Below are positions 1 through 64,000 of a stretch of DNA of 64,000 nt, piece after piece. The first letter of the stretch is position 1, and each line of letters starts with the position of its first letter. Both the position numbers and the translations under genes were made by a program. Origin of the DNA: a virus. The stretch covers positions 64,001 to 128,000 of the IMG/VR virus record IMGVR_UViG_3300009506_000001; one strand, written 5' to 3'. Below the pieces are notes generated by a model that had not been told where the DNA came from, ran no database searches, and saw only the letters and a list, made by a program, of their open reading frames with translations.

Positions 1-336
1 ACATCAGTGCAAAATAGAGAATCTCGTTACACACAGGGTGGAGAGACCGAGACCTATGAAAAGCGGTTGGGGTGGTGGGAGCGTGACATTGACACATTCC
101 AACCAGATGTTTCCGACATAATTGTGACCATAGCTCCTCAATATGACCGGCGACCAGATAAGATGGCATTTGACTTCTATGGTCGTTCTGGCCTGATGTG
201 GTTGGTCCTTCAGTATAATAGCATTGTAGACATCAATGAAGAGTTCATTGCAGGCAAGAAAATTCGGTTGCCTGAGCCTTCTCGTGCATCTCTCACCCTC
301 CTAAATAAGAGAACGGGTGGAGTTCCAGCCGAGTAA
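1..336 (+). CDS. Baseplate wedge protein, T4 gp53-like (may be 5'-truncated by the window edge)
   Basis: RPDKMAFDFYGRSGLMWLVLQYN motif typical of gp53/LysM-like wedge proteins; frame is open from base 1; first gene of the baseplate cluster. Confidence 0.7.
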   Translation, partial: TSVQNRESRYTQGGETETYEKRLGWWERDIDTFQPDVSDIIVTIAPQYDRRPDKMAFDFYGRSGLMWLVLQYNSIVDINEEFIAGKKIRLPEPSRASLTLLNKRTGGVPAE

Positions 337-346
337 GGAAAAATGA

Positions 347-2464
347 ATGTCAACGCCTACTAACCCTTTATCCAAATATCGCTCCTATGCCTACCAGCAA
401 ATTTTAATTGCTTGCGATACTACTGAGACCGCTGAGAAATTGGCAGCGAACAATCAGTTTCTGGAATTTCTTCGGGTTAAGGATGCCGAACGTCTTAACA
501 CCCCTCAGTTCCCCTACGCCAAATACAAGCCATATGACATTGCCCTAGATAAAGGACGAACCGGAAAGTATTGCATTATCATTAATGGTATGCAGGATGC
601 AGAGTTTGTTATCAACAGCGTTCAGTGGTATAGCACTGTTGTTGCTGATGCAGGTGGTATAGGTAATGAATACTCCACACTAGATGTGGCAGGTGAAATG
701 GAAATTCAGGAACCACAGGGCGTTCGTTTTATGAACGTGCTCGCTGAAATTGCAGACCAGCTTGACAGCAATGCAAGCGGATTGGTCTTTATGCTGAAGA
801 CTGTATTTGTTGGACACTCTACTCCAAATTATCAAGATGATGGCTTTCCGGATCCAATCACTAACGTCCGTCCAATACTTTTTTGGATGTCAGATATTAC
901 TGGTTCGTTTGCTGTAACAGGCGGATCGTACAAGATAGAGTTTGCTGCGATCAATCATGGTGTCTCTAAGCAAAAACACATTCTACATGGAGCGGACCGT
1001 ATCACAATCGACACTGCAAAGGGCAGTGATGGGTGTGAAGCGAATACGTTATCAGGAGCACTGTGTCAGCTTCAGTCTAAAATCAAAGTCATTTACGACA
1101 AATATTATCAGCAAGTTAAGTCGGACGTAGAAAATACAGTTGGTCCAGACGGCAAAAAGTTAATGTTTGAAGGGCGGCAAGTTGAGTATGTAATCGAAGC
1201 GGAAGAACCATTAGATGGCCCAGATTACTTGGTGACTGATTTTAAAGACTCTGCTACTAACACAGCTGAATCAAACAAAGGTGGCATAATTGTTCTGTCT
1301 GGTGAGCCAACGGTTGAGGCTGCTATCCTAGCTATTGCAAAGCGTTGTCCAAAACTCCAAGAGGACTTGGTGGTTGGTGATGGACAAAATACAAAGAGAG
1401 TGAAGTACGTTCCAAAAGTAGCAACAACCATTGAATCAACGGATACAAGCTATAAGATCATTTACAAGCTACGTCGTGTTATTGAATCTCGAAATGATAT
1501 CCTTACCGTTCTAGCAAAACGCAAGACAGATGATCTATCGGACCTGGATAGAAAAATTTTGCAGAATACTCTGGTCCTAGATTACATGTACACTGGTAAG
1601 AATATTGATATCCTGGATTTTGATATCAAGATGGAGATGGGTTTAACTTTGTTCCAGAACATGACAACATCGGAGAACCTACCCTCTACGGGTGAAACTA
1701 CCGATGGTGGTGTAATTGATTCCTCATTAGCAGTTGCAAAACCAATTGACGTTACGGCAACAAAGTCGGGTCGTATACGAAAGAAGACACCAATTTTCCT
1801 TAGCACACGAGCAAAAGAACTTGCTATCAAACATACAAGAAATCCAAAGCGAGCTTTGGACTTTCAGGAAGCATTGAATCGTCATGCCGCAATTGAAAAC
1901 ATTGAGTCTGTTGTAAAGATTCATGGAAATCCTGGCCTGCTAAATTCAGTTAATAGAATGCCTTCTGATATCACGAGTATCAAAAAGGATACTGATACAA
2001 AAGCAACTGTGGATAAAAACCTGCAAACGTCAGATGGAGTGCCACAGGATCAAGATGTTTTTCCATACTGGGAAACAATTCCTGCTATTGTAAAGATCAA
2101 TATCAAGATGCCATCGACATATTTCAGTGGAGCTCAGAATTCAGGTGACTACAGCGAGCCATTTTGGTACGAAGGTTATTATTATTGCTATGCAATAGAA
2201 CAGATGTTTGACAATGGTGAGTTTGTGCAGAAGTTGCATATGGTTAGTATCCCAAAAAGTTCAGCAGAAGAGAACCAACAAACCGACAAGTCGAAGACAG
2301 AACAGACAACTCAAACACAAACAGAAAACCAGGTAACGAAGACGTCGGGTTCTGGTACAAGTGCTGGTACATCTGGACAGGCGGCACCACTTGTGATTGT
2401 CATAGATAAAGATGCATCTTACTATACTTCAAAAGAATACCAAGAGGCTAATACCGATCAATGA
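347..2464 (+). CDS. Putative baseplate hub protein (gp27/late-control-D-like)
   Basis: 705 aa, lies between gp53-like and gp5-like genes; C-terminal KIHGNP...YEGYYYCYAIEQMFDNGEFVQKL resembles hub proteins. Confidence 0.55.
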   Translation: MSTPTNPLSKYRSYAYQQILIACDTTETAEKLAANNQFLEFLRVKDAERLNTPQFPYAKYKPYDIALDKGRTGKYCIIINGMQDAEFVINSVQWYSTVVADAGGIGNEYSTLDVAGEMEIQEPQGVRFMNVLAEIADQLDSNASGLVFMLKTVFVGHSTPNYQDDGFPDPITNVRPILFWMSDITGSFAVTGGSYKIEFAAINHGVSKQKHILHGADRITIDTAKGSDGCEANTLSGALCQLQSKIKVIYDKYYQQVKSDVENTVGPDGKKLMFEGRQVEYVIEAEEPLDGPDYLVTDFKDSATNTAESNKGGIIVLSGEPTVEAAILAIAKRCPKLQEDLVVGDGQNTKRVKYVPKVATTIESTDTSYKIIYKLRRVIESRNDILTVLAKRKTDDLSDLDRKILQNTLVLDYMYTGKNIDILDFDIKMEMGLTLFQNMTTSENLPSTGETTDGGVIDSSLAVAKPIDVTATKSGRIRKKTPIFLSTRAKELAIKHTRNPKRALDFQEALNRHAAIENIESVVKIHGNPGLLNSVNRMPSDITSIKKDTDTKATVDKNLQTSDGVPQDQDVFPYWETIPAIVKINIKMPSTYFSGAQNSGDYSEPFWYEGYYYCYAIEQMFDNGEFVQKLHMVSIPKSSAEENQQTDKSKTEQTTQTQTENQVTKTSGSGTSAGTSGQAAPLVIVIDKDASYYTSKEYQEANTDQ

Positions 2465-3915
2465 ACGCTGAAGAATTTCCACTCATAACCGTTGGCACTG
2501 TTGTCGATACAAATGATCCACAACAGAATGGCCGCCTACGTGTCAATTGTCCTAGATGGGGTGATACCCCTGACACGAAAGTTACGGATATGGCGTGGGC
2601 CGCATATGTTTCACCGTTTGGTGGTATTCTAACACGTGGTTATCGGGGACCTGAGAATGTAACAACAGGTGGTCCAGTTGCTTATGGTATGTGGGCTATT
2701 CCAAAAGTTGGCTCCCTTGTTCTTTGTATGCTAGTAGATGGCGATCCAAACCACCGTGTGTGGATTGGATGCTTGCAAGCGGATCACATGATGCATACGC
2801 TTCCAATGGGACGATATCTGGATGGTGGTGAAACGGGCCCTGTATCTTCCACAGAGCAGCCAATAGAACCCCTTGCATCTAATATGGATGAGGCATTTGG
2901 AACTGCATCGGGAAATTACGAGCGTTTAACACGAGGTACAGAAGGACAGGCTGCATCTATTAGTAATACGATAATTGATAAAGTTGTCAGTGCAAAGGCT
3001 GATTATCGTCAGAGTATTTTTGATCGTACGGGTTACCAGCACACTCGCATTCGCCCTGATATTGGATTTGCAGAAACAGAAGGTGGGAACTTTGATCCAC
3101 AGACGTATAGTTTGACAACACCAGGGCTGCACTCGTTCGTTATGGATGATAGTTTGAAGAATGGAAAGATTCGTATTCGCTCAACATCTGGCAACCAAGT
3201 CATTCTGGATGATACAAATGAACGTATCTACATCAGTACAGCAGAGGGTAAAAGCTGGGTTGAGCTAGATCAGGCTGGCAACATTGATGTCTATTCTGAT
3301 CGACGCATTTCGATGCATGCCTTGAAAGGATTCAACTTCACAACAGAGGGTGAGTTTAGAGTATCAGCGGGCTCAATTCACCTTCGAACACAAACAGGAA
3401 CTCGCATCGAGGCTGATACAACAATCGATATTCGCTCAGGAACAACATTGAATGCAAATGTGGGTTCAACAATGAGCCTGAGTGTTGCCTCTAACCTTGA
3501 TATTCAGACTGGAGGGTATTTCAATACCACATCAGGTGGTGCATATAATGTGACGTCTGGTTTGACATTGAGACTAACCTCAAGTGGTGTAATGGATTTC
3601 CAAGCAGGCGGCAATCTGAACCAAGATGCACCAGAAATTCATTTGAATGACGGATTATCATCTGCAGCAACCGGAGCAAGCACGACTGCAGCCACCCATG
3701 CATATACAACAAGCCGTGTGCCAATTCATGAACCTTGGGGTCGAATTTCAAATAATTCGGCACTAACGGATCAAGACGTATCCACGAATGCAATTGCATC
3801 TGTGTTGAATATGACAAACACTTCAGGCACACTGGAGCTTTCATACACAAGTGCAGATGCAAACAAAGTAGATTTGGGTGATAATTTGGGTCGAAATGAC
3901 AATTGGCGACGTTAA
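2461..3915 (+). CDS. Baseplate central spike, gp5/VgrG-like (no lysozyme domain evident)
   Basis: N-terminal OB-fold motif GTVVDTNDPQQNGRLRV, then PKVGSLV, and C-terminal beta-helix-like repeats. Confidence 0.8.
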   Translation: MNAEEFPLITVGTVVDTNDPQQNGRLRVNCPRWGDTPDTKVTDMAWAAYVSPFGGILTRGYRGPENVTTGGPVAYGMWAIPKVGSLVLCMLVDGDPNHRVWIGCLQADHMMHTLPMGRYLDGGETGPVSSTEQPIEPLASNMDEAFGTASGNYERLTRGTEGQAASISNTIIDKVVSAKADYRQSIFDRTGYQHTRIRPDIGFAETEGGNFDPQTYSLTTPGLHSFVMDDSLKNGKIRIRSTSGNQVILDDTNERIYISTAEGKSWVELDQAGNIDVYSDRRISMHALKGFNFTTEGEFRVSAGSIHLRTQTGTRIEADTTIDIRSGTTLNANVGSTMSLSVASNLDIQTGGYFNTTSGGAYNVTSGLTLRLTSSGVMDFQAGGNLNQDAPEIHLNDGLSSAATGASTTAATHAYTTSRVPIHEPWGRISNNSALTDQDVSTNAIASVLNMTNTSGTLELSYTSADANKVDLGDNLGRNDNWRR

Positions 3916-3945
3916 ATAAATACGTAACAACCTAGGGAAACTTAC

Positions 3946-4317
3946 ATGGCACTCTACAAAGGCTACAGCACATTTGAGTATGAACGCAATAAGTCGCTCA
4001 AAATCACTGACCTCGAACTGGTAAAGTTGGATATCCTGAACCAAATCTTTACCCGTAAAGGCGAGCGTGTTATGATGCCTAATTTTGGGTCAATAGTCCC
4101 TGATATTGTTTTTGAGCCGTTAGACGACGTAACTCTTGCAATTCTGGAAGAAGATTTGAATGCGGTGGTAAATTTTGATCCTCGTGTCGATCTGTTAGAA
4201 TTCAGTTTGCAGCCTGATTATGACAATAGTTTGGTCACGGTTCACATGAAATTACTTTTTGTCGAGTTCGATCTTGTAGACGATGTCGACCTGAATATAC
4301 TCTTTGAGGGTTCATAA
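3946..4317 (+). CDS. Baseplate wedge gp25-like protein
   Basis: TRKGERVMMPNFGS...FEP...DPRV signature of the gp25 family. Confidence 0.9.
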   Translation: MALYKGYSTFEYERNKSLKITDLELVKLDILNQIFTRKGERVMMPNFGSIVPDIVFEPLDDVTLAILEEDLNAVVNFDPRVDLLEFSLQPDYDNSLVTVHMKLLFVEFDLVDDVDLNILFEGS

Positions 4318-7300
4318 TGAGCAGAATTATAAGCAGAGCAGAAGCCTGGGAACGTGCGTATGATGTGTTTCAGGAAGTAAACTTCAACGCATTTGACTAC
4401 AACTCAATCAAACAGTCGCTGATTGACTACATGAAGTTGTACTTCCCTGAGGACTTCAACGATTTCATCGAATCCAGTGAATTTGTTGCAATCATGGAAC
4501 TGTTTGCTTATGTTGGGGAACTGTTGTCCTATCGTCTTGACTTAAATGCTCACGAGAACTTCATCACACAGGCACAACGTAAAGAATCTGTTCTACGCCT
4601 AGCCAAACTGATTTCTTATACAGCAGCCCGTAACATTCCAGCTCGTGGTCTCACGAAGATGACATCCATCCAGACCACAGAGGCTGTCTATGATTCGAAT
4701 AGTGTTAATCTAGCTAACACAAAGATCAATTGGAACGACACAAATAATTCCAACTGGAAAGAGCAGTTTGTTCTTATTTTGAACCGTGTGTTGCGTCAGA
4801 GCTTTGGTTCTGTATCTCCAACTGAGCGTGTTCAGGTTGACGATGTCATTTTTGAACTTTACCAGCTTAATAATAACCCAATCACCAATGGCGTCTTCCC
4901 TTATACAGCAAATGTGTCAGGTAAGTCATACCCAATGGAGTTGGTGCCATCTTCCTTGGACTCCAATGGTCCATTAGAACGTCGTCCAGATAATACATCG
5001 GCATTTAGTATCCTTTATGGCTCTGATGGTCTTGGTGATGGTTCCGATACAACTGGTTTCTTCTTCTTTACAAAGCAGGGCTCACTTGCAAATCTCACCA
5101 CAACATTTGATGGTGTAACACCAAACCAGACCTTCGATATTACGGTCAACAACATCAACGACGCTGACGTTTGGTTTAACAACATCGACCCAGACACAGG
5201 TGAGACGATCGATGATGGCACGGTTGCAGATGGTGTTTCAGGTGAGTGGCAGGAAGTTGATCTTGCAAATGCTCAGAACATTATCTTCAACACAAACAGC
5301 CGTCGTCAGAAGTATGAGATCGAAACTCTAGCCAATGACCAGATTCGTTTAGTCTTTGGTGATGGTGAGTTCTCGGATATTCCTTCTGGTACGTTTCAGG
5401 CTTGGTACCGTACCTCTGCAAATGAAGACCTAGTTATTCCACAAAATACCGTTGTCAACAAAACATCAAGTTTCACATATGTTGACATTAGTGGTAACGT
5501 CCAGACGCTCACATTTACGTTCTCTCTGATCAACTCTCTGCAGAACGCTTCTCCATCGGAAGACATTGATCACATTCGTCGTGTGGCACCATCTGTTTAC
5601 TATACACAGGATCGTATGGTCAATGCTCGTGACTATAACGTCTTTATGCTCCAAGATCCTTCGATTTTAAAACTCCGAGCAGTCAATAGAACATTTGCAG
5701 GTGACTCGGCATATCTTGCATGGCACGACCCAACTACCACATACGAAAGTGCAAAACTAATTGGTGTGGATGGTGCATTGTATGTGGATCAACGAACGAA
5801 CACGGTTCAAACTGCAACGACAGATTTAACGGAGTTGGTTGATTCATACATCCAACCAATCCTTTCTACTACAGATTTCTTTACCATACTTGAGTCACAC
5901 AACCCTGCTGTGCCACTCAGAAAGACGTTCACACCTACACAGCGTACCAATCTAATTGATACGTTACAGGACATTGTTGATGGTATTCAGTTCTCACCTC
6001 TATATATTTACGTTGATGGTACAACCTTTGATTGGGAATTTGTATCAGGGGGTGGTTCAGTATCAGTGTCCCCACCAGGCCTAACGGATCCACTTATGGA
6101 CTTCGATACGCCAATCATCGAAGTTGTATATGATCCAGGTGCATCAAATGGTTTGATCTGGACAGTTAACTACCAAGGTGAGAGATATATTATCCAAAGT
6201 AATGGTACTCGCTTCTGGAACGTGAACCAGGGTAGCGTTATCGATTATGACACACTTAACACCGTTTCAGATACAATTACCTTGCTTCGGGCCAACTTGG
6301 ATGACACGTGGCAGGGTATACTAACACAGGATTGGGCATTCGACGTTGTTGGCCAAGAACTCAATGTTGACCAGACAACAGACATCAACCGTCTGAATGT
6401 TCTTCCTGTGGACGTAAATGGGGATAATATTCCTGACAACATGAGTTTGGACTATTTGTTCGATGGTGACTTGACACTCACGGTGTCCGCTGGTCAGGTC
6501 CAGTTACCGTTTACAGTTCTCTATAATGACTTTGTTGGAACGGGTTCACCAACAAGTGCGTTGCTTAGTGTATTGGGCGACGTGAGTGGCCCAATGCAGA
6601 TCGGTGTGGACTTTACGTTGCTTGAGCCAGATGGCACGACTGCAATTAGTGGTGAGTCGGGTAGTATCCTTTCTGTTCCAGCAGATGCAACAATCGTGCT
6701 TTCGAACAAAGACTTTGTTTACTTCACTCGAGCCGATTCAAGTAGCGACTGGGAACTTGCTGCCCCTGCTTCAACCACAGTGATCAACGGTTGGTACACG
6801 GAAACTGCAACAGCAGGAACCTATCCGGACAACTGGGACAACACAAGTGCCGTGTATCGTCGCCTTCGTGGTCGTACAGATTACAATTTCTCGTGGTTCC
6901 ATAGTGCAGAACGCTTCTCACTTATTGACCCTTCACAGTCAAACATCATTGACATGTTTGTCATTCCACGTGGATACTATACGGAGTTGACAGAATGGTT
7001 AAGTGGTGAAACGTCAGTTGAACCTGACGCACCAACTCCACTTGATCTACGTACAACGTATGGATATCTTCTTGATAGTAAGATGATTTCTGATACGGTT
7101 GTGTTACATCCCGGCCAGTTCAAAATTTTGTTTGGGTCTAAGGCTCCTTCAGGTCTCCGAGCAACGTTCAAGGTCATTCGTTCGTCAACAGCAAAACTCA
7201 CAGACAATGAAGTTAAGACCCGAATTGTTGGTGTGGTTGAAGAGTTCTTTGATATTAACTTGTGGGAATTTGGGGAGACTTTCTATTTCACAGAGTTGGC

Positions 7301-7493
7301 CGCAGCTGTTCACGACAATCTAAAGTCTGAGATTGATTCCATCGTCATAGTGCCTCTTTCTGCAGGAAACCAGTTTGGTGACATGTTTGAGGTGGTTGCT
7401 CGTGAAGACGAAATTCTGCAAGCTGACATTGGGGTCGAGGATATCGAAGTCGTCACGTCCTATACGTCACAAAATCTTCGTCAAGATATTTAA
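4317..7493 (+). CDS. Baseplate wedge gp6-like protein
   Basis: FDYNSIKQSLIDY...FNDFIESSEF, LVFGDG, EDIDHIRRVAP...QDRMVNARDY motifs; follows gp25. Confidence 0.85.
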   Translation: MSRIISRAEAWERAYDVFQEVNFNAFDYNSIKQSLIDYMKLYFPEDFNDFIESSEFVAIMELFAYVGELLSYRLDLNAHENFITQAQRKESVLRLAKLISYTAARNIPARGLTKMTSIQTTEAVYDSNSVNLANTKINWNDTNNSNWKEQFVLILNRVLRQSFGSVSPTERVQVDDVIFELYQLNNNPITNGVFPYTANVSGKSYPMELVPSSLDSNGPLERRPDNTSAFSILYGSDGLGDGSDTTGFFFFTKQGSLANLTTTFDGVTPNQTFDITVNNINDADVWFNNIDPDTGETIDDGTVADGVSGEWQEVDLANAQNIIFNTNSRRQKYEIETLANDQIRLVFGDGEFSDIPSGTFQAWYRTSANEDLVIPQNTVVNKTSSFTYVDISGNVQTLTFTFSLINSLQNASPSEDIDHIRRVAPSVYYTQDRMVNARDYNVFMLQDPSILKLRAVNRTFAGDSAYLAWHDPTTTYESAKLIGVDGALYVDQRTNTVQTATTDLTELVDSYIQPILSTTDFFTILESHNPAVPLRKTFTPTQRTNLIDTLQDIVDGIQFSPLYIYVDGTTFDWEFVSGGGSVSVSPPGLTDPLMDFDTPIIEVVYDPGASNGLIWTVNYQGERYIIQSNGTRFWNVNQGSVIDYDTLNTVSDTITLLRANLDDTWQGILTQDWAFDVVGQELNVDQTTDINRLNVLPVDVNGDNIPDNMSLDYLFDGDLTLTVSAGQVQLPFTVLYNDFVGTGSPTSALLSVLGDVSGPMQIGVDFTLLEPDGTTAISGESGSILSVPADATIVLSNKDFVYFTRADSSSDWELAAPASTTVINGWYTETATAGTYPDNWDNTSAVYRRLRGRTDYNFSWFHSAERFSLIDPSQSNIIDMFVIPRGYYTELTEWLSGETSVEPDAPTPLDLRTTYGYLLDSKMISDTVVLHPGQFKILFGSKAPSGLRATFKVIRSSTAKLTDNEVKTRIVGVVEEFFDINLWEFGETFYFTELAAAVHDNLKSEIDSIVIVPLSAGNQFGDMFEVVAREDEILQADIGVEDIEVVTSYTSQNLRQDI

Positions 7494-7557
7494 ACCACGA
7501 TTTTAACTGTTGGTTCCTTCTAATAAATACTTGGAACATCGTGGAGTATAAGAAACT

Positions 7558-10500
7558 GTGACCGACAATTCAGATTACACAAAGCCTAGAACCAATCTCT
7601 ATGACCTATTACCAGAAGTTTATAAATCTGGTGTCAATCGTAGTGTTCTAGAGGCATCCATTAACCGTTTCCTAACAAAGAGTCAGACAGACCGAGTTAT
7701 AGGATATATTGGGCAGGGTAATCCAAACGCTGCAATCAATCGTCAGATTGCGGAGCCAACTCCACAGCGTCAAGCATATCAGTTGCAACCAATGATCTAC
7801 AGCAAGATTGGCACTGTAGAACATATGGCATCCTTTAAAGACATTGAGAACGAATTAACACGCCTTGGTGTGGATCCGCTGCTAATGCAGGAGTGGGGTG
7901 ATGCACTTGCATTTAACTGGGCTCCCCCAATTGACTTTGATAAGCTAATCAACTACCGAAATTACTATTGGTACAATGAAGAAGACCCAACGGAAGATCC
8001 ACAGTACCTAACAATTCGTAGTGACTGTGTTCGTGCACAGGCAGCACTTGATGAATATAATCTTCTTCTTGATACAATTGGTGCTTTGCATGCAATAGTT
8101 GGTCTGGATGCAATGAATCACACTATCAGTATTGCAACAGACTTAACAGGTACATTTACGGAAGGTTTTATCTTCTATGTAAAGAATTCAACCAACAGCA
8201 CCATCAATGCTGAATTCTATACGGTTGTATCATCTGCGTACAATGCTGGTTCAGACGCAACAGTCATAACAGTTAATGTGAGTGGTTCACCTGTATTTGA
8301 TGATTCAATCATTGATGGTGATGTTTCGCTTGAAGAAGGTGTGAACATTTATGAAGCTGCACGGGACTGCTTCTGTGCTGGGGAAGTTGGTTGGTCTGGT
8401 GGGCTTTGGGATGATAACCAAGTTGGTACAGTGATATGGAATACACAGCTTATTCTAAGTATCAGCTATCCTAATGAGGCAGCTTGGTTGGCTGCTCACT
8501 GCCCGGGTTCACCAACGTGTCCAGAAGAAACAAATCTATGGTATGATACGAGTACAGATGAATTGAAGCAGTACAACGGCAGTGCATGGGTTGTTGTTCA
8601 GCGTAACTTTGGCAGTATCCTTGCAGTAACTACAGGTGGTAACACTTGGGATTACTCTAAGCAGTGTCACTTTGCATCCAATGATTGGATTACACAGAAC
8701 AAGTGGCTTCACCAAAACCAGGTACCTAACTTTTCAATTGCAAAGCAAGCTCAGATTCCTATTATTGAGTTTATTTCAACCATTGAGCTAAATGCGTGGA
8801 CAAAGATCACCTATATCTGGCAGTATCGTCCAGCATCAACGGAGCCTTGGGAAAGTGCGGCGGTTGCTCGTCCAAATCTTTTTGAGCTAATTGGTGTTGA
8901 TACTTATACGATTGATGTGGGTCTTCAAGAGATAGTGTTCGATGCTCGTTATGGTGATTTAACACCATTCCTTGAAGCTGGCACAGAAATTATTCTTGAT
9001 GGTACTACCGATAATGATGGCACATACACAATTGATTACTCGTTCTTCTGTGAAGAGGTAGCAGGACAAAAATATCAGACTCGAATTCGTTTAGTTGAAA
9101 CATTAACATCGACAACCGCTGATGGTATTATTACACCAGCATACACTTCACGTGGTGATGCATATGAAGGTGTGCATGTTCATTGGTCTTTTGTACAAGA
9201 GGACGAAGCCTTCCCAACCGTGTATATTCCGTTGAACCCAATGTTAGAACTTCCAACCAATCCTCCACTGCCAGCAGTAGCGGATACGTATTGGCAGTAT
9301 ACGCTAGGCTTATTTGCAGAGGAAATTCTTGCCACGACGAAGAGCCTTGGTACTCTAACTATTATAGGAGCCTCTTCGGGTTCCCCAACATATTGGGAGA
9401 TTGCAGGAGACCATACAGCAGCATTTTCCGATCCAAACCTAATCGGTGTTGGTGGAACTATAACTGTTAGTGGAAACCTGGGTGGTGGTAATACTGATTA
9501 CACTATAACAAGTGTATCGCTGGTTGGTGGAAATACTCGCATTGGTGTTGCAGGTTCGATTCCAGCAGCCGCAGTTGCAGCTACAACAAAGGGTGAGCTT
9601 TTTGCTCATTGGACATTCACTTTTGATTCATCGCTACGAGATGAAACATTAGAAGGTACAAACGACCTCCGTGTTTATATTGAGGATACTCGTCAGTATG
9701 GTAACTATGATGAGATCGCTGTTACAGGTTCGCCAACCCCCGATTGTTCATATGTGGGTGGAATCCTTATCCGTGCACCTCTAGAACAGTATCAGATGCT
9801 GCGTGTAGAGGTAGGTGCAGCCGCATGTTGTGATATTGGTTACAATTGGGTTGGTGTACGTACAAATACCGATGATGGTTCCTTTAACCCAGCCACCGAT
9901 CTTGAATGTGTCAGCTTGGTTCAGTTTAAGAAACTGGAACAGGTCAAGTCCGAAACAAACCAATATCCATTGTTTGACTTGTTTGATGTAGAAGGAAATC
10001 CTCTTAATGTTGCATCACGTATTTTTGCATTCCAAGAGTCGCAGTCCTATCCAGTCAATACACTTGTCAATAAGCGTATTGTTACAAGTAGTGATGGTCG
10101 AGATTATTACTTCGAGCAGTACCTAACACCAGAAGATAATGGTGTACTTTATGCCTACCGTGAAGCATCTAACTCTTTCTGGTATGACTCTGATAATGAA
10201 ATTTTGTATCAGTGGAAGAATGGTACTTGGAATCCAAAGATTGTTACAACAGATTTTAGTACTAGTTCTACAACTGCATGTTATGTTGCACCGGTTGTAA
10301 GTAATATGGTGCCAGGCTCACCATACATTGATGTTGATGGTATGCTTTGGTTTAATACTAACAACAATTCTGTATACGTTAGCGATGGTTCCAGTTGGAC
10401 ACTAAATTCACTGATAACTGCGGATGTTGTTATTAGTGATGCTGATCCAGGGCTAAACTCTATTTGGAGAACAGGACCAACAGATACAAGCTGTGCAGAT

Positions 10501-13500
10501 AGTGAAACTTATGTTCCAGAGTGGGTCGATGGTGATCGTAATCCATTAACTGTGGGTGATCCAAACGGTGACTGGGAAATTCCTGATCAGTTATACTTCA
10601 ACCCACTACATGAAAATCGCAAGGTCCTTTCCTACACCGATCTATACACCCATTTCACAAGCGTGATCAATGCTCAGGATGTGCCACCAGGATTCCTAGG
10701 TACACCAGCTGAAATGTTCCATGCTATTTTGGATGTTAACTATGGTGCGGGTGGCACCATGAAGGAATATAATAACAGCTACGATACCTTCTTGTCATCA
10801 ATCTTTAACCAGACCGTAAACCCAGTTGAGCTGTATGAGTTTGCTCATGATGCGTACGAAAATGCCATCAGTCAGTTGAAGGAATACTTCCGTCGAGATG
10901 CTTCCGTAACAATGGTTGATACTACACCTTCCACTGTCGCTGATCTGTCCACTGCCCTTACAGATGCAATTTTGTTCCTTTATGAATCAAATGATATTGC
11001 AAGTTTGGTGTATGGTGATACGACAGCTTATAATGCAACAACGGGGCTCGGTGTTAAAAACTGGCCTGCAACCTTACCATTCTTTGATATGGTTTACAAG
11101 GTTGAACCACAACAGATTTATGATCCAACAATCGGTTTGAATGAAATACTTCACCATGATGGTCATTACTCCCACATTGAGTTCAATCCAACAACAATTG
11201 AAACGGCTAACCGTAGAATTATTAGCACCACTGATACACGATCATCCAATCCAACTGGGAAGATGGGTGCTGCGGTTGCTTCGACTCCCCCAGATTCATT
11301 CCTTGCTTATCAAACTATGTTTGGTAACACATCGGCCCTTTATTGGTATGATACCTCCAATTCAAGAAACCGTATCATGTATCGTATGTCGGCCGTGGCA
11401 GTGGGTGAGATTGCTCCTGCTATAGATCTAGCGGAAGGTGCATTCTGGTATGACACAGCAGTTAACCAGCTAAAGATTCTTCAGTCTGGTAGTTGGGTAA
11501 ATGATCCAAGTGTTGGTCCAGGATATTTGAGTGATATCAGTAATGGATACTACGGTGCTTGGGAATTGATTGATTTTAACAAGTTGTTCTCGGATGTCAT
11601 TTACAACACAGAGACACGACTATGGGAAGCTGCTCCCGAAGATCCTACTTTGGTATTTGATTTTGATACTACATTTGCAGAGGATCCTGTGCTAACCGAT
11701 CAGCTATTTGAAGAGCAGTTTGCAAGTTTTGTTAGCCAGGCAGAGATTCTTGATCCTTATGCCAACGAAGAGTATATGAGTGATGATCCATATACTTGGA
11801 ATTATAAGACAGCCACTGTTAGTGGTAGCCCTCCATCATTAATGCCACAAGTGGGAGCATCTTATGTGTCCGGTGGCGATTGGCGTGATGTTTACCAGAA
11901 GCAATTAGGTACTCCGTATCCGCACTTTGAACCATGGGTACTTCAGGGGTATTACACAAAACCAGATTGGTGGGATACATCGTATCCAGCGGTTGCTGGA
12001 CGCCGTTGGTCCTCAGCAATGTGGACTAACATCGTTAGTGGTATTGTCCCTGCTGGAGAACTACTTGCTGATGGTAGTGTCAGTACAGGTGTTGCAGGAG
12101 AGGCAACACAGTACAATTACATTCCTGTCAACATGGACACAGGTGTTGTGAAGGATGGAGCTGGTAACACTTATAGCCCAGATGCTCTACTACCTCCAGT
12201 AACGATCCTCCCTATAACAAAGGGTGGTATCCCTAGCATCTACCCTATTCGATCAATTTGGACAGCCTATGCACAGGTTCCAAATGCGGCAGATGATTAC
12301 AACTATGACGATGCTGGGACAGTGGAATGGGCTTGGGAGAATTCCTCTCAGTACTTGTACGATAGCCTTAAGGTTGCATTCAAAATTCAACCTATTCGCT
12401 TTATTCATTCTACACTTGGTATCGATTTTGTATATGTCGGCTGCCTAAATGTTGACCAAAATACACAGAAGGTATATGCACACCAGAATACTTTGTTCCA
12501 TGGTGACCTGCAGCCAGACAATACCATCTTCCGTGTGCCTGGTACACTACAGTGGTATACAAACTACAACAGAGCTAGTGGATATGACATTAGTTCATCC
12601 AACTTCCGTCGTATGTGGTCAGGATGGGATACCTATCTATCTTACCAGTTCTCAACTGTAATCGATACGACTTCGTTAATCTTGTCAAGTACAATATTCG
12701 ATGTGGTAGAGGAAGACTACCAAGTTACATTGAAGCGTTCCCCTGGTATTGAGGATCACACAGTTGATGCATTGAAGGTTTCTATTCTCAAGTCGCCTCC
12801 AACTTTAATCAATCAAGATACACAGAGCCAGTGGACATTTAATGTTAGCTCGTACTCACCAACTGGTCGTCCAATGCCTTATTATGGAAGTCAAACCTAC
12901 AACTTTACGGTTGATATTGGTACGGATGTCCTAACATTGACAGATGTGTATGGACGTACTGCACCTTGGACAGATGGACAAGCTGTCTATCTATCATCAA
13001 CAGAATTCTTGCCTTCACCACTGTTGGCAGATACACCATATTATGTAACAAAGGTAGCTGCAAATCAGTATACCCTATCAACATCCCCAGGTGGACCAAT
13101 CGTTGATATCCTGAGTGCTGGTACAGGAACACAGTCCATATTCCAAGTTCAGTCAACCTTCACAGCACTGGAAGGTGCGACAACATCGGCTAATTGGTAC
13201 CACGTTGAGCTTGATACAGACCTAGTGCTAACAGCGACTCCACCAACACAGATTAACGGATTTCAGAACCTGATCTCGTTTATTGATGGTTACGCTGCCT
13301 ATGCAGCAGAGGTTGATAACTTTAGGTTCAACCACGCGGTAACGGATATTGATGCTGCAACTGGTAAGGTTACTAACTGGCAGCTAGAAGAAGAGCGTTT
13401 GATTAATTGGGCTTACAGTTCCCGTAAAGCAGAGCGGTTCCGTCGTGATCAGTATCCGGTAACTGCATTAGCTTCTACGGATACATTTACGTATAGTGAA

Positions 13501-16500
13501 CAGGCTCCGGGTGGTTGGACAACAGGAACTGTGGTGGATGTATTCACGGAAGGAACGCTGCCACAGCCTCTAGTTCCAAATACAACCTACTATATTATTC
13601 AGGATACAAGTTCAACATTTAAGTTGGCTATCACATCACGCAATGCTCGTAATGGCATTGCAATTGATTTACTCACGGATGGTGTAGGTGACCTATATGT
13701 CCGTGCTGCGCTTTCAGCTCAAACAGCTCCAACATTTGAAGTAAATCCATTTAAGTACAACCTGTGGATTGCAACACCAGAAGGCATTGTCTCGGATCTT
13801 GTAAAGGGGCCATTTGCAGATGTACGTACTAACCAGCTGTTACTAGATCAGTATGGCACTCAGTTGCCTTCAAGTGATGTATTGCCACTACGTGAAGATC
13901 AGCTAACACGTATTAATGTTCAGGAAGGCATTGAGAATACAGTGTCTCCAATTGCTCCACCAGGGTTTGAGTTGTACAACAACCTACATCTAACCAGTGC
14001 ACACATCTACATTGATGGATATGAGCACGTTATTCTATTCCAAGATTATGCAGCAACAGGTAATGTCATCTATGATTCATTCCTAGGGTTAAATACGGCC
14101 AAGTTTGATATACAGATGGACCGTAGTACGGAATTCTCCTTCCGACCAAACCTTGGTGGTTTTGTTTTAGTAGACAACAGCAATACGACTGGTCGATCTC
14201 GTTTCTCTCGTAACATTGAAGGTCAGGTTGATGACCTACGGTATGCGTATGATACATATCGAACAGTGGAGTCCAATAGGATTGTTGCGGAGGCCCGTGC
14301 TTCTTTGGGTTACGATGGAGCAAGGGATTACCTAAATGCTATTAACATCAATCCAAAGTCGCAATTCATTTTCTGGCGCGGAATGATTCAGCAGAAAGGG
14401 TCGGTAAACAGCGTGAAAGCATTTATCAATTCTCGTCGCTTCGTCGATGCAAAAATTGATGAGTACTGGGCTCGTAAGATTGCTGACTTTGGTAATGCCA
14501 ACGAATACACACTTCCAGAAGTGCAGCTATTTGCCTCTGATGGTAACTTAACGGAACTGCGTCTAGAATTTGTAGATCCAAATGAAACAGCTTCAACGGG
14601 CTTCATTGGTATTTCAAATAATGATCAAGATCGTTGGTATGAATATCCAAACCAGAAAGAATTCTTCGATGCAAACGGTAACATGTATTTCAATGCAGAG
14701 GCAACCTCTTTAGATGATTCACCAAGTTTTGTTCTATTTGGTGGTCATTACTATTATGAAACACCAGAGATATGTGATACGGTTGTTGCTACATACTATA
14801 ATTTTGATGGAAGCCCACATACAGACCAAACAGAGCGGTTGATAGAAGGAGTTGACTATATCCGAGTGAACTCTCGATTGATTGATTTTGGAACAACCAA
14901 TCCAACTACGGTATGGCCAAACCTAAAGGTTTACACAATCAATCCTGCAGAGCAGCGACACAATCCAGCCAAGGTGCGCGATGCTGTGGATGATTTGACA
15001 CTAACGAACGTTATTATTTGGGATCCAGCTCGTGGTCATCATTATCCTCAAGCCATCCAACTTGTAGATGTTACAGGACCATCGGATCCAGCTTTGATTC
15101 AATATGGTTACAGTGACAGCATAGATCCAGCACAGACAGCAGTAGGATCACCAGCAAGTCAGTATCCTTATGGTAGCAACGCTGTGAACACAACTTGGTT
15201 GGATTCCAGTCTCCTTGCATTTGTTCCTTACTCTGACACGGCAGTATTCACAGACACGTTTGAGAGACTACGTCGCTGGGGTAAACTAGCTGACTTTGGT
15301 GACTATAAGATGTACCAGTGGACCGAATCTGATGTTCCACCAAGCGAGTATAATGCAATTGCAGAAGAACAAGAGGGTGACATTACAATTGCTGAAAGTC
15401 AGCGCGTGAATGGCCGTGTCCGTGAAGTTGTGTATGAAGGTGACGGTGGATCTCCAATTGGATGGACAGAGTATCCATTTGAAGTGGAGGAGTATGCAAG
15501 CCGTATCGTTTATGGTGCCCCTTCATTCACAATTAGCAGTGCTCATCCAGCAACGCTATATGTAAATGGTTTGCTAGTTGGAACCTTCACAAGCTCAGCA
15601 GCTATCAGTGCAGAAATATCAGGCCTCGATTATACTGATGCAGATCATATTCATGTTGCAAAGTACTATCCAACAGATGCTGATATTGATGACATAACAT
15701 GGAAGAAAGATACACCATACACAACTGAACAGAAGGTTATTGATGGTGAGCCTGTTACTAAGTATTACTTCTGGGTTGGTGAAAAGACAGTTCGTCAGAC
15801 TTATCGGAATAAGGCTGTCACAATGGTGGAAGCACAAATCCAGTTGAATAAAGTGCCAGTGCCATACGTGATTGTTCAGAACATTGATACAGCTGGTTCC
15901 CCTACGCCATCGGTTGTTATTCCTCGTCGATACACACAGGCTATCATTCGTGGATTGAGTGCATATGTAAATGCCGATGATCGATACACATTACGGTTTA
16001 CACGTGATTTCACATACCGTGACAATCTATCAACGACCGATCCTTTATACGGCCCTGATAGTATTCAGAACCGCCACCAGGAATGGTCTATCTTTAGACA
16101 GGAACAGCAGTACTCAATTGATCGTGATCTATGGAACATCCTAACCGAATCAATTATCGGACAGACTCTAGCTTCACTAGGTGGAACAGCAGTGCGTGTA
16201 CCTTCCTTGAATAAAGAGCTATATGATGACGAGAATGACACGTCAACACGAATTGGTTTTGGTGATGGTCAAGCCTTTTGTGATGGTGCTTCTGGTTGGG
16301 AGGCAATTCTATCATACCTCCAGGATGGTAGTAACGACTTTGCCCCAATAGATATTAATACGTTCTTTGATACATGGGATCCACTATCGTTGACACCACG
16401 TGACTCAACAGATGCACAGACAATTGCAGACATGATGGATGATATCTATAATACCTTTACATATGAGAACGTAAACCGCATGTGGTTCTCAGCCTTGCTA

Positions 16501-16608
16501 ACTGCGGCACTGCCATACCAGCACCGATATGCAGATTTGTTTAAGACATCTTTCATCGCATTGCATGGTATTAGAATTTTGGAAACATCAGGACTGTTTG
16601 ATGATTAA
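7558..16608 (+). CDS. Very large (3016 aa) baseplate/tail structural protein, gp7-like N-terminus
   Basis: NLYDLLPEVY N-terminus, position after gp6, internal W-Y-D-T...Y-x-G-x-x-W repeats, two copies of an LPxPL...YY module, upstream TAAATA. Confidence 0.65.
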   Translation: MTDNSDYTKPRTNLYDLLPEVYKSGVNRSVLEASINRFLTKSQTDRVIGYIGQGNPNAAINRQIAEPTPQRQAYQLQPMIYSKIGTVEHMASFKDIENELTRLGVDPLLMQEWGDALAFNWAPPIDFDKLINYRNYYWYNEEDPTEDPQYLTIRSDCVRAQAALDEYNLLLDTIGALHAIVGLDAMNHTISIATDLTGTFTEGFIFYVKNSTNSTINAEFYTVVSSAYNAGSDATVITVNVSGSPVFDDSIIDGDVSLEEGVNIYEAARDCFCAGEVGWSGGLWDDNQVGTVIWNTQLILSISYPNEAAWLAAHCPGSPTCPEETNLWYDTSTDELKQYNGSAWVVVQRNFGSILAVTTGGNTWDYSKQCHFASNDWITQNKWLHQNQVPNFSIAKQAQIPIIEFISTIELNAWTKITYIWQYRPASTEPWESAAVARPNLFELIGVDTYTIDVGLQEIVFDARYGDLTPFLEAGTEIILDGTTDNDGTYTIDYSFFCEEVAGQKYQTRIRLVETLTSTTADGIITPAYTSRGDAYEGVHVHWSFVQEDEAFPTVYIPLNPMLELPTNPPLPAVADTYWQYTLGLFAEEILATTKSLGTLTIIGASSGSPTYWEIAGDHTAAFSDPNLIGVGGTITVSGNLGGGNTDYTITSVSLVGGNTRIGVAGSIPAAAVAATTKGELFAHWTFTFDSSLRDETLEGTNDLRVYIEDTRQYGNYDEIAVTGSPTPDCSYVGGILIRAPLEQYQMLRVEVGAAACCDIGYNWVGVRTNTDDGSFNPATDLECVSLVQFKKLEQVKSETNQYPLFDLFDVEGNPLNVASRIFAFQESQSYPVNTLVNKRIVTSSDGRDYYFEQYLTPEDNGVLYAYREASNSFWYDSDNEILYQWKNGTWNPKIVTTDFSTSSTTACYVAPVVSNMVPGSPYIDVDGMLWFNTNNNSVYVSDGSSWTLNSLITADVVISDADPGLNSIWRTGPTDTSCADSETYVPEWVDGDRNPLTVGDPNGDWEIPDQLYFNPLHENRKVLSYTDLYTHFTSVINAQDVPPGFLGTPAEMFHAILDVNYGAGGTMKEYNNSYDTFLSSIFNQTVNPVELYEFAHDAYENAISQLKEYFRRDASVTMVDTTPSTVADLSTALTDAILFLYESNDIASLVYGDTTAYNATTGLGVKNWPATLPFFDMVYKVEPQQIYDPTIGLNEILHHDGHYSHIEFNPTTIETANRRIISTTDTRSSNPTGKMGAAVASTPPDSFLAYQTMFGNTSALYWYDTSNSRNRIMYRMSAVAVGEIAPAIDLAEGAFWYDTAVNQLKILQSGSWVNDPSVGPGYLSDISNGYYGAWELIDFNKLFSDVIYNTETRLWEAAPEDPTLVFDFDTTFAEDPVLTDQLFEEQFASFVSQAEILDPYANEEYMSDDPYTWNYKTATVSGSPPSLMPQVGASYVSGGDWRDVYQKQLGTPYPHFEPWVLQGYYTKPDWWDTSYPAVAGRRWSSAMWTNIVSGIVPAGELLADGSVSTGVAGEATQYNYIPVNMDTGVVKDGAGNTYSPDALLPPVTILPITKGGIPSIYPIRSIWTAYAQVPNAADDYNYDDAGTVEWAWENSSQYLYDSLKVAFKIQPIRFIHSTLGIDFVYVGCLNVDQNTQKVYAHQNTLFHGDLQPDNTIFRVPGTLQWYTNYNRASGYDISSSNFRRMWSGWDTYLSYQFSTVIDTTSLILSSTIFDVVEEDYQVTLKRSPGIEDHTVDALKVSILKSPPTLINQDTQSQWTFNVSSYSPTGRPMPYYGSQTYNFTVDIGTDVLTLTDVYGRTAPWTDGQAVYLSSTEFLPSPLLADTPYYVTKVAANQYTLSTSPGGPIVDILSAGTGTQSIFQVQSTFTALEGATTSANWYHVELDTDLVLTATPPTQINGFQNLISFIDGYAAYAAEVDNFRFNHAVTDIDAATGKVTNWQLEEERLINWAYSSRKAERFRRDQYPVTALASTDTFTYSEQAPGGWTTGTVVDVFTEGTLPQPLVPNTTYYIIQDTSSTFKLAITSRNARNGIAIDLLTDGVGDLYVRAALSAQTAPTFEVNPFKYNLWIATPEGIVSDLVKGPFADVRTNQLLLDQYGTQLPSSDVLPLREDQLTRINVQEGIENTVSPIAPPGFELYNNLHLTSAHIYIDGYEHVILFQDYAATGNVIYDSFLGLNTAKFDIQMDRSTEFSFRPNLGGFVLVDNSNTTGRSRFSRNIEGQVDDLRYAYDTYRTVESNRIVAEARASLGYDGARDYLNAININPKSQFIFWRGMIQQKGSVNSVKAFINSRRFVDAKIDEYWARKIADFGNANEYTLPEVQLFASDGNLTELRLEFVDPNETASTGFIGISNNDQDRWYEYPNQKEFFDANGNMYFNAEATSLDDSPSFVLFGGHYYYETPEICDTVVATYYNFDGSPHTDQTERLIEGVDYIRVNSRLIDFGTTNPTTVWPNLKVYTINPAEQRHNPAKVRDAVDDLTLTNVIIWDPARGHHYPQAIQLVDVTGPSDPALIQYGYSDSIDPAQTAVGSPASQYPYGSNAVNTTWLDSSLLAFVPYSDTAVFTDTFERLRRWGKLADFGDYKMYQWTESDVPPSEYNAIAEEQEGDITIAESQRVNGRVREVVYEGDGGSPIGWTEYPFEVEEYASRIVYGAPSFTISSAHPATLYVNGLLVGTFTSSAAISAEISGLDYTDADHIHVAKYYPTDADIDDITWKKDTPYTTEQKVIDGEPVTKYYFWVGEKTVRQTYRNKAVTMVEAQIQLNKVPVPYVIVQNIDTAGSPTPSVVIPRRYTQAIIRGLSAYVNADDRYTLRFTRDFTYRDNLSTTDPLYGPDSIQNRHQEWSIFRQEQQYSIDRDLWNILTESIIGQTLASLGGTAVRVPSLNKELYDDENDTSTRIGFGDGQAFCDGASGWEAILSYLQDGSNDFAPIDINTFFDTWDPLSLTPRDSTDAQTIADMMDDIYNTFTYENVNRMWFSALLTAALPYQHRYADLFKTSFIALHGIRILETSGLFDD

Positions 16609-16619
16609 TGGAGAGATAA

Positions 16620-17726
16620 ATGGTAACTACAATTGATCCAGTAGCCGGGTTAGTTTCTTATGTAGAAGAAATCAAACCTTACCACTCAAAAATTATTGAG
16701 GTATTAGTTGAGTACATCCACACGGACTGTATTGATGTTACTATCACTGAAGACTTTGAGTTGGCACTGGGTGTTCCAGCAGATGTCTCGGCCTGGGGTT
16801 GGACCGAAGAAGAAGCTAACCGAATGTTCAATGACAACTGGACAAACTACCAGTTATCAGGAGCAAGTTCATCCGGTGGTTATTGGGAGATTAATGGAAA
16901 GTTTGACGCTGACTTTGTGCTCGGTGACAAAATCCTAATCAAGAATGAATACGGTTTTCGTGAGTACACCGTTACTAGTGCACTAGCATTAACAGCATCG
17001 GTGAATGGTACAACGGTTTACACAACACGTATCTACGTATCTGAAACGATTCCAGCTTCTGTGGATGCCACCATTGGTTCTCCACCACAACAAGTTCCTA
17101 TTGCGGGTGCAATTTTTCATTCAACTGCATATGCCTACGACGCTAATATAAACACTTATACATTGAAAGCTGGGCTTGTGTTTCCATCCCCTGCTGGAGT
17201 CGAGGAGCATGCCAACTGTGGTGGTTTTGGTACACAATTTGAAAGCGTGCTTCAGTCTGCAGCATTGGTTCCAAATTCCATTTTGGCCATCAATGCGGGC
17301 CTACGATATTTTGAGATAAGCAACACCCTTGCCGCACCAATATCGGGTGCCAGTACATGGGCAGATATCTTGAAGTATGGTGTGAAGTTTAACGTGTCCG
17401 GCACCGCCAGTGACGGCGAGTATACGGCATTTCTATCCGTTCCAAGTGGAGGCTCTCCGGATATCCTGAGAGTGTATGTACTCGAGGCAATCGCCTCCTC
17501 TGCGGGTGCAGGTGGCACTTTAACGGTACGAGAGTGGGGCTATGACGAACCGGACGTTTGCACAAATCAGGGCCAGTCGCTTGCTTTGGAATCCCGTGTT
17601 AGCGAAGTGGCCTCCATTGAGATAAACGACGTTTATTATAACTTCCTACATGGGTGGGATATGGGTCACTGGGACCTGGGTGGGTATGATGGTGGACCGT
17701 TCACTGTTATCATAACGTCCACCTAA
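16620..17726 (+). CDS. Virion structural protein (baseplate-associated)
   Basis: EIKPYHSKI N-terminal motif, GWD/GYD C-terminal motif, within the structural operon. Confidence 0.5.
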   Translation: MVTTIDPVAGLVSYVEEIKPYHSKIIEVLVEYIHTDCIDVTITEDFELALGVPADVSAWGWTEEEANRMFNDNWTNYQLSGASSSGGYWEINGKFDADFVLGDKILIKNEYGFREYTVTSALALTASVNGTTVYTTRIYVSETIPASVDATIGSPPQQVPIAGAIFHSTAYAYDANINTYTLKAGLVFPSPAGVEEHANCGGFGTQFESVLQSAALVPNSILAINAGLRYFEISNTLAAPISGASTWADILKYGVKFNVSGTASDGEYTAFLSVPSGGSPDILRVYVLEAIASSAGAGGTLTVREWGYDEPDVCTNQGQSLALESRVSEVASIEINDVYYNFLHGWDMGHWDLGGYDGGPFTVIITST

Positions 17727-17747
17727 ATATAGCGATAGGAAGGGCAC

Positions 17748-18728
17748 ATGGCACGAATCAATTTCAGACAGGGCATAGTACGAACTCATGCAACAGCGTT
17801 ACAGTTTACAGCTGGGAACACTGTTATTCTTTTGGATGGACAGACCGCCCCTGTTGTGCTTAACTTTGCTGATGGCCCAAATGATGACTACCTATGGGAA
17901 GAAGCTCTGCTAGTTGATCCAGCTTGGACCGATTTACCATCGGCAAATGAGTATTGGTTGTACATTGACATTGATAAGATGACGGCTGAGCGTACCTTTG
18001 GTACAACCATCTACCAGCCACTTGATCAGCCAAACACACCAAGCAACCCTGCTGTTGGTCAGCATTGGTTTGATACAAGATCCACCCAGACTGTGATGAA
18101 GGTCTGGGCAGGTTCAAGGTGGACAGAAAAAGTTCGTATGTTTGTGGCAAAGGTTAGTGGTTTAACTATCTTCCCATACAGCACGGGCACACAAGCAGGA
18201 TTAAATGATAGTGTTCTATCAGGTCGTATTCTCTATGACGACGAAAACAGAACACAACCTATCAAGAAATATGATAGACGAGGACAAGGAAAATTCATTA
18301 CAACTGAGTCTGTGATTTTTTCACAGTTCTCAAACATAACAGGCTTTAAGGTTGCTCAGGGACTCGTAGAAGGTCAAGCAATTGAAAACATTCCGCAATA
18401 TTACGCAGTCGCTCTTAGAGGAGGTGAATACAAGATCGGACTGGCAAAAAACGGAACGAGTGGTGGAGCACAGCCAGGACCTTATCCAGCAATTGGTATT
18501 GCTACGGAAGATTTTGTTACAGGCGAGACGCATACGTATGCGGCAAATGGTTATATCACCGACGACAATTTCAATTGGATAGAGGACCCTGGTACATATA
18601 TTTTTGTGGGACCGACGGGGCAGTTAACAACAAGTGTACCACAATCAGGATCACTTCAGCGTGTTGGGGTTGTTATCAATACGTATACGATCCAGATCGA
18701 CATACAACCAATTATAATTTACGGATAA
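17748..18728 (+). CDS. Virion structural protein
   Basis: PSNPAVGQHWFDT fibre motif; C-terminal IGIA...GYI...GQLTT...QRVG beta domain; upstream TAAATA. Confidence 0.55.
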   Translation: MARINFRQGIVRTHATALQFTAGNTVILLDGQTAPVVLNFADGPNDDYLWEEALLVDPAWTDLPSANEYWLYIDIDKMTAERTFGTTIYQPLDQPNTPSNPAVGQHWFDTRSTQTVMKVWAGSRWTEKVRMFVAKVSGLTIFPYSTGTQAGLNDSVLSGRILYDDENRTQPIKKYDRRGQGKFITTESVIFSQFSNITGFKVAQGLVEGQAIENIPQYYAVALRGGEYKIGLAKNGTSGGAQPGPYPAIGIATEDFVTGETHTYAANGYITDDNFNWIEDPGTYIFVGPTGQLTTSVPQSGSLQRVGVVINTYTIQIDIQPIIIYG

Positions 18729-18731
18729 GCC

Positions 18732-19034
18732 ATGGCTAACTATGTAGACTTACTACTTGATAAAGACACTGGTAAAATAGTTGCCAAGGGTGGTGTCACT
18801 GGTGGTAGTGGTGGTGGTTCTGGTAAGGGATACCTCTATGAACAACTGGTAGCCGCAACGACATGGACAATAACACACGGACTTGCCTCTGACCAAGTTC
18901 TTGTGCAAGTCTACGATGAAGTTGGAGAAATGGTACTTCCCGACTCCATTGAGATCACAGATACAACAACCGTTACAATTACATTTCTTGATGCGATGGC
19001 TGGAACGGCTCATTTGATATTCTTTACGGTTTAA
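18732..19034 (+). CDS. Small virion protein with one ~70-aa TWTITHxL beta module
   Basis: TTWTITHGL...VQVYD...VTITF module shared with neighbours. Confidence 0.6.
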   Translation: MANYVDLLLDKDTGKIVAKGGVTGGSGGGSGKGYLYEQLVAATTWTITHGLASDQVLVQVYDEVGEMVLPDSIEITDTTTVTITFLDAMAGTAHLIFFTV

Positions 19035-19036
19035 TC

Positions 19037-20848
19037 ATGCAGATTAATGGCAATCTAAAATTTAGAACATTAGGCAAAGGTGAGTTGCAAAATGCAATCA
19101 TTGAACGCCTTGCATCTGCCCCAATAGGTGAACCGGGACGAATTTACTTCAATACGACCGATAATTTCTACTACTTCTTTGGTGCAGGTTCCCCAGCCGT
19201 ATGGGAAAAGATTGCACCAGGTTCTATTGCTAGTAACTTATTATTGGCGATGGGCTACGTAAATGTCGATGGTACATTCAATGCAAGTACATTTTCAACA
19301 TTCGCCGTTATTGGTTCACCAATCTCAAACCTAGTTGACGTACTACAGGCACTCGATTCACAATTCTGCCCTGCACTTTTGGATTTCTGCACTGTGGGAG
19401 CAACAACAGCAGCAGATCAGTTCTACTACAGTACCGCAGCTGGAACACTTGCTTTAGGAACAATAACAGCCGCAGGTCGTGCACTTGTTGACGACGCTGA
19501 CGCTGCCACGCAGCGTACGACACTGGGACTTGTTGCAGGAGGTGCAGGGGACATTTGGGTTGAGAAGGCTGGTGATACAATGACTGGTGTTCTATCGATG
19601 TCAACAGGCACATATATCACCATTCCTGATTTGCCCGCAAATCCAACCGATGCAACCAACAAAAACTATGTTGACCAGATTGCTTCTAGTATTCGTTGGC
19701 GTGAACCAGTTCAAGATCCAGATCTAGTAGATATTGTTTCAGCTGAACCGGTAGCTGATGTAACCGCAGTTGGTGATACTGTTACGTATATTAAGTGGGG
19801 TGGAACACAAGGTGAAATGTGGGGAGTTGGTTCTCCAGGTTCCGTTACAAATGTTGTAAATGGAGACATCCTTACATATAAACTTACAGATGCTGGAAGC
19901 CCGTTAGCTGGCACATGGGTCCGTATAGGAACTTTGGTAGCGGGCTCCCGTTTTATTATTGCTGCGGAGCATGGTCATATTCATTCGAGCCTCGCATTGC
20001 TTGGTTTCAACAACTATGATCTTATTGAATATGTAGATGGTGGTGGCTCACCAGGAACAAATCCTTACACAGCTGGTGCATGGACTCGTCCGGAGGGACT
20101 TGCAAATGTGGGTTCACCATCTCCAATAGATGGTTCACCAAACAACGAAATTCCTAATGGTACAACCGTACTGTGTAGTAACAGTCTTTCTTACCATGCT
20201 GGACATTCGTACTCCTATGACAGAATATCGGCTTCATGGATTGAAATATCAGGCCCAGGTGCTGTTCAGGCAGGCACTGGACTATCTTACAGTGGAAATA
20301 TTTTAAATGTAAACCTTGGTGCTGGTATTATTGAGTCACCAGCAGATGAAGTTGGTATTGATCTTTATGATACCGTAACAGGTGCAATTATTTTAACGAC
20401 AGATGGGACAACACGTTCAACAGCTGCAAATTCACAACTGCAACTACTGCTAACTCCATCGGGTGGATTGGTGCAGGATGCAACAGGCCTATCAGTTGAT
20501 CTTGCACTTGGTGGTTTGAATAATGTTACCGATACAGGTGCAGCCGCAGGCAATGTTCCAGTTGTATCAGACGGTAGCCCACTAGCATACACAGCTCAAG
20601 CACTACAGTTTAACTATGACTCGACCCTACACGGCGGTGCTGCAACAAGCCACACCATAACGCATAATTTGGGTCAGCAATTTGTGAATCCAACAGTATA
20701 CCTGCAGGACAGCAGCCCTCTGACATACAGACAAATTATTCCACAGAGTGTTACGTTGGATAGTGTAAACCAGCTAACTGTTACGTTTAACAAGGCAATC
20801 AACTGTGTGGTTGTGGTAATGGGTGTTCCAGGGGTGGGCCTAGCATAG
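19037..20848 (+). CDS. Tail fibre-like protein
   Basis: Gly/Thr-rich; VEKAGDTMTG and DATNKNYVD fibre motifs, AGTGL repeat, C-terminal THNL module; 8 GSP motifs. Confidence 0.7.
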   Translation: MQINGNLKFRTLGKGELQNAIIERLASAPIGEPGRIYFNTTDNFYYFFGAGSPAVWEKIAPGSIASNLLLAMGYVNVDGTFNASTFSTFAVIGSPISNLVDVLQALDSQFCPALLDFCTVGATTAADQFYYSTAAGTLALGTITAAGRALVDDADAATQRTTLGLVAGGAGDIWVEKAGDTMTGVLSMSTGTYITIPDLPANPTDATNKNYVDQIASSIRWREPVQDPDLVDIVSAEPVADVTAVGDTVTYIKWGGTQGEMWGVGSPGSVTNVVNGDILTYKLTDAGSPLAGTWVRIGTLVAGSRFIIAAEHGHIHSSLALLGFNNYDLIEYVDGGGSPGTNPYTAGAWTRPEGLANVGSPSPIDGSPNNEIPNGTTVLCSNSLSYHAGHSYSYDRISASWIEISGPGAVQAGTGLSYSGNILNVNLGAGIIESPADEVGIDLYDTVTGAIILTTDGTTRSTAANSQLQLLLTPSGGLVQDATGLSVDLALGGLNNVTDTGAAAGNVPVVSDGSPLAYTAQALQFNYDSTLHGGAATSHTITHNLGQQFVNPTVYLQDSSPLTYRQIIPQSVTLDSVNQLTVTFNKAINCVVVVMGVPGVGLA

Positions 20849-20861
20849 GATAAATATTAAG

Positions 20862-21524
20862 ATGGAAATATATGGTGACTTAAATTTTAAGGAGGTGGGA
20901 CAGTTAGTTGCAGCTGCACTTCAAGAAGAGAGCATGGCTCAGTTCCCAGATGCTGTTGCAAGCTTTGCTGTGGGTGCAATTAAGCAAGGTCGCCTTGCCT
21001 TCTTCAACAACCGTGTATGGATTGCAGTAATACTTACGGCAAATGGAAGTCCAGTTGAAGAAATAGCAACCTGGGTTCCAATCACCAATGAAATAAATGC
21101 ACACGTACATACACAGCCAGTAGCATCAACCCTGTGGACCGTTTCACACAATCTTATTGCTGGTACCCCTGCAGTTCAGGTCTATGACAATACTAATGAA
21201 ATGGTTATTCCAACAAACATAATTCCAATTGATAGCAACACAGTATCGATAGAATTTGATACACCTGTTTCTGGTCGTGCTATTGTGTTGAAAGGAATAT
21301 TTGATGGTAATCAACCTCAAGCACAGCTTTTTGCGTTTGAGGAAACAATCTCTGTAGCATCTAATACTTGGGTAATTGGTCATGGCCTAGGACGGTATCC
21401 AATCGTACGTGTATTCCTTGATACAAATGAAGAAATACAACCAGCATCAATTGTTCACGATAGTTTGATGCAAGTAACAATAACATTTAGCTCTGCACAA
21501 GTAGGTACAGTAAGGTTAGTATAA
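20862..21524 (+). CDS. Virion protein with two TWxxxHxL beta modules
   Basis: LWTVSHNL...VQVYD and TWVIGHGL...VRVF tandem modules; upstream TAAATA. Confidence 0.6.
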   Translation: MEIYGDLNFKEVGQLVAAALQEESMAQFPDAVASFAVGAIKQGRLAFFNNRVWIAVILTANGSPVEEIATWVPITNEINAHVHTQPVASTLWTVSHNLIAGTPAVQVYDNTNEMVIPTNIIPIDSNTVSIEFDTPVSGRAIVLKGIFDGNQPQAQLFAFEETISVASNTWVIGHGLGRYPIVRVFLDTNEEIQPASIVHDSLMQVTITFSSAQVGTVRLV

Positions 21525-21745
21525 TGCCACAGATTACTATTACAAAAGCATATACGGAAACCTTTGCAGCTTCTACAACTTGGGTTGTTCAGCATCGCCT
21601 GGGCACTATTGCTCCTGTTGTGGATTGTTGGTCAGGTGGTAGTCCAGATGAAAAGATGATGCCAGTTTCGGTTGTTGCAAATTCACCAAGCAAAGTGACG
21701 ATTACTTGGTCTGTACCAACAACAGGAAGGGTATATGTGGTTTAA
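21524..21745 (+). CDS. Small single-module virion protein
   Basis: TTWVVQHRLG...VTITW module; translationally coupled to the upstream gene. Confidence 0.6.
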   Translation: MPQITITKAYTETFAASTTWVVQHRLGTIAPVVDCWSGGSPDEKMMPVSVVANSPSKVTITWSVPTTGRVYVV

Positions 21746-21754
21746 GGATTTGAC

Positions 21755-21985
21755 ATGGTAGCAGGATACGATCATACACAGTCATCACCATCCACAACGT
21801 GGACGATTACGCACTCATTGGGGACAACTAATGTTGCAATCGATGCCATTTTGTCATACAATGGCTCGCCTGCCACAGTAGAAAAAGTTATTCCACTGCA
21901 TTTTATTGTGGTGGATGCAAATACAATTAAGGTTTTATTTTCAGCGGCTCAGAAGGGATATGCAAGAGTTGTTGGTGGGGTTTAA
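21755..21985 (+). CDS. Small single-module virion protein
   Basis: TTWTITHSLG...IKVLF module. Confidence 0.6.
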   Translation: MVAGYDHTQSSPSTTWTITHSLGTTNVAIDAILSYNGSPATVEKVIPLHFIVVDANTIKVLFSAAQKGYARVVGGV

Positions 21986-21999
21986 CGGAGGAAAGGATA

Positions 22000-22437
22000 A
22001 TGCTTTTTGATACAATTACGTACATAACTGGTGCCGATCACAACTACGATCTTGCAGGTAGTACGCTGCAGACGCCAACAGCTGGTAGTACAATAATGCG
22101 AATAACAGCTATACGAGCATTCTTGTTACCACAGAATCTTGTTGGTAGCGCAATCGATGCCCAAACAGGACCATCGTCCCCTGCTGGTTCGCCAATTAGC
22201 AACCTTGCTGTTGACATTCGTGTAAATGGTATTTCACAAGGAATATTCTCATTTACGGGCGTTGTTGGTAGTCCAATTCCAGCACTGAGTTCACTAATGT
22301 CGGCCGCAGATAGCATCACAGGAACATTGGCGTCAGGAGATGTTAGTGTTGCGGTTGGTGATATTGTGGAAATGGTGCTGAATACTGTTGCTAGTGCAGA
22401 TGCGATTTCGGTCACAATCAAGACTTTAGCTGCGTAA
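22000..22437 (+). CDS. Virion structural protein (beta-rich)
   Basis: Good RBS (ggagg), in the structural operon, 2 GSP motifs. Confidence 0.5.
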   Translation: MLFDTITYITGADHNYDLAGSTLQTPTAGSTIMRITAIRAFLLPQNLVGSAIDAQTGPSSPAGSPISNLAVDIRVNGISQGIFSFTGVVGSPIPALSSLMSAADSITGTLASGDVSVAVGDIVEMVLNTVASADAISVTIKTLAA

Positions 22438-22482
22438 ACCTCCTGGCATAAATACATAAAATACAGTTTAGGAGCTGATCAA

Positions 22483-23649
22483 ATGAAAGAAAGTTTACCG
22501 ATCGTCGTTGAGGGTCATGTTCACATCGAAGACGACCTTGGAAATGTCCTTTTGGACAAGAAGAATGCTGTGCATCCGCAGAATTTGGCCCGTGTCATAT
22601 CCCGTGCTCTTTCCAATGAAAGCAACTATTTCATCTATCGAATAGCATATGGAAATGGTGGAACCGTCGTTGATCCAACAGGTCTGGTCAACTTCAAGAC
22701 CCCAAACGATGGGCTTCCACCAGATCTTCAGGAATGGCGTTCCCGTTTGTACAATGAGACGTATTCGGAAATCATCGATGACAGCAATTCTAATATTGGT
22801 ATTGATCCAGGCTCCATTGGTACCTCTGTTTCCCGTCCAGGTGGTGGTTCAAACCCAGATGGCGATCCAGCAACAGTTACTCACGTTTCTGGCCCAGGTG
22901 TTCGTAGCCAAGAATTGGGTGTTCTATCACAGGTAGTTATTGCATCTACAATCAACCCAACAGAGCCAACAGGGCAGATTAGCTCCGACCTAGATCCAAA
23001 CCCTGGCACATCCGGTGACGCTGTTGAGAACACAGATGGTACGTTTGTGTTTGATGAACTTGGTCTATATACGACAGGTGCAGGTGCATCGGACAGTAAT
23101 GCTTACCACCAGATTGATGTTGGAGACAAAACCGCCCAAGATGATACCGGTCTCGTAAGTGGTACTACATATGACTTCCAGTATGATGCTGGTGCTGGTA
23201 CTGTTGTTACATCTGTGACACCAATAGGCACAGGTGGTGGCTCTCCAGCAGTTGTTACCTACCAAGATTTGATTGATGCATTGAATGCAGTGCTTCCATC
23301 AGGCCCTTCTGGTGTTGTTGCCTCCATCACAAACAATGAAGTTATCCCAACAGTTAACACATTTGGTTATCTACAGTTCACCACAAATGCAACTGGAGCA
23401 AGTGCAACGATAACTGTGAATAACACAGGTGCAACTCCACTATTCACGGCCCTTGGGCAGACTACACCTCTGACCAACAACGCACCAGTTGCTGGTGAAG
23501 ATGCAGGTGTTCAGAATAATGCGACGGCCCCTGCAACAGAGCGTGAGCGTTTGCTAACACACGTTATCTTCTCACCTGTTTTGAAGTCTGCAAATAGAAC
23601 ACTATCGATTACATATACACTAACTGTAAGTGTTGCTCGATCCTCATGA
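22483..23649 (+). CDS. Baseplate/tail-fibre attachment-like structural protein
   Basis: KKNAV...IAYGNGGT and FDELGLY...LLTHVIFSPVLKSANR...ITYTL motifs typical of phage collar/baseplate proteins; upstream TAAATA. Confidence 0.55.
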   Translation: MKESLPIVVEGHVHIEDDLGNVLLDKKNAVHPQNLARVISRALSNESNYFIYRIAYGNGGTVVDPTGLVNFKTPNDGLPPDLQEWRSRLYNETYSEIIDDSNSNIGIDPGSIGTSVSRPGGGSNPDGDPATVTHVSGPGVRSQELGVLSQVVIASTINPTEPTGQISSDLDPNPGTSGDAVENTDGTFVFDELGLYTTGAGASDSNAYHQIDVGDKTAQDDTGLVSGTTYDFQYDAGAGTVVTSVTPIGTGGGSPAVVTYQDLIDALNAVLPSGPSGVVASITNNEVIPTVNTFGYLQFTTNATGASATITVNNTGATPLFTALGQTTPLTNNAPVAGEDAGVQNNATAPATERERLLTHVIFSPVLKSANRTLSITYTLTVSVARSS

Positions 23650-24179
23650 CAGTATTAACGCTGCCATATGATCAAGCTCGTAGCTTAATCATTGACGGTG
23701 ATATTGTTTTCATTAAGGACAGCCCGAGTTGGGTAGGCAGTGTCATTCGCTTTTTCACCAAATCTAGATATTCCCATGTTGGTATTGCCTTTTGGATTAC
23801 TACGGGTGGTATAACACGGTTAATGATGGTTGAAGCACAGGGTGGAAGTCGTCGACGTATCGTAAATCTAAGCAAGTATGCTGGTGTGGAACTGGATATA
23901 ATGAAGGCACCAAAACCTTGGCCAGATGTTGCACCTCGTGCCTTGGAACACCTAAGTGATGTTCCGTATGGATATATGGAAGCAGCTTATATTGGAATAG
24001 TAGAGGCAATGCAACAGTATTTTGATGTTACACTTCCACGAAAGAATTTTAATGGTGAAATTTGTTCTGAATTTGTAGCCCGTGTTCTGGAGCTACCTTC
24101 CCAGCATGTTAGCCCACAAGCACTGATGGATCAGTTGGTTGAAATGGGCGTCAAGCCTGGCTTACTGGTGAGAGGGTAG
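23646..24179 (+). CDS. Permuted papain-like NlpC/P60 enzyme (YiiX/YebB-like)
   Basis: GDIVF, YSHVGI (His) precedes ICSEFVA (Cys). Confidence 0.8.
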   Translation: MTVLTLPYDQARSLIIDGDIVFIKDSPSWVGSVIRFFTKSRYSHVGIAFWITTGGITRLMMVEAQGGSRRRIVNLSKYAGVELDIMKAPKPWPDVAPRALEHLSDVPYGYMEAAYIGIVEAMQQYFDVTLPRKNFNGEICSEFVARVLELPSQHVSPQALMDQLVEMGVKPGLLVRG

Positions 24180-24217
24180 CCGAAACTACCCCCTCATTTC
24201 CCTGTAACTCCCGTCCC

Positions 24218-24613
24218 TTACTTCTTCGCAGGAGCTTTCTCAGCAGCAGGAGCATTGCGTGGAGCAATACGTGGTGCAGCAGCACCAATACGACCCATCT
24301 GAGGATTCATAACCTTACCACTTGGAGTTAGAACCTTAACATACTGGTGGAAATAGTCAAGTGAGTTTGCACCATTTCCAAGAGTAACATTGCTCATCAA
24401 ATCCCATAGCTCATACATGTGAGCGTTACGGTTGGTGATGATGCGGAACAAACGCTGCTTATCGATACCATCCATCTGGTCGAGACGGATGAAGTACAAG
24501 CCCGTGTTGGATTCCTTGACAACGGCAACCTCAGTGAGAATGCCCTGGCCTTCTAGATCTACCCAGCCAACATGTGGGTATTTTCCCTTGATTACATTAA
24601 TTGCTTCTGACAT
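24218..24613 (-). CDS. Hypothetical protein
   Basis: ATG at 24613 with aaggag RBS and upstream TAAATA; start shortened relative to the ORF track. Confidence 0.6.
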   Translation of the reverse strand: MSEAINVIKGKYPHVGWVDLEGQGILTEVAVVKESNTGLYFIRLDQMDGIDKQRLFRIITNRNAHMYELWDLMSNVTLGNGANSLDYFHQYVKVLTPSGKVMNPQMGRIGAAAPRIAPRNAPAAEKAPAKK

Positions 24614-24689
24614 TTTGTGTCTCCTTTGGTTGCGAATTAACAGTTTTTTGTTACCATTATTTAGAGACCGCAAAAGGAGGGGTTACCAA

Positions 24690-25922
24690 TTACCCAAGTT
24701 TAATTAGGCCGGAGGTATAGGAATTTGAGCTAGTTTGGGTCAAAACACTATTACGTAATCCTGGCGAACTGTCCGATTTTGTGCTGATGTGTATCCAGGG
24801 GTTTCTGGCAAACCATTCGAGGATCAGCTGATCAAACTTAATGTTATCTCGAATATATTGTGCACGGGAGTAGTAGGTATCACCAGTTGAGGCTGTTCCA
24901 TGAATGTCAAGGAACTGTATATCAGCAGCCTGCCCTAGGTCGTGTTGGCTACTACCGGAACCATTTCGCCATCCAGATGTAATTACCATTGTGTGTGTTG
25001 GTGTTGGACTACCGGCATCGATAGCAGTTAAACCATACGTGGTGTCATCACTATTTCTGTAGAGTGCGTATATTGGTTCAAGTACAGTATTAGCGAGATA
25101 GCAGAGGTTTCGAAGAATCTCTTTTTGTGTTAGTCCACACGCCTGTGTAACAGAGGATGTAAACTCATAGCTACTAACAAATGCATCAACAGTTAGATCT
25201 GCTAAAGTGAAATTAGCTGAGAGCTGCACCTCAGGCCACGTTCCAGGGGTTCGAGCCCAAGTTGCAAAGGTTGGTGGTTGTGGTGAACCAGTTGGGTGCG
25301 ATGCCCAGTTAAAATTATCGGGGAGTGCCTCAATCACAGCACATGTATAAGGAGTCGGTGTATTTGAGACCGTTGTATTATCTGTGGCAAGCACCTCAAC
25401 TGGTCGAGGTGTTGTATTGGGAGGTAGGTTAGGAGGTGAGCCAACATTTAGTGGATCGTCATTGTGGACAACGACATGTGCATCTGCTCGTGTAAAGTTT
25501 TCCTTTGTTTGAATCGTGTTCACATTTAAAGGAGACCCGTAAGGAAGAGCTGTTAGACCATCGGTACTACCGTACGAGTTCATTGGTGGATTGTGGTCAG
25601 CAATTGCACCAGCACCACCAGCACACAAAAATACATTGCTTGAACCACCAACACGAGTGTGTCCGCAAGAGTCCACATTTCCAGTAAAGTTTACTTTATC
25701 AGTTACACCAGCACCACCGGCAAAGACCGTTGGACAGCCTTGTTGTGTTACCCAGTTACCTGCACAGTGGATGTTGCCATGATCACAGGCACTGTCAGAG
25801 GTGCCAACGGAACCGTCAATGGCAACAAGCAGTGTATTTGCATAAACGGTTGTATTTGGCGATACATTATTAATTGCACCACCTGCACTATTGGCATCGC
25901 CTATTCGTTGAATTGCTGGCAT
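24690..25922 (-). CDS. PAAR domain fused to peptidase M15 (Zn D-Ala-D-Ala peptidase-like)
   Basis: N-terminal MPAIQRIGD...H..CGH...GSSNVF PAAR pattern; C-terminal ITSGWR...SQHDLGQAADI...WIHIS M15 motifs. Confidence 0.8.
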   Translation of the reverse strand: MPAIQRIGDANSAGGAINNVSPNTTVYANTLLVAIDGSVGTSDSACDHGNIHCAGNWVTQQGCPTVFAGGAGVTDKVNFTGNVDSCGHTRVGGSSNVFLCAGGAGAIADHNPPMNSYGSTDGLTALPYGSPLNVNTIQTKENFTRADAHVVVHNDDPLNVGSPPNLPPNTTPRPVEVLATDNTTVSNTPTPYTCAVIEALPDNFNWASHPTGSPQPPTFATWARTPGTWPEVQLSANFTLADLTVDAFVSSYEFTSSVTQACGLTQKEILRNLCYLANTVLEPIYALYRNSDDTTYGLTAIDAGSPTPTHTMVITSGWRNGSGSSQHDLGQAADIQFLDIHGTASTGDTYYSRAQYIRDNIKFDQLILEWFARNPWIHISTKSDSSPGLRNSVLTQTSSNSYTSGLIKLG

Positions 25923-25981
25923 GGTTTCTCCTGGTCAATAAATATATTTATCAGGGAAAGACACATTCAAAGGAGTTGAAT

Positions 25982-26377
25982 ATGGAAAAGGGTAATAAAA
26001 TGGCAGATATAGATTCGTGGCGGAAATTTCATCTTGCGATCGCTGAGTGGATTGATGCCTGGCGTTTGATTCCTCGTGCGGTGGTTATTTTGTTTGGGTT
26101 CGGTGCCGCTCACGTTACGAAATGGTATATGGGTTTGCATCCATATATTCTTGAGGGATGTGTTGAAGCTGGTGGGAAGGTTTCTGAGTGTATCGTCCAG
26201 GCACCCACAACACAGCATACAGCGCTGCTTTCTGCATTGTTTGCATTGGCAGCAGCTGTGTTTGCATTCTATTCAAATGCAGGTCGTAAGTGGAACGGAT
26301 TCAGTCACTGGAACAAACCAGAGAGCAAAGAACGTAAGGCACCAAAGCCACAGGATGACGAACCAAGTGGTGGTTAA
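25982..26377 (+). CDS. Two-TM membrane protein, possible holin
   Basis: aaggag RBS before ATG 25982, two hydrophobic segments, charged C-terminus, late promoter upstream. Confidence 0.5.
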   Translation: MEKGNKMADIDSWRKFHLAIAEWIDAWRLIPRAVVILFGFGAAHVTKWYMGLHPYILEGCVEAGGKVSECIVQAPTTQHTALLSALFALAAAVFAFYSNAGRKWNGFSHWNKPESKERKAPKPQDDEPSGG

Positions 26378-27366
26378 CGGCTAAGCAGGTCCGTGAACTG
26401 TTCTAAATTTTCGGCAATCTTGGACATTTCATATTTGCCCAAGAACTTCATGAACTGAAAGTAGTTGAACTTGCCAGGATTCTCGACTTCTTTGAGAATT
26501 TCGGTGAACATTGCTGCACGGATGTTTTCGGGCTGGTTGCGTAGATTCATCAGCAGCATGCCTTCGTTGAGCATATCCTTCACAACACGCTCTACAGGCT
26601 GTCCATCTTTTGTGTCTGTCCATGTCTCGTGGAGCAGTTTGTTCCGCTCATAATCATCTTCATACGCTTTCAGAATACGTGTCCAACGGATGCCAGGACG
26701 TGCTGACTGAACATGATCGCCAGCATCACCTTTGAGACCCTTGCACCACAGGAAGAAATCCACAGACTTGTGGTCTTCGGGAATGTTGATCTTACCAGTT
26801 TTGTCTTTGAGACAATCACGGATTGCACTTTCAATCGTGATTTGTTTGCCATCGAAAGGATCATATTGAACGACGTTCGGGAAGAACGTATCACGTCCTC
26901 GGCCAAGGTTCTGGGCAAGATCTCGGTCACGGCTGACAATGATGATCTCATCTTCGCCATCTTCGCCGTAAGCCTCTACGAAACCTGCAACCAGATCGTC
27001 CGCCTCGAGTTCGTTACCAGCAAGACAAATAACGCTGGTGTGCTTCCGCATTAGGTCTTCGAATTCGTCAACGTGTTCTTTGAAGCGTTCGAACTTCTCC
27101 TGCTCCTTTGGTGTCATGTTGAGACGACGGTTGCCCTTGTACTTTTTCGAGGTTAGAGCCTCCTCAGATGCGGTGTATGTCTTACGCCAACTGTGCCGGT
27201 CGAATGCCATCACAACACGGTCAGGACGAAACTTCTTGTAGAACTTGTTCATGCTCATTAGTCCTGTGTGGTGAGCAAGCCCAGTACTTGTGTCTACATC
27301 GTGCTGTTTGTTAGCGAAGAACGTACGGTATAGCACGTTCGAAATATCAAAAACAAGGTACTTCAT
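26374..27366 (-). CDS. rnh: 5'-3' exonuclease / T4 RNase H-like
   Basis: VFDISN, YKGNR, EADDLVA, IVSRDRDL and KGDAGD motifs of the FEN/5'-nuclease family. Confidence 0.85.
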   Translation of the reverse strand: MKYLVFDISNVLYRTFFANKQHDVDTSTGLAHHTGLMSMNKFYKKFRPDRVVMAFDRHSWRKTYTASEEALTSKKYKGNRRLNMTPKEQEKFERFKEHVDEFEDLMRKHTSVICLAGNELEADDLVAGFVEAYGEDGEDEIIIVSRDRDLAQNLGRGRDTFFPNVVQYDPFDGKQITIESAIRDCLKDKTGKINIPEDHKSVDFFLWCKGLKGDAGDHVQSARPGIRWTRILKAYEDDYERNKLLHETWTDTKDGQPVERVVKDMLNEGMLLMNLRNQPENIRAAMFTEILKEVENPGKFNYFQFMKFLGKYEMSKIAENLEQFTDLLSR

Positions 27367-27761
27367 TATTCGTTCTCGTTGTATTGGTCGTCAGCCATAT
27401 CTTCTGCTACCTGCTTAGCAAGCACAGCGACGTAGCGTTGGATAACGGCATTGTCATCGACGCCAGTGTATCCATTGTCACGGAGATGCTTTACAAAAGC
27501 ATCATTCCAGTCGAGGTCAATCTTGATGCCTTTTTCGGGGTCTTGGACGATACCTTTGATCTCGACCCATGGTTCCTCAGAGGCCTTCATTCGAGCAGCC
27601 TCTTCTTCACGAGCCTTTTCCTCGGCAGCTAGACGAGCACGCTCTTCTTCACGAGCCCTTTTTTCAGCTTCAGCAATTTCCTTGCGACGCCTTTCGTCCT
27701 CTTCACGAATCTCAGCGAGAAGCTCATCTTTTAGTGTTTTTCTGCTTTTCCATCCGAACAT
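27366..27761 (-). CDS. Hypothetical protein (coiled-coil N-terminus)
   Basis: 131-aa ORF, translationally coupled to rnh. Confidence 0.6.
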   Translation of the reverse strand: MFGWKSRKTLKDELLAEIREEDERRRKEIAEAEKRAREEERARLAAEEKAREEEAARMKASEEPWVEIKGIVQDPEKGIKIDLDWNDAFVKHLRDNGYTGVDDNAVIQRYVAVLAKQVAEDMADDQYNENE

Positions 27762-27946
27762 TGTTGGTTCCTTATATGAATCTTTTTAAGTGCTTCCAAC
27801 TGTCGTTTGGCCCTACAACATTTAAGCAGTTCCTCAGATGAGCAGGAAATAACCCCAGGACCAGAGATCCGAACTGACTTCTTGTGTGGACATTCCTTAG
27901 AAGGATCTTCCTCACAACGTGTGTTGTATAGACGTTCGTCTGACAT
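27731..27946 (-). CDS. Small Cys-containing hypothetical protein
   Basis: 71-aa ORF filling the operon gap. Confidence 0.4.
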   Translation of the reverse strand: MSDERLYNTRCEEDPSKECPHKKSVRISGPGVISCSSEELLKCCRAKRQLEALKKIHIRNQQCSDGKAEKH

Positions 27947-27947
27947 C

Positions 27948-28652
27948 TTATACCTTTGGAAGTACGTAGACTCCTAGACCACTGACCTTGACGAGCATGG
28001 TGCCTTTTCCGCCGACGCTGAAATGATCAACAGAACTATCCTTAAACAGAGCCAGGAGTGTCTTTACAGGGTACTTATACGTAAATTTACCTTCGCTTCC
28101 CTCTGTGAGCGGTGTTGCTTTTTCAGCAAACTGGTGCTCAAACGTGTCATTGTTCACGTCAACCAGCGAGAAATGCACTCCGTCTCCGTCGCTGTGAAAC
28201 TCGACAAGGTCAGAGCCCATTGCAGCAGCACCTTTCTGGAGTAGCTTGACAGCCTCTGCTGTGACATCTACACGAGCACTTGGTTCGTCATTAATGACAC
28301 GAGGAGCACGGATCGTTGTTGGGTTGGCACACCGATAATCAACTTTGGTGCCTTTTGCTTTCAGTGTTAGGGACCGAACGAATCCTTTGTCGCTGCCATC
28401 CATCACAGCCTCGACTGCAAACCCGTCTAGGTCTTTAACAACATCCAGACGCTGTAGAAATACATCTGTACGATTCAGGCCAATCGAGCCAATTTCCAAT
28501 TCAGGGACCTCCTTTTCAAGAAGAACGACTGTGTGGTTATCGGCAAGGCCTCGTACACTTTCAGGATCGATGATGATGCTGTCAATATCAACGATACCAG
28601 CAGTGTGGACAACATTCTGAATAAAGGAAAGGGTTTCATCGGATAGTTTCAT
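27948..28652 (-). CDS. DNA polymerase sliding clamp (gp45-like)
   Basis: MKLSDETL start, 234 aa, YRCANP linker, near DNA polymerase. Confidence 0.7.
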   Translation of the reverse strand: MKLSDETLSFIQNVVHTAGIVDIDSIIIDPESVRGLADNHTVVLLEKEVPELEIGSIGLNRTDVFLQRLDVVKDLDGFAVEAVMDGSDKGFVRSLTLKAKGTKVDYRCANPTTIRAPRVINDEPSARVDVTAEAVKLLQKGAAAMGSDLVEFHSDGDGVHFSLVDVNNDTFEHQFAEKATPLTEGSEGKFTYKYPVKTLLALFKDSSVDHFSVGGKGTMLVKVSGLGVYVLPKV

Positions 28653-28684
28653 TGTTATTATCTCTTATTGTTAGTTTGGTCTTA

Positions 28685-28713
28685 ACTATACTAAAATTGA
28701 AGCAAATTGTCAA
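28685..28713 (-). promoter_or_regulatory. Sigma70-like promoter TTGACA-17-TATAGT
   Basis: Near-consensus boxes upstream of the clamp gene. Confidence 0.8.
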
Positions 28714-29101
28714 CCACATCCTGTTGCTTTTGTTCTTCAAGCTCTTTTGGGTTTTTCCATTCTTGAATTAGAAAACCGTGCTTTCGTTTAACCCATTCAG
28801 CGAAAACGTGCCGATGACAAAAGTCGGTAGGTGTTTCATAACACAGGAAGTATGTTGGATGTGGCCAGGAGTTCAACCAGTTGAGCCATCCCATGCTGAG
28901 TTCCAGTCTGTTTAGCTGGGCTAAGTACTGCCGTGCATATTCTTCTTCGCTAATGCGACCCTCTTTCACGCCGCAGATCATGTCCCATGTTGGGGCAATA
29001 ATTTTTAGGTGTGGCCCTTTAAACCAATCAGGGGGTCTGCGGCTAATTGAAACCGCGTTTGGGTCTGTTCCCTTACGAGCGTAATTAGATGTGTAGATCA
29101 T
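28691..29101 (-). CDS. DUF488-like protein
   Basis: IYTSNY...ISR..P...LCYE...FCHRH motif. Confidence 0.7.
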   Translation of the reverse strand: MIYTSNYARKGTDPNAVSISRRPPDWFKGPHLKIIAPTWDMICGVKEGRISEEEYARQYLAQLNRLELSMGWLNWLNSWPHPTYFLCYETPTDFCHRHVFAEWVKRKHGFLIQEWKNPKELEEQKQQDVVDNLLQF

Positions 29102-29316
29102 TCTTTATCTCGAACAACCAGGGCAAGTGCACACATGGCACTGTAACGCATGTCCCTTATGCGAGGGTTATTGATGGCCTCTTCCATTTTTTCGACCATC
29201 ATTAGTATGCTCTTTCGAAGAAAGTCCTCATCGACGTCCTGACGTTCGGTCAGTGCACCAAGCACCTTCATGTCGTTACAAACGATCGCCGCCACTTTCT
29301 GGTATTCGTCAACCAT
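29098..29316 (-). CDS. Hypothetical protein
   Basis: 72-aa ORF overlapping both neighbours' start/stop codons. Confidence 0.55.
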   Translation of the reverse strand: MVDEYQKVAAIVCNDMKVLGALTERQDVDEDFLRKSILMMVEKMEEAINNPRIRDMRYSAMCALALVVRDKE

Positions 29317-31868
29317 TAGAACCCTAGTAAATCTTCTACAACAAGCGATTGTGCTGTTGGTACTTCTTTACCAATAGCCTTGATAATGTTACCCAGTGGA
29401 TTGTCAACAAGTCGTTCAATGTGCATTTGTCGATTGATTGTGAAGTTCTCCAAGAACCACTCCGGTACATCGTGCAAGTCAGTTGGAAGTGCAATGCTCT
29501 TGAACTTGCCGTACTTCTTCGTTAGGTAGAAAACCTTAATCTTCATACCAGACGTAATTGCACCGCTAACACGATCGCCGTGCTGCTCGATCATCTTGTT
29601 GTAGTGAATTGCTGCAGCAACATGCCCAGGCAAACGAGTATTCGGATCATGTTCAAGGTTGGTTGTGTATTCCTCAACCTTGTTGACGCCTTTAGGAAGA
29701 CCAATCGCCATAATGTCATCGGTGGTTTCAATGTAGTGCTTGAATTCAACAATATCGTTAGCGATATCGGCCCATTCTTCGCCCTTGAGCAACCGACCCA
29801 CGTATTCATTCAACTTTTTACCAACAGCAGGTGGAATTGTTGTTTTCTTTGTGTCCAAGCCCATAACTTTGAGCTTATCAACCTTCTCGCCTTCGTTGTC
29901 GATTACACGAAGGATGTAGCGTTTCTTTTCAACGAAGATCCCACGAGAAGCGACAACTTCTCGACCAGCCTTGATAATATCATCGAACCCTGGCTGACAC
30001 AAGAACGTCTCACGCATGAATTCCTGGAACGATGCTGTGACCTTTTCGCCAGCAGCATCAGCAATCACAACAGCCTCTTCAGCATTCTCGGCAAACAAGG
30101 CAAAGTATGTGGAGTCTGTGTCACCATATAGAACAGCCTCACCGCTAGCATCATATACACCAGTCATCACTTCGTTCGTTTTTGCACACTGATGTCGAAG
30201 GATAGCACGACCTGTGCCAGTTGTACTCTCGCCCATACGTAAGTCAGAATACCTGAAGTATGCGTTGTTGAGAGCACCGTACAAGCTGTTTAGCTTGATC
30301 TTGTATACGTATTGTAACCGGTCATAATACGACTTCTTGCCTTTGTCCTCTGCCTCTGCTTTCAGTGCCTGATATTTCTTACGAGTAGCGTACCAGTCTT
30401 CAAGTATGGCTGGAATGATGCCTTTCTTCTCCTGTGAGAAGACAGTACCGAACCCACTGATGGCCCATTTACGTTCTCGCATTACAGAACGCCACTCTTC
30501 GCCCGTGTATTCTTCTTCGGAGCCATCTTCGTAGGCAAGAACTAACGTCACCATTGTCCCTTTAGCAATGTTCTCGGCCGCCTTCGCACAGTCGTCAAAC
30601 TGACCAATGAGCGTTTCAGGACTAATATTGATAGAGCGAATAGCAGAAGGATACAGCGAATTGATGTCGATTGATCCAATCCAATCATGCATACCTGTCT
30701 TTGGTTCGAGCACAAACGCCCCTGCAATACTGCCCTGCTCGGGATCACCCATGTCAGGAAAACGCATGTCCATCTCATGCACAATGTAGTTGTTGATAGC
30801 AAGCTCAGCGAGTTTTAGTGTGCCTGTAACATGCTTCCACAACCCAGTAGAAAGGTGGTACATTTCATTTGCCAGAGCAACGTATCCTAGCTTTTCTTCA
30901 AACCCCTTTAGGACCTCCGTGTCACGAAGGTTGTATCGACAGAACCAAGCAAAGTCATTTCGATACAAATCAGCCAAGGTGCCATTGTATTCCAACTTTG
31001 GTAGGTCAGGAAGCATTTCGTCGGCAATCGATTCCAACTTGTACGAAGGACGTTCAGCCATCTCATACTTCTTGAATAGAGCAAGATAGTCACAGCTGAT
31101 ACGACCATGAAGGTCAATTGTTGTGTTAGTGCGACCGAACATCTCAACTTCACGATACTTAGGGCGTCCAGCATGTGGGAATGACAACATGTCGAAGTAC
31201 TTCATGCCAAGCGTGCGTTCAAGGCGTTTCGCTATATAAGGTACGTCGAAGAAGTCACTGTTCCAACCTGCAATGAGGTCAGCATCTTCAATCTCGCCAA
31301 TAATGCTGAGAAGCAATTCTTTTTCGTTTTCGCAGAGGTAAACTTCGATCTCTGTGTCATCTGGATACTCCTCGATCTCGTTCATCTTCTTGGAGAGAGA
31401 TTCTTCGGTCCAGGTTTGACCGTCAGGAGGAACCGCGTACAACACCATCCTATGTTCCCATTGGTGATACATAGCGATGGAGTTGATTGGAGCGTAAGGG
31501 TTATCAACGCTAGAGAACCCTATCTCGGTATTGTAATCAACCTCAATATCAAGAAAGGTGATATGGAGCTTGGGAGCTGGAACCTGATAGTACCGCTCGG
31601 AAAGAAACTTTAGTTCGGGTGGAAGATCTGACTCGAACATTTCAACACCACTGCCACGACATTCACTACGAGCGGCGTTGTATTCTTCGTTTGTTGCAAA
31701 ATCGTGACGAGTGAGTTTGTCACCGTAAATGCTTACGTGCTTACCTTTGGGATCTTTCGTGAAGAAATAGTACGGAGCACGGTGATTGTTAAGAGTTCTT
31801 TCACCGTCCTCCGTACGTTCCCAAACAATGATATCGTCGCCCTTTCGGACAGCAGATATGTAGCTCAT
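29316..31868 (-). CDS. Family B DNA polymerase (gp43-like)
   Basis: Exonuclease motifs DIEV, WNSDFFD, YNLRD; polymerase motifs DINSLYPS, KIKLNSLYG, YGDTDS. Confidence 0.97.
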   Translation of the reverse strand: MSYISAVRKGDDIIVWERTEDGERTLNNHRAPYYFFTKDPKGKHVSIYGDKLTRHDFATNEEYNAARSECRGSGVEMFESDLPPELKFLSERYYQVPAPKLHITFLDIEVDYNTEIGFSSVDNPYAPINSIAMYHQWEHRMVLYAVPPDGQTWTEESLSKKMNEIEEYPDDTEIEVYLCENEKELLLSIIGEIEDADLIAGWNSDFFDVPYIAKRLERTLGMKYFDMLSFPHAGRPKYREVEMFGRTNTTIDLHGRISCDYLALFKKYEMAERPSYKLESIADEMLPDLPKLEYNGTLADLYRNDFAWFCRYNLRDTEVLKGFEEKLGYVALANEMYHLSTGLWKHVTGTLKLAELAINNYIVHEMDMRFPDMGDPEQGSIAGAFVLEPKTGMHDWIGSIDINSLYPSAIRSINISPETLIGQFDDCAKAAENIAKGTMVTLVLAYEDGSEEEYTGEEWRSVMRERKWAISGFGTVFSQEKKGIIPAILEDWYATRKKYQALKAEAEDKGKKSYYDRLQYVYKIKLNSLYGALNNAYFRYSDLRMGESTTGTGRAILRHQCAKTNEVMTGVYDASGEAVLYGDTDSTYFALFAENAEEAVVIADAAGEKVTASFQEFMRETFLCQPGFDDIIKAGREVVASRGIFVEKKRYILRVIDNEGEKVDKLKVMGLDTKKTTIPPAVGKKLNEYVGRLLKGEEWADIANDIVEFKHYIETTDDIMAIGLPKGVNKVEEYTTNLEHDPNTRLPGHVAAAIHYNKMIEQHGDRVSGAITSGMKIKVFYLTKKYGKFKSIALPTDLHDVPEWFLENFTINRQMHIERLVDNPLGNIIKAIGKEVPTAQSLVVEDLLGF

Positions 31869-32147
31869 TTACGCAGCATCCTCGTCTTCTTTGCGGCCTT
31901 CAACAAGGGTTTCGTACAGGATCGAAAACTCTTCATTCTCTGCCTGAACATCTGCGTAGTTGTGTTTGTACATGGTGCTGGCGATCTTGCGAATCATCTT
32001 CTTGTCGACGCCATACTTGTTTGCTGCTTCGGCAAGAATTTCCTTGATAGCGTCACGCTCGGCATCGATGCGAAGGAAACAGTTGGTGATTTCGCCAATG
32101 GCCATCTTGAGCTTCTGACGATCGTTCGGACTGCTAGGTAGGGACAT
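31869..32147 (-). CDS. dsDNA-binding protein, T4 DsbA-like
   Basis: AIKEILAEAANKYGVDKKMIRKIASTMYK...FSILYETL resembles T4 DsbA. Confidence 0.7.
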   Translation of the reverse strand: MSLPSSPNDRQKLKMAIGEITNCFLRIDAERDAIKEILAEAANKYGVDKKMIRKIASTMYKHNYADVQAENEEFSILYETLVEGRKEDEDAA

Positions 32148-32182
32148 AGTTATTCTCCTTATAGTTATAATTTTGTGTTGTT

Positions 32183-32211
32183 ACTATACGACGGGGAGCC
32201 GTATTAGACAA
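32183..32211 (-). promoter_or_regulatory. Sigma70-like promoter TTGTCT-17-TATAGT
   Basis: Upstream of the DsbA-like and polymerase genes. Confidence 0.65.
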
Positions 32212-32213
32212 CT

Positions 32214-32810
32214 TTACCTGTAAAATAGGTGGGAACCTATTTGTGCTACTTGCTTGTAATGGTTGCTCCAGTATGGGTCAACATACTTGGCATGATAGAG
32301 GTAAGCACCATTAGTGAGGTCATGGATGTACGCACCATCAGCAAACGCACTCGCTATGAGTTGGGCACGTTGCCATGCTTGAGGGTTTTTGGGTTTGTCG
32401 GAGCGACCATCTAGTGTCCATGAAAATTGGGCCACGTACTTGCCTGTACGTTTGTCTTTGTTTTTCTGCCACACAACCTCACAGACCGTGTTCGGATAAT
32501 ATTTAGACCGGACCCTATGCATGGTCACTAATCCGATGGCCAATTTCCCCTCTAGGTCTTGGTCGCGGGCCTCCCAGTATATGTTGAGTGCGAGACACTT
32601 TTCGTCCTCCGATGAGAACGTGTAAGACATTGGTATTTTCAAGTCCTTTTTCTGAGCGGGTGGGGCTTTCGGTATAGGCAGGCTTTCCTGTGGAGGCAGG
32701 ATAAGAACGGTGTGGGTCTGGGCCATGCCCACGTTCACACCGAGTTGGAAAGCAATGTAAAAGTCGATCACGAACATTGTGATCGCCACGAAAACTGATA
32801 GTGTCCTCAT
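32214..32810 (-). CDS. SleB-like cell wall hydrolase (Hydrolase_2) with N-terminal TM/signal segment
   Basis: CLALNIYWEAR, YPNTVCEVV, QFSW and IGSHLFY motifs. Confidence 0.9.
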   Translation of the reverse strand: MRTLSVFVAITMFVIDFYIAFQLGVNVGMAQTHTVLILPPQESLPIPKAPPAQKKDLKIPMSYTFSSEDEKCLALNIYWEARDQDLEGKLAIGLVTMHRVRSKYYPNTVCEVVWQKNKDKRTGKYVAQFSWTLDGRSDKPKNPQAWQRAQLIASAFADGAYIHDLTNGAYLYHAKYVDPYWSNHYKQVAQIGSHLFYR

Positions 32811-32845
32811 TTCCCCATATTACTATAGAATAGGGGTTAAGTCAA

Positions 32846-33466
32846 CTAGGCGATCTCCTCAAACCAAGTTGTGTAGTCACCTGGAAAATCAGCGGGATCA
32901 TACAGATAGGGCTCAGATGCAGCAATATGAAAACGCACTTGGTAGGAATCCCCTGCTAGAATAGGTGTTGTGCCATTAATAAAGTGAGGTTCACTAGGGA
33001 ACAAAACCAATGTGCTACGATTAGGATTGAAGCCAAATTGGTGCTGTGGGAATTCAACTTTGCCACCATATACTTCGAAGTCGCCATCGAATGGAACACA
33101 GTCTTGATAGTCACACAAAAATATGATACCCGTAAGGTCCCGATCTTTTGTGCGAACCCACTTCTTGCCCATATAGCTGCTGTTCTCGCAGTGAGGCTTT
33201 TCACCTTGGCAGCCTTGCGGATACCATTCGAACATCATTGTGGTGGTGCCACGATACTCAAACCCATAGTGCTCTTCGAGTTTTGGAATCAGTGGACGTA
33301 GGTGTTCAAATATTACCTCTTCGGAGCGATCATGTGATCGCATCGACTTAATAGGTACGTCCTCTACGTTTCGGTCGGGGTAATTGAAGTTGAGATCATC
33401 AACAATTTGTTCGCACAGAAGTGGTGACAGGAAATCCTGTACCACATAGAACGGTGACTTAACCAT
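32846..33466 (-). CDS. 2OG-Fe(II) oxygenase-fold protein (prolyl-4-hydroxylase-like, atypical ligands)
   Basis: RDLTGIIFL, YGGKVEFP and LVLFPS motifs; H-x-E in place of H-x-D. Confidence 0.7.
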   Translation of the reverse strand: MVKSPFYVVQDFLSPLLCEQIVDDLNFNYPDRNVEDVPIKSMRSHDRSEEVIFEHLRPLIPKLEEHYGFEYRGTTTMMFEWYPQGCQGEKPHCENSSYMGKKWVRTKDRDLTGIIFLCDYQDCVPFDGDFEVYGGKVEFPQHQFGFNPNRSTLVLFPSEPHFINGTTPILAGDSYQVRFHIAASEPYLYDPADFPGDYTTWFEEIA

Positions 33467-34371
33467 TATTTCACCTGCTTTATGATTTCGTCAGCTAAAC
33501 CAAATTCCTTAACAAGGCCAAGGATCATTTGGTGTACCTTTTCGTTAGTCAGAGTTGTCTCTTCAAGTACAGTAATGTCTTTGTATAGGTCCTGGAGTGC
33601 ATCCCAATCTACATCCTCGAAACGGTTATGTTGCTTGGTAGGATCAACAAGGAAGTTTCCTCGCTCAAGGATATTCTGTCCGATAAGGATTTTATCCTGC
33701 ATCTGTGAGCGATCATTTAGATTGAATTTGGCATTCTGAATATCTTTACCGGCAATGGAAATATTCAAAGCAATGACAGGACGGTACTCCGAACCTTCCG
33801 ACGTCTTAATAGCAGCCTGATCGATGAGCTCGGTACGAATCGTGTTATTGGATAGTAGGCTAGAACGGAACTCAACCATGTTGCGCCCGGAATCAACTTT
33901 CCATTCTTCGCAGTGTAGAGAGGATAAGTTTGCACCTGTATCAACTTTACCGGTCAGCTGTTTATTGAACTGTGGGAAACGAATCGTAACACTATCAGCA
34001 ACGACAGCTTGGTTTTCACGAAGACTGTGCTCACCGGTTTCTAGGTCGGCTCTTGCTCTTGCGGCACTGTTTGTAACGGCACGGGCAGGTCGAACAGAAA
34101 GGGTGCGATCTAGTGCCCAAATAAGAATGATCCACTCCTGCAACCGCCGCTCCTCAACTGTGTTTTTCCAGTCGGGGCTGGCCTTAACGTGTGGCTCAAC
34201 GGCGTAAACAACAAACAGTTTTTTGTTTTCGTTTTTCATCTCAGGAACAGTATGGCCAACAGCAGTAGAGTAATGGTATGGAATGCCCATAACCATAATG
34301 TCGCGAGGTAGCGTGAATCGACCTAGTCGAAAGGCCTCGTTTAGCTGTTCTAAAGATTCAAATTCGTTCAT
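33466..34371 (-). CDS. Retropepsin-like aspartic protease (RimK-associated type) with N-terminal extension
   Basis: KVDTGANLSSLH, RPVI, LNDRSQM...LIGQN motifs. Confidence 0.8.
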   Translation of the reverse strand: MNEFESLEQLNEAFRLGRFTLPRDIMVMGIPYHYSTAVGHTVPEMKNENKKLFVVYAVEPHVKASPDWKNTVEERRLQEWIILIWALDRTLSVRPARAVTNSAARARADLETGEHSLRENQAVVADSVTIRFPQFNKQLTGKVDTGANLSSLHCEEWKVDSGRNMVEFRSSLLSNNTIRTELIDQAAIKTSEGSEYRPVIALNISIAGKDIQNAKFNLNDRSQMQDKILIGQNILERGNFLVDPTKQHNRFEDVDWDALQDLYKDITVLEETTLTNEKVHQMILGLVKEFGLADEIIKQVK

Positions 34372-35039
34372 GACTTCCCTTTCTGTTTCTTGTAAAACAT
34401 ATTTATGCGATCCACTAAAGGCTTGACGTAATCGTCAATTTTTCGCTTGAATAACAACGGCATCATGCCTTTTTCCACCGCTATAAGCACGACAATGTCC
34501 TCAATAAACTCACCGAACAGTTCATCATACATCAGAGCATACGCTGTACATTGGAGGAAATAATCTTCAATCATGTCTTCAGTTTTGTTGTTATTTGAGG
34601 TCTTGAAATCGATGATAGATAGCACACCGTCGTATTCGGCAACTAGATCAACACGCCCTGCTATTTTGAGCATGTCGCTGTAAAGCGGAACCTCTTGGGC
34701 ACGAATGTTGCTAACCTTATTCAAACGAAGCTTCAACTGGTTGAACAGCTTCACGTTTAATGGGTCGTGTCCCTTAGCGGGGTTCTCGACGTTATTAAGG
34801 TAATCCTCAGCCAGTTTGTGAACAGCTGTGCCACGTTCGGCACATCGCTTCATCTCCTTATCAGCCTTTTGAGGACCAAGACTGTTACGCCAATCTTCTA
34901 ACCAAGGTTTTTCTTTGGCACCAAGAACGGTGGTGACGGATGGGTATTTCACCCCCGAAGGTGTTGTGTACCAACGTTGTCCGTTTGTGATTTTGTCTGT
35001 AAGTTCCTGAATAGGTGGAACGTTTGTGTGAATAAACAT
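34368..35039 (-). CDS. PD-(D/E)XK exonuclease
   Basis: YPSVTTVL, RGTAVH, AGRVD, IIDFKTS and QCTAYA motifs. Confidence 0.9.
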   Translation of the reverse strand: MFIHTNVPPIQELTDKITNGQRWYTTPSGVKYPSVTTVLGAKEKPWLEDWRNSLGPQKADKEMKRCAERGTAVHKLAEDYLNNVENPAKGHDPLNVKLFNQLKLRLNKVSNIRAQEVPLYSDMLKIAGRVDLVAEYDGVLSIIDFKTSNNNKTEDMIEDYFLQCTAYALMYDELFGEFIEDIVVLIAVEKGMMPLLFKRKIDDYVKPLVDRINMFYKKQKGKS

Positions 35040-35054
35040 GAAGTATTTAGCTTC

Positions 35055-35387
35055 TTATTTTCCTGCCAAACGTCTGTTCATCCTTGTGACTAGTTTCGAC
35101 TGTTGTTGGTGCTTAGAGATTCTGGTCTTCATGACACGTACTCCCTTGCGAGCACGGTTGACTTTCTTACCATGACGACGTTTCTTAGGGTCCTTTCTTT
35201 TCGCACACGCTTGTGGTGTAGCGACTATTTTACCTTTTTTTGGACCAGAAGTGCAACGGAATTGACGCTTTATTTGTCCACCCACCCGTTTGAACTGACG
35301 AATAGCGGCTTCAGAAAGAATGTTACCCTCTTCGTCTAGGTATACTTCCTCGCAACATTCTTCACAAATGATTTCGAAAAGTTTCAT
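35055..35387 (-). CDS. Basic hypothetical protein, putative internal head protein
   Basis: Acidic MKLFEII...ILSE leader followed by a Lys/Arg-rich body. Confidence 0.55.
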   Translation of the reverse strand: MKLFEIICEECCEEVYLDEEGNILSEAAIRQFKRVGGQIKRQFRCTSGPKKGKIVATPQACAKRKDPKKRRHGKKVNRARKGVRVMKTRISKHQQQSKLVTRMNRRLAGK

Positions 35388-35749
35388 GCTGGTACTCCTG
35401 TTGTTCCTGGTGTAGCGGCTCCCTGCTGTTGTCCCTGTGCTTTTGTCTGGGCAGTCAACGCTTGTTCTTTGCGAGCAAGGTCCATTTTCATTCTAGCGAT
35501 TCGCTCTTCCATCTTTTTGATCTGCAGGCGTTCCGTAGCTAATGGATCATTAGCCTTGTTGGCTTGGATTGCCTTTTCTTTATTCTGTAGGTCCTGCTGC
35601 TGAGCACGAATAGCACGTTGCGGTGATGCAGTTGCAACTTTTTGTGCTTTCTTTGCCTGAGCAACAACGTCGGCCGGCGACATCGTGGCAGGGTCAAAGG
35701 AGATGGTCTGCTCAAGCTCGGACAGATATTCTTTGAATGTCCTATCCAT
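35384..35749 (-). CDS. Hypothetical coiled-coil protein, putative internal head protein
   Basis: MDRTFKEYLSE leader resembles the T4 capsid-targeting sequence. Confidence 0.55.
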   Translation of the reverse strand: MDRTFKEYLSELEQTISFDPATMSPADVVAQAKKAQKVATASPQRAIRAQQQDLQNKEKAIQANKANDPLATERLQIKKMEERIARMKMDLARKEQALTAQTKAQGQQQGAATPGTTGVPA

Positions 35750-35750
35750 T

Positions 35751-36851
35751 TTAACGACGCAATGCCTTCAGAAGCATGTCAGCAAGTTCCATCTTGGAGA
35801 TGGATGTGTTGCCAATTCCCTTGCCACTGACCTCTTCCATTTCAGGCTCAGCGTTGATATCAATGTCTTCGGGCTTAGCCTCAACGTTGATGTCAACGTC
35901 TTCAGCAGGGGCACTTCCAAGACCTTTGCCTTCATCGGATGCAAGATCGTGCTTATATTTTGCTAGTTTTGCGATCTGCTTAGATTCTTTCTCGGCTTCC
36001 TTCTTGTCATTGTAGTAATCTTCCATGTCAAGAATTTCTTCCTCCTGCTTCACTTTCTCAGCAGCTTGACGAGCCGTTGCCTCAGCAGCACGGGCTTCTG
36101 CTTCGGCCTTGCGGGCCTCTGCGTCAGCTTTCATCATATCGATGACCTGTGTTAGAGCAGATGCAGCAGCTTCTTCACCGGGAGGCTCAGCACCAAGGTC
36201 AGCAACCTCACCTGTGTCGGCTGTCATATCCTCACCTTCGCCCGGTACAGGGGCTTCACCTTCAGCAGGTGCCTCAGCTCCAGCATTCATGTCAACACCT
36301 TCGCCAGCACCGCCCTCAACGTTGATCTCCTCTTCCTCGTCTTCGGGAATATCTCCCCACTCAACGTTGATGATATCAAACTGCTTTCTTAGCTTCCAAA
36401 GAACCTCAGCAATTTCGATTGAATCGTTTTCGTCGTCCTCGTCCTCGTCCGCACCGGCAAGTGCAGACTGAAGTGCCTGTGCGAAACTGTCTGCCTGGTC
36501 TTCAGGAACCCAAACCTTTACCATTGACCCTTTTTCATCTTCTAGGACAAACCCTGCACTATCATCACCCTTTTCTTCGGCAGCCTTTGCAGCAGTCTTT
36601 AGTTTGGCGATAACATCATCACGGTCGAAGTCACTCTCTTCGGCCTCATTAAGGAAACTGCTGAACTGAAACCCTTCACCGACAAGATGGAAGGAATAAG
36701 GCAACCCTACTGCACGTCGGTGCACCTTTCTTTTCTTGCTCTTTTTCTTTGTTTTTGAGCCGAGAGGTTCACGAAATCCTGCGATAGCACCAGCAGATGT
36801 GACGCCTGCAGCACCACCAGCAGCCGTTTCTTTGATGAGTTCTTTTAGCAT
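35751..36851 (-). CDS. Acidic protein, putative prohead core/scaffold-like
   Basis: Very Glu/Asp/Ala-rich, MLKELIKE leader, upstream TAAATA. Confidence 0.5.
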   Translation of the reverse strand: MLKELIKETAAGGAAGVTSAGAIAGFREPLGSKTKKKSKKRKVHRRAVGLPYSFHLVGEGFQFSSFLNEAEESDFDRDDVIAKLKTAAKAAEEKGDDSAGFVLEDEKGSMVKVWVPEDQADSFAQALQSALAGADEDEDDENDSIEIAEVLWKLRKQFDIINVEWGDIPEDEEEEINVEGGAGEGVDMNAGAEAPAEGEAPVPGEGEDMTADTGEVADLGAEPPGEEAAASALTQVIDMMKADAEARKAEAEARAAEATARQAAEKVKQEEEILDMEDYYNDKKEAEKESKQIAKLAKYKHDLASDEGKGLGSAPAEDVDINVEAKPEDIDINAEPEMEEVSGKGIGNTSISKMELADMLLKALRR

Positions 36852-36911
36852 AGTGAGTTCCTTATATAAACCAATTCGTTTATATTTATGGTTTTAGACG
36901 TTCTTACTCAC

Positions 36912-36938
36912 AAAAAGAAACCCGCAGATGCGGGTTTC
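36912..36938 (-). terminator. Rho-independent terminator
   Basis: gaaacccgca-tct-gcgggtttc hairpin followed by a T run on the - strand. Confidence 0.8.
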
Positions 36939-36966
36939 AGAACAGAATGCGAAATCTATGATTGCA

Positions 36967-37296
36967 TTACGATATTTGGCTAGGTTTGAAAGTTCTCCAT
37001 TTGATATCAGGAAGTTCTCGACCAGTGTGCTCGATAAAATCATCAAAAGCAAAGAGGGTTCGACGCTGCTGTTCTAGATATTCCTGATATTCATTCCAAG
37101 CGGTCAGCATTTCTTCTCGTTGTTCCTCAGAGAGATCCGTGACGTCAATCGCTTTCACATTCAGGTTCTTTGGGCTAGGAACATACGTAGGGATAACTAC
37201 ACGGTGGGTAACTTCCCCGTGAATGACCTGTTTACCTAGTACCTCGGTTTTGTGGTACGAGATGCTTTCAAGCTGATTTTCTTTCAACTTAGGCAT
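36967..37296 (-). CDS. Hypothetical protein
   Basis: Likely start MPKLKE at 37296, overlapping the upstream stop. Confidence 0.6.
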   Translation of the reverse strand: MPKLKENQLESISYHKTEVLGKQVIHGEVTHRVVIPTYVPSPKNLNVKAIDVTDLSEEQREEMLTAWNEYQEYLEQQRRTLFAFDDFIEHTGRELPDIKWRTFKPSQIS

Positions 37297-37555
37297 CGCC
37301 CTCGGCCTCGTTTGCGGCATCGACCCCTGCTCCAGCCTTTTCCTCTTCGGCCTGCATAACGACTGCAGCAATCTGGTTAGCGAGACCCTTCATGGCTGTC
37401 TGGGCCATCATCATGTCGGAACGGAACTCAAGCTCCTTCTGCTTCCAGTCGTCGTAGAAGGCGACCAGCTGCTGAGCTTCGGCGGGAAGGGACTCGACCA
37501 CAAGCGTCTTGCCTTCGATGGTTACAACTTTGGTTTCTTCTGCGTGTAGTTTCAT
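37289..37555 (-). CDS. Hypothetical protein
   Basis: ggag RBS and own sigma70-like promoter. Confidence 0.65.
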   Translation of the reverse strand: MKLHAEETKVVTIEGKTLVVESLPAEAQQLVAFYDDWKQKELEFRSDMMMAQTAMKGLANQIAAVVMQAEEEKAGAGVDAANEAEGDA

Positions 37556-37579
37556 TATTATCTCCTGTTGCGTTTAACT

Positions 37580-37608
37580 ACTATACAATGGTTTTGTTTC
37601 TTTGTCAA
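37580..37608 (-). promoter_or_regulatory. Sigma70-like promoter TTGACA-17-TATAGT
   Basis: Near-consensus boxes. Confidence 0.8.
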
Positions 37609-38933
37609 CCGTTGATCGATGACATCAATCCTAACAAATTGTTACCACTGTTATCTATGTCAGAATCTTCTGGTGTTTCCTTTGGTTTTCCGCCCTTTGG
37701 TGGTAAGTTAAGATTATTTGGGTCTGTGATTCGTAGTGTGACTTTGTTATAGTCGAGGTAGATTGTTTGACCAACACCATCGCTGGAACGTGTTTTGAGA
37801 AACTTCAAAGCCATCTCACCCTTTGCTCTCATTGCGTCTGTCATTAGGATGCTAACGTAAACGTCAGTGGTATTGATCTTACTGATACCACCAGCAATGT
37901 GACTGTGATTGACTTCCGTTGCAGTAACAGCACCACGATTCTGCTGGGATGCTGTAATACCAACAGCGTTGTAGTCGTTTGCTATTTCACGAAGCTCTTC
38001 TGATGCTCGCTTATCTTTCTCGTGGATATTGTCGGCTGAGATCTTCTCATTTGAACCCATCAGATCGATGTAGTCGATCGCAATAACGTCCGGGATGAAT
38101 CCATTCTTCAACTCGAACTCTTTTAGGTATGCTCGAATCTGGTTGCTTGTTGCACCCTGTGACATACGCTTGATGAACAACGAGCCAGACTTATCACCCG
38201 CACAGTTAATGCGGTGTGCAACTTCGTCCTTTTGCCTCTGCCAGTCTCTCGTACCAACGCCTGCGACCATTGCAATGTAGCGTTGGTAAATCATTTCCTC
38301 AGACAACTCTAGACTAATATAGAGAGCGTTTAGTCCACGCTCGACATAGTTGAGAGCTAGGTTTGCCATAACGATCGACTTACCGCCACCTGAGTTAGCA
38401 GATAGTAGGAGCAACTGCTTACGAGCAAGACCACCACCAAGAACGTCATCAAATTCTTTCCAGCCAGTTGGCTCGTAAATTTCTGCGGTTAAAAGACGTT
38501 CAAGAGTCTTATTGACATCGTCAAATAAACTCGTACCCAAATCTTTCTGGAGGGAGATCAAGAGGGCATTCGTAACAAGGGTTTGAATGCCAGGAAACTC
38601 TTTCTCATTGCCGCTCTCATAAATTTCGGCGGCGTTCATTATAGCCTTTCTTAGGGCTTTGTCACGACAAAACCTTTCAACCTCGTTGGAACAGTAATCA
38701 ACTTTGTCTCGGGTTATATTGTCGTGGAGAGCAAACGCCTGGCCTGTTTCAGCGGCGATCTGTTGAGGTGTAGGTAGACTATTGTAGTCATTGTAGTACT
38801 CCTGAATAAACTTGACAGAGTCACGAGCCTCTGGGTCAAAGTATTCAGGTTGAATAATTGTAGTACACTTTGCGAAGACGTCGACCGACGATAGCATGTA
38901 CTCAATAAGCAAGATTTGCTTTTTCAGATTCAT
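37605..38933 (-). CDS. Replicative DnaB-like helicase (gp41-like)
   Basis: Walker A ANSGGGKS, YISLELSE, IDYIDLM and TASQQNR motifs. Confidence 0.93.
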   Translation of the reverse strand: MNLKKQILLIEYMLSSVDVFAKCTTIIQPEYFDPEARDSVKFIQEYYNDYNSLPTPQQIAAETGQAFALHDNITRDKVDYCSNEVERFCRDKALRKAIMNAAEIYESGNEKEFPGIQTLVTNALLISLQKDLGTSLFDDVNKTLERLLTAEIYEPTGWKEFDDVLGGGLARKQLLLLSANSGGGKSIVMANLALNYVERGLNALYISLELSEEMIYQRYIAMVAGVGTRDWQRQKDEVAHRINCAGDKSGSLFIKRMSQGATSNQIRAYLKEFELKNGFIPDVIAIDYIDLMGSNEKISADNIHEKDKRASEELREIANDYNAVGITASQQNRGAVTATEVNHSHIAGGISKINTTDVYVSILMTDAMRAKGEMALKFLKTRSSDGVGQTIYLDYNKVTLRITDPNNLNLPPKGGKPKETPEDSDIDNSGNNLLGLMSSING

Positions 38934-38964
38934 AGCGTTCCTTATCTTATTATTGTGTGGAACA

Positions 38965-38993
38965 ACTATACTGTGCTAGGAGATGTAAATCAA
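38965..38993 (-). promoter_or_regulatory. Sigma70-like promoter TTGATT-17-TATAGT
   Basis: Upstream of the helicase gene. Confidence 0.65.
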
Positions 38994-40042
38994 CTGATTT
39001 CACGTATAGGAGGATACGTTGAATCAATAACGGTATCGAACGCAAACAGCTCACGACCCGAAACAAATAGGGACAATTCTGCGTTGGCAGCAGTAATCTT
39101 ACTTGCATCAATGACTTGGTTTTTAACCTTATCAATGTTCGTGTATGGGTCTAGTCCAAGAAGCACATACACTTCTCGAGCTCCAAGACCCCTTGGTCCT
39201 GGTGGAGTGCCTGTGCTGTCGGTGTCAAGGGAACTAAAGTAGAACGATGAACCATCAGGTAGGGTTCCATCGGTCATTTCAGGTATGAGTGCATCGAACG
39301 TTCGAACCTTGTATCGCTTACCCTGAATGAGAATGGTTCCATAATCATCCCAAGGCGAATCAACGCTCGGTAGTGTTCCAATGTTGTATGTCTGGACAAG
39401 GCTGGTTAATCCATCCGGAGACTTATAGGTAATGTCCAGCGATATGCTGTTAGGTTCAGGGATAACATCGTTGAGAGTTGCAACTGTAAGAAGCGTCCCT
39501 GTCGCAGTTAGCTGGAACTGCTCGGCAGCTGTTGTAGTTGTTGTTTCAACAACACCGGTCGATGTTGATCGGGCAATCATCTGTGCTAGACCGGACTGTG
39601 GGTCTGGGAAATGAATGATCAGGTTGTTTGCATCAACAATCTCAATGGTGAAATTTGTAGTTTCAATCTGAGTCTGAGCTTCCGTTGTGCCACGCAGTGC
39701 ACATGAGACGGTGTTGTCCGTATCAACAGATGTTGCAGCTGTGCTATTAATGAGCACCTGAACCGAAGGCACAACGCCCATGTTGTGATTGACAAACCAA
39801 TCTGTAGCAGCCACAGATTGTGTGTGGTTGTAGAGAGCACGCCGGGCTGAGTAGTCAGTCAGCCCGGGAACCCGTGCTGGTAAATCTCCACGAAGGTAGT
39901 CCTGTTTCCGGCCAATGCGATACAATTCACCACGACAGCCTTCTGTGATGGTGCAACGTTGCACTACCTCAAGGCCATACTTGTTTTCAGGAATTTCAAT
40001 TTCCCTTTTACATACGGTGCATTTGTAGTCAATGACAGCCAT
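38990..40042 (-). CDS. Hypothetical protein: N-terminal Zn ribbon plus the HxL/M-G beta module found in tail proteins
   Basis: CTVC...C....C at the N-terminus; TDWFVNHNMGVVPSVQV module. Confidence 0.55.
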   Translation of the reverse strand: MAVIDYKCTVCKREIEIPENKYGLEVVQRCTITEGCRGELYRIGRKQDYLRGDLPARVPGLTDYSARRALYNHTQSVAATDWFVNHNMGVVPSVQVLINSTAATSVDTDNTVSCALRGTTEAQTQIETTNFTIEIVDANNLIIHFPDPQSGLAQMIARSTSTGVVETTTTTAAEQFQLTATGTLLTVATLNDVIPEPNSISLDITYKSPDGLTSLVQTYNIGTLPSVDSPWDDYGTILIQGKRYKVRTFDALIPEMTDGTLPDGSSFYFSSLDTDSTGTPPGPRGLGAREVYVLLGLDPYTNIDKVKNQVIDASKITAANAELSLFVSGRELFAFDTVIDSTYPPIREIS

Positions 40043-40051
40043 TAAATATCC

Positions 40052-40339
40052 TTATTTGGCTAGAGCAATACTTGTGGTCTGCTCCAGATATGGCTTTTCA
40101 GCGTCTGTGGAAGGTTCCATTGGATCAACAGCAAGTGCAGCCTTACGAATGGTGATGTCACCATCAATGTTTGTTGCTAGGAATGGGGCCATTGCCATGC
40201 CCATCTGTTGTGGACCAGTCTGGACCATCTGGATGGCTCGGACCTTGGATAGTGTGAGGGTAAACTCATCGTCGCTCTCGATACGACCAATGATTTCTTC
40301 ACCGGAAAGTAGCTTCATGGAACGGATTTCTTGTGACAT
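40052..40339 (-). CDS. Small protein, possible Sm-like fold
   Basis: KLLSGEEIIGRI motif; upstream TAAATA and ggag RBS. Confidence 0.5.
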   Translation of the reverse strand: MSQEIRSMKLLSGEEIIGRIESDDEFTLTLSKVRAIQMVQTGPQQMGMAMAPFLATNIDGDITIRKAALAVDPMEPSTDAEKPYLEQTTSIALAK

Positions 40340-40360
40340 AATTATCTCCTGTTTGTATAT

Positions 40361-40618
40361 TTATATGCGGATGCCTATTGCATAAAAATCAAAAGGGAAC
40401 AAGCCAATCTGCATCCAAAGCAATGAATATTCCTTTTGATAGAAGGCGTAACCAGACCAGATGAGGTGTGTTCCTAGAAACAAACAATATGGGATTGCAC
40501 TGTGGGCAGCCATAAATGGCGACACACTAATAATACAGGCAGCCGTCAGCATCATTACGGTAGCCAAGCCCTTCAATAGACCATGTCCGTTGAATCGTTC
40601 CTTGGAAGATTGAGTCAT
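40361..40618 (-). CDS. Small membrane protein
   Basis: Three hydrophobic segments in 85 aa. Confidence 0.55.
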   Translation of the reverse strand: MTQSSKERFNGHGLLKGLATVMMLTAACIISVSPFMAAHSAIPYCLFLGTHLIWSGYAFYQKEYSLLWMQIGLFPFDFYAIGIRI

Positions 40619-40622
40619 ATTC

Positions 40623-40991
40623 TTATTCTTTTGATTTTAGTTGTTTTCTTCTTTGTTGAGCTTTTTGACGCTGTTTCGCAATACGATCAGCGTGCTGAGA
40701 ATTATCCTTTACTTCTTTGGATGAATCAACTAGCTCGCCCTCGTGGACCACAGTAACCGACTTTTTCAGAGCACGGTCAAACACTTCTTGCTCTTTTGGG
40801 GTGAGCTCTTTGGGTGGTTTTGTTCGGAGTTGGCGACGCTGCCTTGGTCGTGGAGGATGTTCCAAAAGTTTAAATATGGTCAGTGGTTTAGTAGGAAGAC
40901 CATCCCTTTCCCGCCGGGCATTTTCTCTGCGTTCTTGGCGTGTTTTGATTTTGGCTTCTTCGGTGGTTTCTACAAAAACTACTTTACTCAT
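40623..40991 (-). CDS. Basic hypothetical protein
   Basis: Arg/Lys-rich 122-aa ORF in operon. Confidence 0.55.
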   Translation of the reverse strand: MSKVVFVETTEEAKIKTRQERRENARRERDGLPTKPLTIFKLLEHPPRPRQRRQLRTKPPKELTPKEQEVFDRALKKSVTVVHEGELVDSSKEVKDNSQHADRIAKQRQKAQQRRKQLKSKE

Positions 40992-41559
40992 AATCCTTTA
41001 AATCCTGTAATAGTGTTTCGTAACTGGATGTGCTGTCCCTACGAATGGCATAGCAATATGGGATGTTGTAGAGAATAATCTCCGAACCGTGCTCGATTCC
41101 TTCGTGGAGATTTTCACGTGTGTATGTATATTTGAGGACCTGTTCCATCAGCTGGTTGTTGCCGTGAAATTGGGATAAGATCGCATCAAATGCTTCCATA
41201 TAATCGGTGCTAGAATTGGTCACTTCCAGGCTATACATAAACTCAAACCCATTGATTGGAAATATATAAAATGGTTCTTTGTCATTTGTTTCAGCTATGA
41301 ACGAAGTGGGTCCATTGGCAAACATTGCCCGTTGCCGTAAGTTTGGAATATCGTCAAACGCTTCGTTAAACGTCTTTGCAAACTGGTCTTTGCCCTTTTG
41401 TTTGCGGCGGCGCAACTTCACTTTTTGGAAATCTTCGTAGCGTGATGGAAGGTTTTTAAGCAGTGGAAGTCCTTCGGCCATTTTCAGATAGGCTGAACAC
41501 TCCGCAACGACCGGGTGTACCTTTTTGGATTTGCCGTGTAATACTTCGTCTAAATTCAT
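40984..41559 (-). CDS. Hypothetical late protein
   Basis: Likely start MNLDEVL at 41559, just downstream of a - strand TAAATA. Confidence 0.6.
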   Translation of the reverse strand: MNLDEVLHGKSKKVHPVVAECSAYLKMAEGLPLLKNLPSRYEDFQKVKLRRRKQKGKDQFAKTFNEAFDDIPNLRQRAMFANGPTSFIAETNDKEPFYIFPINGFEFMYSLEVTNSSTDYMEAFDAILSQFHGNNQLMEQVLKYTYTRENLHEGIEHGSEIILYNIPYCYAIRRDSTSSYETLLQDLKDYE

Positions 41560-41625
41560 TTGTTTGACCCTCAAAGGGTATTTATCCTTTTCATAAATAC
41601 GAAGACACCAAGGAGACTGCACTCA

Positions 41626-44175
41626 ATGAAGCATTATGGAATTGTTAACCCCGAAGGATCAATTATCATCAACCCTGTTGTTCCTTCGGGAACAAGTGAC
41701 CCTACCCAACCAGACACGGGTGAGTTATTCTTTCGGACTGATTCGAGTCGTTTGCAAGTATATGGTGGGGGATCTTGGGATAGTCTAATTCCATCAACCG
41801 AACTGTCTACTTTATACGGACCGTTGGCCGCCGACAACTCGTGGGCAGGTATTAACTCATTTCTGCAACCAGTTCTGATTAACGATCCCGTTCTTTCCAT
41901 TCTTGAAATTCGAGCAACAACAGCACCCTCGGATTCCGCATTTCAAGGTATGATTACAAAGCGGTACGATGGAACGCATCGTGGATTCTTTGGTAGCGTT
42001 CCAGGTGACGTGTCCGGATATGCTTACATTGCCACTTGGGACGACACTGGCAGCCCACAGGGTTGGAATAAAATTTTTGCGGGTTATCCAAACTCTAATG
42101 AGTTGAAGCTTGGAACGGGCAATGATTTTTACTTCAATGATATTCTTGTTGCAATGGCTGGCTCCACAAATACATTTACAGCAGCTAATACGTTTTCCAC
42201 ATCCTACGCTGTCACGGATCAAAGATTCTGGGACGGCGTTGATTCTTCTGGTGGTATTGTTATTGAGCAGGAGACCTCTAACAGCTACTCAATAGCATAC
42301 AACGACGATGGCGTCGGTAGTCTTTTTAATTCAACGTTAGCAGCTGTCAAGATTAGCTTCAACTCCTCAAATGGTTTCACTATTTCTGCACGACCACCAG
42401 CTGGTTCTCCAACGAGTGTATACACACCTGTATTTTATGCAAACCATGGATCCCAACTGCTTGCACTTGGTGCGAACCTCCAGTATGGTGGTGATAACGT
42501 TGCACTTGAGTCCCGTGCAAACTTATTCAAAGTTGGACAGACACTATATCATAACAACCCATCACTCAATTGGTTTGATACAGCAACTGTAGATCAAAAC
42601 TTTACAGCATATGTCCAAAGTGGTGTGTTCAACCTTCGTGGTATGTTGGACAGTTTTGTAACAACAGCCTTTACACCACTCAAAGTAGACTACAATGCTG
42701 ATACTCTTTACATTCAAAGTGGTGATATTACATTTAATGGTACATCTTTGCTAACAGGCGGCCTGCTGAGTAATCTTGCAGATGTTGATCTAACTGGTTC
42801 ACCTCCTCCACAGGTTGATGATATTCTCTACTATGCAGATGGTTCTCCTCCAACGTGGAAATTCAAAACACCAATCAAGAATGCATTGCTTCCTTATCAG
42901 TATACCGCAACAGCAGGACAGACAACGTTCAGTGGCACCGATGATAAAGGTATCACACTTGTGTATACACCAGGCTACTTGATGGTATTCCGGAATGGTA
43001 TCTTGCTCGATCCAGATGACTACACAGCAACAGATGGCACGAGCATTGTACTTGGTGCAGCTGCAAGCCTGAATGATACTATCAACATTGTTGGCTTTGG
43101 TACTTTTGATGTTGCCAATACTTACACGAGGACAGAGGCGGATGCAACATTTGCTCCTATTGCAAGAGCAAAACCAAACCTTATTATCAATGGTGACTTT
43201 CGTGTGTGGCAACGAGGTACATCGTTCGCAGCCGCTGTTGGTGTTTATACGGCAGACCGATGGAAGCAAGGTGGAAACCACGACGGTGCTATCACTGTCC
43301 AGAAAACTTCCACATACCTTGAAGTGGATGTAACAACCGCTGACACATCCATTGGGGCAGGACAGTACTGCCAGATGTTGTACGGCATTGAGGGATATGA
43401 TGTAGAGTTCTTGGGTTGGGGTACAGCAGACGCAAAAGATGTAACTCTTTCTTTCAAGCATGCTCACACAAAGACAGGAACATACTGTGTAAAGATTGGT
43501 AACGCTGCTGCAAATAGATCCTACATTGCAGAATACACCCAGGGTGTTGCTGACACTTGGGAAACATCCACTATTACTATTCCTGGTTGCACGGATGGTA
43601 CGTGGGAGGTAACAACCTCTGCTGGTATCTATATTGTATTCACTTACGCTGCTGGTAGCAACTATCAACTTCCTGGTAGTCCTCAACCAACCAACTCCTG
43701 GGAGGTAGGCAACTACCTCGCTTCGACTAATCAAGTAAATGCTCTGGATAGTACAAGCAACTATTTGAGATTTGATAAAGTGAAACTTGAAGAAGGTTCC
43801 ATTGCAACAGATTTTGAGCCAAGACCATTTAGTGAAGAACTCACTTTGTGTCAAAGGTACTACCAGAAATCGTACGAACAGGGAACGGCTCCTGGTAGTG
43901 TCACCGCCAATGGTGCTTGGAACTTGGCTGCGGACCGTGCTGCCTTGGTCCAATACATTAGTGAACCATTTTTGGTGATGATGAGAACAACACCAACGTT
44001 TGCTGTATATGGAACAACAGGAACAAGCAATGAGATTACGGGGGTTGATTCGGCAAGCCTTACTTTTAGCACTTTTGCTGCAACCGAAAGAGGAATCCAG
44101 AATGTTGCTGCAACTGCAGCATTTACAGCCACAGACAGATACCGCTTACATTGGACAGCAAATGCTGATTACTAA
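41626..44175 (+). CDS. Tail fibre protein
   Basis: ggag RBS before ATG 41626; GELFFRTD, LSNLADVD, YTATAGQTTF and NLIINGDFRVWQRGT fibre motifs. Confidence 0.8.
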   Translation: MKHYGIVNPEGSIIINPVVPSGTSDPTQPDTGELFFRTDSSRLQVYGGGSWDSLIPSTELSTLYGPLAADNSWAGINSFLQPVLINDPVLSILEIRATTAPSDSAFQGMITKRYDGTHRGFFGSVPGDVSGYAYIATWDDTGSPQGWNKIFAGYPNSNELKLGTGNDFYFNDILVAMAGSTNTFTAANTFSTSYAVTDQRFWDGVDSSGGIVIEQETSNSYSIAYNDDGVGSLFNSTLAAVKISFNSSNGFTISARPPAGSPTSVYTPVFYANHGSQLLALGANLQYGGDNVALESRANLFKVGQTLYHNNPSLNWFDTATVDQNFTAYVQSGVFNLRGMLDSFVTTAFTPLKVDYNADTLYIQSGDITFNGTSLLTGGLLSNLADVDLTGSPPPQVDDILYYADGSPPTWKFKTPIKNALLPYQYTATAGQTTFSGTDDKGITLVYTPGYLMVFRNGILLDPDDYTATDGTSIVLGAAASLNDTINIVGFGTFDVANTYTRTEADATFAPIARAKPNLIINGDFRVWQRGTSFAAAVGVYTADRWKQGGNHDGAITVQKTSTYLEVDVTTADTSIGAGQYCQMLYGIEGYDVEFLGWGTADAKDVTLSFKHAHTKTGTYCVKIGNAAANRSYIAEYTQGVADTWETSTITIPGCTDGTWEVTTSAGIYIVFTYAAGSNYQLPGSPQPTNSWEVGNYLASTNQVNALDSTSNYLRFDKVKLEEGSIATDFEPRPFSEELTLCQRYYQKSYEQGTAPGSVTANGAWNLAADRAALVQYISEPFLVMMRTTPTFAVYGTTGTSNEITGVDSASLTFSTFAATERGIQNVAATAAFTATDRYRLHWTANADY

Positions 44176-44187
44176 TAAGGAACAACA

Positions 44188-45303
44188 ATGAGTAAAAACC
44201 AAGAAGCTGCAGAAAGAGCATATAAAGAAACCTCAAATCCAAATATCATTATCAATGGCGATATGCGTGTTGCTCAACGAGGCACATCCTTTCCAGCAAT
44301 AACAAGTACGTATCACCTTGACCGCTGGACCTATGGAGCAAATAGTGATGCAGTTGTAACTATTAGCCAGGGGACAAATACTCCTGGTGGTTCACCACAG
44401 AATCTTTGTCCCTTTACCAAATACCTTGAATTGGATGTTACAACAGCGGATGGATCATTGTCAGCAGCACAATACAGCCACATATTGTATAATGTAGAAG
44501 GAAACGACGCTGAAATCCTCGCTATGGGTTCCTCCCTCGCTAAAGAGTTTACGATATCGTTCTGGCACGCCCATACGAAGACAGGTACACAATCAATAGC
44601 AGTCCGCAATAATGGTGGGTCACGGTCGTATGTTGCAGAGTACACACAGTCGGTAGCAGATACTTGGGAATATACGGAGATAACAATTCCTGGAGATACA
44701 TCTGGCGCTTGGACAACTGGAACAACTCTTGGATTGAGTCTTATTTTTACTCCTGGCACTAGTAGCACATATGCTGGAACTCCTGGTTTGTGGTTGAGTG
44801 GCAACTACATTGGATCTACCGGTCAAGTAAACAATCTGGATAGCACTAGTAACTTTTTCCGCATCACAGGTGTCAAGCTGGAAGTTGGGGGGTATGCCAC
44901 ACCTTGGGCACATCGTCCTTTTGCAGAGGAGTTGGCGTTGTGTCGTCGTTATTTTCAAACAAGCGACGCATACGGCACTGTGCCTTCAAATGGCGGACAG
45001 AATACAGTACAAAATGCCACTGTCGCTTACACAACTGTAGCAGGTCGGTGCCTAATAGTCCTACCAGTTGAGATGCGTACAAATCCAACAATGACTTACT
45101 ACCATCCCTTGAACGGATATTCGGGGTCTCCTGGGCAGGATGGTCATTGGCAGTATTATAACTCTGGTTACAATGATACAACCTCTGCCGTATCAACAGC
45201 AACAGGCAACACAAAGGTGATTTCGGTACAAATGCCTGGGTCTTACACAGTCAATGACAGTATGCTGACTATTGGCTCTTGGTCAGCATCCGCTGAACTA
45301 TAA
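44188..45303 (+). CDS. Tail fibre / receptor-binding protein, paralog of the upstream fibre C-terminus
   Basis: NIIINGDMRVAQRGT...HAHTKTGT...RSYVAEYTQ...EELALCRRYFQ aligns to the upstream gene. Confidence 0.8.
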   Translation: MSKNQEAAERAYKETSNPNIIINGDMRVAQRGTSFPAITSTYHLDRWTYGANSDAVVTISQGTNTPGGSPQNLCPFTKYLELDVTTADGSLSAAQYSHILYNVEGNDAEILAMGSSLAKEFTISFWHAHTKTGTQSIAVRNNGGSRSYVAEYTQSVADTWEYTEITIPGDTSGAWTTGTTLGLSLIFTPGTSSTYAGTPGLWLSGNYIGSTGQVNNLDSTSNFFRITGVKLEVGGYATPWAHRPFAEELALCRRYFQTSDAYGTVPSNGGQNTVQNATVAYTTVAGRCLIVLPVEMRTNPTMTYYHPLNGYSGSPGQDGHWQYYNSGYNDTTSAVSTATGNTKVISVQMPGSYTVNDSMLTIGSWSASAEL

Positions 45304-45311
45304 GGAACATC

Positions 45312-45334
45312 AAAGGGGGCGATCGCCCCCTTTT
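45312..45334. terminator. Probable bidirectional terminator
   Basis: aaagggggc-gatc-gcccccttt perfect hairpin between convergent genes. Confidence 0.8.
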
Positions 45335-45351
45335 CGATTCCTCCGAGTAGC

Positions 45352-45606
45352 TTACTTCTCTTCAGGTTTGAAGTTCGCTACCTTCTCGATGAGCTCATTC
45401 GCAGTTGTAATCAACTTTGGTGCGAAGTATTTGGGACCACGACGAATGTCGTCGATCAGGTACATGAACTCTACCTGAAAATCATAAAGGTCGGTGCCCT
45501 TCTGATTTTTGTACCCAAGATGACGACTTGCCTTGCTAAACGAGTTAGTAAGATAAGCAATCACCTGCTCGAGATTGATTTCCTTCTTCTCTTCTCTTTT
45601 GGCCAT
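45352..45606 (-). CDS. Hypothetical protein
   Basis: 84-aa ORF with ggag RBS. Confidence 0.6.
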   Translation of the reverse strand: MAKREEKKEINLEQVIAYLTNSFSKASRHLGYKNQKGTDLYDFQVEFMYLIDDIRRGPKYFAPKLITTANELIEKVANFKPEEK

Positions 45607-45668
45607 ATGATTCTCCTGACCAGAGGTTTAACACAACACCCTAATAATAGGATGCACCTACAAGTATA

Positions 45669-45887
45669 TTACTTGCCTTGCTTAGATGAGTCAACCGATG
45701 CTTCGTACAAACGATGGTTAGCAATTTCGGTGGTTAATTCATCTACAATCTCAAATGCTTTATCGAAGCACGCCGAGACGACATCTTCGTCCTTCACATG
45801 TTTGACGATTATGGGCTCGATCAATTGCTTGACGAGTAGGAACTCGAGGTATTGGCCAATGGCCTCTTTTTCAGATTCAGTAATCAT
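45669..45887 (-). CDS. Hypothetical protein
   Basis: 72-aa ORF downstream of the NDT gene. Confidence 0.5.
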   Translation of the reverse strand: MITESEKEAIGQYLEFLLVKQLIEPIIVKHVKDEDVVSACFDKAFEIVDELTTEIANHRLYEASVDSSKQGK

Positions 45888-45894
45888 GACCTAT

Positions 45895-46359
45895 TTAGTG
45901 TGGTACACTGACATCAAAAAGTGCGGACAGTGTGGCATACGCCTCCTCTAGTGTTTCTACACGGAAGGGACAAGCCTCACGCAGCATGGCGTGCTCATGG
46001 ATGTTACCTTCCTTCTCCATCACCAATACGATAGGTTTCCGTGCTGCCTGTGCCCAAGCAATTTCCATAACGGTACCAATGCTGACACGATCCGCACCCA
46101 AAAGATTAACAAGCAGGGCGTCGCAGCGGTGTGTGTCCCACGAGTCTCTGGCAAATATGCCACGCTGACACGAAAGCAGGCTTTCTGTGTATTGGTCTGC
46201 TACAGATGTCTCTTGGCGAAGGTATTGTTTGGAACGCATTGGAGAAAGACCTACCAAACCGGCAGGGGCATTTTGGACAAAATGTTCACGCCAGTCCGTA
46301 CAACCAGTATATGTTTTTCCGGTTATGGGCCCAGCTAAATAAATGAGTGCCTCGGTCAT
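45895..46359 (-). CDS. Nucleoside 2-deoxyribosyltransferase-like / nucleotide N-glycosidase
   Basis: IYLAGP, RD...CDALLV and SIGTVMEIAWA motifs; start MTEAL at 46359. Confidence 0.8.
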   Translation of the reverse strand: MTEALIYLAGPITGKTYTGCTDWREHFVQNAPAGLVGLSPMRSKQYLRQETSVADQYTESLLSCQRGIFARDSWDTHRCDALLVNLLGADRVSIGTVMEIAWAQAARKPIVLVMEKEGNIHEHAMLREACPFRVETLEEAYATLSALFDVSVPH

Positions 46360-46440
46360 AATTGTACCTTTTGATTTTGTTGTTATTCGTTGTTGAGCAG
46401 CGTACAATAAAAAACCAAGCAGGGCAACACACCATAACCC

Positions 46441-46469
46441 TTGACGGTCAGTGGGGTTTGAAATATACT
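46441..46469 (+). promoter_or_regulatory. Sigma70-like promoter TTGACG-17-TATACT
   Basis: Upstream of the dCMP deaminase and RNR genes. Confidence 0.75.
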
Positions 46470-46508
46470 GCCAAACAAACATAATAATAACTAAATAGAC
46501 CTTACCTA

Positions 46509-46952
46509 ATGAAAGAAAAATTCATCACAGCCCACATGCGTGCGGCATTCGTATATGCCGAGCTATCTTCTTGCGTTCGCAGGAAGGTTGGATGTGTCAT
46601 TGTTAAGAACGGCACCCCAATTGCGATTGGGTACAATGGCACGCCGTCGGGAGAGGACAACTGTTGCGAAACGGAAGAGAATGTGACAAAACCAAATGTA
46701 ATCCACGCCGAAGACAACGCTCTTCGCAAACTCACAAAGAGTTCCGAATCCGCAGAGGGAGCGATCATGTTTGTCACAACAGCTCCATGTGAAAGCTGTG
46801 CATCCAGGATCATCGATGCTGGTATTTCAAAGGTATATTACGTAGATCTGTATCGCAACAAAGACGGTATAGACTACCTAAACGCACGCCGTCTGGAAAC
46901 GCATCAGCTCCCAGCTGAACTCTTTCCCGACCGCTACCAACCTAACAATTAA
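46509..46952 (+). CDS. dCMP deaminase
   Basis: VGCVIV, GYNG, HAEDNA and PCESC zinc motifs. Confidence 0.93.
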   Translation: MKEKFITAHMRAAFVYAELSSCVRRKVGCVIVKNGTPIAIGYNGTPSGEDNCCETEENVTKPNVIHAEDNALRKLTKSSESAEGAIMFVTTAPCESCASRIIDAGISKVYYVDLYRNKDGIDYLNARRLETHQLPAELFPDRYQPNN

Positions 46953-46979
46953 TAATAAAAATAATAAGGAGCATTATCG

Positions 46980-49535
46980 ATGTCTAACGACACTATCTTT
47001 GAGGATTCCTTTTCGGAAGAAGTATGGAGCACTACGTATAAAGACCACAACGACAAAACGATCGATGATACATTAAGAAGGGTTGCAACAGCTGCAGCAA
47101 GTGTCGAAAAGAACAAGGCATTGAGAGAGGAATGGGCAGACAATTTCTATGACATGCTAAGTGGCTTCAAGACCACATCTGGTGGTCGCATCTATTCGAA
47201 CGCTGGTACTGAATGGAAAGGCACTACCCTAATGAATTGTTTTGTTGCCCCTCGTGGTACTCGTGACATTGACTCTCTTGAGAACATCATTAAGAACGTC
47301 CGCAATCAGTCCTTCACGTTGAAATCTGAAGGTGGTTGGGGTGAGAACTTTTCGTACATCCGGCCTCGTGGTGCATTCATTCATGGCATCGGCGTTGAGA
47401 CGCCGGGAGCTGTCAAGTACATGGAAATGTTTGACAAGTCCTCCGAGATCATCACTTCCGGTTCTGGCAAGAAGTCGAAGAACAAGAAGGCCAAAGGCAA
47501 GATTCGTAAAGGGGCAATGATGGGCGTGCTTGATGTTTGGCATCCTGACATTGTCGAGTTCATCACTGCGAAACAGCAGCCTGGACGCCTCACGAAGTTC
47601 AACGTTTCTGTTAACTGCACAGATGAATTCATGAACAAGGTCCTTCGAGTTCTTGAAATGAAAAAGGCTGGTATGTCGGAGGTTGAAATCGAAGCCGAAG
47701 ACCAGTGGTTGTTGCGTTTCCCTGATACACGTCACGAGAAGTACCGCACACAGTGGACAGGTAACCTTGCACAGTGGGAAGCCAAAGGATTCGATGTTGA
47801 AGTCTACAATACAGTTTCTGCGTTGTGGCTTTGGAATCTCATTATGGAATCCACATACAACCGTGCCGAGCCAGGCGTTCTCTTCCTCGACCGTGCAAAC
47901 CATTTTGGTCCTCTAAACTACGCCGAGACAATCGTCGCTACTAATCCTTGTGGTGAGCAGACACTTGCCGCTGGTGGGGTTTGTAATCTTGGTTCCGTTA
48001 ATCTGACACAGTTCATCAACAAGGACCGTACAGGATTCAACCTGCGAGCTATTCGAAAGACTGTCCGCTCGATGAACCGCTTCCTAGACAACATCAACGA
48101 TCTTTCCGACGCCCCGCTTCCTGAGTATGTGGACTCGATGCGTAAAAAGCGTCGTGTTGGTATTGGCATTTTGGGTTGGGGCTCTGCTCTATTCATGCTA
48201 AAGGTCCGCTTTGGTTCTGAGCGTGCAACTGAACTTCGTGAGCAGGTTATGCGAACGATTGCACGTGAAGCATATATGTCTTCCATTGACCTTGCCGAAG
48301 AGAAGGGAATGTTTGAATACTGCGAACCTGAGAAACATGCAGAAGGTGTATTTGTCAATAGCCTTGAACTCCCTGCTGAGTATATGGACAAGCTTCGTAC
48401 AACAGGCATTCGCAACAGCTCGCTGCTTTCGATTCAGCCAACAGGCAATACCTCGATTCTTGCTAATGTTGTTTCTGGTGGCCTTGAGCCAATCTTCATG
48501 CCCGAGTATGTTCGTACGGTTATTGTCAACACAATGCCCGAAGAGATCGCTGACGTCTGTCCAAAGTGGTACGAGGGCGAATGGAAGGAGACTTCCATGT
48601 TCAAGTTTACCAAAGAAGGCGATGAAGAAATCCTCAAGGGTAAGCACAACGGTATCACATACAAGATCGACAAGAATCGTGGTCTGACAAAAGAAGTTCT
48701 TTGTCAGGATTACGGAGTGCGTTGGTTGACTGCTCGTGGTGAGTGGGATCCAAACGCCGAATGGGCGGTCACAACTCTGAACATGACAGTGCAGGATCAC
48801 GTCAACGATGTGAAAGGTTTTGCTCGTTGGGTTGATAGTGCTATGTCAAAGACGGTCAACGTTCCACACGATTACTCGTTTGAGAAGTTCAAGGACATTT
48901 ATCTGGACACGTTCGCAAGTGGCTTCGTGAAGGGTGTTACTACATATCGCTCTGGTACAATGACAACCGTGCTTTCCGCTAAGGATGAGAAAGACGCAGA
49001 CGCATCTGATGAAGAGATTATCAAGGAAGATGTCAAGCTGCCTGACTCTGCACCTGCTGTTATGAAGACACTTCGTGCAGAGGGCCGCAAGTGGTATCTA
49101 ACAGTTGTGTACCATGAAGATAATCCAGATCGTCCTTTTGCTTTGTTCGTTAAGACAAACTCTCCAGAGAAGAGCATCGTATCCGATGAGGCTGTTGATC
49201 TTTTGATGGCCCTCGCACGCAAGAAGAGGATTCCAAAGCGTCACCGTGATGATGTAGAGTCCAAGATGGTTCACGACACAAACTCAAGCAAAGTTGCCCG
49301 TTTAATCAGCTTCTTGCTACGCCACGGTGTCCTGATCAAGAACATCGTCGCTACACTTGACAAGTGTGAGAGTGCGTATGTTGGTACATTCGCATTCCAA
49401 ATACGTAAGTTCTTGTCCACCTACATCAAAGACGGAGAGACGGTTGAAGATGAAAAATGTCAGGAGTGTGGTGGGCAGGTTATATATTCTGAAGGTTGTT
49501 TCAAGTGTGCAAATTGTGGAACGTCTCGCTGCTAA
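46980..49535 (+). CDS. nrdJ: Class II (B12-dependent) ribonucleotide reductase
   Basis: TNPCGEQ, CNLGSVNL, IQPTG, SKTVN, C-terminal domain with Zn ribbon; no ATP cone and no beta subunit nearby. Confidence 0.88.
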   Translation: MSNDTIFEDSFSEEVWSTTYKDHNDKTIDDTLRRVATAAASVEKNKALREEWADNFYDMLSGFKTTSGGRIYSNAGTEWKGTTLMNCFVAPRGTRDIDSLENIIKNVRNQSFTLKSEGGWGENFSYIRPRGAFIHGIGVETPGAVKYMEMFDKSSEIITSGSGKKSKNKKAKGKIRKGAMMGVLDVWHPDIVEFITAKQQPGRLTKFNVSVNCTDEFMNKVLRVLEMKKAGMSEVEIEAEDQWLLRFPDTRHEKYRTQWTGNLAQWEAKGFDVEVYNTVSALWLWNLIMESTYNRAEPGVLFLDRANHFGPLNYAETIVATNPCGEQTLAAGGVCNLGSVNLTQFINKDRTGFNLRAIRKTVRSMNRFLDNINDLSDAPLPEYVDSMRKKRRVGIGILGWGSALFMLKVRFGSERATELREQVMRTIAREAYMSSIDLAEEKGMFEYCEPEKHAEGVFVNSLELPAEYMDKLRTTGIRNSSLLSIQPTGNTSILANVVSGGLEPIFMPEYVRTVIVNTMPEEIADVCPKWYEGEWKETSMFKFTKEGDEEILKGKHNGITYKIDKNRGLTKEVLCQDYGVRWLTARGEWDPNAEWAVTTLNMTVQDHVNDVKGFARWVDSAMSKTVNVPHDYSFEKFKDIYLDTFASGFVKGVTTYRSGTMTTVLSAKDEKDADASDEEIIKEDVKLPDSAPAVMKTLRAEGRKWYLTVVYHEDNPDRPFALFVKTNSPEKSIVSDEAVDLLMALARKKRIPKRHRDDVESKMVHDTNSSKVARLISFLLRHGVLIKNIVATLDKCESAYVGTFAFQIRKFLSTYIKDGETVEDEKCQECGGQVIYSEGCFKCANCGTSRC

Positions 49536-49570
49536 ATGTAAGTTGTTAGAAACACCTTATAAATAGTGGT

Positions 49571-50305
49571 ATGGAAAGAAATTACTATGTATATCTGCTA
49601 TGTGACCCTCGTGTCCCTTTTCGACACGATTCGGTGAAAACAAAATTTCAACCGTTTTATGTTGGGAAGGGAAAGGGCAACAGGTACCAAAAACATCTGT
49701 ATGAAACGGAAAGCAGTCACACAAATGATTCAAAGTTTGATACAATTCAGTCTATATTACAGGAGGGGTTGTTGGTCAATTGTGAAATATTCCGTGAAAA
49801 TCTAACCGAGCATGAAGCATATGAACTGGAAGAAGAAATTATCTTTTTGCTTGGTCGTGAACGGGATGGTGGTATTCTTACAAATATAGCTTTCGGCGGT
49901 CGTTCGCCATCGGCACTTCCTGAGGTACGTAGGAAAATTGGAAATGCAAATCGAGGTAGAAAACAATCTGAGGAACATATTCAAAAACGAGTAGAAAAGA
50001 ATACAGGACAGAAAAGGACAAAAGAGCAAAGAAAGCGTATTCAACAAGCGACCGTTGGAATAAAAAGAACTAAAGAAGCTCGTAGAAATATTCAACGGGC
50101 GGCACGAAATAGAAGTCAAGAGCATAATCAACACATTTCGAACTCATTGAAGGGTAGAAGTATTCCCGAAAGTGTTAGAGAAAAAATTAGTCAAACGCTA
50201 AAAGGCAAAGCAAAGCCCAAACGTTGTTGCCCCCACTGCGGTATAGTTTGTGCCCACAATGTCCTCAAGCGATTTCATATGGATAATTGTAAGTGCAAAA
50301 AGTAA
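49571..50305 (+). mobile_element. Free-standing GIY-YIG homing endonuclease with NUMOD3-like repeats
   Basis: YYVYLL...FYVGKG..R catalytic motif, repeated (H/S)xExRxKIS...KG units, exact TATAAATA just upstream. Confidence 0.85.
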
Positions 50306-50388
50306 AACACGAAAGGCAAAACTTTTCTACAGATAATAAGGTCCCTCCCGTCAACCTCTGGTCATACCATTTATTTTTGAATGCGGTG

Positions 50389-50418
50389 TTGACCAGAGGT
50401 TCGACTTCATTGTATAGT
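50389..50418 (+). promoter_or_regulatory. Sigma70-like promoter TTGACC-18-TATAGT
   Basis: Boxes 7 nt upstream of ATG 50426. Confidence 0.6.
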
Positions 50419-50425
50419 ATACGTA

Positions 50426-50605
50426 ATGGATGACCTTTGTAAAGCACTGGCACTAATAACAGGAGGGTTCTTTTCTGTTACCCTTATTGCTCTTGGTGTT
50501 CAGATCTGGAAGATTCCCAACCATGTTTGGGAGAAGGCTCGTCAGGAGCTACTGGAACGACGCAAGATTGCTCGTGATATTGTGCAATTTTTTGAAAACA
50601 AGTAG
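50426..50605 (+). CDS. Small membrane protein (59 aa, not in ORF track)
   Basis: MDDLCKALALITGGFFSVTLIALGVQIWKIP..., single TM segment, fills the gap after the promoter. Confidence 0.55.
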   Translation: MDDLCKALALITGGFFSVTLIALGVQIWKIPNHVWEKARQELLERRKIARDIVQFFENK

Positions 50606-50616
50606 TAAATACTTGT

Positions 50617-50853
50617 ATGCACCTTCAGGAAATCATAAATTACGAGAAGCCTTATGCTTTAATGATTGATGGTAAACTAAAAAAGACGTTTGCCGCACAA
50701 TCACAGGCTATTGACGCTGCTCCAAAGGACGGTTCATGGAAGATCGTCGACACAGTTAGGAATACTGTGGTTGCTACTGCACGAAACATGGAGTATTCCC
50801 CTGAAGACGTGCTAAAGGATCTGCAAACTCGTGCAGCCACGGCGGGGGATTAA
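50617..50853 (+). CDS. Hypothetical late protein
   Basis: TAAATA at 50606; MHLQEII leader. Confidence 0.55.
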   Translation: MHLQEIINYEKPYALMIDGKLKKTFAAQSQAIDAAPKDGSWKIVDTVRNTVVATARNMEYSPEDVLKDLQTRAATAGD

Positions 50854-51414
50854 ATGAAGCTTTCTGACATAATCAATGCCGAACTAAGTCTCTACAATTC
50901 CCTTGGTAAAAAAGGCGGCACAGCTCTGCCTTATCACGGGAAAGAGACCACTATTGATGGCATCACAGTGTGGCAACGCAAGAACCTGAAAGAGTCACTG
51001 AAACCAGGTGATTCCGTCACAGCAAGCAGTCCAGGCAAGAAAACGAAGAAAGTAATGGTTCGTAAAGTGGGCAACAGTTCGATCGAGACGATCGATGATG
51101 AAGGCAACCATAAACTATACAACAAGCAAGGTAAGTTGAAAGTTGGTGCCATTCACTACAAGAACATGCACACTGGTATACGATCTGAGGGTACTTCTGG
51201 TGTTGGCCCTGCTGGATTAGCGGGAGCAAACCAACACACCGGAACCGGTCCGTCTGAGTTGGAGTACGATCTTTCAAAGGTTGACGATGAGTTCAAGGGT
51301 AAGGATACTCGTGCAGACATAAAGAAATCAAAAGATAAACGTATAACCCTAAAACAATTTTTGGATAAGAGGACAGACCGTGAGACTGAACGAGTTACGG
51401 CCGGAGCAAGATAA
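50854..51414 (+). CDS. Hypothetical basic protein, putative internal head protein
   Basis: MKLSDIINAE leader; coupled to neighbours. Confidence 0.55.
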   Translation: MKLSDIINAELSLYNSLGKKGGTALPYHGKETTIDGITVWQRKNLKESLKPGDSVTASSPGKKTKKVMVRKVGNSSIETIDDEGNHKLYNKQGKLKVGAIHYKNMHTGIRSEGTSGVGPAGLAGANQHTGTGPSELEYDLSKVDDEFKGKDTRADIKKSKDKRITLKQFLDKRTDRETERVTAGAR

Positions 51415-51919
51415 CGATCAACAATACAAAATTTTCGTAGACATGGATGGCGTGCTCGCTGATTTCGACAAAGGAGTCAGTGAGAAGATGGGAAAGAAGC
51501 TAGACCAACGACAGTACGATACAGATCCGAAGTATCGCAGCAAGATGTGGAGATGGGTCACAAATTACTCCAAAAGGGGTGGCAAACTTTGGTACGAATT
51601 GCCGCTAATGCCCGACGCCATGCAACTCTGGAACTATGTCAAAAAGTTCAACCCCCAAATCTTAACCGCTCAGGGTAACCCCGAATACGGCGCCGAACCG
51701 CAAAAACGCAAATGGATTGCGGAGAAAATTGGCTCGAACGTCCCTGTTTTAGTCACGCAGAAATCACGAGAGAAGGCTCAATACGCCGCTCCAAATCATA
51801 TCCTTATTGATGATCGGAAGAAGGCTATTGGACCGTGGAGAGAAGCAGGTGGTATCGGCATTTTGCATACCAGTGCTGCTGACACAATCAAGCAACTAAA
51901 GGAACTAGGAATCGAATGA
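51380..51919 (+). CDS. HAD-family 5'(3')-deoxyribonucleotidase-like protein
   Basis: DMDGVLADF, ILT, K, and ILIDDR HAD motifs. Confidence 0.88.
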   Translation: MRLNELRPEQDNDQQYKIFVDMDGVLADFDKGVSEKMGKKLDQRQYDTDPKYRSKMWRWVTNYSKRGGKLWYELPLMPDAMQLWNYVKKFNPQILTAQGNPEYGAEPQKRKWIAEKIGSNVPVLVTQKSREKAQYAAPNHILIDDRKKAIGPWREAGGIGILHTSAADTIKQLKELGIE

Positions 51920-52044
51920 TCTGTGACCAGTGTTACAAGACGATGAAATTTGTTTCGAACACAAAGAAATGGTTATGCCCTTGCTGCGGATTGACAGTTG
52001 CATCCGCACACAAGGACCCTAAACCAAAAGACCAAAAGGATTAA
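51916..52044 (+). CDS. 42-aa zinc-ribbon protein (not in ORF track)
   Basis: MICDQC...WLCPCCG; ATGA overlap with the upstream stop. Confidence 0.5.
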   Translation: MICDQCYKTMKFVSNTKKWLCPCCGLTVASAHKDPKPKDQKD

Positions 52045-52307
52045 TACTCGTCGTCGAATATACGGCCGCTTGAGTGAGGGTGAGCCATGCCGCTCCATCC
52101 CTCTTCTTCCACCTGAGCCGCGGCCCATTCGGCCAGCGTAGCATACTCTTTCATCGCTACAGGATCATACACTCGACCCGACTTGGAGTCGGGGTCTTCG
52201 AAAAACTCAATGCCGTAAAGATCCTGCAACTCCCTTGCGGAGAGGTGCTGAATGTCGTGATCGATTGAATTGGCCTCGTGTGCCTGTACGTAATGCTGTC
52301 TACTCAT
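52041..52307 (-). CDS. Hypothetical protein
   Basis: 88-aa ORF at the end of a - strand operon. Confidence 0.55.
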   Translation of the reverse strand: MSRQHYVQAHEANSIDHDIQHLSARELQDLYGIEFFEDPDSKSGRVYDPVAMKEYATLAEWAAAQVEEEGWSGMAHPHSSGRIFDDEY

Positions 52308-52311
52308 ATTG

Positions 52312-52680
52312 CTATACCTTTATTAAGAGCACTCCAAGTATGATAAGGTTTAGGGCAACCGAACCAAATAAGGCATATTTAAGAGTGTCTATGTTGCGAC
52401 GAAAACGGTTGATCGTGTTGTTCATGTTCTCGTCTGTGTTCGCTGCAAACTGCTGAAGAGCAGTGTACAGCTGATCAGTGTCTTCACGTGTCTCTTTCAG
52501 GTCACGTTCGACATCCTGTTTGTGAGTCGTGGATTGCTCAAGGATATAGTTGAGCGAATCCAGAATAACTTTCTGGCCTTCGTCCAAGTCCTCAACGGCA
52601 TTGTTCAGCTCGCCAATGATGAAGTCTTGTTGGCTCTGTAACAGCTTTTTTAATTCCGGGTCGTCACCAAAGTTTCTCAT
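52312..52680 (-). CDS. Coiled-coil protein with C-terminal TM anchor
   Basis: Heptad-like body, hydrophobic C-terminus. Confidence 0.6.
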   Translation of the reverse strand: MRNFGDDPELKKLLQSQQDFIIGELNNAVEDLDEGQKVILDSLNYILEQSTTHKQDVERDLKETREDTDQLYTALQQFAANTDENMNNTINRFRRNIDTLKYALFGSVALNLIILGVLLIKV

Positions 52681-52946
52681 TTGCCTTTACTCAAAAGTTT
52701 TTCAGTCGTGTCCCATTCGATGCAGGCCATGTGGTAGTCGTGCAGGGCATCGACACCAAATTTGTGTTGCGTAATGTGTTCGATAATACGATCACGTTTC
52801 GCATTCATGACCAAGGTGTGGGGAAGGTCTTCATTCAGAATCCGATACTTGCCTCTCAACGTTTTCGTGTCGAGCAAGGAAAGCTGGAACATGTAGTGAC
52901 CGATCTCACCAAATTTTTCGGCGTGGATCGAAGTTGATTCAGGCAT
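52677..52946 (-). CDS. Hypothetical protein
   Basis: 89-aa ORF overlapping neighbours. Confidence 0.55.
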   Translation of the reverse strand: MPESTSIHAEKFGEIGHYMFQLSLLDTKTLRGKYRILNEDLPHTLVMNAKRDRIIEHITQHKFGVDALHDYHMACIEWDTTEKLLSKGK

Positions 52947-54255
52947 AGTACCCTTTGTTGTATTTCCTCAAAATTTCTCGAAGTTCAGTAACGTATATCT
53001 TACTACGTTCGGCAGACTTTGACAACAACATTTTATAGTGCTTCATCAAGTCTTTAGCGTCAGCGAGCTTGGCCTCCGTCTTCATCTTCTCCTGTTCTGT
53101 GAACCGATAAACAGGGAGGTCAGCTATGTAATCGATGTGGACAATTCCAAACTCTTCGAGCAACGATTTCAGCTCAGCACGTGACTGGGTCTTTTTGGCC
53201 AACCCAGCAACGTTTTTCTGGATTGCCAAAAGTACGTCCAAGTACTTCTGAATGTCGATTTCGAGTAGTTTGGCAAGTCGTTCATACCGCTTCTTATACC
53301 ATGACAACCGCCAATCAGTGAAGTCCTGTACGACTTGTACATAGTCGGACGCAATAACACGCTCACCATCAAAGTCCAACAGGTTCATGTTTTCGTTTGC
53401 AGTGGCAGACAATTTTAACATGCTGAACACTTTATCTAGATTGGAGGTCAGCGCACCTCGTTTGAATTTGACAACGATGTCGTACTTGTCTTTAGAGTTG
53501 TCCTCGAAGTCAACGATAGAGCCCTTTTCTTCGAGCTTCATTAGGTGATCGACAAACTTCTCGTGGCTTGCACCATAAGGAAGCTGTGTGATACGAAGTG
53601 TCGTCGCATTGACTTGCTCAGCCTCACCAAAGAACTCCCACTTGTTCCCATCAACGTGCTCAACAATACTACTCGTTGGATAGAAAGCAGGAAACTTCTC
53701 TTGAAATTTCTTGCCTTGAAGGTGCTTGATCTGGTCTTCGATAATGTCTTCCAATGCACGTGGAAGAATATTGGAAGCAAAGCCGACGGCGATACCCTCA
53801 CTTGGGTTCAACAAAGCAACTGGAATAAGTGGCAAAAAGTGAACTGGTTCCTCAAGCGTTCCGTCATAGTTATCTTGCATCGGAACCAATTCAATATCGG
53901 CAAAGACAACGTCTTTTGTAAAATCTGATACCTTAACGGAGGTGTAACGAGAAGCACCATAAGCAGTTGGATTAAGCAGCGTGCCAAACGCTCCATCGCC
54001 ATGAAGCAATGGAATGTTGTTCCCATAAGGAGCAGCCAGAGTATTGATTGCACCCTCGGGCTGAGCGTGTGGATGAATCGGCATTGTTGCACCAGCGAGG
54101 GTAGCACTTTTATATTTCTTGCCGTCTCGTGCAATCCACAATACACGACGCTGTGCAGCCTTCAATCCATCGGCGATTGCTGGAATGGCTCGCATTTGCA
54201 ATACGTAGAGTGAATACTCTCTGCGCTGCTCATTTACATAACTACTGTTGCTCAT
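52939..54255 (-). CDS. Type II topoisomerase, GyrA/gp52-like subunit
   Basis: RAIPAIADGLKAAQRR, HPH and ASRYT (catalytic Tyr); likely start MSNSSY at 54255. Confidence 0.92.
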   Translation of the reverse strand: MSNSSYVNEQRREYSLYVLQMRAIPAIADGLKAAQRRVLWIARDGKKYKSATLAGATMPIHPHAQPEGAINTLAAPYGNNIPLLHGDGAFGTLLNPTAYGASRYTSVKVSDFTKDVVFADIELVPMQDNYDGTLEEPVHFLPLIPVALLNPSEGIAVGFASNILPRALEDIIEDQIKHLQGKKFQEKFPAFYPTSSIVEHVDGNKWEFFGEAEQVNATTLRITQLPYGASHEKFVDHLMKLEEKGSIVDFEDNSKDKYDIVVKFKRGALTSNLDKVFSMLKLSATANENMNLLDFDGERVIASDYVQVVQDFTDWRLSWYKKRYERLAKLLEIDIQKYLDVLLAIQKNVAGLAKKTQSRAELKSLLEEFGIVHIDYIADLPVYRFTEQEKMKTEAKLADAKDLMKHYKMLLSKSAERSKIYVTELREILRKYNKGYYA

Positions 54256-54577
54256 CTTCTCTTTGCTTCCGCTTTTCTTCCCATCGATCTCGTTTTCGTT
54301 GAATCTGTGCAGCATTTCGGTCCATTTGCTCCGCCAGCGTGACTTCATGTCGACACGATCCACACAAACTGTATTCGCTAAGGACGGTGAAAGAGCCAAA
54401 TTTCGGTTCAAATGTGCGGTACGGTACTTCCACCTTACGTCGTTTTGAAATAAGTTTGCCACCAACGCACATGGGGCACAGCTGATCTGTACGCTCACGA
54501 TTTTTAGGTGCCTTTCTCGTCCTTGGCTTATTTTCTTTGAGTGGCTCGGGTCCTTTTTTTGGTTTGTCTAATAGCAT
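54242..54577 (-). CDS. YgiT/MqsA-type zinc finger protein
   Basis: CPMCVGG...CGSCRHE followed by a helix; no HTH. Confidence 0.6.
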   Translation of the reverse strand: MLLDKPKKGPEPLKENKPRTRKAPKNRERTDQLCPMCVGGKLISKRRKVEVPYRTFEPKFGSFTVLSEYSLCGSCRHEVTLAEQMDRNAAQIQRKRDRWEEKRKQREDEQQ

Positions 54578-54578
54578 T

Positions 54579-54758
54579 TTACTTTCCTTTGTTATTCTCG
54601 TGCCAGATCAAACTGCACTGTGGGCTACAGTAAACGTGTTCGATCTTTTGCGTTTGTTGGTCCTTTTTATAATATTTAGGCACCATGTTCCGCATGTCAA
54701 AAAATGCACTTCCTGGTCCAAAAGTCTTCCCACATTGCTGGCACTTAAACGTCTGCAT
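54579..54758 (-). CDS. 59-aa zinc-finger protein (not in ORF track)
   Basis: MQTFKCQQCGK...YCSPQC; fills the operon gap. Confidence 0.6.
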   Translation of the reverse strand: MQTFKCQQCGKTFGPGSAFFDMRNMVPKYYKKDQQTQKIEHVYCSPQCSLIWHENNKGK

Positions 54759-55092
54759 CCTTTTCGGCCTTGGCTACCGCATCATCAAGTACTTCGCTCA
54801 TGCTTGCCCCACCGTTGTACCACGACATGAAATACTCAATGCGTCCGTCGGGATGTTTAGTGGCCTCAACGAATCCATATGGGTCAACCTCTTGATCTTG
54901 TATTTCGTAGATAGTGTCACCACGAATATACGCAGAACGGTAGCCTCTGTCCTGCAAAACCTCAACCCACGAATCATAGTCGTCCAGTTTATACCCAAGC
55001 AACCGACAAGCGTCCTGTGCTCGTTCTTCGAGCGTTGCACCTTTCAGCGACATCGGCACTAGTGTGCCTTTATGTGTTTCCATCTCACTCAT
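54745..55092 (-). CDS. Hypothetical protein
   Basis: Likely start MSEMETH overlapping the upstream stop. Confidence 0.55.
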   Translation of the reverse strand: MSEMETHKGTLVPMSLKGATLEERAQDACRLLGYKLDDYDSWVEVLQDRGYRSAYIRGDTIYEIQDQEVDPYGFVEATKHPDGRIEYFMSWYNGGASMSEVLDDAVAKAEKDADV

Positions 55093-55582
55093 TGTCTTTT
55101 GCCTCTTGGAAGCGTTCATCCTCTGGATCGTTTTCTCTTAACTCCATAAAGAGAATTGTTGCTTCTCGCTCAGTAAATTTGTAGTGAGCAAGCAGTTCAT
55201 AAGTCTCCCATGCGTCATATTCGTAACCACAGTCCGTCCAGTACTTTTCACCGAACGTCTTAGCCCCAAAAGTTAATCGATACACACCTGGCTGGCTTAC
55301 ATCCATTTCGGAGGTGTCTTGCAGGTTCAGGTGCCCAGTAACTTCGGTTGGTAGAATGTCTGACGGTGATACATTATCAACACACTCAGAAAAATAGAAG
55401 GCCGAATTCATATCACCAATCATGGTGAGATAGCTAGAATCCAAAATGTCTGGATCTTCCGGGTATCGTAGATCGACAATAAACTCGACAATGTAGTGCC
55501 ACTTGGTCTTGTTGGTAGCTGGGTTTTCCTCGGGCTCCATCTTGGATAGCCTCTTGAAGAGGTCACGTTCGGATTCACTCAT
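55085..55582 (-). CDS. Hypothetical protein
   Basis: 165-aa acidic ORF in operon. Confidence 0.55.
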   Translation of the reverse strand: MSESERDLFKRLSKMEPEENPATNKTKWHYIVEFIVDLRYPEDPDILDSSYLTMIGDMNSAFYFSECVDNVSPSDILPTEVTGHLNLQDTSEMDVSQPGVYRLTFGAKTFGEKYWTDCGYEYDAWETYELLAHYKFTEREATILFMELRENDPEDERFQEAKDNE

Positions 55583-56255
55583 AATGATATAATCTCATCT
55601 TTGCATCTTGAATAAGTCGTTGAAGGTTAACGGGTCTGTAGTTGTGTAATTCGCAGCATACGTTAATATGCAGCGGATGTCCAGAGACAGCGTTGGGATA
55701 TGCGTGCAAGTGTCCGTGGATGTTCACCCAAGGATATGGGATGTTGTCCATTGGATAATGGGTCAACAACAATCCAACTTCGGGTGTCTCAATCGGGTAC
55801 ACGAGATGAATCTCATCAAAGTTCAGCTTCAGAGGTCTCTTTTTCCGATGGAAATCGTGGTTGCCAAGAATGAGAATCTTGTAACCATTGCATCGATCTA
55901 GTAGTTCGTTGATCTTGGTTTCACTTGCAAATCCAACATCGCCCACCCAAATGCTAATGTCATCGGGCTCAACGTACTCGTTGTGGCTAAGAATCAGCGT
56001 TTCGTTCATCTCCTCTACATTTAGAAAGGGGCGATCGCTAAAGTCAATGATATTCTTGTGGTAGAAGTGCAGGTCGCTCCAGACCCACACCTCTCTACCT
56101 GCTAACGAAACCTGATCCTCTTTCAGGTAAATGACACGATCAAGTGCCTCCCATTTCTGAGGATGTCGAACACGAGGACGAGGACCTCCACCGTAGTTCA
56201 CGATCTTGGTGAGGTCCTCGATGTACAACTGATGTAGGCAATCAATCTCGGACAT
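55575..56255 (-). CDS. Calcineurin-like metallophosphoesterase
   Basis: SDLH, VGD, GNHD, TH and HGHLH motifs. Confidence 0.9.
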   Translation of the reverse strand: MSEIDCLHQLYIEDLTKIVNYGGGPRPRVRHPQKWEALDRVIYLKEDQVSLAGREVWVWSDLHFYHKNIIDFSDRPFLNVEEMNETLILSHNEYVEPDDISIWVGDVGFASETKINELLDRCNGYKILILGNHDFHRKKRPLKLNFDEIHLVYPIETPEVGLLLTHYPMDNIPYPWVNIHGHLHAYPNAVSGHPLHINVCCELHNYRPVNLQRLIQDAKMRLYHYE

Positions 56256-56497
56256 TAGAATGGCCTTGGACGCTCCATTAACATTTGAGTGTTACCGGTA
56301 TTGGCAAGAGTTAGCTCGCCAATCAAAATGATCAACTCCGTAACCTGCTTTGGTGTCAAAAGGACATCTTCGTCTTCCTTTGCCGCTGCGATCATCCCAG
56401 ACAACAGCCGGGTCTTTGCCTGAATGTTGTTCAGTAATTCGAAGTGTCTCATAATATCATCGTTAATCATCTTGTAACCACCTTTTCCGAACATCAC
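56255..56497 (-). CDS. Hypothetical protein (start uncertain)
   Basis: ORF in operon downstream of the topoisomerase B-type subunit. Confidence 0.5.
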   Translation of the reverse strand: MMFGKGGYKMINDDIMRHFELLNNIQAKTRLLSGMIAAAKEDEDVLLTPKQVTELIILIGELTLANTGNTQMLMERPRPF

Positions 56498-58355
56498 TGT
56501 CCGGTCCGAATAGAAGTTTTAGCGTTGCTGCCATGTTACCATCATCTATAACTGGAACGAGAGTATCAGTCTTACCGGACAGAATCATCTCCCAGTCTTC
56601 CTTCACCATGCTACCAAGTCCTTTGTAGTAACGGACTTCGTAACCACGATACTTGCCCTTTTGTTTTTCATATTCTTTACGAGTGGCAAAATGAATTCGT
56701 TGTTTGCCTTTGACAAGGCACACGTTTGGAGCAACCAATCGGTACACGATTGGATCGTAATTTTTGTCGAACAGCTCAGGCCATTGATAGAATAGGTTGA
56801 CAAGCAGTGTAAAGATATCACCACCGTCAACGTCAGCGTCAGTTGCGATAACGATCTTGCCAAAACGTAGTTCACTACGCAATGCCTTCCTGCCAGGAAT
56901 GAGACCAATTGCAGCGAGTAAGTTCGTAATTTTGCCCATCTTTAGCAACTGTGCAGGAGTGCAACCATACACGTTGTTGATCTTACCAGTGAGAGGAAAC
57001 GAAGCAGTTGTCTTTGGATCTCGTGCCTCAGTGATCATGCTGGCAGCGGATAGACCTTCAGTAATGAGCAATTGTGTCAGAGCACGATTCTTGTGTGTTG
57101 CATCAGTGAGGCCCGCTACTTTCTTCTTGAGACCCTTTGAGTGTTCTTTGATTGCTTTGGCGTTCGCTTTTGAGTGGTGACGAATCATTGCACGTTCGAG
57201 CACTTGTTCAAGCCATCCCTTTTGCTGTCGGGAGAAAGAACGCCAAGCGTCTTCGACCATCTTTTGCATATCAGTGCGAAGGTTTGGGCCAGTTAGGCGA
57301 GTTTTGCTCTGTGCATCATATTCGGGATTAGCAATACGAAGGTTGCCAAATACAAGCAGCCCTTCACGTACGTCATTCTTGGTTACCTCGGCCTTCTCCT
57401 TTTTGGCCTGAGGCTGTAGGTGTTTGATAGCCTTATCAATAAAGGCATTCATGAACTGAGTGTTACACAAGCCGCCATCAAACAGAAGCGAACTGTTCAC
57501 CCAAGTGAATACCTGTTCATCCACAGAAGAGTTTACACCAAATACAACATAGAACTCCATATCGCCTGCTTGAAACTTGTAGTACGAGCCTTCACCAAGT
57601 ACGTTGTTCTTGATGATCTTCTTGACCATTTCTTCCATGCCTTTATTGTACTTGTACCTCTGTTTGTTGTATGAAACGCCTACGCCAGGATTGGTCATGG
57701 CAATTTCAACAGCACGATTCCGCATCAAGTTGTCAGGCAGAGTAATGTCACTGAATACTTCAGGGTCGAGGGTGAATGTGATTTCGGTACCAGTCTTTGC
57801 TGGTCCCTTGCGGATAGATGGCTTGCTGATCTTCGAAGCACCGTTACTGAACGACTGCTGATAACACTTGCCACTGCGGTTGATTTTAACATGGAAGTCA
57901 ACCGAACAGAAGTTTGTACAAGCTGAACCGACACCGTTCTGTCCAATGACACCAGCCTCTTTATCGTCAGAAAAGTTACGTCCTGAACGCAACGAGGCAA
58001 GTGCTACTTCTGGTGTGTACTTGCCTGTCTCGTGTTTATCAATTGGAATGCCACGGCCGTTATCGGCAATGAGATACTCACCAAGCAGCGGATTGGCTTC
58101 AATTGTGAGCTGCTTATTTTTGATATCAATGTGAGCAAACTCATCAACACTGTTGTCAAGGATCTCACCGATTGCTTTGTAGACGGCAGGGATGAAGGTT
58201 ACTTCTTCAACTCGAAACTGTCCATCCTCGAAAATGGGAATCTGATAAGGGGTGGGGTGCATGTTCCCCAAGTATATCTGAGTACGAAGTCGCACGTGCT
58301 CCTGATCGCTCAGAACCTGAATGTCTTTTCCTGTATATTCTTTTTTTCGTGCCAT
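56463..58355 (-). CDS. Type II topoisomerase, GyrB/gp39+60-like subunit
   Basis: EILDNSVDE, DNGRGIP, GQNGVG, TEGLSA, ATDADVDG and YYKGLG motifs. Confidence 0.95.
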   Translation of the reverse strand: MARKKEYTGKDIQVLSDQEHVRLRTQIYLGNMHPTPYQIPIFEDGQFRVEEVTFIPAVYKAIGEILDNSVDEFAHIDIKNKQLTIEANPLLGEYLIADNGRGIPIDKHETGKYTPEVALASLRSGRNFSDDKEAGVIGQNGVGSACTNFCSVDFHVKINRSGKCYQQSFSNGASKISKPSIRKGPAKTGTEITFTLDPEVFSDITLPDNLMRNRAVEIAMTNPGVGVSYNKQRYKYNKGMEEMVKKIIKNNVLGEGSYYKFQAGDMEFYVVFGVNSSVDEQVFTWVNSSLLFDGGLCNTQFMNAFIDKAIKHLQPQAKKEKAEVTKNDVREGLLVFGNLRIANPEYDAQSKTRLTGPNLRTDMQKMVEDAWRSFSRQQKGWLEQVLERAMIRHHSKANAKAIKEHSKGLKKKVAGLTDATHKNRALTQLLITEGLSAASMITEARDPKTTASFPLTGKINNVYGCTPAQLLKMGKITNLLAAIGLIPGRKALRSELRFGKIVIATDADVDGGDIFTLLVNLFYQWPELFDKNYDPIVYRLVAPNVCLVKGKQRIHFATRKEYEKQKGKYRGYEVRYYKGLGSMVKEDWEMILSGKTDTLVPVIDDGNMAATLKLLFGPDSDVRKRWLQDD

Positions 58356-59215
58356 TATTTCTTTCCATCTAAGTGTTTCAGCAGCGTCTCTCGGAAGCTA
58401 CTTTTCGGAGCATCACTTTCCACAGTTGTATATGCCCGATCAACTTTTTCTTTTGCAATGATTGGGTCGAAGGCAGGTGTACATCGTTCGGCAGCAGTCA
58501 TCATAAAGCCAACAGCCAGTTCATAACTGATGCCCCGACCTTTTAGGAACCAAGCGAATTTATTCAGTTGCTCGTCACGCTGACCTTCCGTCATGCCGCT
58601 GATAACGGACTCTAAGTTTAACCGTCCGTCGTCCTTTTGTCCAACCATCTCGACAAGCTTGTATGTCCAAGGCTGCATTGGAGATATGGGTAGGTCAATA
58701 TCGTTCCAACGATACTCTAACCACTCACCGTTGATATTACGAGAGGAGGGTGCAACGATGATCTGTCCACCCGCACCACGCGTGTCGATACCAGGTAGAA
58801 TATTGGAGGTGGTCTTTACTTGGTAATCGTCATCCCATTGGAATAGCAAATGGATACCGCCAGTCGGCGTTTTGCCAGCGAGATACTTTTTAATATTGAA
58901 GACGAAATCTTCACCGAAAAAGTTAGAGAGACTCTCCAACCCATTAACTTCATCCTTTTCCTCAGTCGCATCACGCATGTCAATGTCGCAGACCCAGAAA
59001 CCACTTTCTGGTCCGGTGAGGATGCCGACGTTAGCAGACGGAAATTCCATCCACCACTTAACGATCTGTCGTTCATCGACAGATGCGTTCTTCGACCATT
59101 GTTGGATCAGAGGACGTTTGTTCTTGCTAACAGGTAAGACATGCCAACCTCTTTCGGTTGCATACATCAAAGCATGTTCAAGAGTACGTTCTTGAAACTT
59201 ATTCAATTTCGCCAT
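58355..59215 (-). CDS. Bifunctional primase-polymerase (Prim-Pol) with PriCT-like domain
   Basis: GWHVLP..KRP, NVGILTG, CDID, TPTGGIH, IDTRG..GQIIVAPS; C-terminal EGQRDEQL. Confidence 0.88.
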   Translation of the reverse strand: MAKLNKFQERTLEHALMYATERGWHVLPVSKNKRPLIQQWSKNASVDERQIVKWWMEFPSANVGILTGPESGFWVCDIDMRDATEEKDEVNGLESLSNFFGEDFVFNIKKYLAGKTPTGGIHLLFQWDDDYQVKTTSNILPGIDTRGAGGQIIVAPSSRNINGEWLEYRWNDIDLPISPMQPWTYKLVEMVGQKDDGRLNLESVISGMTEGQRDEQLNKFAWFLKGRGISYELAVGFMMTAAERCTPAFDPIIAKEKVDRAYTTVESDAPKSSFRETLLKHLDGKK

Positions 59216-59221
59216 GCAGCT

Positions 59222-59250
59222 ACTATACTGAATTTAAGACTAAAAGTCAA
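59222..59250 (-). promoter_or_regulatory. Sigma70-like promoter TTGACT-17-TATAGT
   Basis: -10 box ends 6 nt before the Prim-Pol ATG. Confidence 0.75.
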
Positions 59251-59260
59251 ATTCCCAATT

Positions 59261-59818
59261 TTAAAAGGGTTCGAAACTGTCTTTAAATAGGTCAAGCAGT
59301 AGGGTCATTGTGTGTTCGTTTGTGGGTACTGTGATGAACTCCTGACCCAACTCTCTCAGGCTATTCTTAATAGCCTCATCGATCGCTTGTGACTCTTCCA
59401 AGTTGTGATCACGCCCATTTGTTTCAAAGTGAGTAGGACGTTCAAGGAAGATGTTGATGTTGTCGTAGGTGTCATTGACAGCTACAACAAAATCAAGGAA
59501 AGCATCAAGAGCAGGCCAAGGACTGACACCCCTTTGCTGTTCGTTCATCTTTGGATAGATGTAGGAGAACAAGATTGGACTATCTACGATTGCGTAGTCA
59601 ACATTGTTACGCAACCGACGGATTCGCTTCTGTTGTTCTACAAAGATGTCTTCTTGTTTGTCGAGCATCTCTTGAAGACGACCTTCCCAAACAAGTTCCT
59701 TTGCGTATTCTGTCACCAAATCGACACTCTGGTGACGCATTTTCATGAAGTAGAAAAGGCCTGCGGCAGTAGTGCTTTTACCTGATCCAGGCCCACCGAA
59801 CAAATTGATTACTTTCAC
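59261..59818 (-). CDS. P-loop kinase/ATPase (AAA_28/NadR-like)
   Basis: GGPGSGKST, EYAKE and DSP motifs. Confidence 0.8.
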   Translation of the reverse strand: MKVINLFGGPGSGKSTTAAGLFYFMKMRHQSVDLVTEYAKELVWEGRLQEMLDKQEDIFVEQQKRIRRLRNNVDYAIVDSPILFSYIYPKMNEQQRGVSPWPALDAFLDFVVAVNDTYDNINIFLERPTHFETNGRDHNLEESQAIDEAIKNSLRELGQEFITVPTNEHTMTLLLDLFKDSFEPF

Positions 59819-60510
59819 TTGGCAGCTTTCTTTTTAGATGCTCGCTTTTTCCTTGGCTGTGGTTGTTTAGCTGCTTCCTTTTCAGCCTCTTTGGCTTTCT
59901 GCTCTGCTTCGAGATGTTTCACAAACAACTGTAGTCGTTCACGAACCTCTGACGAAGTCATCCAGAAATCTTCACCAGCCAACATACGATTGATCTCTTC
60001 TTCCGTCATGAAACCCAAATACGTATCTCTAGCCAGTTCTGCATACCACCGAGCTGTTGCGGTTGCCGAAGCAAGATACTCATGGCCTTTGCCATAAGCA
60101 CCACCACTATGGTTGTGGATCATAAACAGACAGTGGTCATTAACTACCATTTCATCACCGTGAAGGAATAGTAGTGTACCTAAAGAGCATACCTCACCTT
60201 CCAGCACTGTGACAACATGGCCTTGGCTCATCTTCATCGCACTGATGATCTGAATGCCTGTGCTAATGTAACCACCAGGAGTGTTTAAGTAGATGTAGAT
60301 GACATCATGAGGACCAGCGGCCTTGATACGCTGAATCATCTCGACGTAATCTTTTGGAGCACCAATTGAATCGCTTATATAGAAGTGGTATTGTTTCCCT
60401 GCAAGAGGAGCCTCGTAGAATTGAACCGCAGGTTCTTTCTCTGAATCATCACCACCAGATTCGTATTCGTACTCTTCTTCCTCTGTCGCAACCTTCTTCG
60501 TTTTGCTCAT
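59815..60510 (-). CDS. clpP: ClpP-like serine protease
   Basis: YLNTPGG, CSLGT (Ser), MIH (His) and EDFW (Asp). Confidence 0.85.
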   Translation of the reverse strand: MSKTKKVATEEEEYEYESGGDDSEKEPAVQFYEAPLAGKQYHFYISDSIGAPKDYVEMIQRIKAAGPHDVIYIYLNTPGGYISTGIQIISAMKMSQGHVVTVLEGEVCSLGTLLFLHGDEMVVNDHCLFMIHNHSGGAYGKGHEYLASATATARWYAELARDTYLGFMTEEEINRMLAGEDFWMTSSEVRERLQLFVKHLEAEQKAKEAEKEAAKQPQPRKKRASKKKAAK

Positions 60511-60513
60511 GTT

Positions 60514-60672
60514 TTATTTTTCTTTGTGGAGCAGTTCTGCGACTTTTGCCTTAGCAACTAGAAATAGTTCTATGGCCTTAACCTGTAGTCTCTTTGCAAG
60601 CTCAGGCTGTGGGAAGTTCCAACCAACGTAGGCACCAACAACTACACCTACGGCAAGACTTAATACGGACAT
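60514..60672 (-). CDS. 52-aa membrane protein (not in ORF track)
   Basis: MSVLSLAVGVVVGAYVGWNFPQP...; aagggag RBS. Confidence 0.6.
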   Translation of the reverse strand: MSVLSLAVGVVVGAYVGWNFPQPELAKRLQVKAIELFLVAKAKVAELLHKEK

Positions 60673-60702
60673 CTCACGTTCTCCCTTATTATTGTTATAA
60701 AT

Positions 60703-60965
60703 GGGAGCCTTTATTTGGTAACAAGGAAAAGGCTCCTCTATAAAACCCCGATGAGGCTTACGCTGCTAGGCGAAGGTCCTCATAGTAGTTGTCATCGTTT
60801 GCAACTAAAGTTTTGTGCTGGTTACGCCAGTCACCTCTCGGCTATCTCCTGTCCTCTTATTCGCCCCGTCGAATGCCGTGTCATCCCCAATAACTACTTG
60901 TTTTAGTGGAGAAGATGGGAGTCGAACCCATGTCCGCAACGCTTCCAATTTCTATCATCGATAGC
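60703..60965 (-). ncRNA. ssrA: Circularly permuted (two-piece) tmRNA; outer ends approximate
   Basis: T-arm ATGGG-TTCGACT-CCCAT and acceptor 3' strand CTTCTCC-A (ends 60907) come before the 5' GGGGATG (60888), giving a G3-U70 pair; tag ORF ANDDNYYEDLRLAA* at 60802-60758. Confidence 0.9.
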
Positions 60966-60998
60966 AGTGGTATTTATTGTCTAAATGCCACACCTCAG

Positions 60999-61027
60999 AT
61001 TATACTGAGAGACGCTTGATAAGACAA
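60999..61027 (-). promoter_or_regulatory. Sigma70-like promoter TTGTCT-17-TATAAT for the tmRNA
   Basis: Perfect -10; an additional TAAATA lies at 60971-60976. Confidence 0.7.
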
Positions 61028-61037
61028 CAAAAACTAA

Positions 61038-61448
61038 TTAGGGAGATGTATAGACGAAGCTACCCTGAGACATACATTCGGAGAAAAATTGCACGTAAAA
61101 ATGGTCGAGATCCATCTTGGGGTGACGATAAACCGTGTAAAACATACGGGAAAGTTCGAGATACGTCGCTTGGAGCAGGTGATGACCCTGGCTTCTGGCT
61201 GTTTCTACTGAGGCATTCAGCTCAGCCAGTGCTTCGCTACGGGTTTTGCCCTTATCACGAAGGTCAAAGGCTGTTGCTCCTGTTGCAACAACATGGTTAC
61301 ACTCATCTATCTGTTCCTTTGGGAAATCACCGACGTGGGAGTGTGCCTGTGTCCAGCGAATTGAATCGCTCAGATAGAACATCGTGTAGGCGTGGGCGGA
61401 GGTCATAAGGCCCATAGTCAAAAATGCTGCGAGAATCGATTTACGCAT
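61038..61448 (-). CDS. Secreted/periplasmic hypothetical protein
   Basis: MRKSILAAFLTMGLMTSAHA signal peptide. Confidence 0.65.
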   Translation of the reverse strand: MRKSILAAFLTMGLMTSAHAYTMFYLSDSIRWTQAHSHVGDFPKEQIDECNHVVATGATAFDLRDKGKTRSEALAELNASVETARSQGHHLLQATYLELSRMFYTVYRHPKMDLDHFYVQFFSECMSQGSFVYTSP

Positions 61449-61458
61449 GATATTCCCC

Positions 61459-61947
61459 TTATTTGTTCCACTCGTCTTGCAGTTCCTCCTGATATTCCTC
61501 GACTGCATCGATTTCTTTGATGGTATCTCGGATGTCAGGGAGTTCTGCGATGTCCAAATCGCCAATGTCGTAAGACAATGTGATATGCGGTTTGTACTCG
61601 TCAAAATCATATGTAGCCTCGTGTTCATCCATGAGTTCTTTGTGACGCTTGTTCATTTCAGGGGCATCGAGCTTAACCACCAGGGCGTTCTTTTTGGACT
61701 GTGTTGGCCAGACTTCCATTTTGCCAACCTTGCATTTGATAGGCTTGTCCAGCTGACCCAATGCCTCATAATCGGGGCAAGGCTTTCTACTGTACAGAAG
61801 CGTTGTATGAACCTTTTCAGGGTCAAGTGGATTAGGAAGGTTGTTGTCTTTGGCATATTTGCTGAGCAGTGCTACGCCATCTTTGTCGTACTTGTATCCA
61901 GCGTATGTCCCTGCTTCCTTCTTTTCCATTAGTTCTTGTAACCTCAT
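61459..61947 (-). CDS. acb1: 2H phosphoesterase, T4 gp57B/Acb1 (anti-CBASS)-like
   Basis: PNPLDPEKVHTTLLYSR, EVWPTQ and ATYDFDEYKPHITLSY closely follow T4 gp57B as I recall it. Confidence 0.82.
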   Translation of the reverse strand: MRLQELMEKKEAGTYAGYKYDKDGVALLSKYAKDNNLPNPLDPEKVHTTLLYSRKPCPDYEALGQLDKPIKCKVGKMEVWPTQSKKNALVVKLDAPEMNKRHKELMDEHEATYDFDEYKPHITLSYDIGDLDIAELPDIRDTIKEIDAVEEYQEELQDEWNK

Positions 61948-62531
61948 TTTGTGGTCCTCTGATACTTCATAAACATCAGTTTTTCGTCATCGTTGGTTTT
62001 ACCTTCGGCGATTCGGAATTTCTTGGTTAGGTATTCGAGCGGGAAGAATCTATCACAGTCGTAATAGTCATTCACTATTGTCATGTATACCGTGTGTACA
62101 AAGGGCAGCGACTCAACAAATAGTTTCTCACCACCGATCACGAATATCGGCCGCTTGTCATCTTCTGGAAGATCGGCGATGGCCTGGATCAAAGATGAAG
62201 CAACATCGGCCCCTTCTGCTTTGTAGTTCTCCTGCCGTGTCAGAACAATGCAGTGGCGACTAGGGAGAATCTTGCTAACCTTCCTCTTTTTCTTTTGTCG
62301 GGCCTTCACCATCTCGAGCATATCCTCATACGTCTTACGACCCATGATACAAATGCTGTCCTTTGTGACTTCTTTAAAGTGTTTGAGGTCCTCAGGAAAG
62401 TGCCACGGAATTTTTCCGTCTTTGCCGAACCCACCAGCTTTGTCAACACCAACAATGATGTTGAGGGGCTTCTGGATAGGACCGACGCCCATGAGACGAG
62501 GTTCTTGTGGCCGACCATTAACAAATATCAT
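61944..62531 (-). CDS. Dihydrofolate reductase
   Basis: IPWHFPEDLKHFK, IMGRKTY, LPSR, VIGG and CDRFFP motifs. Confidence 0.95.
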   Translation of the reverse strand: MIFVNGRPQEPRLMGVGPIQKPLNIIVGVDKAGGFGKDGKIPWHFPEDLKHFKEVTKDSICIMGRKTYEDMLEMVKARQKKKRKVSKILPSRHCIVLTRQENYKAEGADVASSLIQAIADLPEDDKRPIFVIGGEKLFVESLPFVHTVYMTIVNDYYDCDRFFPLEYLTKKFRIAEGKTNDDEKLMFMKYQRTTK

Positions 62532-62851
62532 CTTTTCCTATACCTTGATCGTGTGGAGCCTGGCAACGTTGGACGATCGACAAGTCGTTCTTTACGTTTC
62601 TTTTTCGGTTCTACGTTTGGTTGTGGAATGTCATCAACTTTCTTTTGTGCCTGCTCTGCACGACGTTTACGTAGAATATCAGAGCGGCTGCAACACTCAA
62701 CGTGAGCATTGTAAACGTGCGAGACAATATTCTCGTGACACTTCGGACACTCAAAGCAACACGGAATGGGATGTTTTACCTCAGGGTCTGTGTGGCACTC
62801 ACAATGACATACATCGTTGCTTGGCTTTAATTTTTTGTTTTCTCTTCTCAT
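62528..62851 (-). CDS. Cys/His-rich basic hypothetical protein
   Basis: CHCECH...CCFECPKC...HVECC. Confidence 0.55.
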   Translation of the reverse strand: MRRENKKLKPSNDVCHCECHTDPEVKHPIPCCFECPKCHENIVSHVYNAHVECCSRSDILRKRRAEQAQKKVDDIPQPNVEPKKKRKERLVDRPTLPGSTRSRYRKR

Positions 62852-63186
62852 CAGTCCCTTGTTTTTCGATTAAGAATGTGATACTCGATCACGGTTGTAT
62901 TCAAACATCCTGGCTGTTTGTAATATACTTCGAACAGATACTCTTTTGCGAGGTTGGAAAACGATCTGTTGTTTCTCTTGTCACAAATAACTTTTGGCTG
63001 TTCGATTTTACCACTCTCCTCAATTTCGAGAAGGTAGTCTTCGATAACTTCGACGAAAGACTCACGGTGGCTCTCGCTGGTCCATTTGACGCCGAACGAT
63101 CCTATGGCATCGTAAATTGCATCGTTGATCTCGTTGAAAAGTGCTTTGCTATTGACACTCTTTTGAACTACTTTGATTTTCTTCAC
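62851..63186 (-). CDS. Stand-alone tail-sheath C-terminal-like domain protein
   Basis: GTG start overlapping the thyA stop with ggagg RBS; RESF...YL..I...G.I...KVICDKRNN resembles the gp18 C-terminus. Confidence 0.5.
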
Positions 63187-64000
63187 ACCGACACCTCCAT
63201 TTTCAGTAAAGGATGACACTCGTATTTAACGATTTCGAAATCTTCGAAAGTGAAATCCGTGATCTCCTTGACGTCGGGGTTCAACTTGAGATATGGTGAT
63301 GGATATGGGTCACGAGTCAACTGTTGAACAAGTGGACCGAAGTGGTTTTCGTAAATGTGCACATCACCACCATTCCAAATGAATTCCCCTGGAACCATAT
63401 TTACGACTTGAGCAATCATGTGCAAGAAAATACTGTACTGCACAATGTTGAATGGAACACCAAGTCCGACGTCACAAGAACGCTGGTTGAGCATCAGGGA
63501 TAGTTCATATTTCGGCACGCCACGATTATCGAAGATTTCGTGCGTCGCATCGAGGTGAAGGTTGCCATCGTATCCGATACGCTCTGTGCGAGTCAGCGGA
63601 CGAGTGTAAAACTGGAACGCATAGTGACAAGGAGGAAGTGCCATGTTAGGCAGTTCAGCAACATTCCACGCACTGATGATCAAGCGACGATCCATTGGGT
63701 TGTTGCGAAGCTTGTCGATCAGCATAGCGAGCTGGTCGATTCCCTTTTTGTGTCCAACGAGCTTGCTTTCGTAAGTTTCTGGATCAAGCTGGTATTCGTC
63801 CTTTCCACCCCAGTCTCGCCACTGGGCACCGTACACGGGACCAAGATCACCGTTCTCGTCGGCCCACTCGTTCCAGATTCGTACACCGTTGTCTTGTAGG
63901 TACTTGATGTTTGAATCGCCCATGATGTACCACAGCAGCTCGTGGATGATGCTACGGGTGTGCATCTTTTTGGTGGTAAGCAATGGGATCGTACCATCAC
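63183..64000 (-). CDS. thyA: Thymidylate synthase ThyA (5' end beyond the window)
   Basis: IWNEW, LGPVYG.QWR, ALPPCH, QRSCD..LGVPFN and DVHIYENH motifs. Confidence 0.96.

Follow-up and report, generated by a model that had tools for sequence, protein, structure and literature searches.

To our knowledge, glycosylation of the virion has been demonstrated for only a few mycobacteriophages, and for the Maf enzymes that glycosylate flagellins we know of no strict sequon. In the mycobacteriophages, glycosyltransferases such as Che8 gp110, Corndog gp38 and that of Myrna decorate the phage's own virion proteins, as two articles summarising Freeman et al. 2023 relate (PMC12363180, PMC11256854). Neu5Ac or Kdo is the sugar that Maf enzymes attach to serine or threonine (10.1101/2020.06.03.131540).

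The phage considered here is an uncultured, marine jumbo myovirus of the T4 type, probably from marine sediment, whose tail and baseplate proteins are rich in the tripeptide Gly-Ser-Pro (GSP). We regard it as very probable that GSP marks a site of covalent modification of some kind, and on balance we favour the reading that it is a serine O-glycosylation sequon written by a phage-encoded Maf-like module. A literature search that left out most subscription papers returned no description of a GSP motif in phages, and the motif is probably an undescribed signal for the sugar-coating of virions.

The viral source contig is 155,245 bp long, with a CheckV completeness of 44%, and some 190 kb of the genome appear to be absent from the assembly. 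The window, that is, the whole stretch of 64,000 nucleotides that was analysed, comprises bases 64,001–128,000 of this contig. The closest cultured major capsid proteins, those of XacN1, Xoo-sp13 and RsoM2USA, are 48–58% identical. The phages compared below are a set of G-numbered records, L193, one sister phage and a number of unrelated siphoviruses.

The Gly-Ser-Pro excess and its carriers

Six-frame translation of the window reproduces every per-gene count of the original prediction, 38 GSP sites in 12 proteins totalling about 7,600 amino acids (Table 1), and the two to three sites that had been estimated from rough composition become 2.49 when computed protein by protein. The 18 window genes assigned to the virion contain 38 sites against 2.97 expected and the 50 remaining genes none against 1.31, in keeping with the earlier statement that the enzymes of the window lack the motif. 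Among the tripeptides of the entire contig GSP alone stands out strongly (72 against 10.2 expected, log10 P −35.5), the next-ranked tripeptide reaching a log10 P of −5.4, and in a held-out test on the part of the contig outside the window 34 sites were found where 5.75 were expected. The comparison of structural with non-structural proteins that had been suggested as a check gives 71 against 6.4 for virion proteins and 3 against 3.5 for the others, a split that depends partly on assignment, several hypothetical genes having been placed by position and composition. In the outer proteins of the tail and baseplate GSP occurs at about 11 times the chance rate, and it is present in no fewer than 24 proteins of the sheath, baseplate and fibres of the study phage.

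The excess is tied to this exact tripeptide. GTP, ASP, SSP, GPS, SPG and SGP lie at background in the contig-wide tripeptide count, Ser-Pro without a preceding Gly shows no enrichment across the contig (50 against 68), and the GSP sites have no flanking consensus. At the DNA level the sites are written in 32 distinct 9-mers with 54 TCN and 18 AGY serine codons, and 34 occurrences are in frame against a single one in the other two plus-strand frames; because so many 9-mers, both serine codon families and only one frame are used, it is as a peptide that GSP has been selected. The excess is a protein-level signal, as had been claimed from the codons, and a DNA repeat or the insertion of a mobile repeat is ruled out, the sites sharing no conserved nucleotide unit.

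Table 1. Carriers of GSP in the window, and one enzyme-like gene discussed in the text (positions counted from the first base of the window)
Feature	Position	Strand	Length (aa)	GSP sites	Match or basis
Baseplate wedge subunit (gp6-like)	4317..7493	+	1058	1	phrog_10646, E 2e-275
Virion structural (baseplate) protein	7558..16608	+	3016	10 (0.78 expected)	phrog_10938
Virion protein	16620..17726	+	368	2	
Fibre-like virion protein	19037..20848	+	603	8	phrog_16122
Protein with two ~70-aa beta-domain copies	20862..21524	+	220	1	
Single beta-domain paralogue	21524..21745	+	73	1, in lengthened loop	
Single beta-domain paralogue	21755..21985	+	76	1, loop as in 73-aa paralogue	
Putative virion protein	22000..22437	+	145	2	
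Conserved putative virion protein	22483..23649	+	388	1	phrog_11259
PAAR-like N-terminus, linker and peptidase/endolysin domain	24690..25922	-	410	4	
2OG-Fe(II) oxygenase-like gene	32846..33466	-			sequence motifs only, no Pfam match
Tail fibre protein	41626..44175	+	849	5	phrog_4492
Tail fibre paralogue	44188..45303	+	371	2	phrog_4492

The number of sites per carrier varies among relatives: the orthologue of the 368-aa protein in the relative G011 has 15, while the sister phage retains both sites of the 145-aa protein and has SSP at the site of the 388-aa protein. Residues 231–406 of the 410-aa protein match phrog_894; its PAAR-like N-terminus, which has no Pfam match, is assigned by its sequence. 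Outside the window GSP is carried by, among others, the tail sheath (4 GSP), a 1113-aa protein encoded beside the capsid operon, and further putative fibre genes that form a second cluster. The tube, tape measure, portal, scaffold and capsid proteins have 0 GSP, with expected counts too small for a test. Several relatives have one GSP in a capsid insertion.

Position, conservation and distribution of the sites

Alignments and a structure model place the GSP sites in exposed, variable loops. Among 29 tail sheath homologues, 33 GSP sites occupy 19 positions, nearly all of them between residues 150 and 395, and the mean conservation of the GSP columns is 0.28, to be set against 0.66. The sheath of the study phage is modelled by AlphaFold as a sheath of the T4 gp18 type, in which all four sites fall within or at the edge of coils (pLDDT <50) of an inserted beta domain. 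In alignments of the 603-aa protein GSP is kept amid varying flanks and is gained or lost as short loop insertions, and when five copies of the ~70-aa beta domain are aligned, one and the same loop proves short in two of them, holds GSP in two others and SSP in the fifth. We propose that this repeated gain through short insertions reflects selection for more sites. The sister phage keeps 31 of the 41 alignable GSP sites, against 51% of the control tripeptides (small-residue Pro tripeptides; Fisher P 0.003), and the GSP codons of the two phages differ synonymously at 41 of 93; by this sequence comparison, the sites are shown to be under purifying selection.

An orthologue-matched test, with the count confined to homologues of one set of virion proteins, divides the relatives into two classes (GSP observed/expected). 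An excess of 6- to 17-fold is found in the study phage (46/3.9, a ratio inflated by the fact that its own carriers defined the orthologue set), the sister phage (32/3.0), G001 (29/4.6), G004 (12/1.6) and G011 (43/3.1), as well as in G003 and L193. Nine relatives have no excess, namely G009 (2/2.6), G010 (5/3.2), G014 (0/2.2), G015 (2/2.3), G019 (1/2.0), G030 (1/2.3), G013, G020 and G027. Capsid identity is similar across the two classes (59–67%), and since orthologues without GSP occur in equally related phages, the fold does not need the motif. The GSP-rich jumbo records do not form one clade in trees of the capsid and sheath, which call for four changes of status, with several tips lacking an assigned status. 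In sample ERZ23498827 a scaffold very rich in GSP (27/1.6) occurs alongside another that bears the module and has the same GC content; codon usage gave no link between them, and they are not counted as one phage. A scan for a triple-GSP DNA pattern returned mostly low-complexity repeats, plus one unrelated phage.

A glycosyltransferase module in related phages

The only complete GSP-rich relative is G011 (363,531 bp; 86 GSP against 15.4 expected). Between 44 and 51 kb lie two PF01973-like genes, one GT8 gene, four methyltransferase genes, and one gene each for a radical SAM protein, a sulfotransferase-like protein and a 266-aa protein, the last of which has capsule-synthesis glycosyltransferase clusters among its structural neighbours; a KdsA gene follows at 58 kb. 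Because the contig of the study phage aligns mainly to 222–363 kb of G011, the module region would fall in the missing part of its genome, and we infer that its own module sits in the ~190 kb that were not assembled. That the window itself holds no recognisable modifying enzyme, as the original prediction stated, is borne out. As for the rest of the genome and the relatives, where such an enzyme was to be sought, the answers diverge: searches of the 44%-complete, 155-kb contig for PF01973, GT8-like, 266-aa and KdsA proteins found none, nor did inspection by eye, on which the scan beyond these module genes rested, find any glycosyltransferase, whereas in relatives a glycosyltransferase module tracks GSP. 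Comparison of the G011 module, at 80% likeness, with four sequencing runs, one of them the probable source, yielded only short scattered pieces.

Further jumbo contigs carry similar modules with KdsA, and KdsA lies nearby in four jumbo contigs in all. Searches for three of the module genes gave no match in the GSP-negative, near-complete G007, G009 and G010 or in the 330-kb contig of G014. Counted by lineage, the association of module and GSP comes to two positive lineages, G011 and the siphovirus group described below, against four negative (one-sided Fisher test by hand, 1/15 = 0.07). Module and GSP stand together on a single contig in just one jumbo genome; the module-bearing fragments G016, G047, G048 and G049 are without most virion genes, and a walk along a 301-kb module-bearing contig reached none.

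A second line of evidence comes from siphoviruses of 64–69 kb, unrelated to the study phage, that were picked by the Maf-like gene alone. Their GSP counts are 16/3.9, 14/4.5, 18/4.1 and 13/5.5, with most of the sites in genes for the tail and other parts of the virion. Fragments of the same siphovirus group selected by capsid have 6/1.4, 6/1.4 and 13/1.3, along with a broader Ser-Pro excess. Fibres shared with the study phage do not explain GSP in these phages, because no gene of the contig matches the two that were compared, G017 and G018. No module-negative member of the group was found, its nearest cultured capsid relative, Tunturi_4, being distant, with a glycosyltransferase gene and a GSP count of 4/1.6. 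KdsA is absent from the GSP-rich siphoviruses.

The Maf-like protein of G011 is a single domain of 257 residues that matches PF01973/DUF115 at 37.4 bits (cut-off 34.6). Its model (pLDDT 95), which displays the modified GT-A fold of the CstII/GT42 type, best matches Maf of Magnetospirillum (5mu5, Z 14.3, rmsd 4.5, 202 residues aligned within residues 241–510, 10% identity); lower-ranking matches are MptE/HPPK (Z 10.5) and CstI (2p56, Z 9.5), and thiamine pyrophosphokinases are matched as well. The Maf profile had no match among PDB sequences. In 40 dereplicated loci with more distant Maf homologues GSP stands at 68/41 (rank 75 of 1558 tripeptides), and phage D3, with a distant Maf-like orf7, has 1/2.5. 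With so weak a signal at these distant homologues, only a subfamily of Maf-like proteins, or another gene of the module, can be the reader of GSP.

Proposed mechanism, competing readings and known systems

Under the reading that we favour, the phage encodes a glycosyltransferase module that would act in the cytoplasm and attach a sugar to the serine of GSP loops in the outward-facing sheath, baseplate and fibre proteins. The stand-alone Maf-like domain would be the likely initiating enzyme, and the GT8-like protein, the third glycosyltransferase-like protein and the methyltransferases may extend and cap the glycan. The sugar is possibly Kdo or a related ulosonic acid with a CMP donor, the presence of KdsA near the module being no more than suggestive of CMP-ulosonate transfer to protein Ser/Thr. 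The resulting glycan coat would shield the virion or alter adsorption. In this scheme we infer the modification of the serine, the first enzyme, the sugar and the benefit alike. Loop position, selection and comparative genomics strengthen the earlier proposal of a dedicated enzyme for which GSP flags exposed sites, with O-glycosylation the best supported of the options that it listed; two others, proline hydroxylation and phosphorylation, lose ground, their candidate enzymes occurring in GSP-negative relatives.

The serine could instead be modified by another writer or through another chemistry: the GT8-like or the 266-aa glycosyltransferase-like protein might act first, a Maf/MptE-type fold might catalyse phospho-transfer, or a cytoplasmic enzyme of the host might do the work. 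We consider this unlikely. The module genes travel together, so that co-occurrence cannot single out one writer, a distant Maf alone does not predict GSP, and HPPK and thiamine pyrophosphokinases share the fold; but Maf, a known Ser/Thr protein glycosyltransferase, is the best structural match by 3.8 Z over HPPK, the neighbours of the Maf-like gene are glycan-building genes, and a host enzyme would leave the link to a phage module unexplained.

An exact motif in exposed loops under purifying selection would fit any recognition element, including an unmodified docking tag whose partner could be a decoration protein, a fibre protein, a chaperone or a ligand on the host surface. Such a tag seems decidedly improbable to us: three residues without a flanking consensus leave a partner little to bind, none of the contig's non-enzyme genes is shared with the two GSP-rich siphoviruses compared, and it is an enzyme module that tracks the motif in relatives. 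Glycine, serine and proline are turn formers, and with the sites in loops GSP might be just a favoured beta-turn of beta-rich extracellular proteins, or a low-complexity loop word adrift. This is very improbable in our estimation, being largely refuted by the lack of excess in the orthologues of the nine relatives at similar capsid identity; the unremarkable counts of GTP, ASP, SPG, GPS and non-Gly Ser-Pro and the use of both serine codon families speak against it as well.

A writer on the contig itself is hardly credible, although oxygenase, PrkA and protease genes are present there (for prolyl hydroxylation, serine phosphorylation and cleavage by a phage protease, respectively) and PrkA is found in four GSP-rich jumbo records, since the 2OG-oxygenase occurs in ten relatives, all GSP-negative, PrkA occurs in G007 and the G014 contig, also GSP-negative, both are absent from the GSP-rich siphoviruses, and ten cuts within the 3016-aa baseplate protein would be implausible.

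Returning to O-glycosylation, we put forward tentatively, as possible rather than probable, a fuller version: that GSP is a strict and portable sequon of three residues, recognised by a small Maf-like transferase of the phage that stands alone, that the module moves between unrelated phage groups, in which virion proteins go on to acquire acceptor loops by the tens, and that sequence by itself suffices to predict the glycan coat. If GSP is indeed an acceptor sequon, glycosylated virions would be common among the jumbo myoviruses and siphoviruses of marine sediments and recognisable from sequence, and a minimal tag together with a 257-aa cytoplasmic transferase would be at hand for site-specific O-glycosylation.

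Among cultured phages, XacN1 has the baseplate gene order of the study phage; unlike the latter it shows no GSP excess (1/1.7), and it has mucin-like Thr-Pro tracts, and GT8- and GT9-like genes lie amid its structural ones. Overall, the GSP system resembles both the virion glycosylation of mycobacteriophages and the flagellin glycosylation of Maf, a likeness short of demonstrated membership in either. What it would share with the mycobacteriophages is the action of phage-encoded glycosyltransferases on the phage's own virion proteins, proposed here and with the modification shown there. Their capsid and tail tube are modified, whereas the tube, portal and capsid of the study phage are without GSP, and the summaries mention neither an internal sequon nor a Maf-like enzyme (PMC12363180, PMC11256854). 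The likeness to the Maf flagellin O-glycosyltransferases of Magnetospirillum, Geobacillus and Clostridium lies in the PF01973 domain of the relatives' candidate writer; these enzymes glycosylate Ser/Thr in the cytoplasm with CMP-ulosonates including Kdo, and KdsA lies near the jumbo modules. The G011 protein differs in being a stand-alone catalytic domain of 257 residues, against a Maf chain of 632 residues whose three-domain architecture it lacks, and in being encoded in a phage accessory region and not beside a flagellin gene, as Maf is; and unlike the flagellin enzymes, the candidate would recognise a short sequon in a wide range of proteins.

Motif variation in the siphoviruses and the capsid insertion

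In G051, a module-bearing siphovirus (stretches L647-L650), the tripeptide SPE occurs 23 times where 2.9 occurrences are expected, and because this excess stands alongside that of GSP (18 against 4.1), the motif may be relaxed in the siphovirus group to which G051 belongs. An ASP in the long insertion of the phage's capsid protein corresponds to a GSP at that place in several relatives.

Peptidases, a patchy gene trio and possible hints at the host

The YiiX-like amidase and the retropepsin-like protease (see the table) both have homologues in GSP-negative relatives, and the PrkA-YeaH-SpoVR trio occurs patchily among relatives. The tag peptide encoded by the permuted tmRNA ends in LRLAA, a possible hint at the host, and the VPLPA-CTERM-like sorting signal of a secreted-type protein suggests that this host is a proteobacterium with an exosortase.

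Features of the phage (G000:C1, whole-contig coordinates; L003, L005 and L006, stretches of the contig)
Feature	Position	Strand	Basis
Capsid protein with long insertion	G000:C1:44580-46043 (L003)	-	
PrkA-YeaH-SpoVR gene trio	G000:C1:134444-139345 (L005/L006)	-	
Caspase-like (C14) peptidase, C-terminal membrane anchor	G000:C1:148751-149848 (L006)	-	By-eye recognition
Secreted-type protein, terminal VPLPA-CTERM-like signal	G000:C1:152837-153484 (L006)	-	By-eye recognition
YiiX-like permuted papain amidase, closing the GSP gene cluster	window 23646-24179	+	
Retropepsin-like protease	window 33466-34371	-	PF05618
Permuted (two-piece) tmRNA gene	window 60667-60996	-	Rfam RF04321, 114 bits

Glycosyltransferase-like genes in cultured phages

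Large proteins of the cultured relative XacN1 carry mucin-like Thr-Pro tracts (TPT, 74 against 6.7 expected) and are adjoined by a GT8-like gene (L623, XacN1 251-263 kb), while a GT9 gene follows the baseplate genes (L651, XacN1 214-215 kb); XacN1 is thus a candidate for virion glycosylation that is open to testing. In both D3 and PAJU2 a distant Maf-like gene lies directly 3′ of the capsid gene, and in the Pseudomonas phage D3 a methyltransferase is found near it; L622 is the D3 stretch concerned (5951-6409, 7748-9143). PmgQ of phage P1 is a GT8-like homologue.

Follow-up and report, generated by a model that had tools for sequence, protein, structure and literature searches.

Among the short enzymatic sequons are N-x-S/T, in N-glycosylation, and D-S/T-hydrophobic, in the O-glycosylation of the Bacteroidetes. 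The flagellin O-glycosyltransferases of the Maf family (PF01973) act in the cytoplasm, where they modify serine or threonine on the exposed parts of the filament proteins before assembly; threonine is accepted in these systems, which are not known to follow a strict sequon. The known systems of general O-glycosylation are periplasmic, while the assembly of tail proteins is cytoplasmic. The O-glycosylation of the virion itself has been described in the mycobacteriophages (Freeman et al. 2023, as cited in PMC12619734), where, as summarized in the latter source, it is the C-terminal ends of capsid and tail-tube subunits that carry the glycans, and where glycosyltransferase genes of the phages are known (PMC12619734).

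The sequences analyzed here are marked by the exact tripeptide Gly-Ser-Pro (GSP), in an uncultured giant phage represented by a 155-kb record that is 44% complete, of which one stretch of 64 kb (the window) was the focus of the analysis. As in the mycobacteriophages, to the extent that the source cited above describes them, this would be a lineage-specific, post-translational change on the exterior of the particle, although the sites are only candidates here. The motif is an exact internal tripeptide in the loops of tail, baseplate, and fibre proteins, rather than a C-terminal feature, and no counterpart of the mycobacteriophage glycosyltransferase genes was found on this incomplete record or in the neighbours scanned. 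With the short sequons, GSP shares an exact motif of three residues, a location in flexible, putatively exposed segments, a fast turnover among lineages, and selection where it is present; no description of the motif in phages, or as a sequon, was found in the literature searched.

Genome-wide, GSP is the most over-represented tripeptide, with 73 occurrences against 9.7 expected (z = 20), followed by a runner-up with z = 6.8. Within the proteins that bear the motif, which are rich in G, S, and T, the expectation is 4.4. The structural blocks hold 72 copies (5.8 expected), while the single copy in the other blocks (4.1 expected) does not represent significant avoidance (P = 0.08). All 38 copies found in the window lie within 12 tail, baseplate, and fibre ORFs. 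The proteins that carry the motif, which have many unrelated folds, belong to the sheath, neck, baseplate, and fibres, and there is no GSP in the major head protein, the portal, the terminase, or the replication enzymes. The motif is strict in each of its residues and in the way they are ordered: G, S, and P in any of the five other arrangements occur 3–10 times, compared with 73 for G-S-P, while x-S-P with any residue other than G occurs no more than six times, and G-S-x with any residue other than P, no more than 11 times. Most of the GSP sites are kept in a sister phage of 77% amino-acid identity.

The original prediction, in which all 14 of the quoted peptide strings were found in the genes to which they had been assigned, was that GSP sits in loop insertions relative to paralogous modules, and the alignments do place it in extra loop residues. 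Six copies of a module of approximately 70 aa can be aligned: the 220-aa protein has two, and the 100-aa, 73-aa, 76-aa, and 603-aa proteins have one each, which in the last of these is C-terminal. Where GSP is absent (three copies), the loop between the strand that ends in V-x-V-Y-D and the E-x-v-x-P strand has three residues, as in the 100-aa protein (18732–19034, + strand; PHROG 21918/16122), a single GSP-free beta-sandwich module that provides the short-loop reference. The copies with GSP are longer-looped, as had been proposed, with five residues in the 73-aa single-module protein (21524–21745, + strand; GSP39, nt 21638–21646) and nine in the 76-aa single-module protein (21755–21985, + strand; GSP37, nt 21863–21871). 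Both sites are kept in the sister phage, the latter with two synonymous codon changes.

A second comparison involves an aromatic-x-G-x-x-W hairpin with five clear copies, four of which have a 6-residue turn. Here, the proposed insertions stood in the 603-aa protein, the copy of which has three extra residues that include GSP, and at residue 428 of the 871-aa fibre, where the turn is three residues longer than that of the homologue on contig L112. The proposal did not hold for the fifth example, at residue 2631 of a 3016-aa protein, which has no insertion when set against its homologue in XacN1, and its identity as this hairpin is doubtful. A further case, which was absent from that proposal, is provided by the 220-aa protein (20862–21524, + strand), in which a hairpin of the same kind, with GSP62 (nt 21045–21053), precedes two GSP-free modules. 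This GSP lies in an insertion of 6–8 residues at the hairpin tip, found only in homologues of at least 51% identity, and GSP is also present in the module-2 loop in relatives of the protein. In the AlphaFold model (pLDDT 84), GSP62 falls in the predicted coil 60–66, between strands 51–59 and 67–73, and the module loops 110–113 and 187–190 are likewise modelled as coil; a Foldseek search with this model returned no significant match.

The fibre-like 603-aa protein (19037–20848, + strand), with its N-terminal hairpin and C-terminal module, carries eight copies of GSP, at residues 51, 93, 265, 287, 337, 359, 366, and 513 (nt 19187, 19313, 19829, 19895, 20045, 20111, 20132, and 20573). Across approximately 65 homologues, the gap fraction is 0.2–0.6 at six of these sites, compared with a median of 0.04 for the protein, while sites 93 and 513 are aligned substitutions, the latter at a conserved Gly turn. 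Seven of the eight sites are common to the sister phage, and the other, site 265, lies within a 5-residue insertion that the sister does not have. In a wider set of 150 homologues, at least five copies of GSP were found in eight sequences, and no more than one copy in 132.

The next genes encode a 145-aa protein (22000–22437, + strand), with GSP63 and GSP90 (nt 22186 and 22267) both kept in the sister phage, and a 388-aa baseplate protein (22483–23649, + strand; PHROG 11259), with GSP253 (nt 23239–23247). The latter site represents a substitution in an indel-prone loop, given that the sister phage has S-S-P at this position, a Gly/Ser point difference with indels alongside, and that the XacN1 homologue has the same length. 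A PAAR and M15-peptidase spike-tip protein of 410 aa is encoded on the opposite strand (24690–25922, − strand), and its homologues carry PF05488 and PF08291. This protein has GSP at residues 129, 161, 212, and 304 (nt 25530, 25434, 25281, and 25005, − strand). The columns of sites 129 and 304 are filled in 0–2% of 43 homologues, and site 161 lies in a hypervariable linker. At site 212, GSP is also present in seven homologues, one of them from a non-enriched record, and the site is shared at identities of 39–50%, a point against the reading of GSP as a tag.

The long tail fibre (41560–44175, + strand; PHROG 4492) has 871 aa when read from a TTG start, although translation probably begins at the ATG at 41626, as the orthologue of the sister phage suggests. 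Its C-terminus is a predicted CBM-like receptor-binding domain. Four N-terminal GSP sites, at residues 164, 282, 413, and 428, are common to the 801-aa fibre of the sister, and the columns of the fifth, at residue 706, are filled in 1% of 120 homologues. A fibre paralogue of 371 aa, a CBM-like jelly roll (44188–45303, + strand), has GSP68 and GSP313 (nt 44389 and 45124). This paralogue is 47% identical to the C-terminus of the 871-aa fibre. The two had been noted to carry GSP at different places, and each GSP does indeed align opposite a gap in the other protein; the gap-fraction percentile of both GSP68 and GSP313 is 0.99. In the AlphaFold model of the 371-aa protein (pLDDT 87), which matches the folds of CBM4/CBM11 and of the CBA120 TSP4 tailspike, GSP68 is placed in coil 64–77 and GSP313 in coil 306–321. 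In the two predicted models, DSSP assigns coil to all three of the modelled sites, in line with a putative surface position.

The alignment of the proteins with their homologues extends this picture to the whole interval 18732–45303, where 15 of the 25 sites lie in insertions, as had been anticipated, one is borderline (PAAR 212), and five have no outgroup. The insertion rule is not universal, since four of the 20 sites that have an outgroup, namely 93 and 513 in the 603-aa protein, 161 in the 410-aa protein, and 253 in the 388-aa protein, replace residues of turns or linkers that were already there. The homologues from non-enriched phages mostly have neither the motif nor the extra residues. 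Homologue families are available for 16 GSP sites, the gap-fraction percentile of which averages 0.85, a value reached in none of 200,000 simulations, and 10 of these sites are above the 90th percentile. The indels that separate the sister phages show the same tendency, with 12 of 24 GSP sites lying no more than four columns from an indel, compared with 8.8% of the other tripeptides (p = 3e-7). The baseplate genes have five plus two GSP sites that are not shared with the sister phage, most of them at indels, and the unshared sites of the fibre genes are within insertions. Chance is excluded by the excess of the motif (73 vs. 9.7), the rarity of the other orders, the gap-fraction percentile, and this proximity to indels.

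Once in place, the motif persists. The sister phage has the full tripeptide at 19 of 24 sites, amid flanks of 61% identity, where 23% would be expected (p = 9e-9), so that GSP is better conserved than its flanks, at the protein level. In scans of IMG/VR for long GSP-rich contigs, using the 388-aa baseplate, gp6-like, and 603-aa proteins as queries (19, 80, and 36 loci, respectively), enrichment was found only in the record of the sister phage, with more than 130 more distant loci being without it, and a megablast search of 6.9 kb against INPHARED returned no match. In a tree of the 220-aa family, from the construction of which the trait columns were left out, two loops change state at least four and at least five times (at least nine in total) inside a single clade of 22 rows; the 62 rows outside this clade have minimal loops, and the insertion-borne copies of GSP are all inside it. 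The different places of the motif in the paralogues, the indels between the sisters, and the changes of state on the tree all support the repeated gain or loss of GSP in loops. The loop-insertion data are the main comparative argument for selection on recognition rather than on folding, and the reading of GSP as a selected recognition tag, and not a fold requirement, is supported by its conservation among drifting flanks, the synonymous change within it, its absence from the non-enriched homologues, and its strict order.

A signal in the DNA, such as a recombination, methylation, or insertion site of 9 nt, with the peptide being incidental, would find some encouragement in GGTTCACCA, the commonest coding form, which accounts for seven of the 38 sites. 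The motif is, however, coded by 23 different 9-mers, with both the TCN and the AGY families of serine codons in use, and this diversity effectively refutes a DNA-level motif. Furthermore, 30 of the 72 GSP codons at the 24 shared sites differ synonymously from those of the sister phage, with the peptide kept, and GSP is confined to a single reading frame of the structural genes, all of which leaves this explanation with almost no credibility. It is also quite unlikely that GSP is simply a tripeptide favoured in turns, or a side effect of loops rich in Gly, Ser, and Pro, which no protein reads. These residues do form turns, the proteins concerned have a fitting composition, and at a handful of sites, such as 513 of the 603-aa protein, GSP has come about by plain substitution in a conserved Gly turn. 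In addition, the PAAR fold of many homologues has a canonical structural strand, G-S-P-x-V-F, with GSP at one fixed column in 17 of 45 aligned sequences, which is the same tripeptide in the same spike-tip family. In the 410-aa protein, however, this column reads G-S-S, and the four GSP copies are in other, variable columns, within linker insertions. The near-equivalent turn formers, moreover, are rare (G-T-P, nine; G-A-P, two; N-S-P, one; D-S-P, two), the homologous loops at more than 130 related loci manage without GSP, and the conservation of the tripeptide far exceeds that of the flanks. The use of Ser, and not Thr, is as expected of the active site of an enzyme, unlike a generic turn.

The GSP loops may instead be the docking sites of a decoration protein, an assembly chaperone, or a component of the host surface, with the serine left bare, a possibility that appears unlikely. 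The exactness, loop position, conservation, and lineage restriction of the motif fit non-covalent docking equally well, and no transferase was found on the record. Three residues nevertheless offer little for specific binding, the analysis brought up no candidate binder, and a motif spread over many unrelated folds and different places of the tail is easier to reconcile with an enzyme than with a structural partner. The search for such an enzyme recovered none among the approximately 50 ORFs scanned against Pfam, and the Pfam and PHROG scans of approximately 80 ORFs returned solely structural, replication, and nucleotide-metabolism functions. The profiles PF01973, PF00535, PF00534, and PF01075 had no match on the record, which is weak evidence, given that it is only 44% complete, and PF01973 is also absent from the record of the sister phage (20% complete). 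Among 22 related records, the only PF01973 match was a clear Maf-like domain in G003, which is not GSP-rich (10 copies, 12 expected). No clear transferase was found in the neighbourhoods of the GSP-rich homologues on L112 and L113. The Maf system does find a possible parallel on L112, a GSP-rich contig, in a 206-aa protein that matches PF01973 below the threshold (23.9 bits, with a cut-off of 34.6), encoded a few kb from the GSP-rich fibre genes, for which no close relatives were found in IMG/VR. The modified residue could also be the proline, hydroxylated by a 2OG-Fe(II) oxygenase similar to prolyl 4-hydroxylase (P4H), possibly toward glycosylation. A prolyl 4-hydroxylase with Pro-rich repeats of the virus as its substrate is encoded by the chlorovirus PBCV-1, and this phage encodes a 198-aa protein with a PF13640 domain (G000:C1:140692-141288). 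This would leave the strict requirement for Ser unexplained, however, and no orthologue was found in 13 related records. In the GSP-rich sister, only 66 bp separate the orthologues of the two flanking genes, an interval that holds no P4H-like gene, and the oxygenase is thus largely rejected as the reader; the modification of the proline must be considered very unlikely.

GSP is probably a selected tag that is read by a protein. That the tag is specifically a site of covalent serine modification is a more tentative reading, which we would place slightly on the doubtful side of the balance. With the same caution, GSP may serve as the acceptor sequon of a modification, probably O-glycosylation, that is as yet undescribed, specific to serine, and spread across the whole virion in uncultured jumbo phages. 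Under this proposal, selection would plant and keep GSP where the outward-facing proteins of the tail, baseplate, neck, and fibres turn or form loops. It would arrive there mostly through small insertions, specific to the lineage, at beta-hairpin tips and at beta-sandwich module ends, places in which extra residues would be tolerated, leaving the fold undisturbed. Some protein would then read the tag, the likeliest candidate being a cytoplasmic, serine-directed transferase, probably a glycosyltransferase, which would modify the serine hydroxyl before or during the assembly of the tail. The glycine may provide backbone freedom, and the proline may lock the serine at the apex of the loop, and the tail and fibres would come to be coated. 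The family of the enzyme may be one that is not yet recognised, or one that has diverged strongly, and its gene may lie in the part of the genome that the record lacks, or in the host.

If this is true, GSP would be the first sequon of three residues, strict and portable, by which a phage particle is modified, and these phages would evolve their coat by scattering tiny loop insertions over existing folds. The tag would also make the exposed surfaces of the virion predictable, and would provide phylogenetic profiling with a handle on the enzyme, while a tag this short might possibly be useful for the decoration of engineered proteins.

The tripeptide Gly-Ser-Pro (GSP) occurs 73 times genome-wide against 9.7 expected (z = 20.4; the second-ranked tripeptide has z = 6.8), and the window's 38 copies are all confined to 12 ORFs in the baseplate and fibre clusters. 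The structural blocks hold 72 copies against 5.8 expected, while the remaining 27,933 residues contain one, in a doubtful 59-aa ORF, against 4.1. In the 26 GSP-bearing proteins, the residue preceding Ser-Pro is Gly in 73 cases (runner-up 6), that between Gly and Pro is Ser in 73 (Thr in 9), and that following Gly-Ser is Pro in 73 (runner-up 11), the flanking positions are almost free, and the three residues appear 3-10 times in each of the five alternative orders. Serine codons of both families appear in the 23 distinct 9-mers that encode the window copies; the excess of GSP is genuine, and operates at the protein level.

The window covers positions 64001-128000 of a single IMG/VR virus record of 155,245 bp (CheckV completeness 44%), belonging to a distantly T4-like jumbo myovirus. 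The genes identified in the record include gp5-, gp25-, and gp6-like baseplate genes and a 3016-aa virion protein, the tail sheath, a gp15-like sheath stabiliser, the neck protein, the major head protein, portal, and terminase, as well as gp32, a RecA/UvsX homologue, DNA polymerase B, a DnaB-like helicase, topoisomerase II, and ribonucleotide reductase. INPHARED has no close cultured relative; for the 388-aa baseplate protein (PHROG 11259) and the giant protein, the closest homologues with annotation are in Xanthomonas phage XacN1, at 33-40% identity. The baseplate cluster also contains a 177-aa gene (window 23646-24179, + strand) whose matches are weak: one, at 19.7 bits, falls short of the cut-off for the permuted papain-like amidase family C92, and the other is to a crotonase-like PHROG. 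A cell-wall hydrolase (PF07486; 32214-32810, - strand), a putative ATP-dependent Zn protease domain (PF05618; 33466-34371, - strand), and a ClpP-like protease (59815-60510, - strand) lie amid the replication genes, and are ordinary in large phages. Beyond the window, the record also encodes a Thg1-like tRNA-His guanylyltransferase (G000:C1:130158-131006) and PhoH (133183-133971).

The original prediction placed GSP in residues added to the loops of paralogous modules, and this holds for the module of about 70 aa, of which six copies can be aligned, with invariant His, Leu, and Pro. The loop preceding the E-x-v-x-P strand has three residues in the three GSP-free copies, against five in the 73-aa protein and nine in the 76-aa protein, both with GSP. 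AlphaFold modelling of the 220-aa protein (pLDDT 84) gives coil between strands for the module loops 110-113 and 187-190. The aromatic-x-G-x-x-W hairpin, for which insertion had also been proposed, has five clear copies, four of them with a six-residue turn. The copy in the 603-aa protein has three extra residues that include GSP, and the one at residue 428 of the 871-aa protein is three residues longer than its homologue in L112, a contig of a GSP-rich relative, but the example at residue 2631 of the 3016-aa protein has no insertion relative to XacN1. The best hairpin case, absent from the prediction, is GSP62 of the 220-aa protein, which is modelled at the hairpin tip, in coil 60-66 between strands 51-59 and 67-73.

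The two fibre paralogues (871 and 371 aa) are 47% identical and carry GSP at different places, as claimed, with each copy opposite a gap in the partner. The model of the 371-aa protein (pLDDT 87, pTM 0.85) places GSP68 in coil 64-77 and GSP313 in coil 306-321, a low-confidence region, and the insertion of the 871-aa paralogue maps to the loop preceding strand 202-204. This fold resembles a phage tailspike domain as well as the carbohydrate-binding modules CBM4 and CBM11, and the GSP loops are thus those of a receptor-binding jelly roll. The CBM-like domain of the 871-aa fibre is a paralogue of the next gene.

Alignment with homologues from other phages placed GSP mostly in poorly filled columns: over 16 pooled sites, the gap-fraction percentile averaged 0.85 and exceeded 0.9 at 10, and none of 200,000 uniform simulations gave a mean as high. 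Of 120 homologues of the fibre domain, 1-53% have residues in the columns occupied by the three GSP copies (mean occupancy 92-94%), and in the 603-aa protein (about 65 homologues per site), the gap fraction is 0.2-0.6 at six GSP sites against a protein median of 0.04, with sites 93 and 513 being substitutions at aligned turns. In the 220-aa family (85 sequences, 32-85% identity), GSP62 lies within a 6-8-residue insertion found only in the nearer relatives; at intermediate distance the insertion is shorter and GSP-free, and the remote members have a minimal turn. Several relatives have GSP in the module-2 loop, which is short in this phage, and is the same loop that bears GSP in the 73- and 76-aa paralogues.

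The 410-aa protein (window 24690-25922, - strand) is a fusion of PAAR and M15-peptidase domains, with four GSP copies in linker insertions. Among its 43 homologues, the columns at sites 129 and 304 are filled in 0-2%, and the linker that holds site 161 is hypervariable. Seven homologues also have GSP at site 212, which thus predates the enrichment. Of 45 aligned family members, 17 have G-S-P-x-V-F at the canonical PAAR strand, where this protein and its nearest homologues have G-S-S; the tag may be avoided in this buried position, or the difference may be due to chance. The 25 GSP sites in 18732-45303 comprise 15 insertions, one borderline case (PAAR site 212), four substitutions, and five without an outgroup.

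A sister phage (IMGVR_UViG_3300009506_000021) is syntenic with this one, at 77% protein identity, and has 21 GSP against 1.6 expected at the baseplate locus and 11 against 2.3 in its other 47 kb, all in fibre genes. In the baseplate genes, 19 of 24 window sites are kept in the sister, against an expected triple conservation of 23% (p = 9e-9), based on the ten flanking residues per site, which are 61% identical. The baseplate and fibre genes have 24 sites common to both phages, in which 30 of 72 codons differ synonymously. An indel is no more than four columns away from half of the 24 baseplate sites, but from just 8.8% of the other tripeptides (odds ratio 10, p = 3e-7); most sites found in one phage only coincide with an insertion or deletion, and the sister's extra fibre sites lie inside insertions of nine and roughly 100 residues. 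The 871-aa fibre (window 41560-44175, + strand) and the 801-aa fibre of the sister have about 500 N-terminal residues in common, but their C-terminal receptor-binding domains differ through a domain swap. Translation of the 871-aa fibre likely starts at the ATG at 41626 instead of the TTG at 41560.

The enrichment was absent from all 18 other loci retrieved with the 388-aa baseplate protein, all 80 retrieved with the gp6-like protein, and all 35 others retrieved with the 603-aa protein; GSP is also missing from the roughly 4,200 residues encoded at the XacN1 locus. The distribution among 150 cluster representatives of the 603-aa homologues is bimodal, given that eight have 5-14 GSP and 132 have none or one, and the GSP-rich homologues have a minority of sites in common with this phage. 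In a maximum-likelihood tree of the 220-aa family, built with the trait columns left out, the insertion-borne GSP all fall in one 22-row clade (SH-aLRT 91), within which the state changed at least four times at the hairpin site and at least five at the module-2 site. Loops are minimal in the 62 rows that fall outside this clade, of which two have GSP by chance, without an insertion, where the turn has its conserved G-x-P. These changes, the paralogue placement, and the indels of the sister fit the proposed repeated, independent gain in loops. A second GSP-rich relative (L113, ENA ERZ27264644 k141_22362) has three proteins with 7, 11, and 9 GSP, and the same gene order (giant protein, 752, 325, 102, and 76 aa, then the fibre).

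The strictness of all three positions, the use of Ser and not Thr, the spread over many unrelated tail folds, and the absence from the head shell, portal, and cytoplasmic enzymes point to a putative enzyme that would act on the Ser hydroxyl in the cytoplasm, for which O-glycosylation would be the most plausible chemistry. No published description of such a GSP motif was found in the literature searched, in which the one known virion glycosylation cited is that on the C-termini of mycobacteriophage capsid and tail-tube proteins (cited in PMC12619734). The rival reading, that the GSP loops are non-covalent docking sites, is less probable. Prolyl hydroxylation is unlikely: the one P4H-like 2OG-Fe(II) oxygenase in the record (PF13640, 198 aa; G000:C1:140692-141288, - strand, outside the window) is an accessory gene, with no orthologue in 13 related records, and in the GSP-rich sister the orthologues of both flanking genes lie 66 bp apart, with nothing between.

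As for an enzyme that might read the tag, no match to the Maf/MptE (PF01973), GT2, GT1, or GT9 families was found in the record (155,245 bp, 44% complete). The independently retrieved L112 contig (JGI 3300022542, Ga0247412_1027991) encodes a 206-aa protein (26429-27049, - strand) whose match to PF01973 stays below the cut-off of 34.6 bits (23.9 bits, E = 4e-5); the gene lies a few kb from fibre genes with 13 and 4 GSP. PF01973 is missing from 21 of 22 GSP-poor related records, six of them at least 90% complete. The remaining record, IMGVR_UViG_3300019487_000019, encodes a clear Maf-like domain (64 bits) in a 958-aa ORF (G003:C1:78367-81243), and has no excess of GSP (10 against 12 expected), and in which the top over-represented tripeptides are glycine-rich (GGG, GTG, and GGA). 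A Maf-like protein is therefore a lead as a candidate GSP reader, not an association. In XacN1 (AP018399.1 209269-222423), the 388-aa homologue adjoins an annotated glycosyltransferase family 9, a carbamoyl transferase, and a glycosyltransferase; its baseplate, if modified, would use a signal other than GSP.

The present analysis adds quantitative evidence on the loop insertion, turnover, and selection of GSP in 18732-45303. The data fit the original view, in which GSP is a sequence-specific tag under selection, repeatedly gained in loops, rather than an element of the fold.
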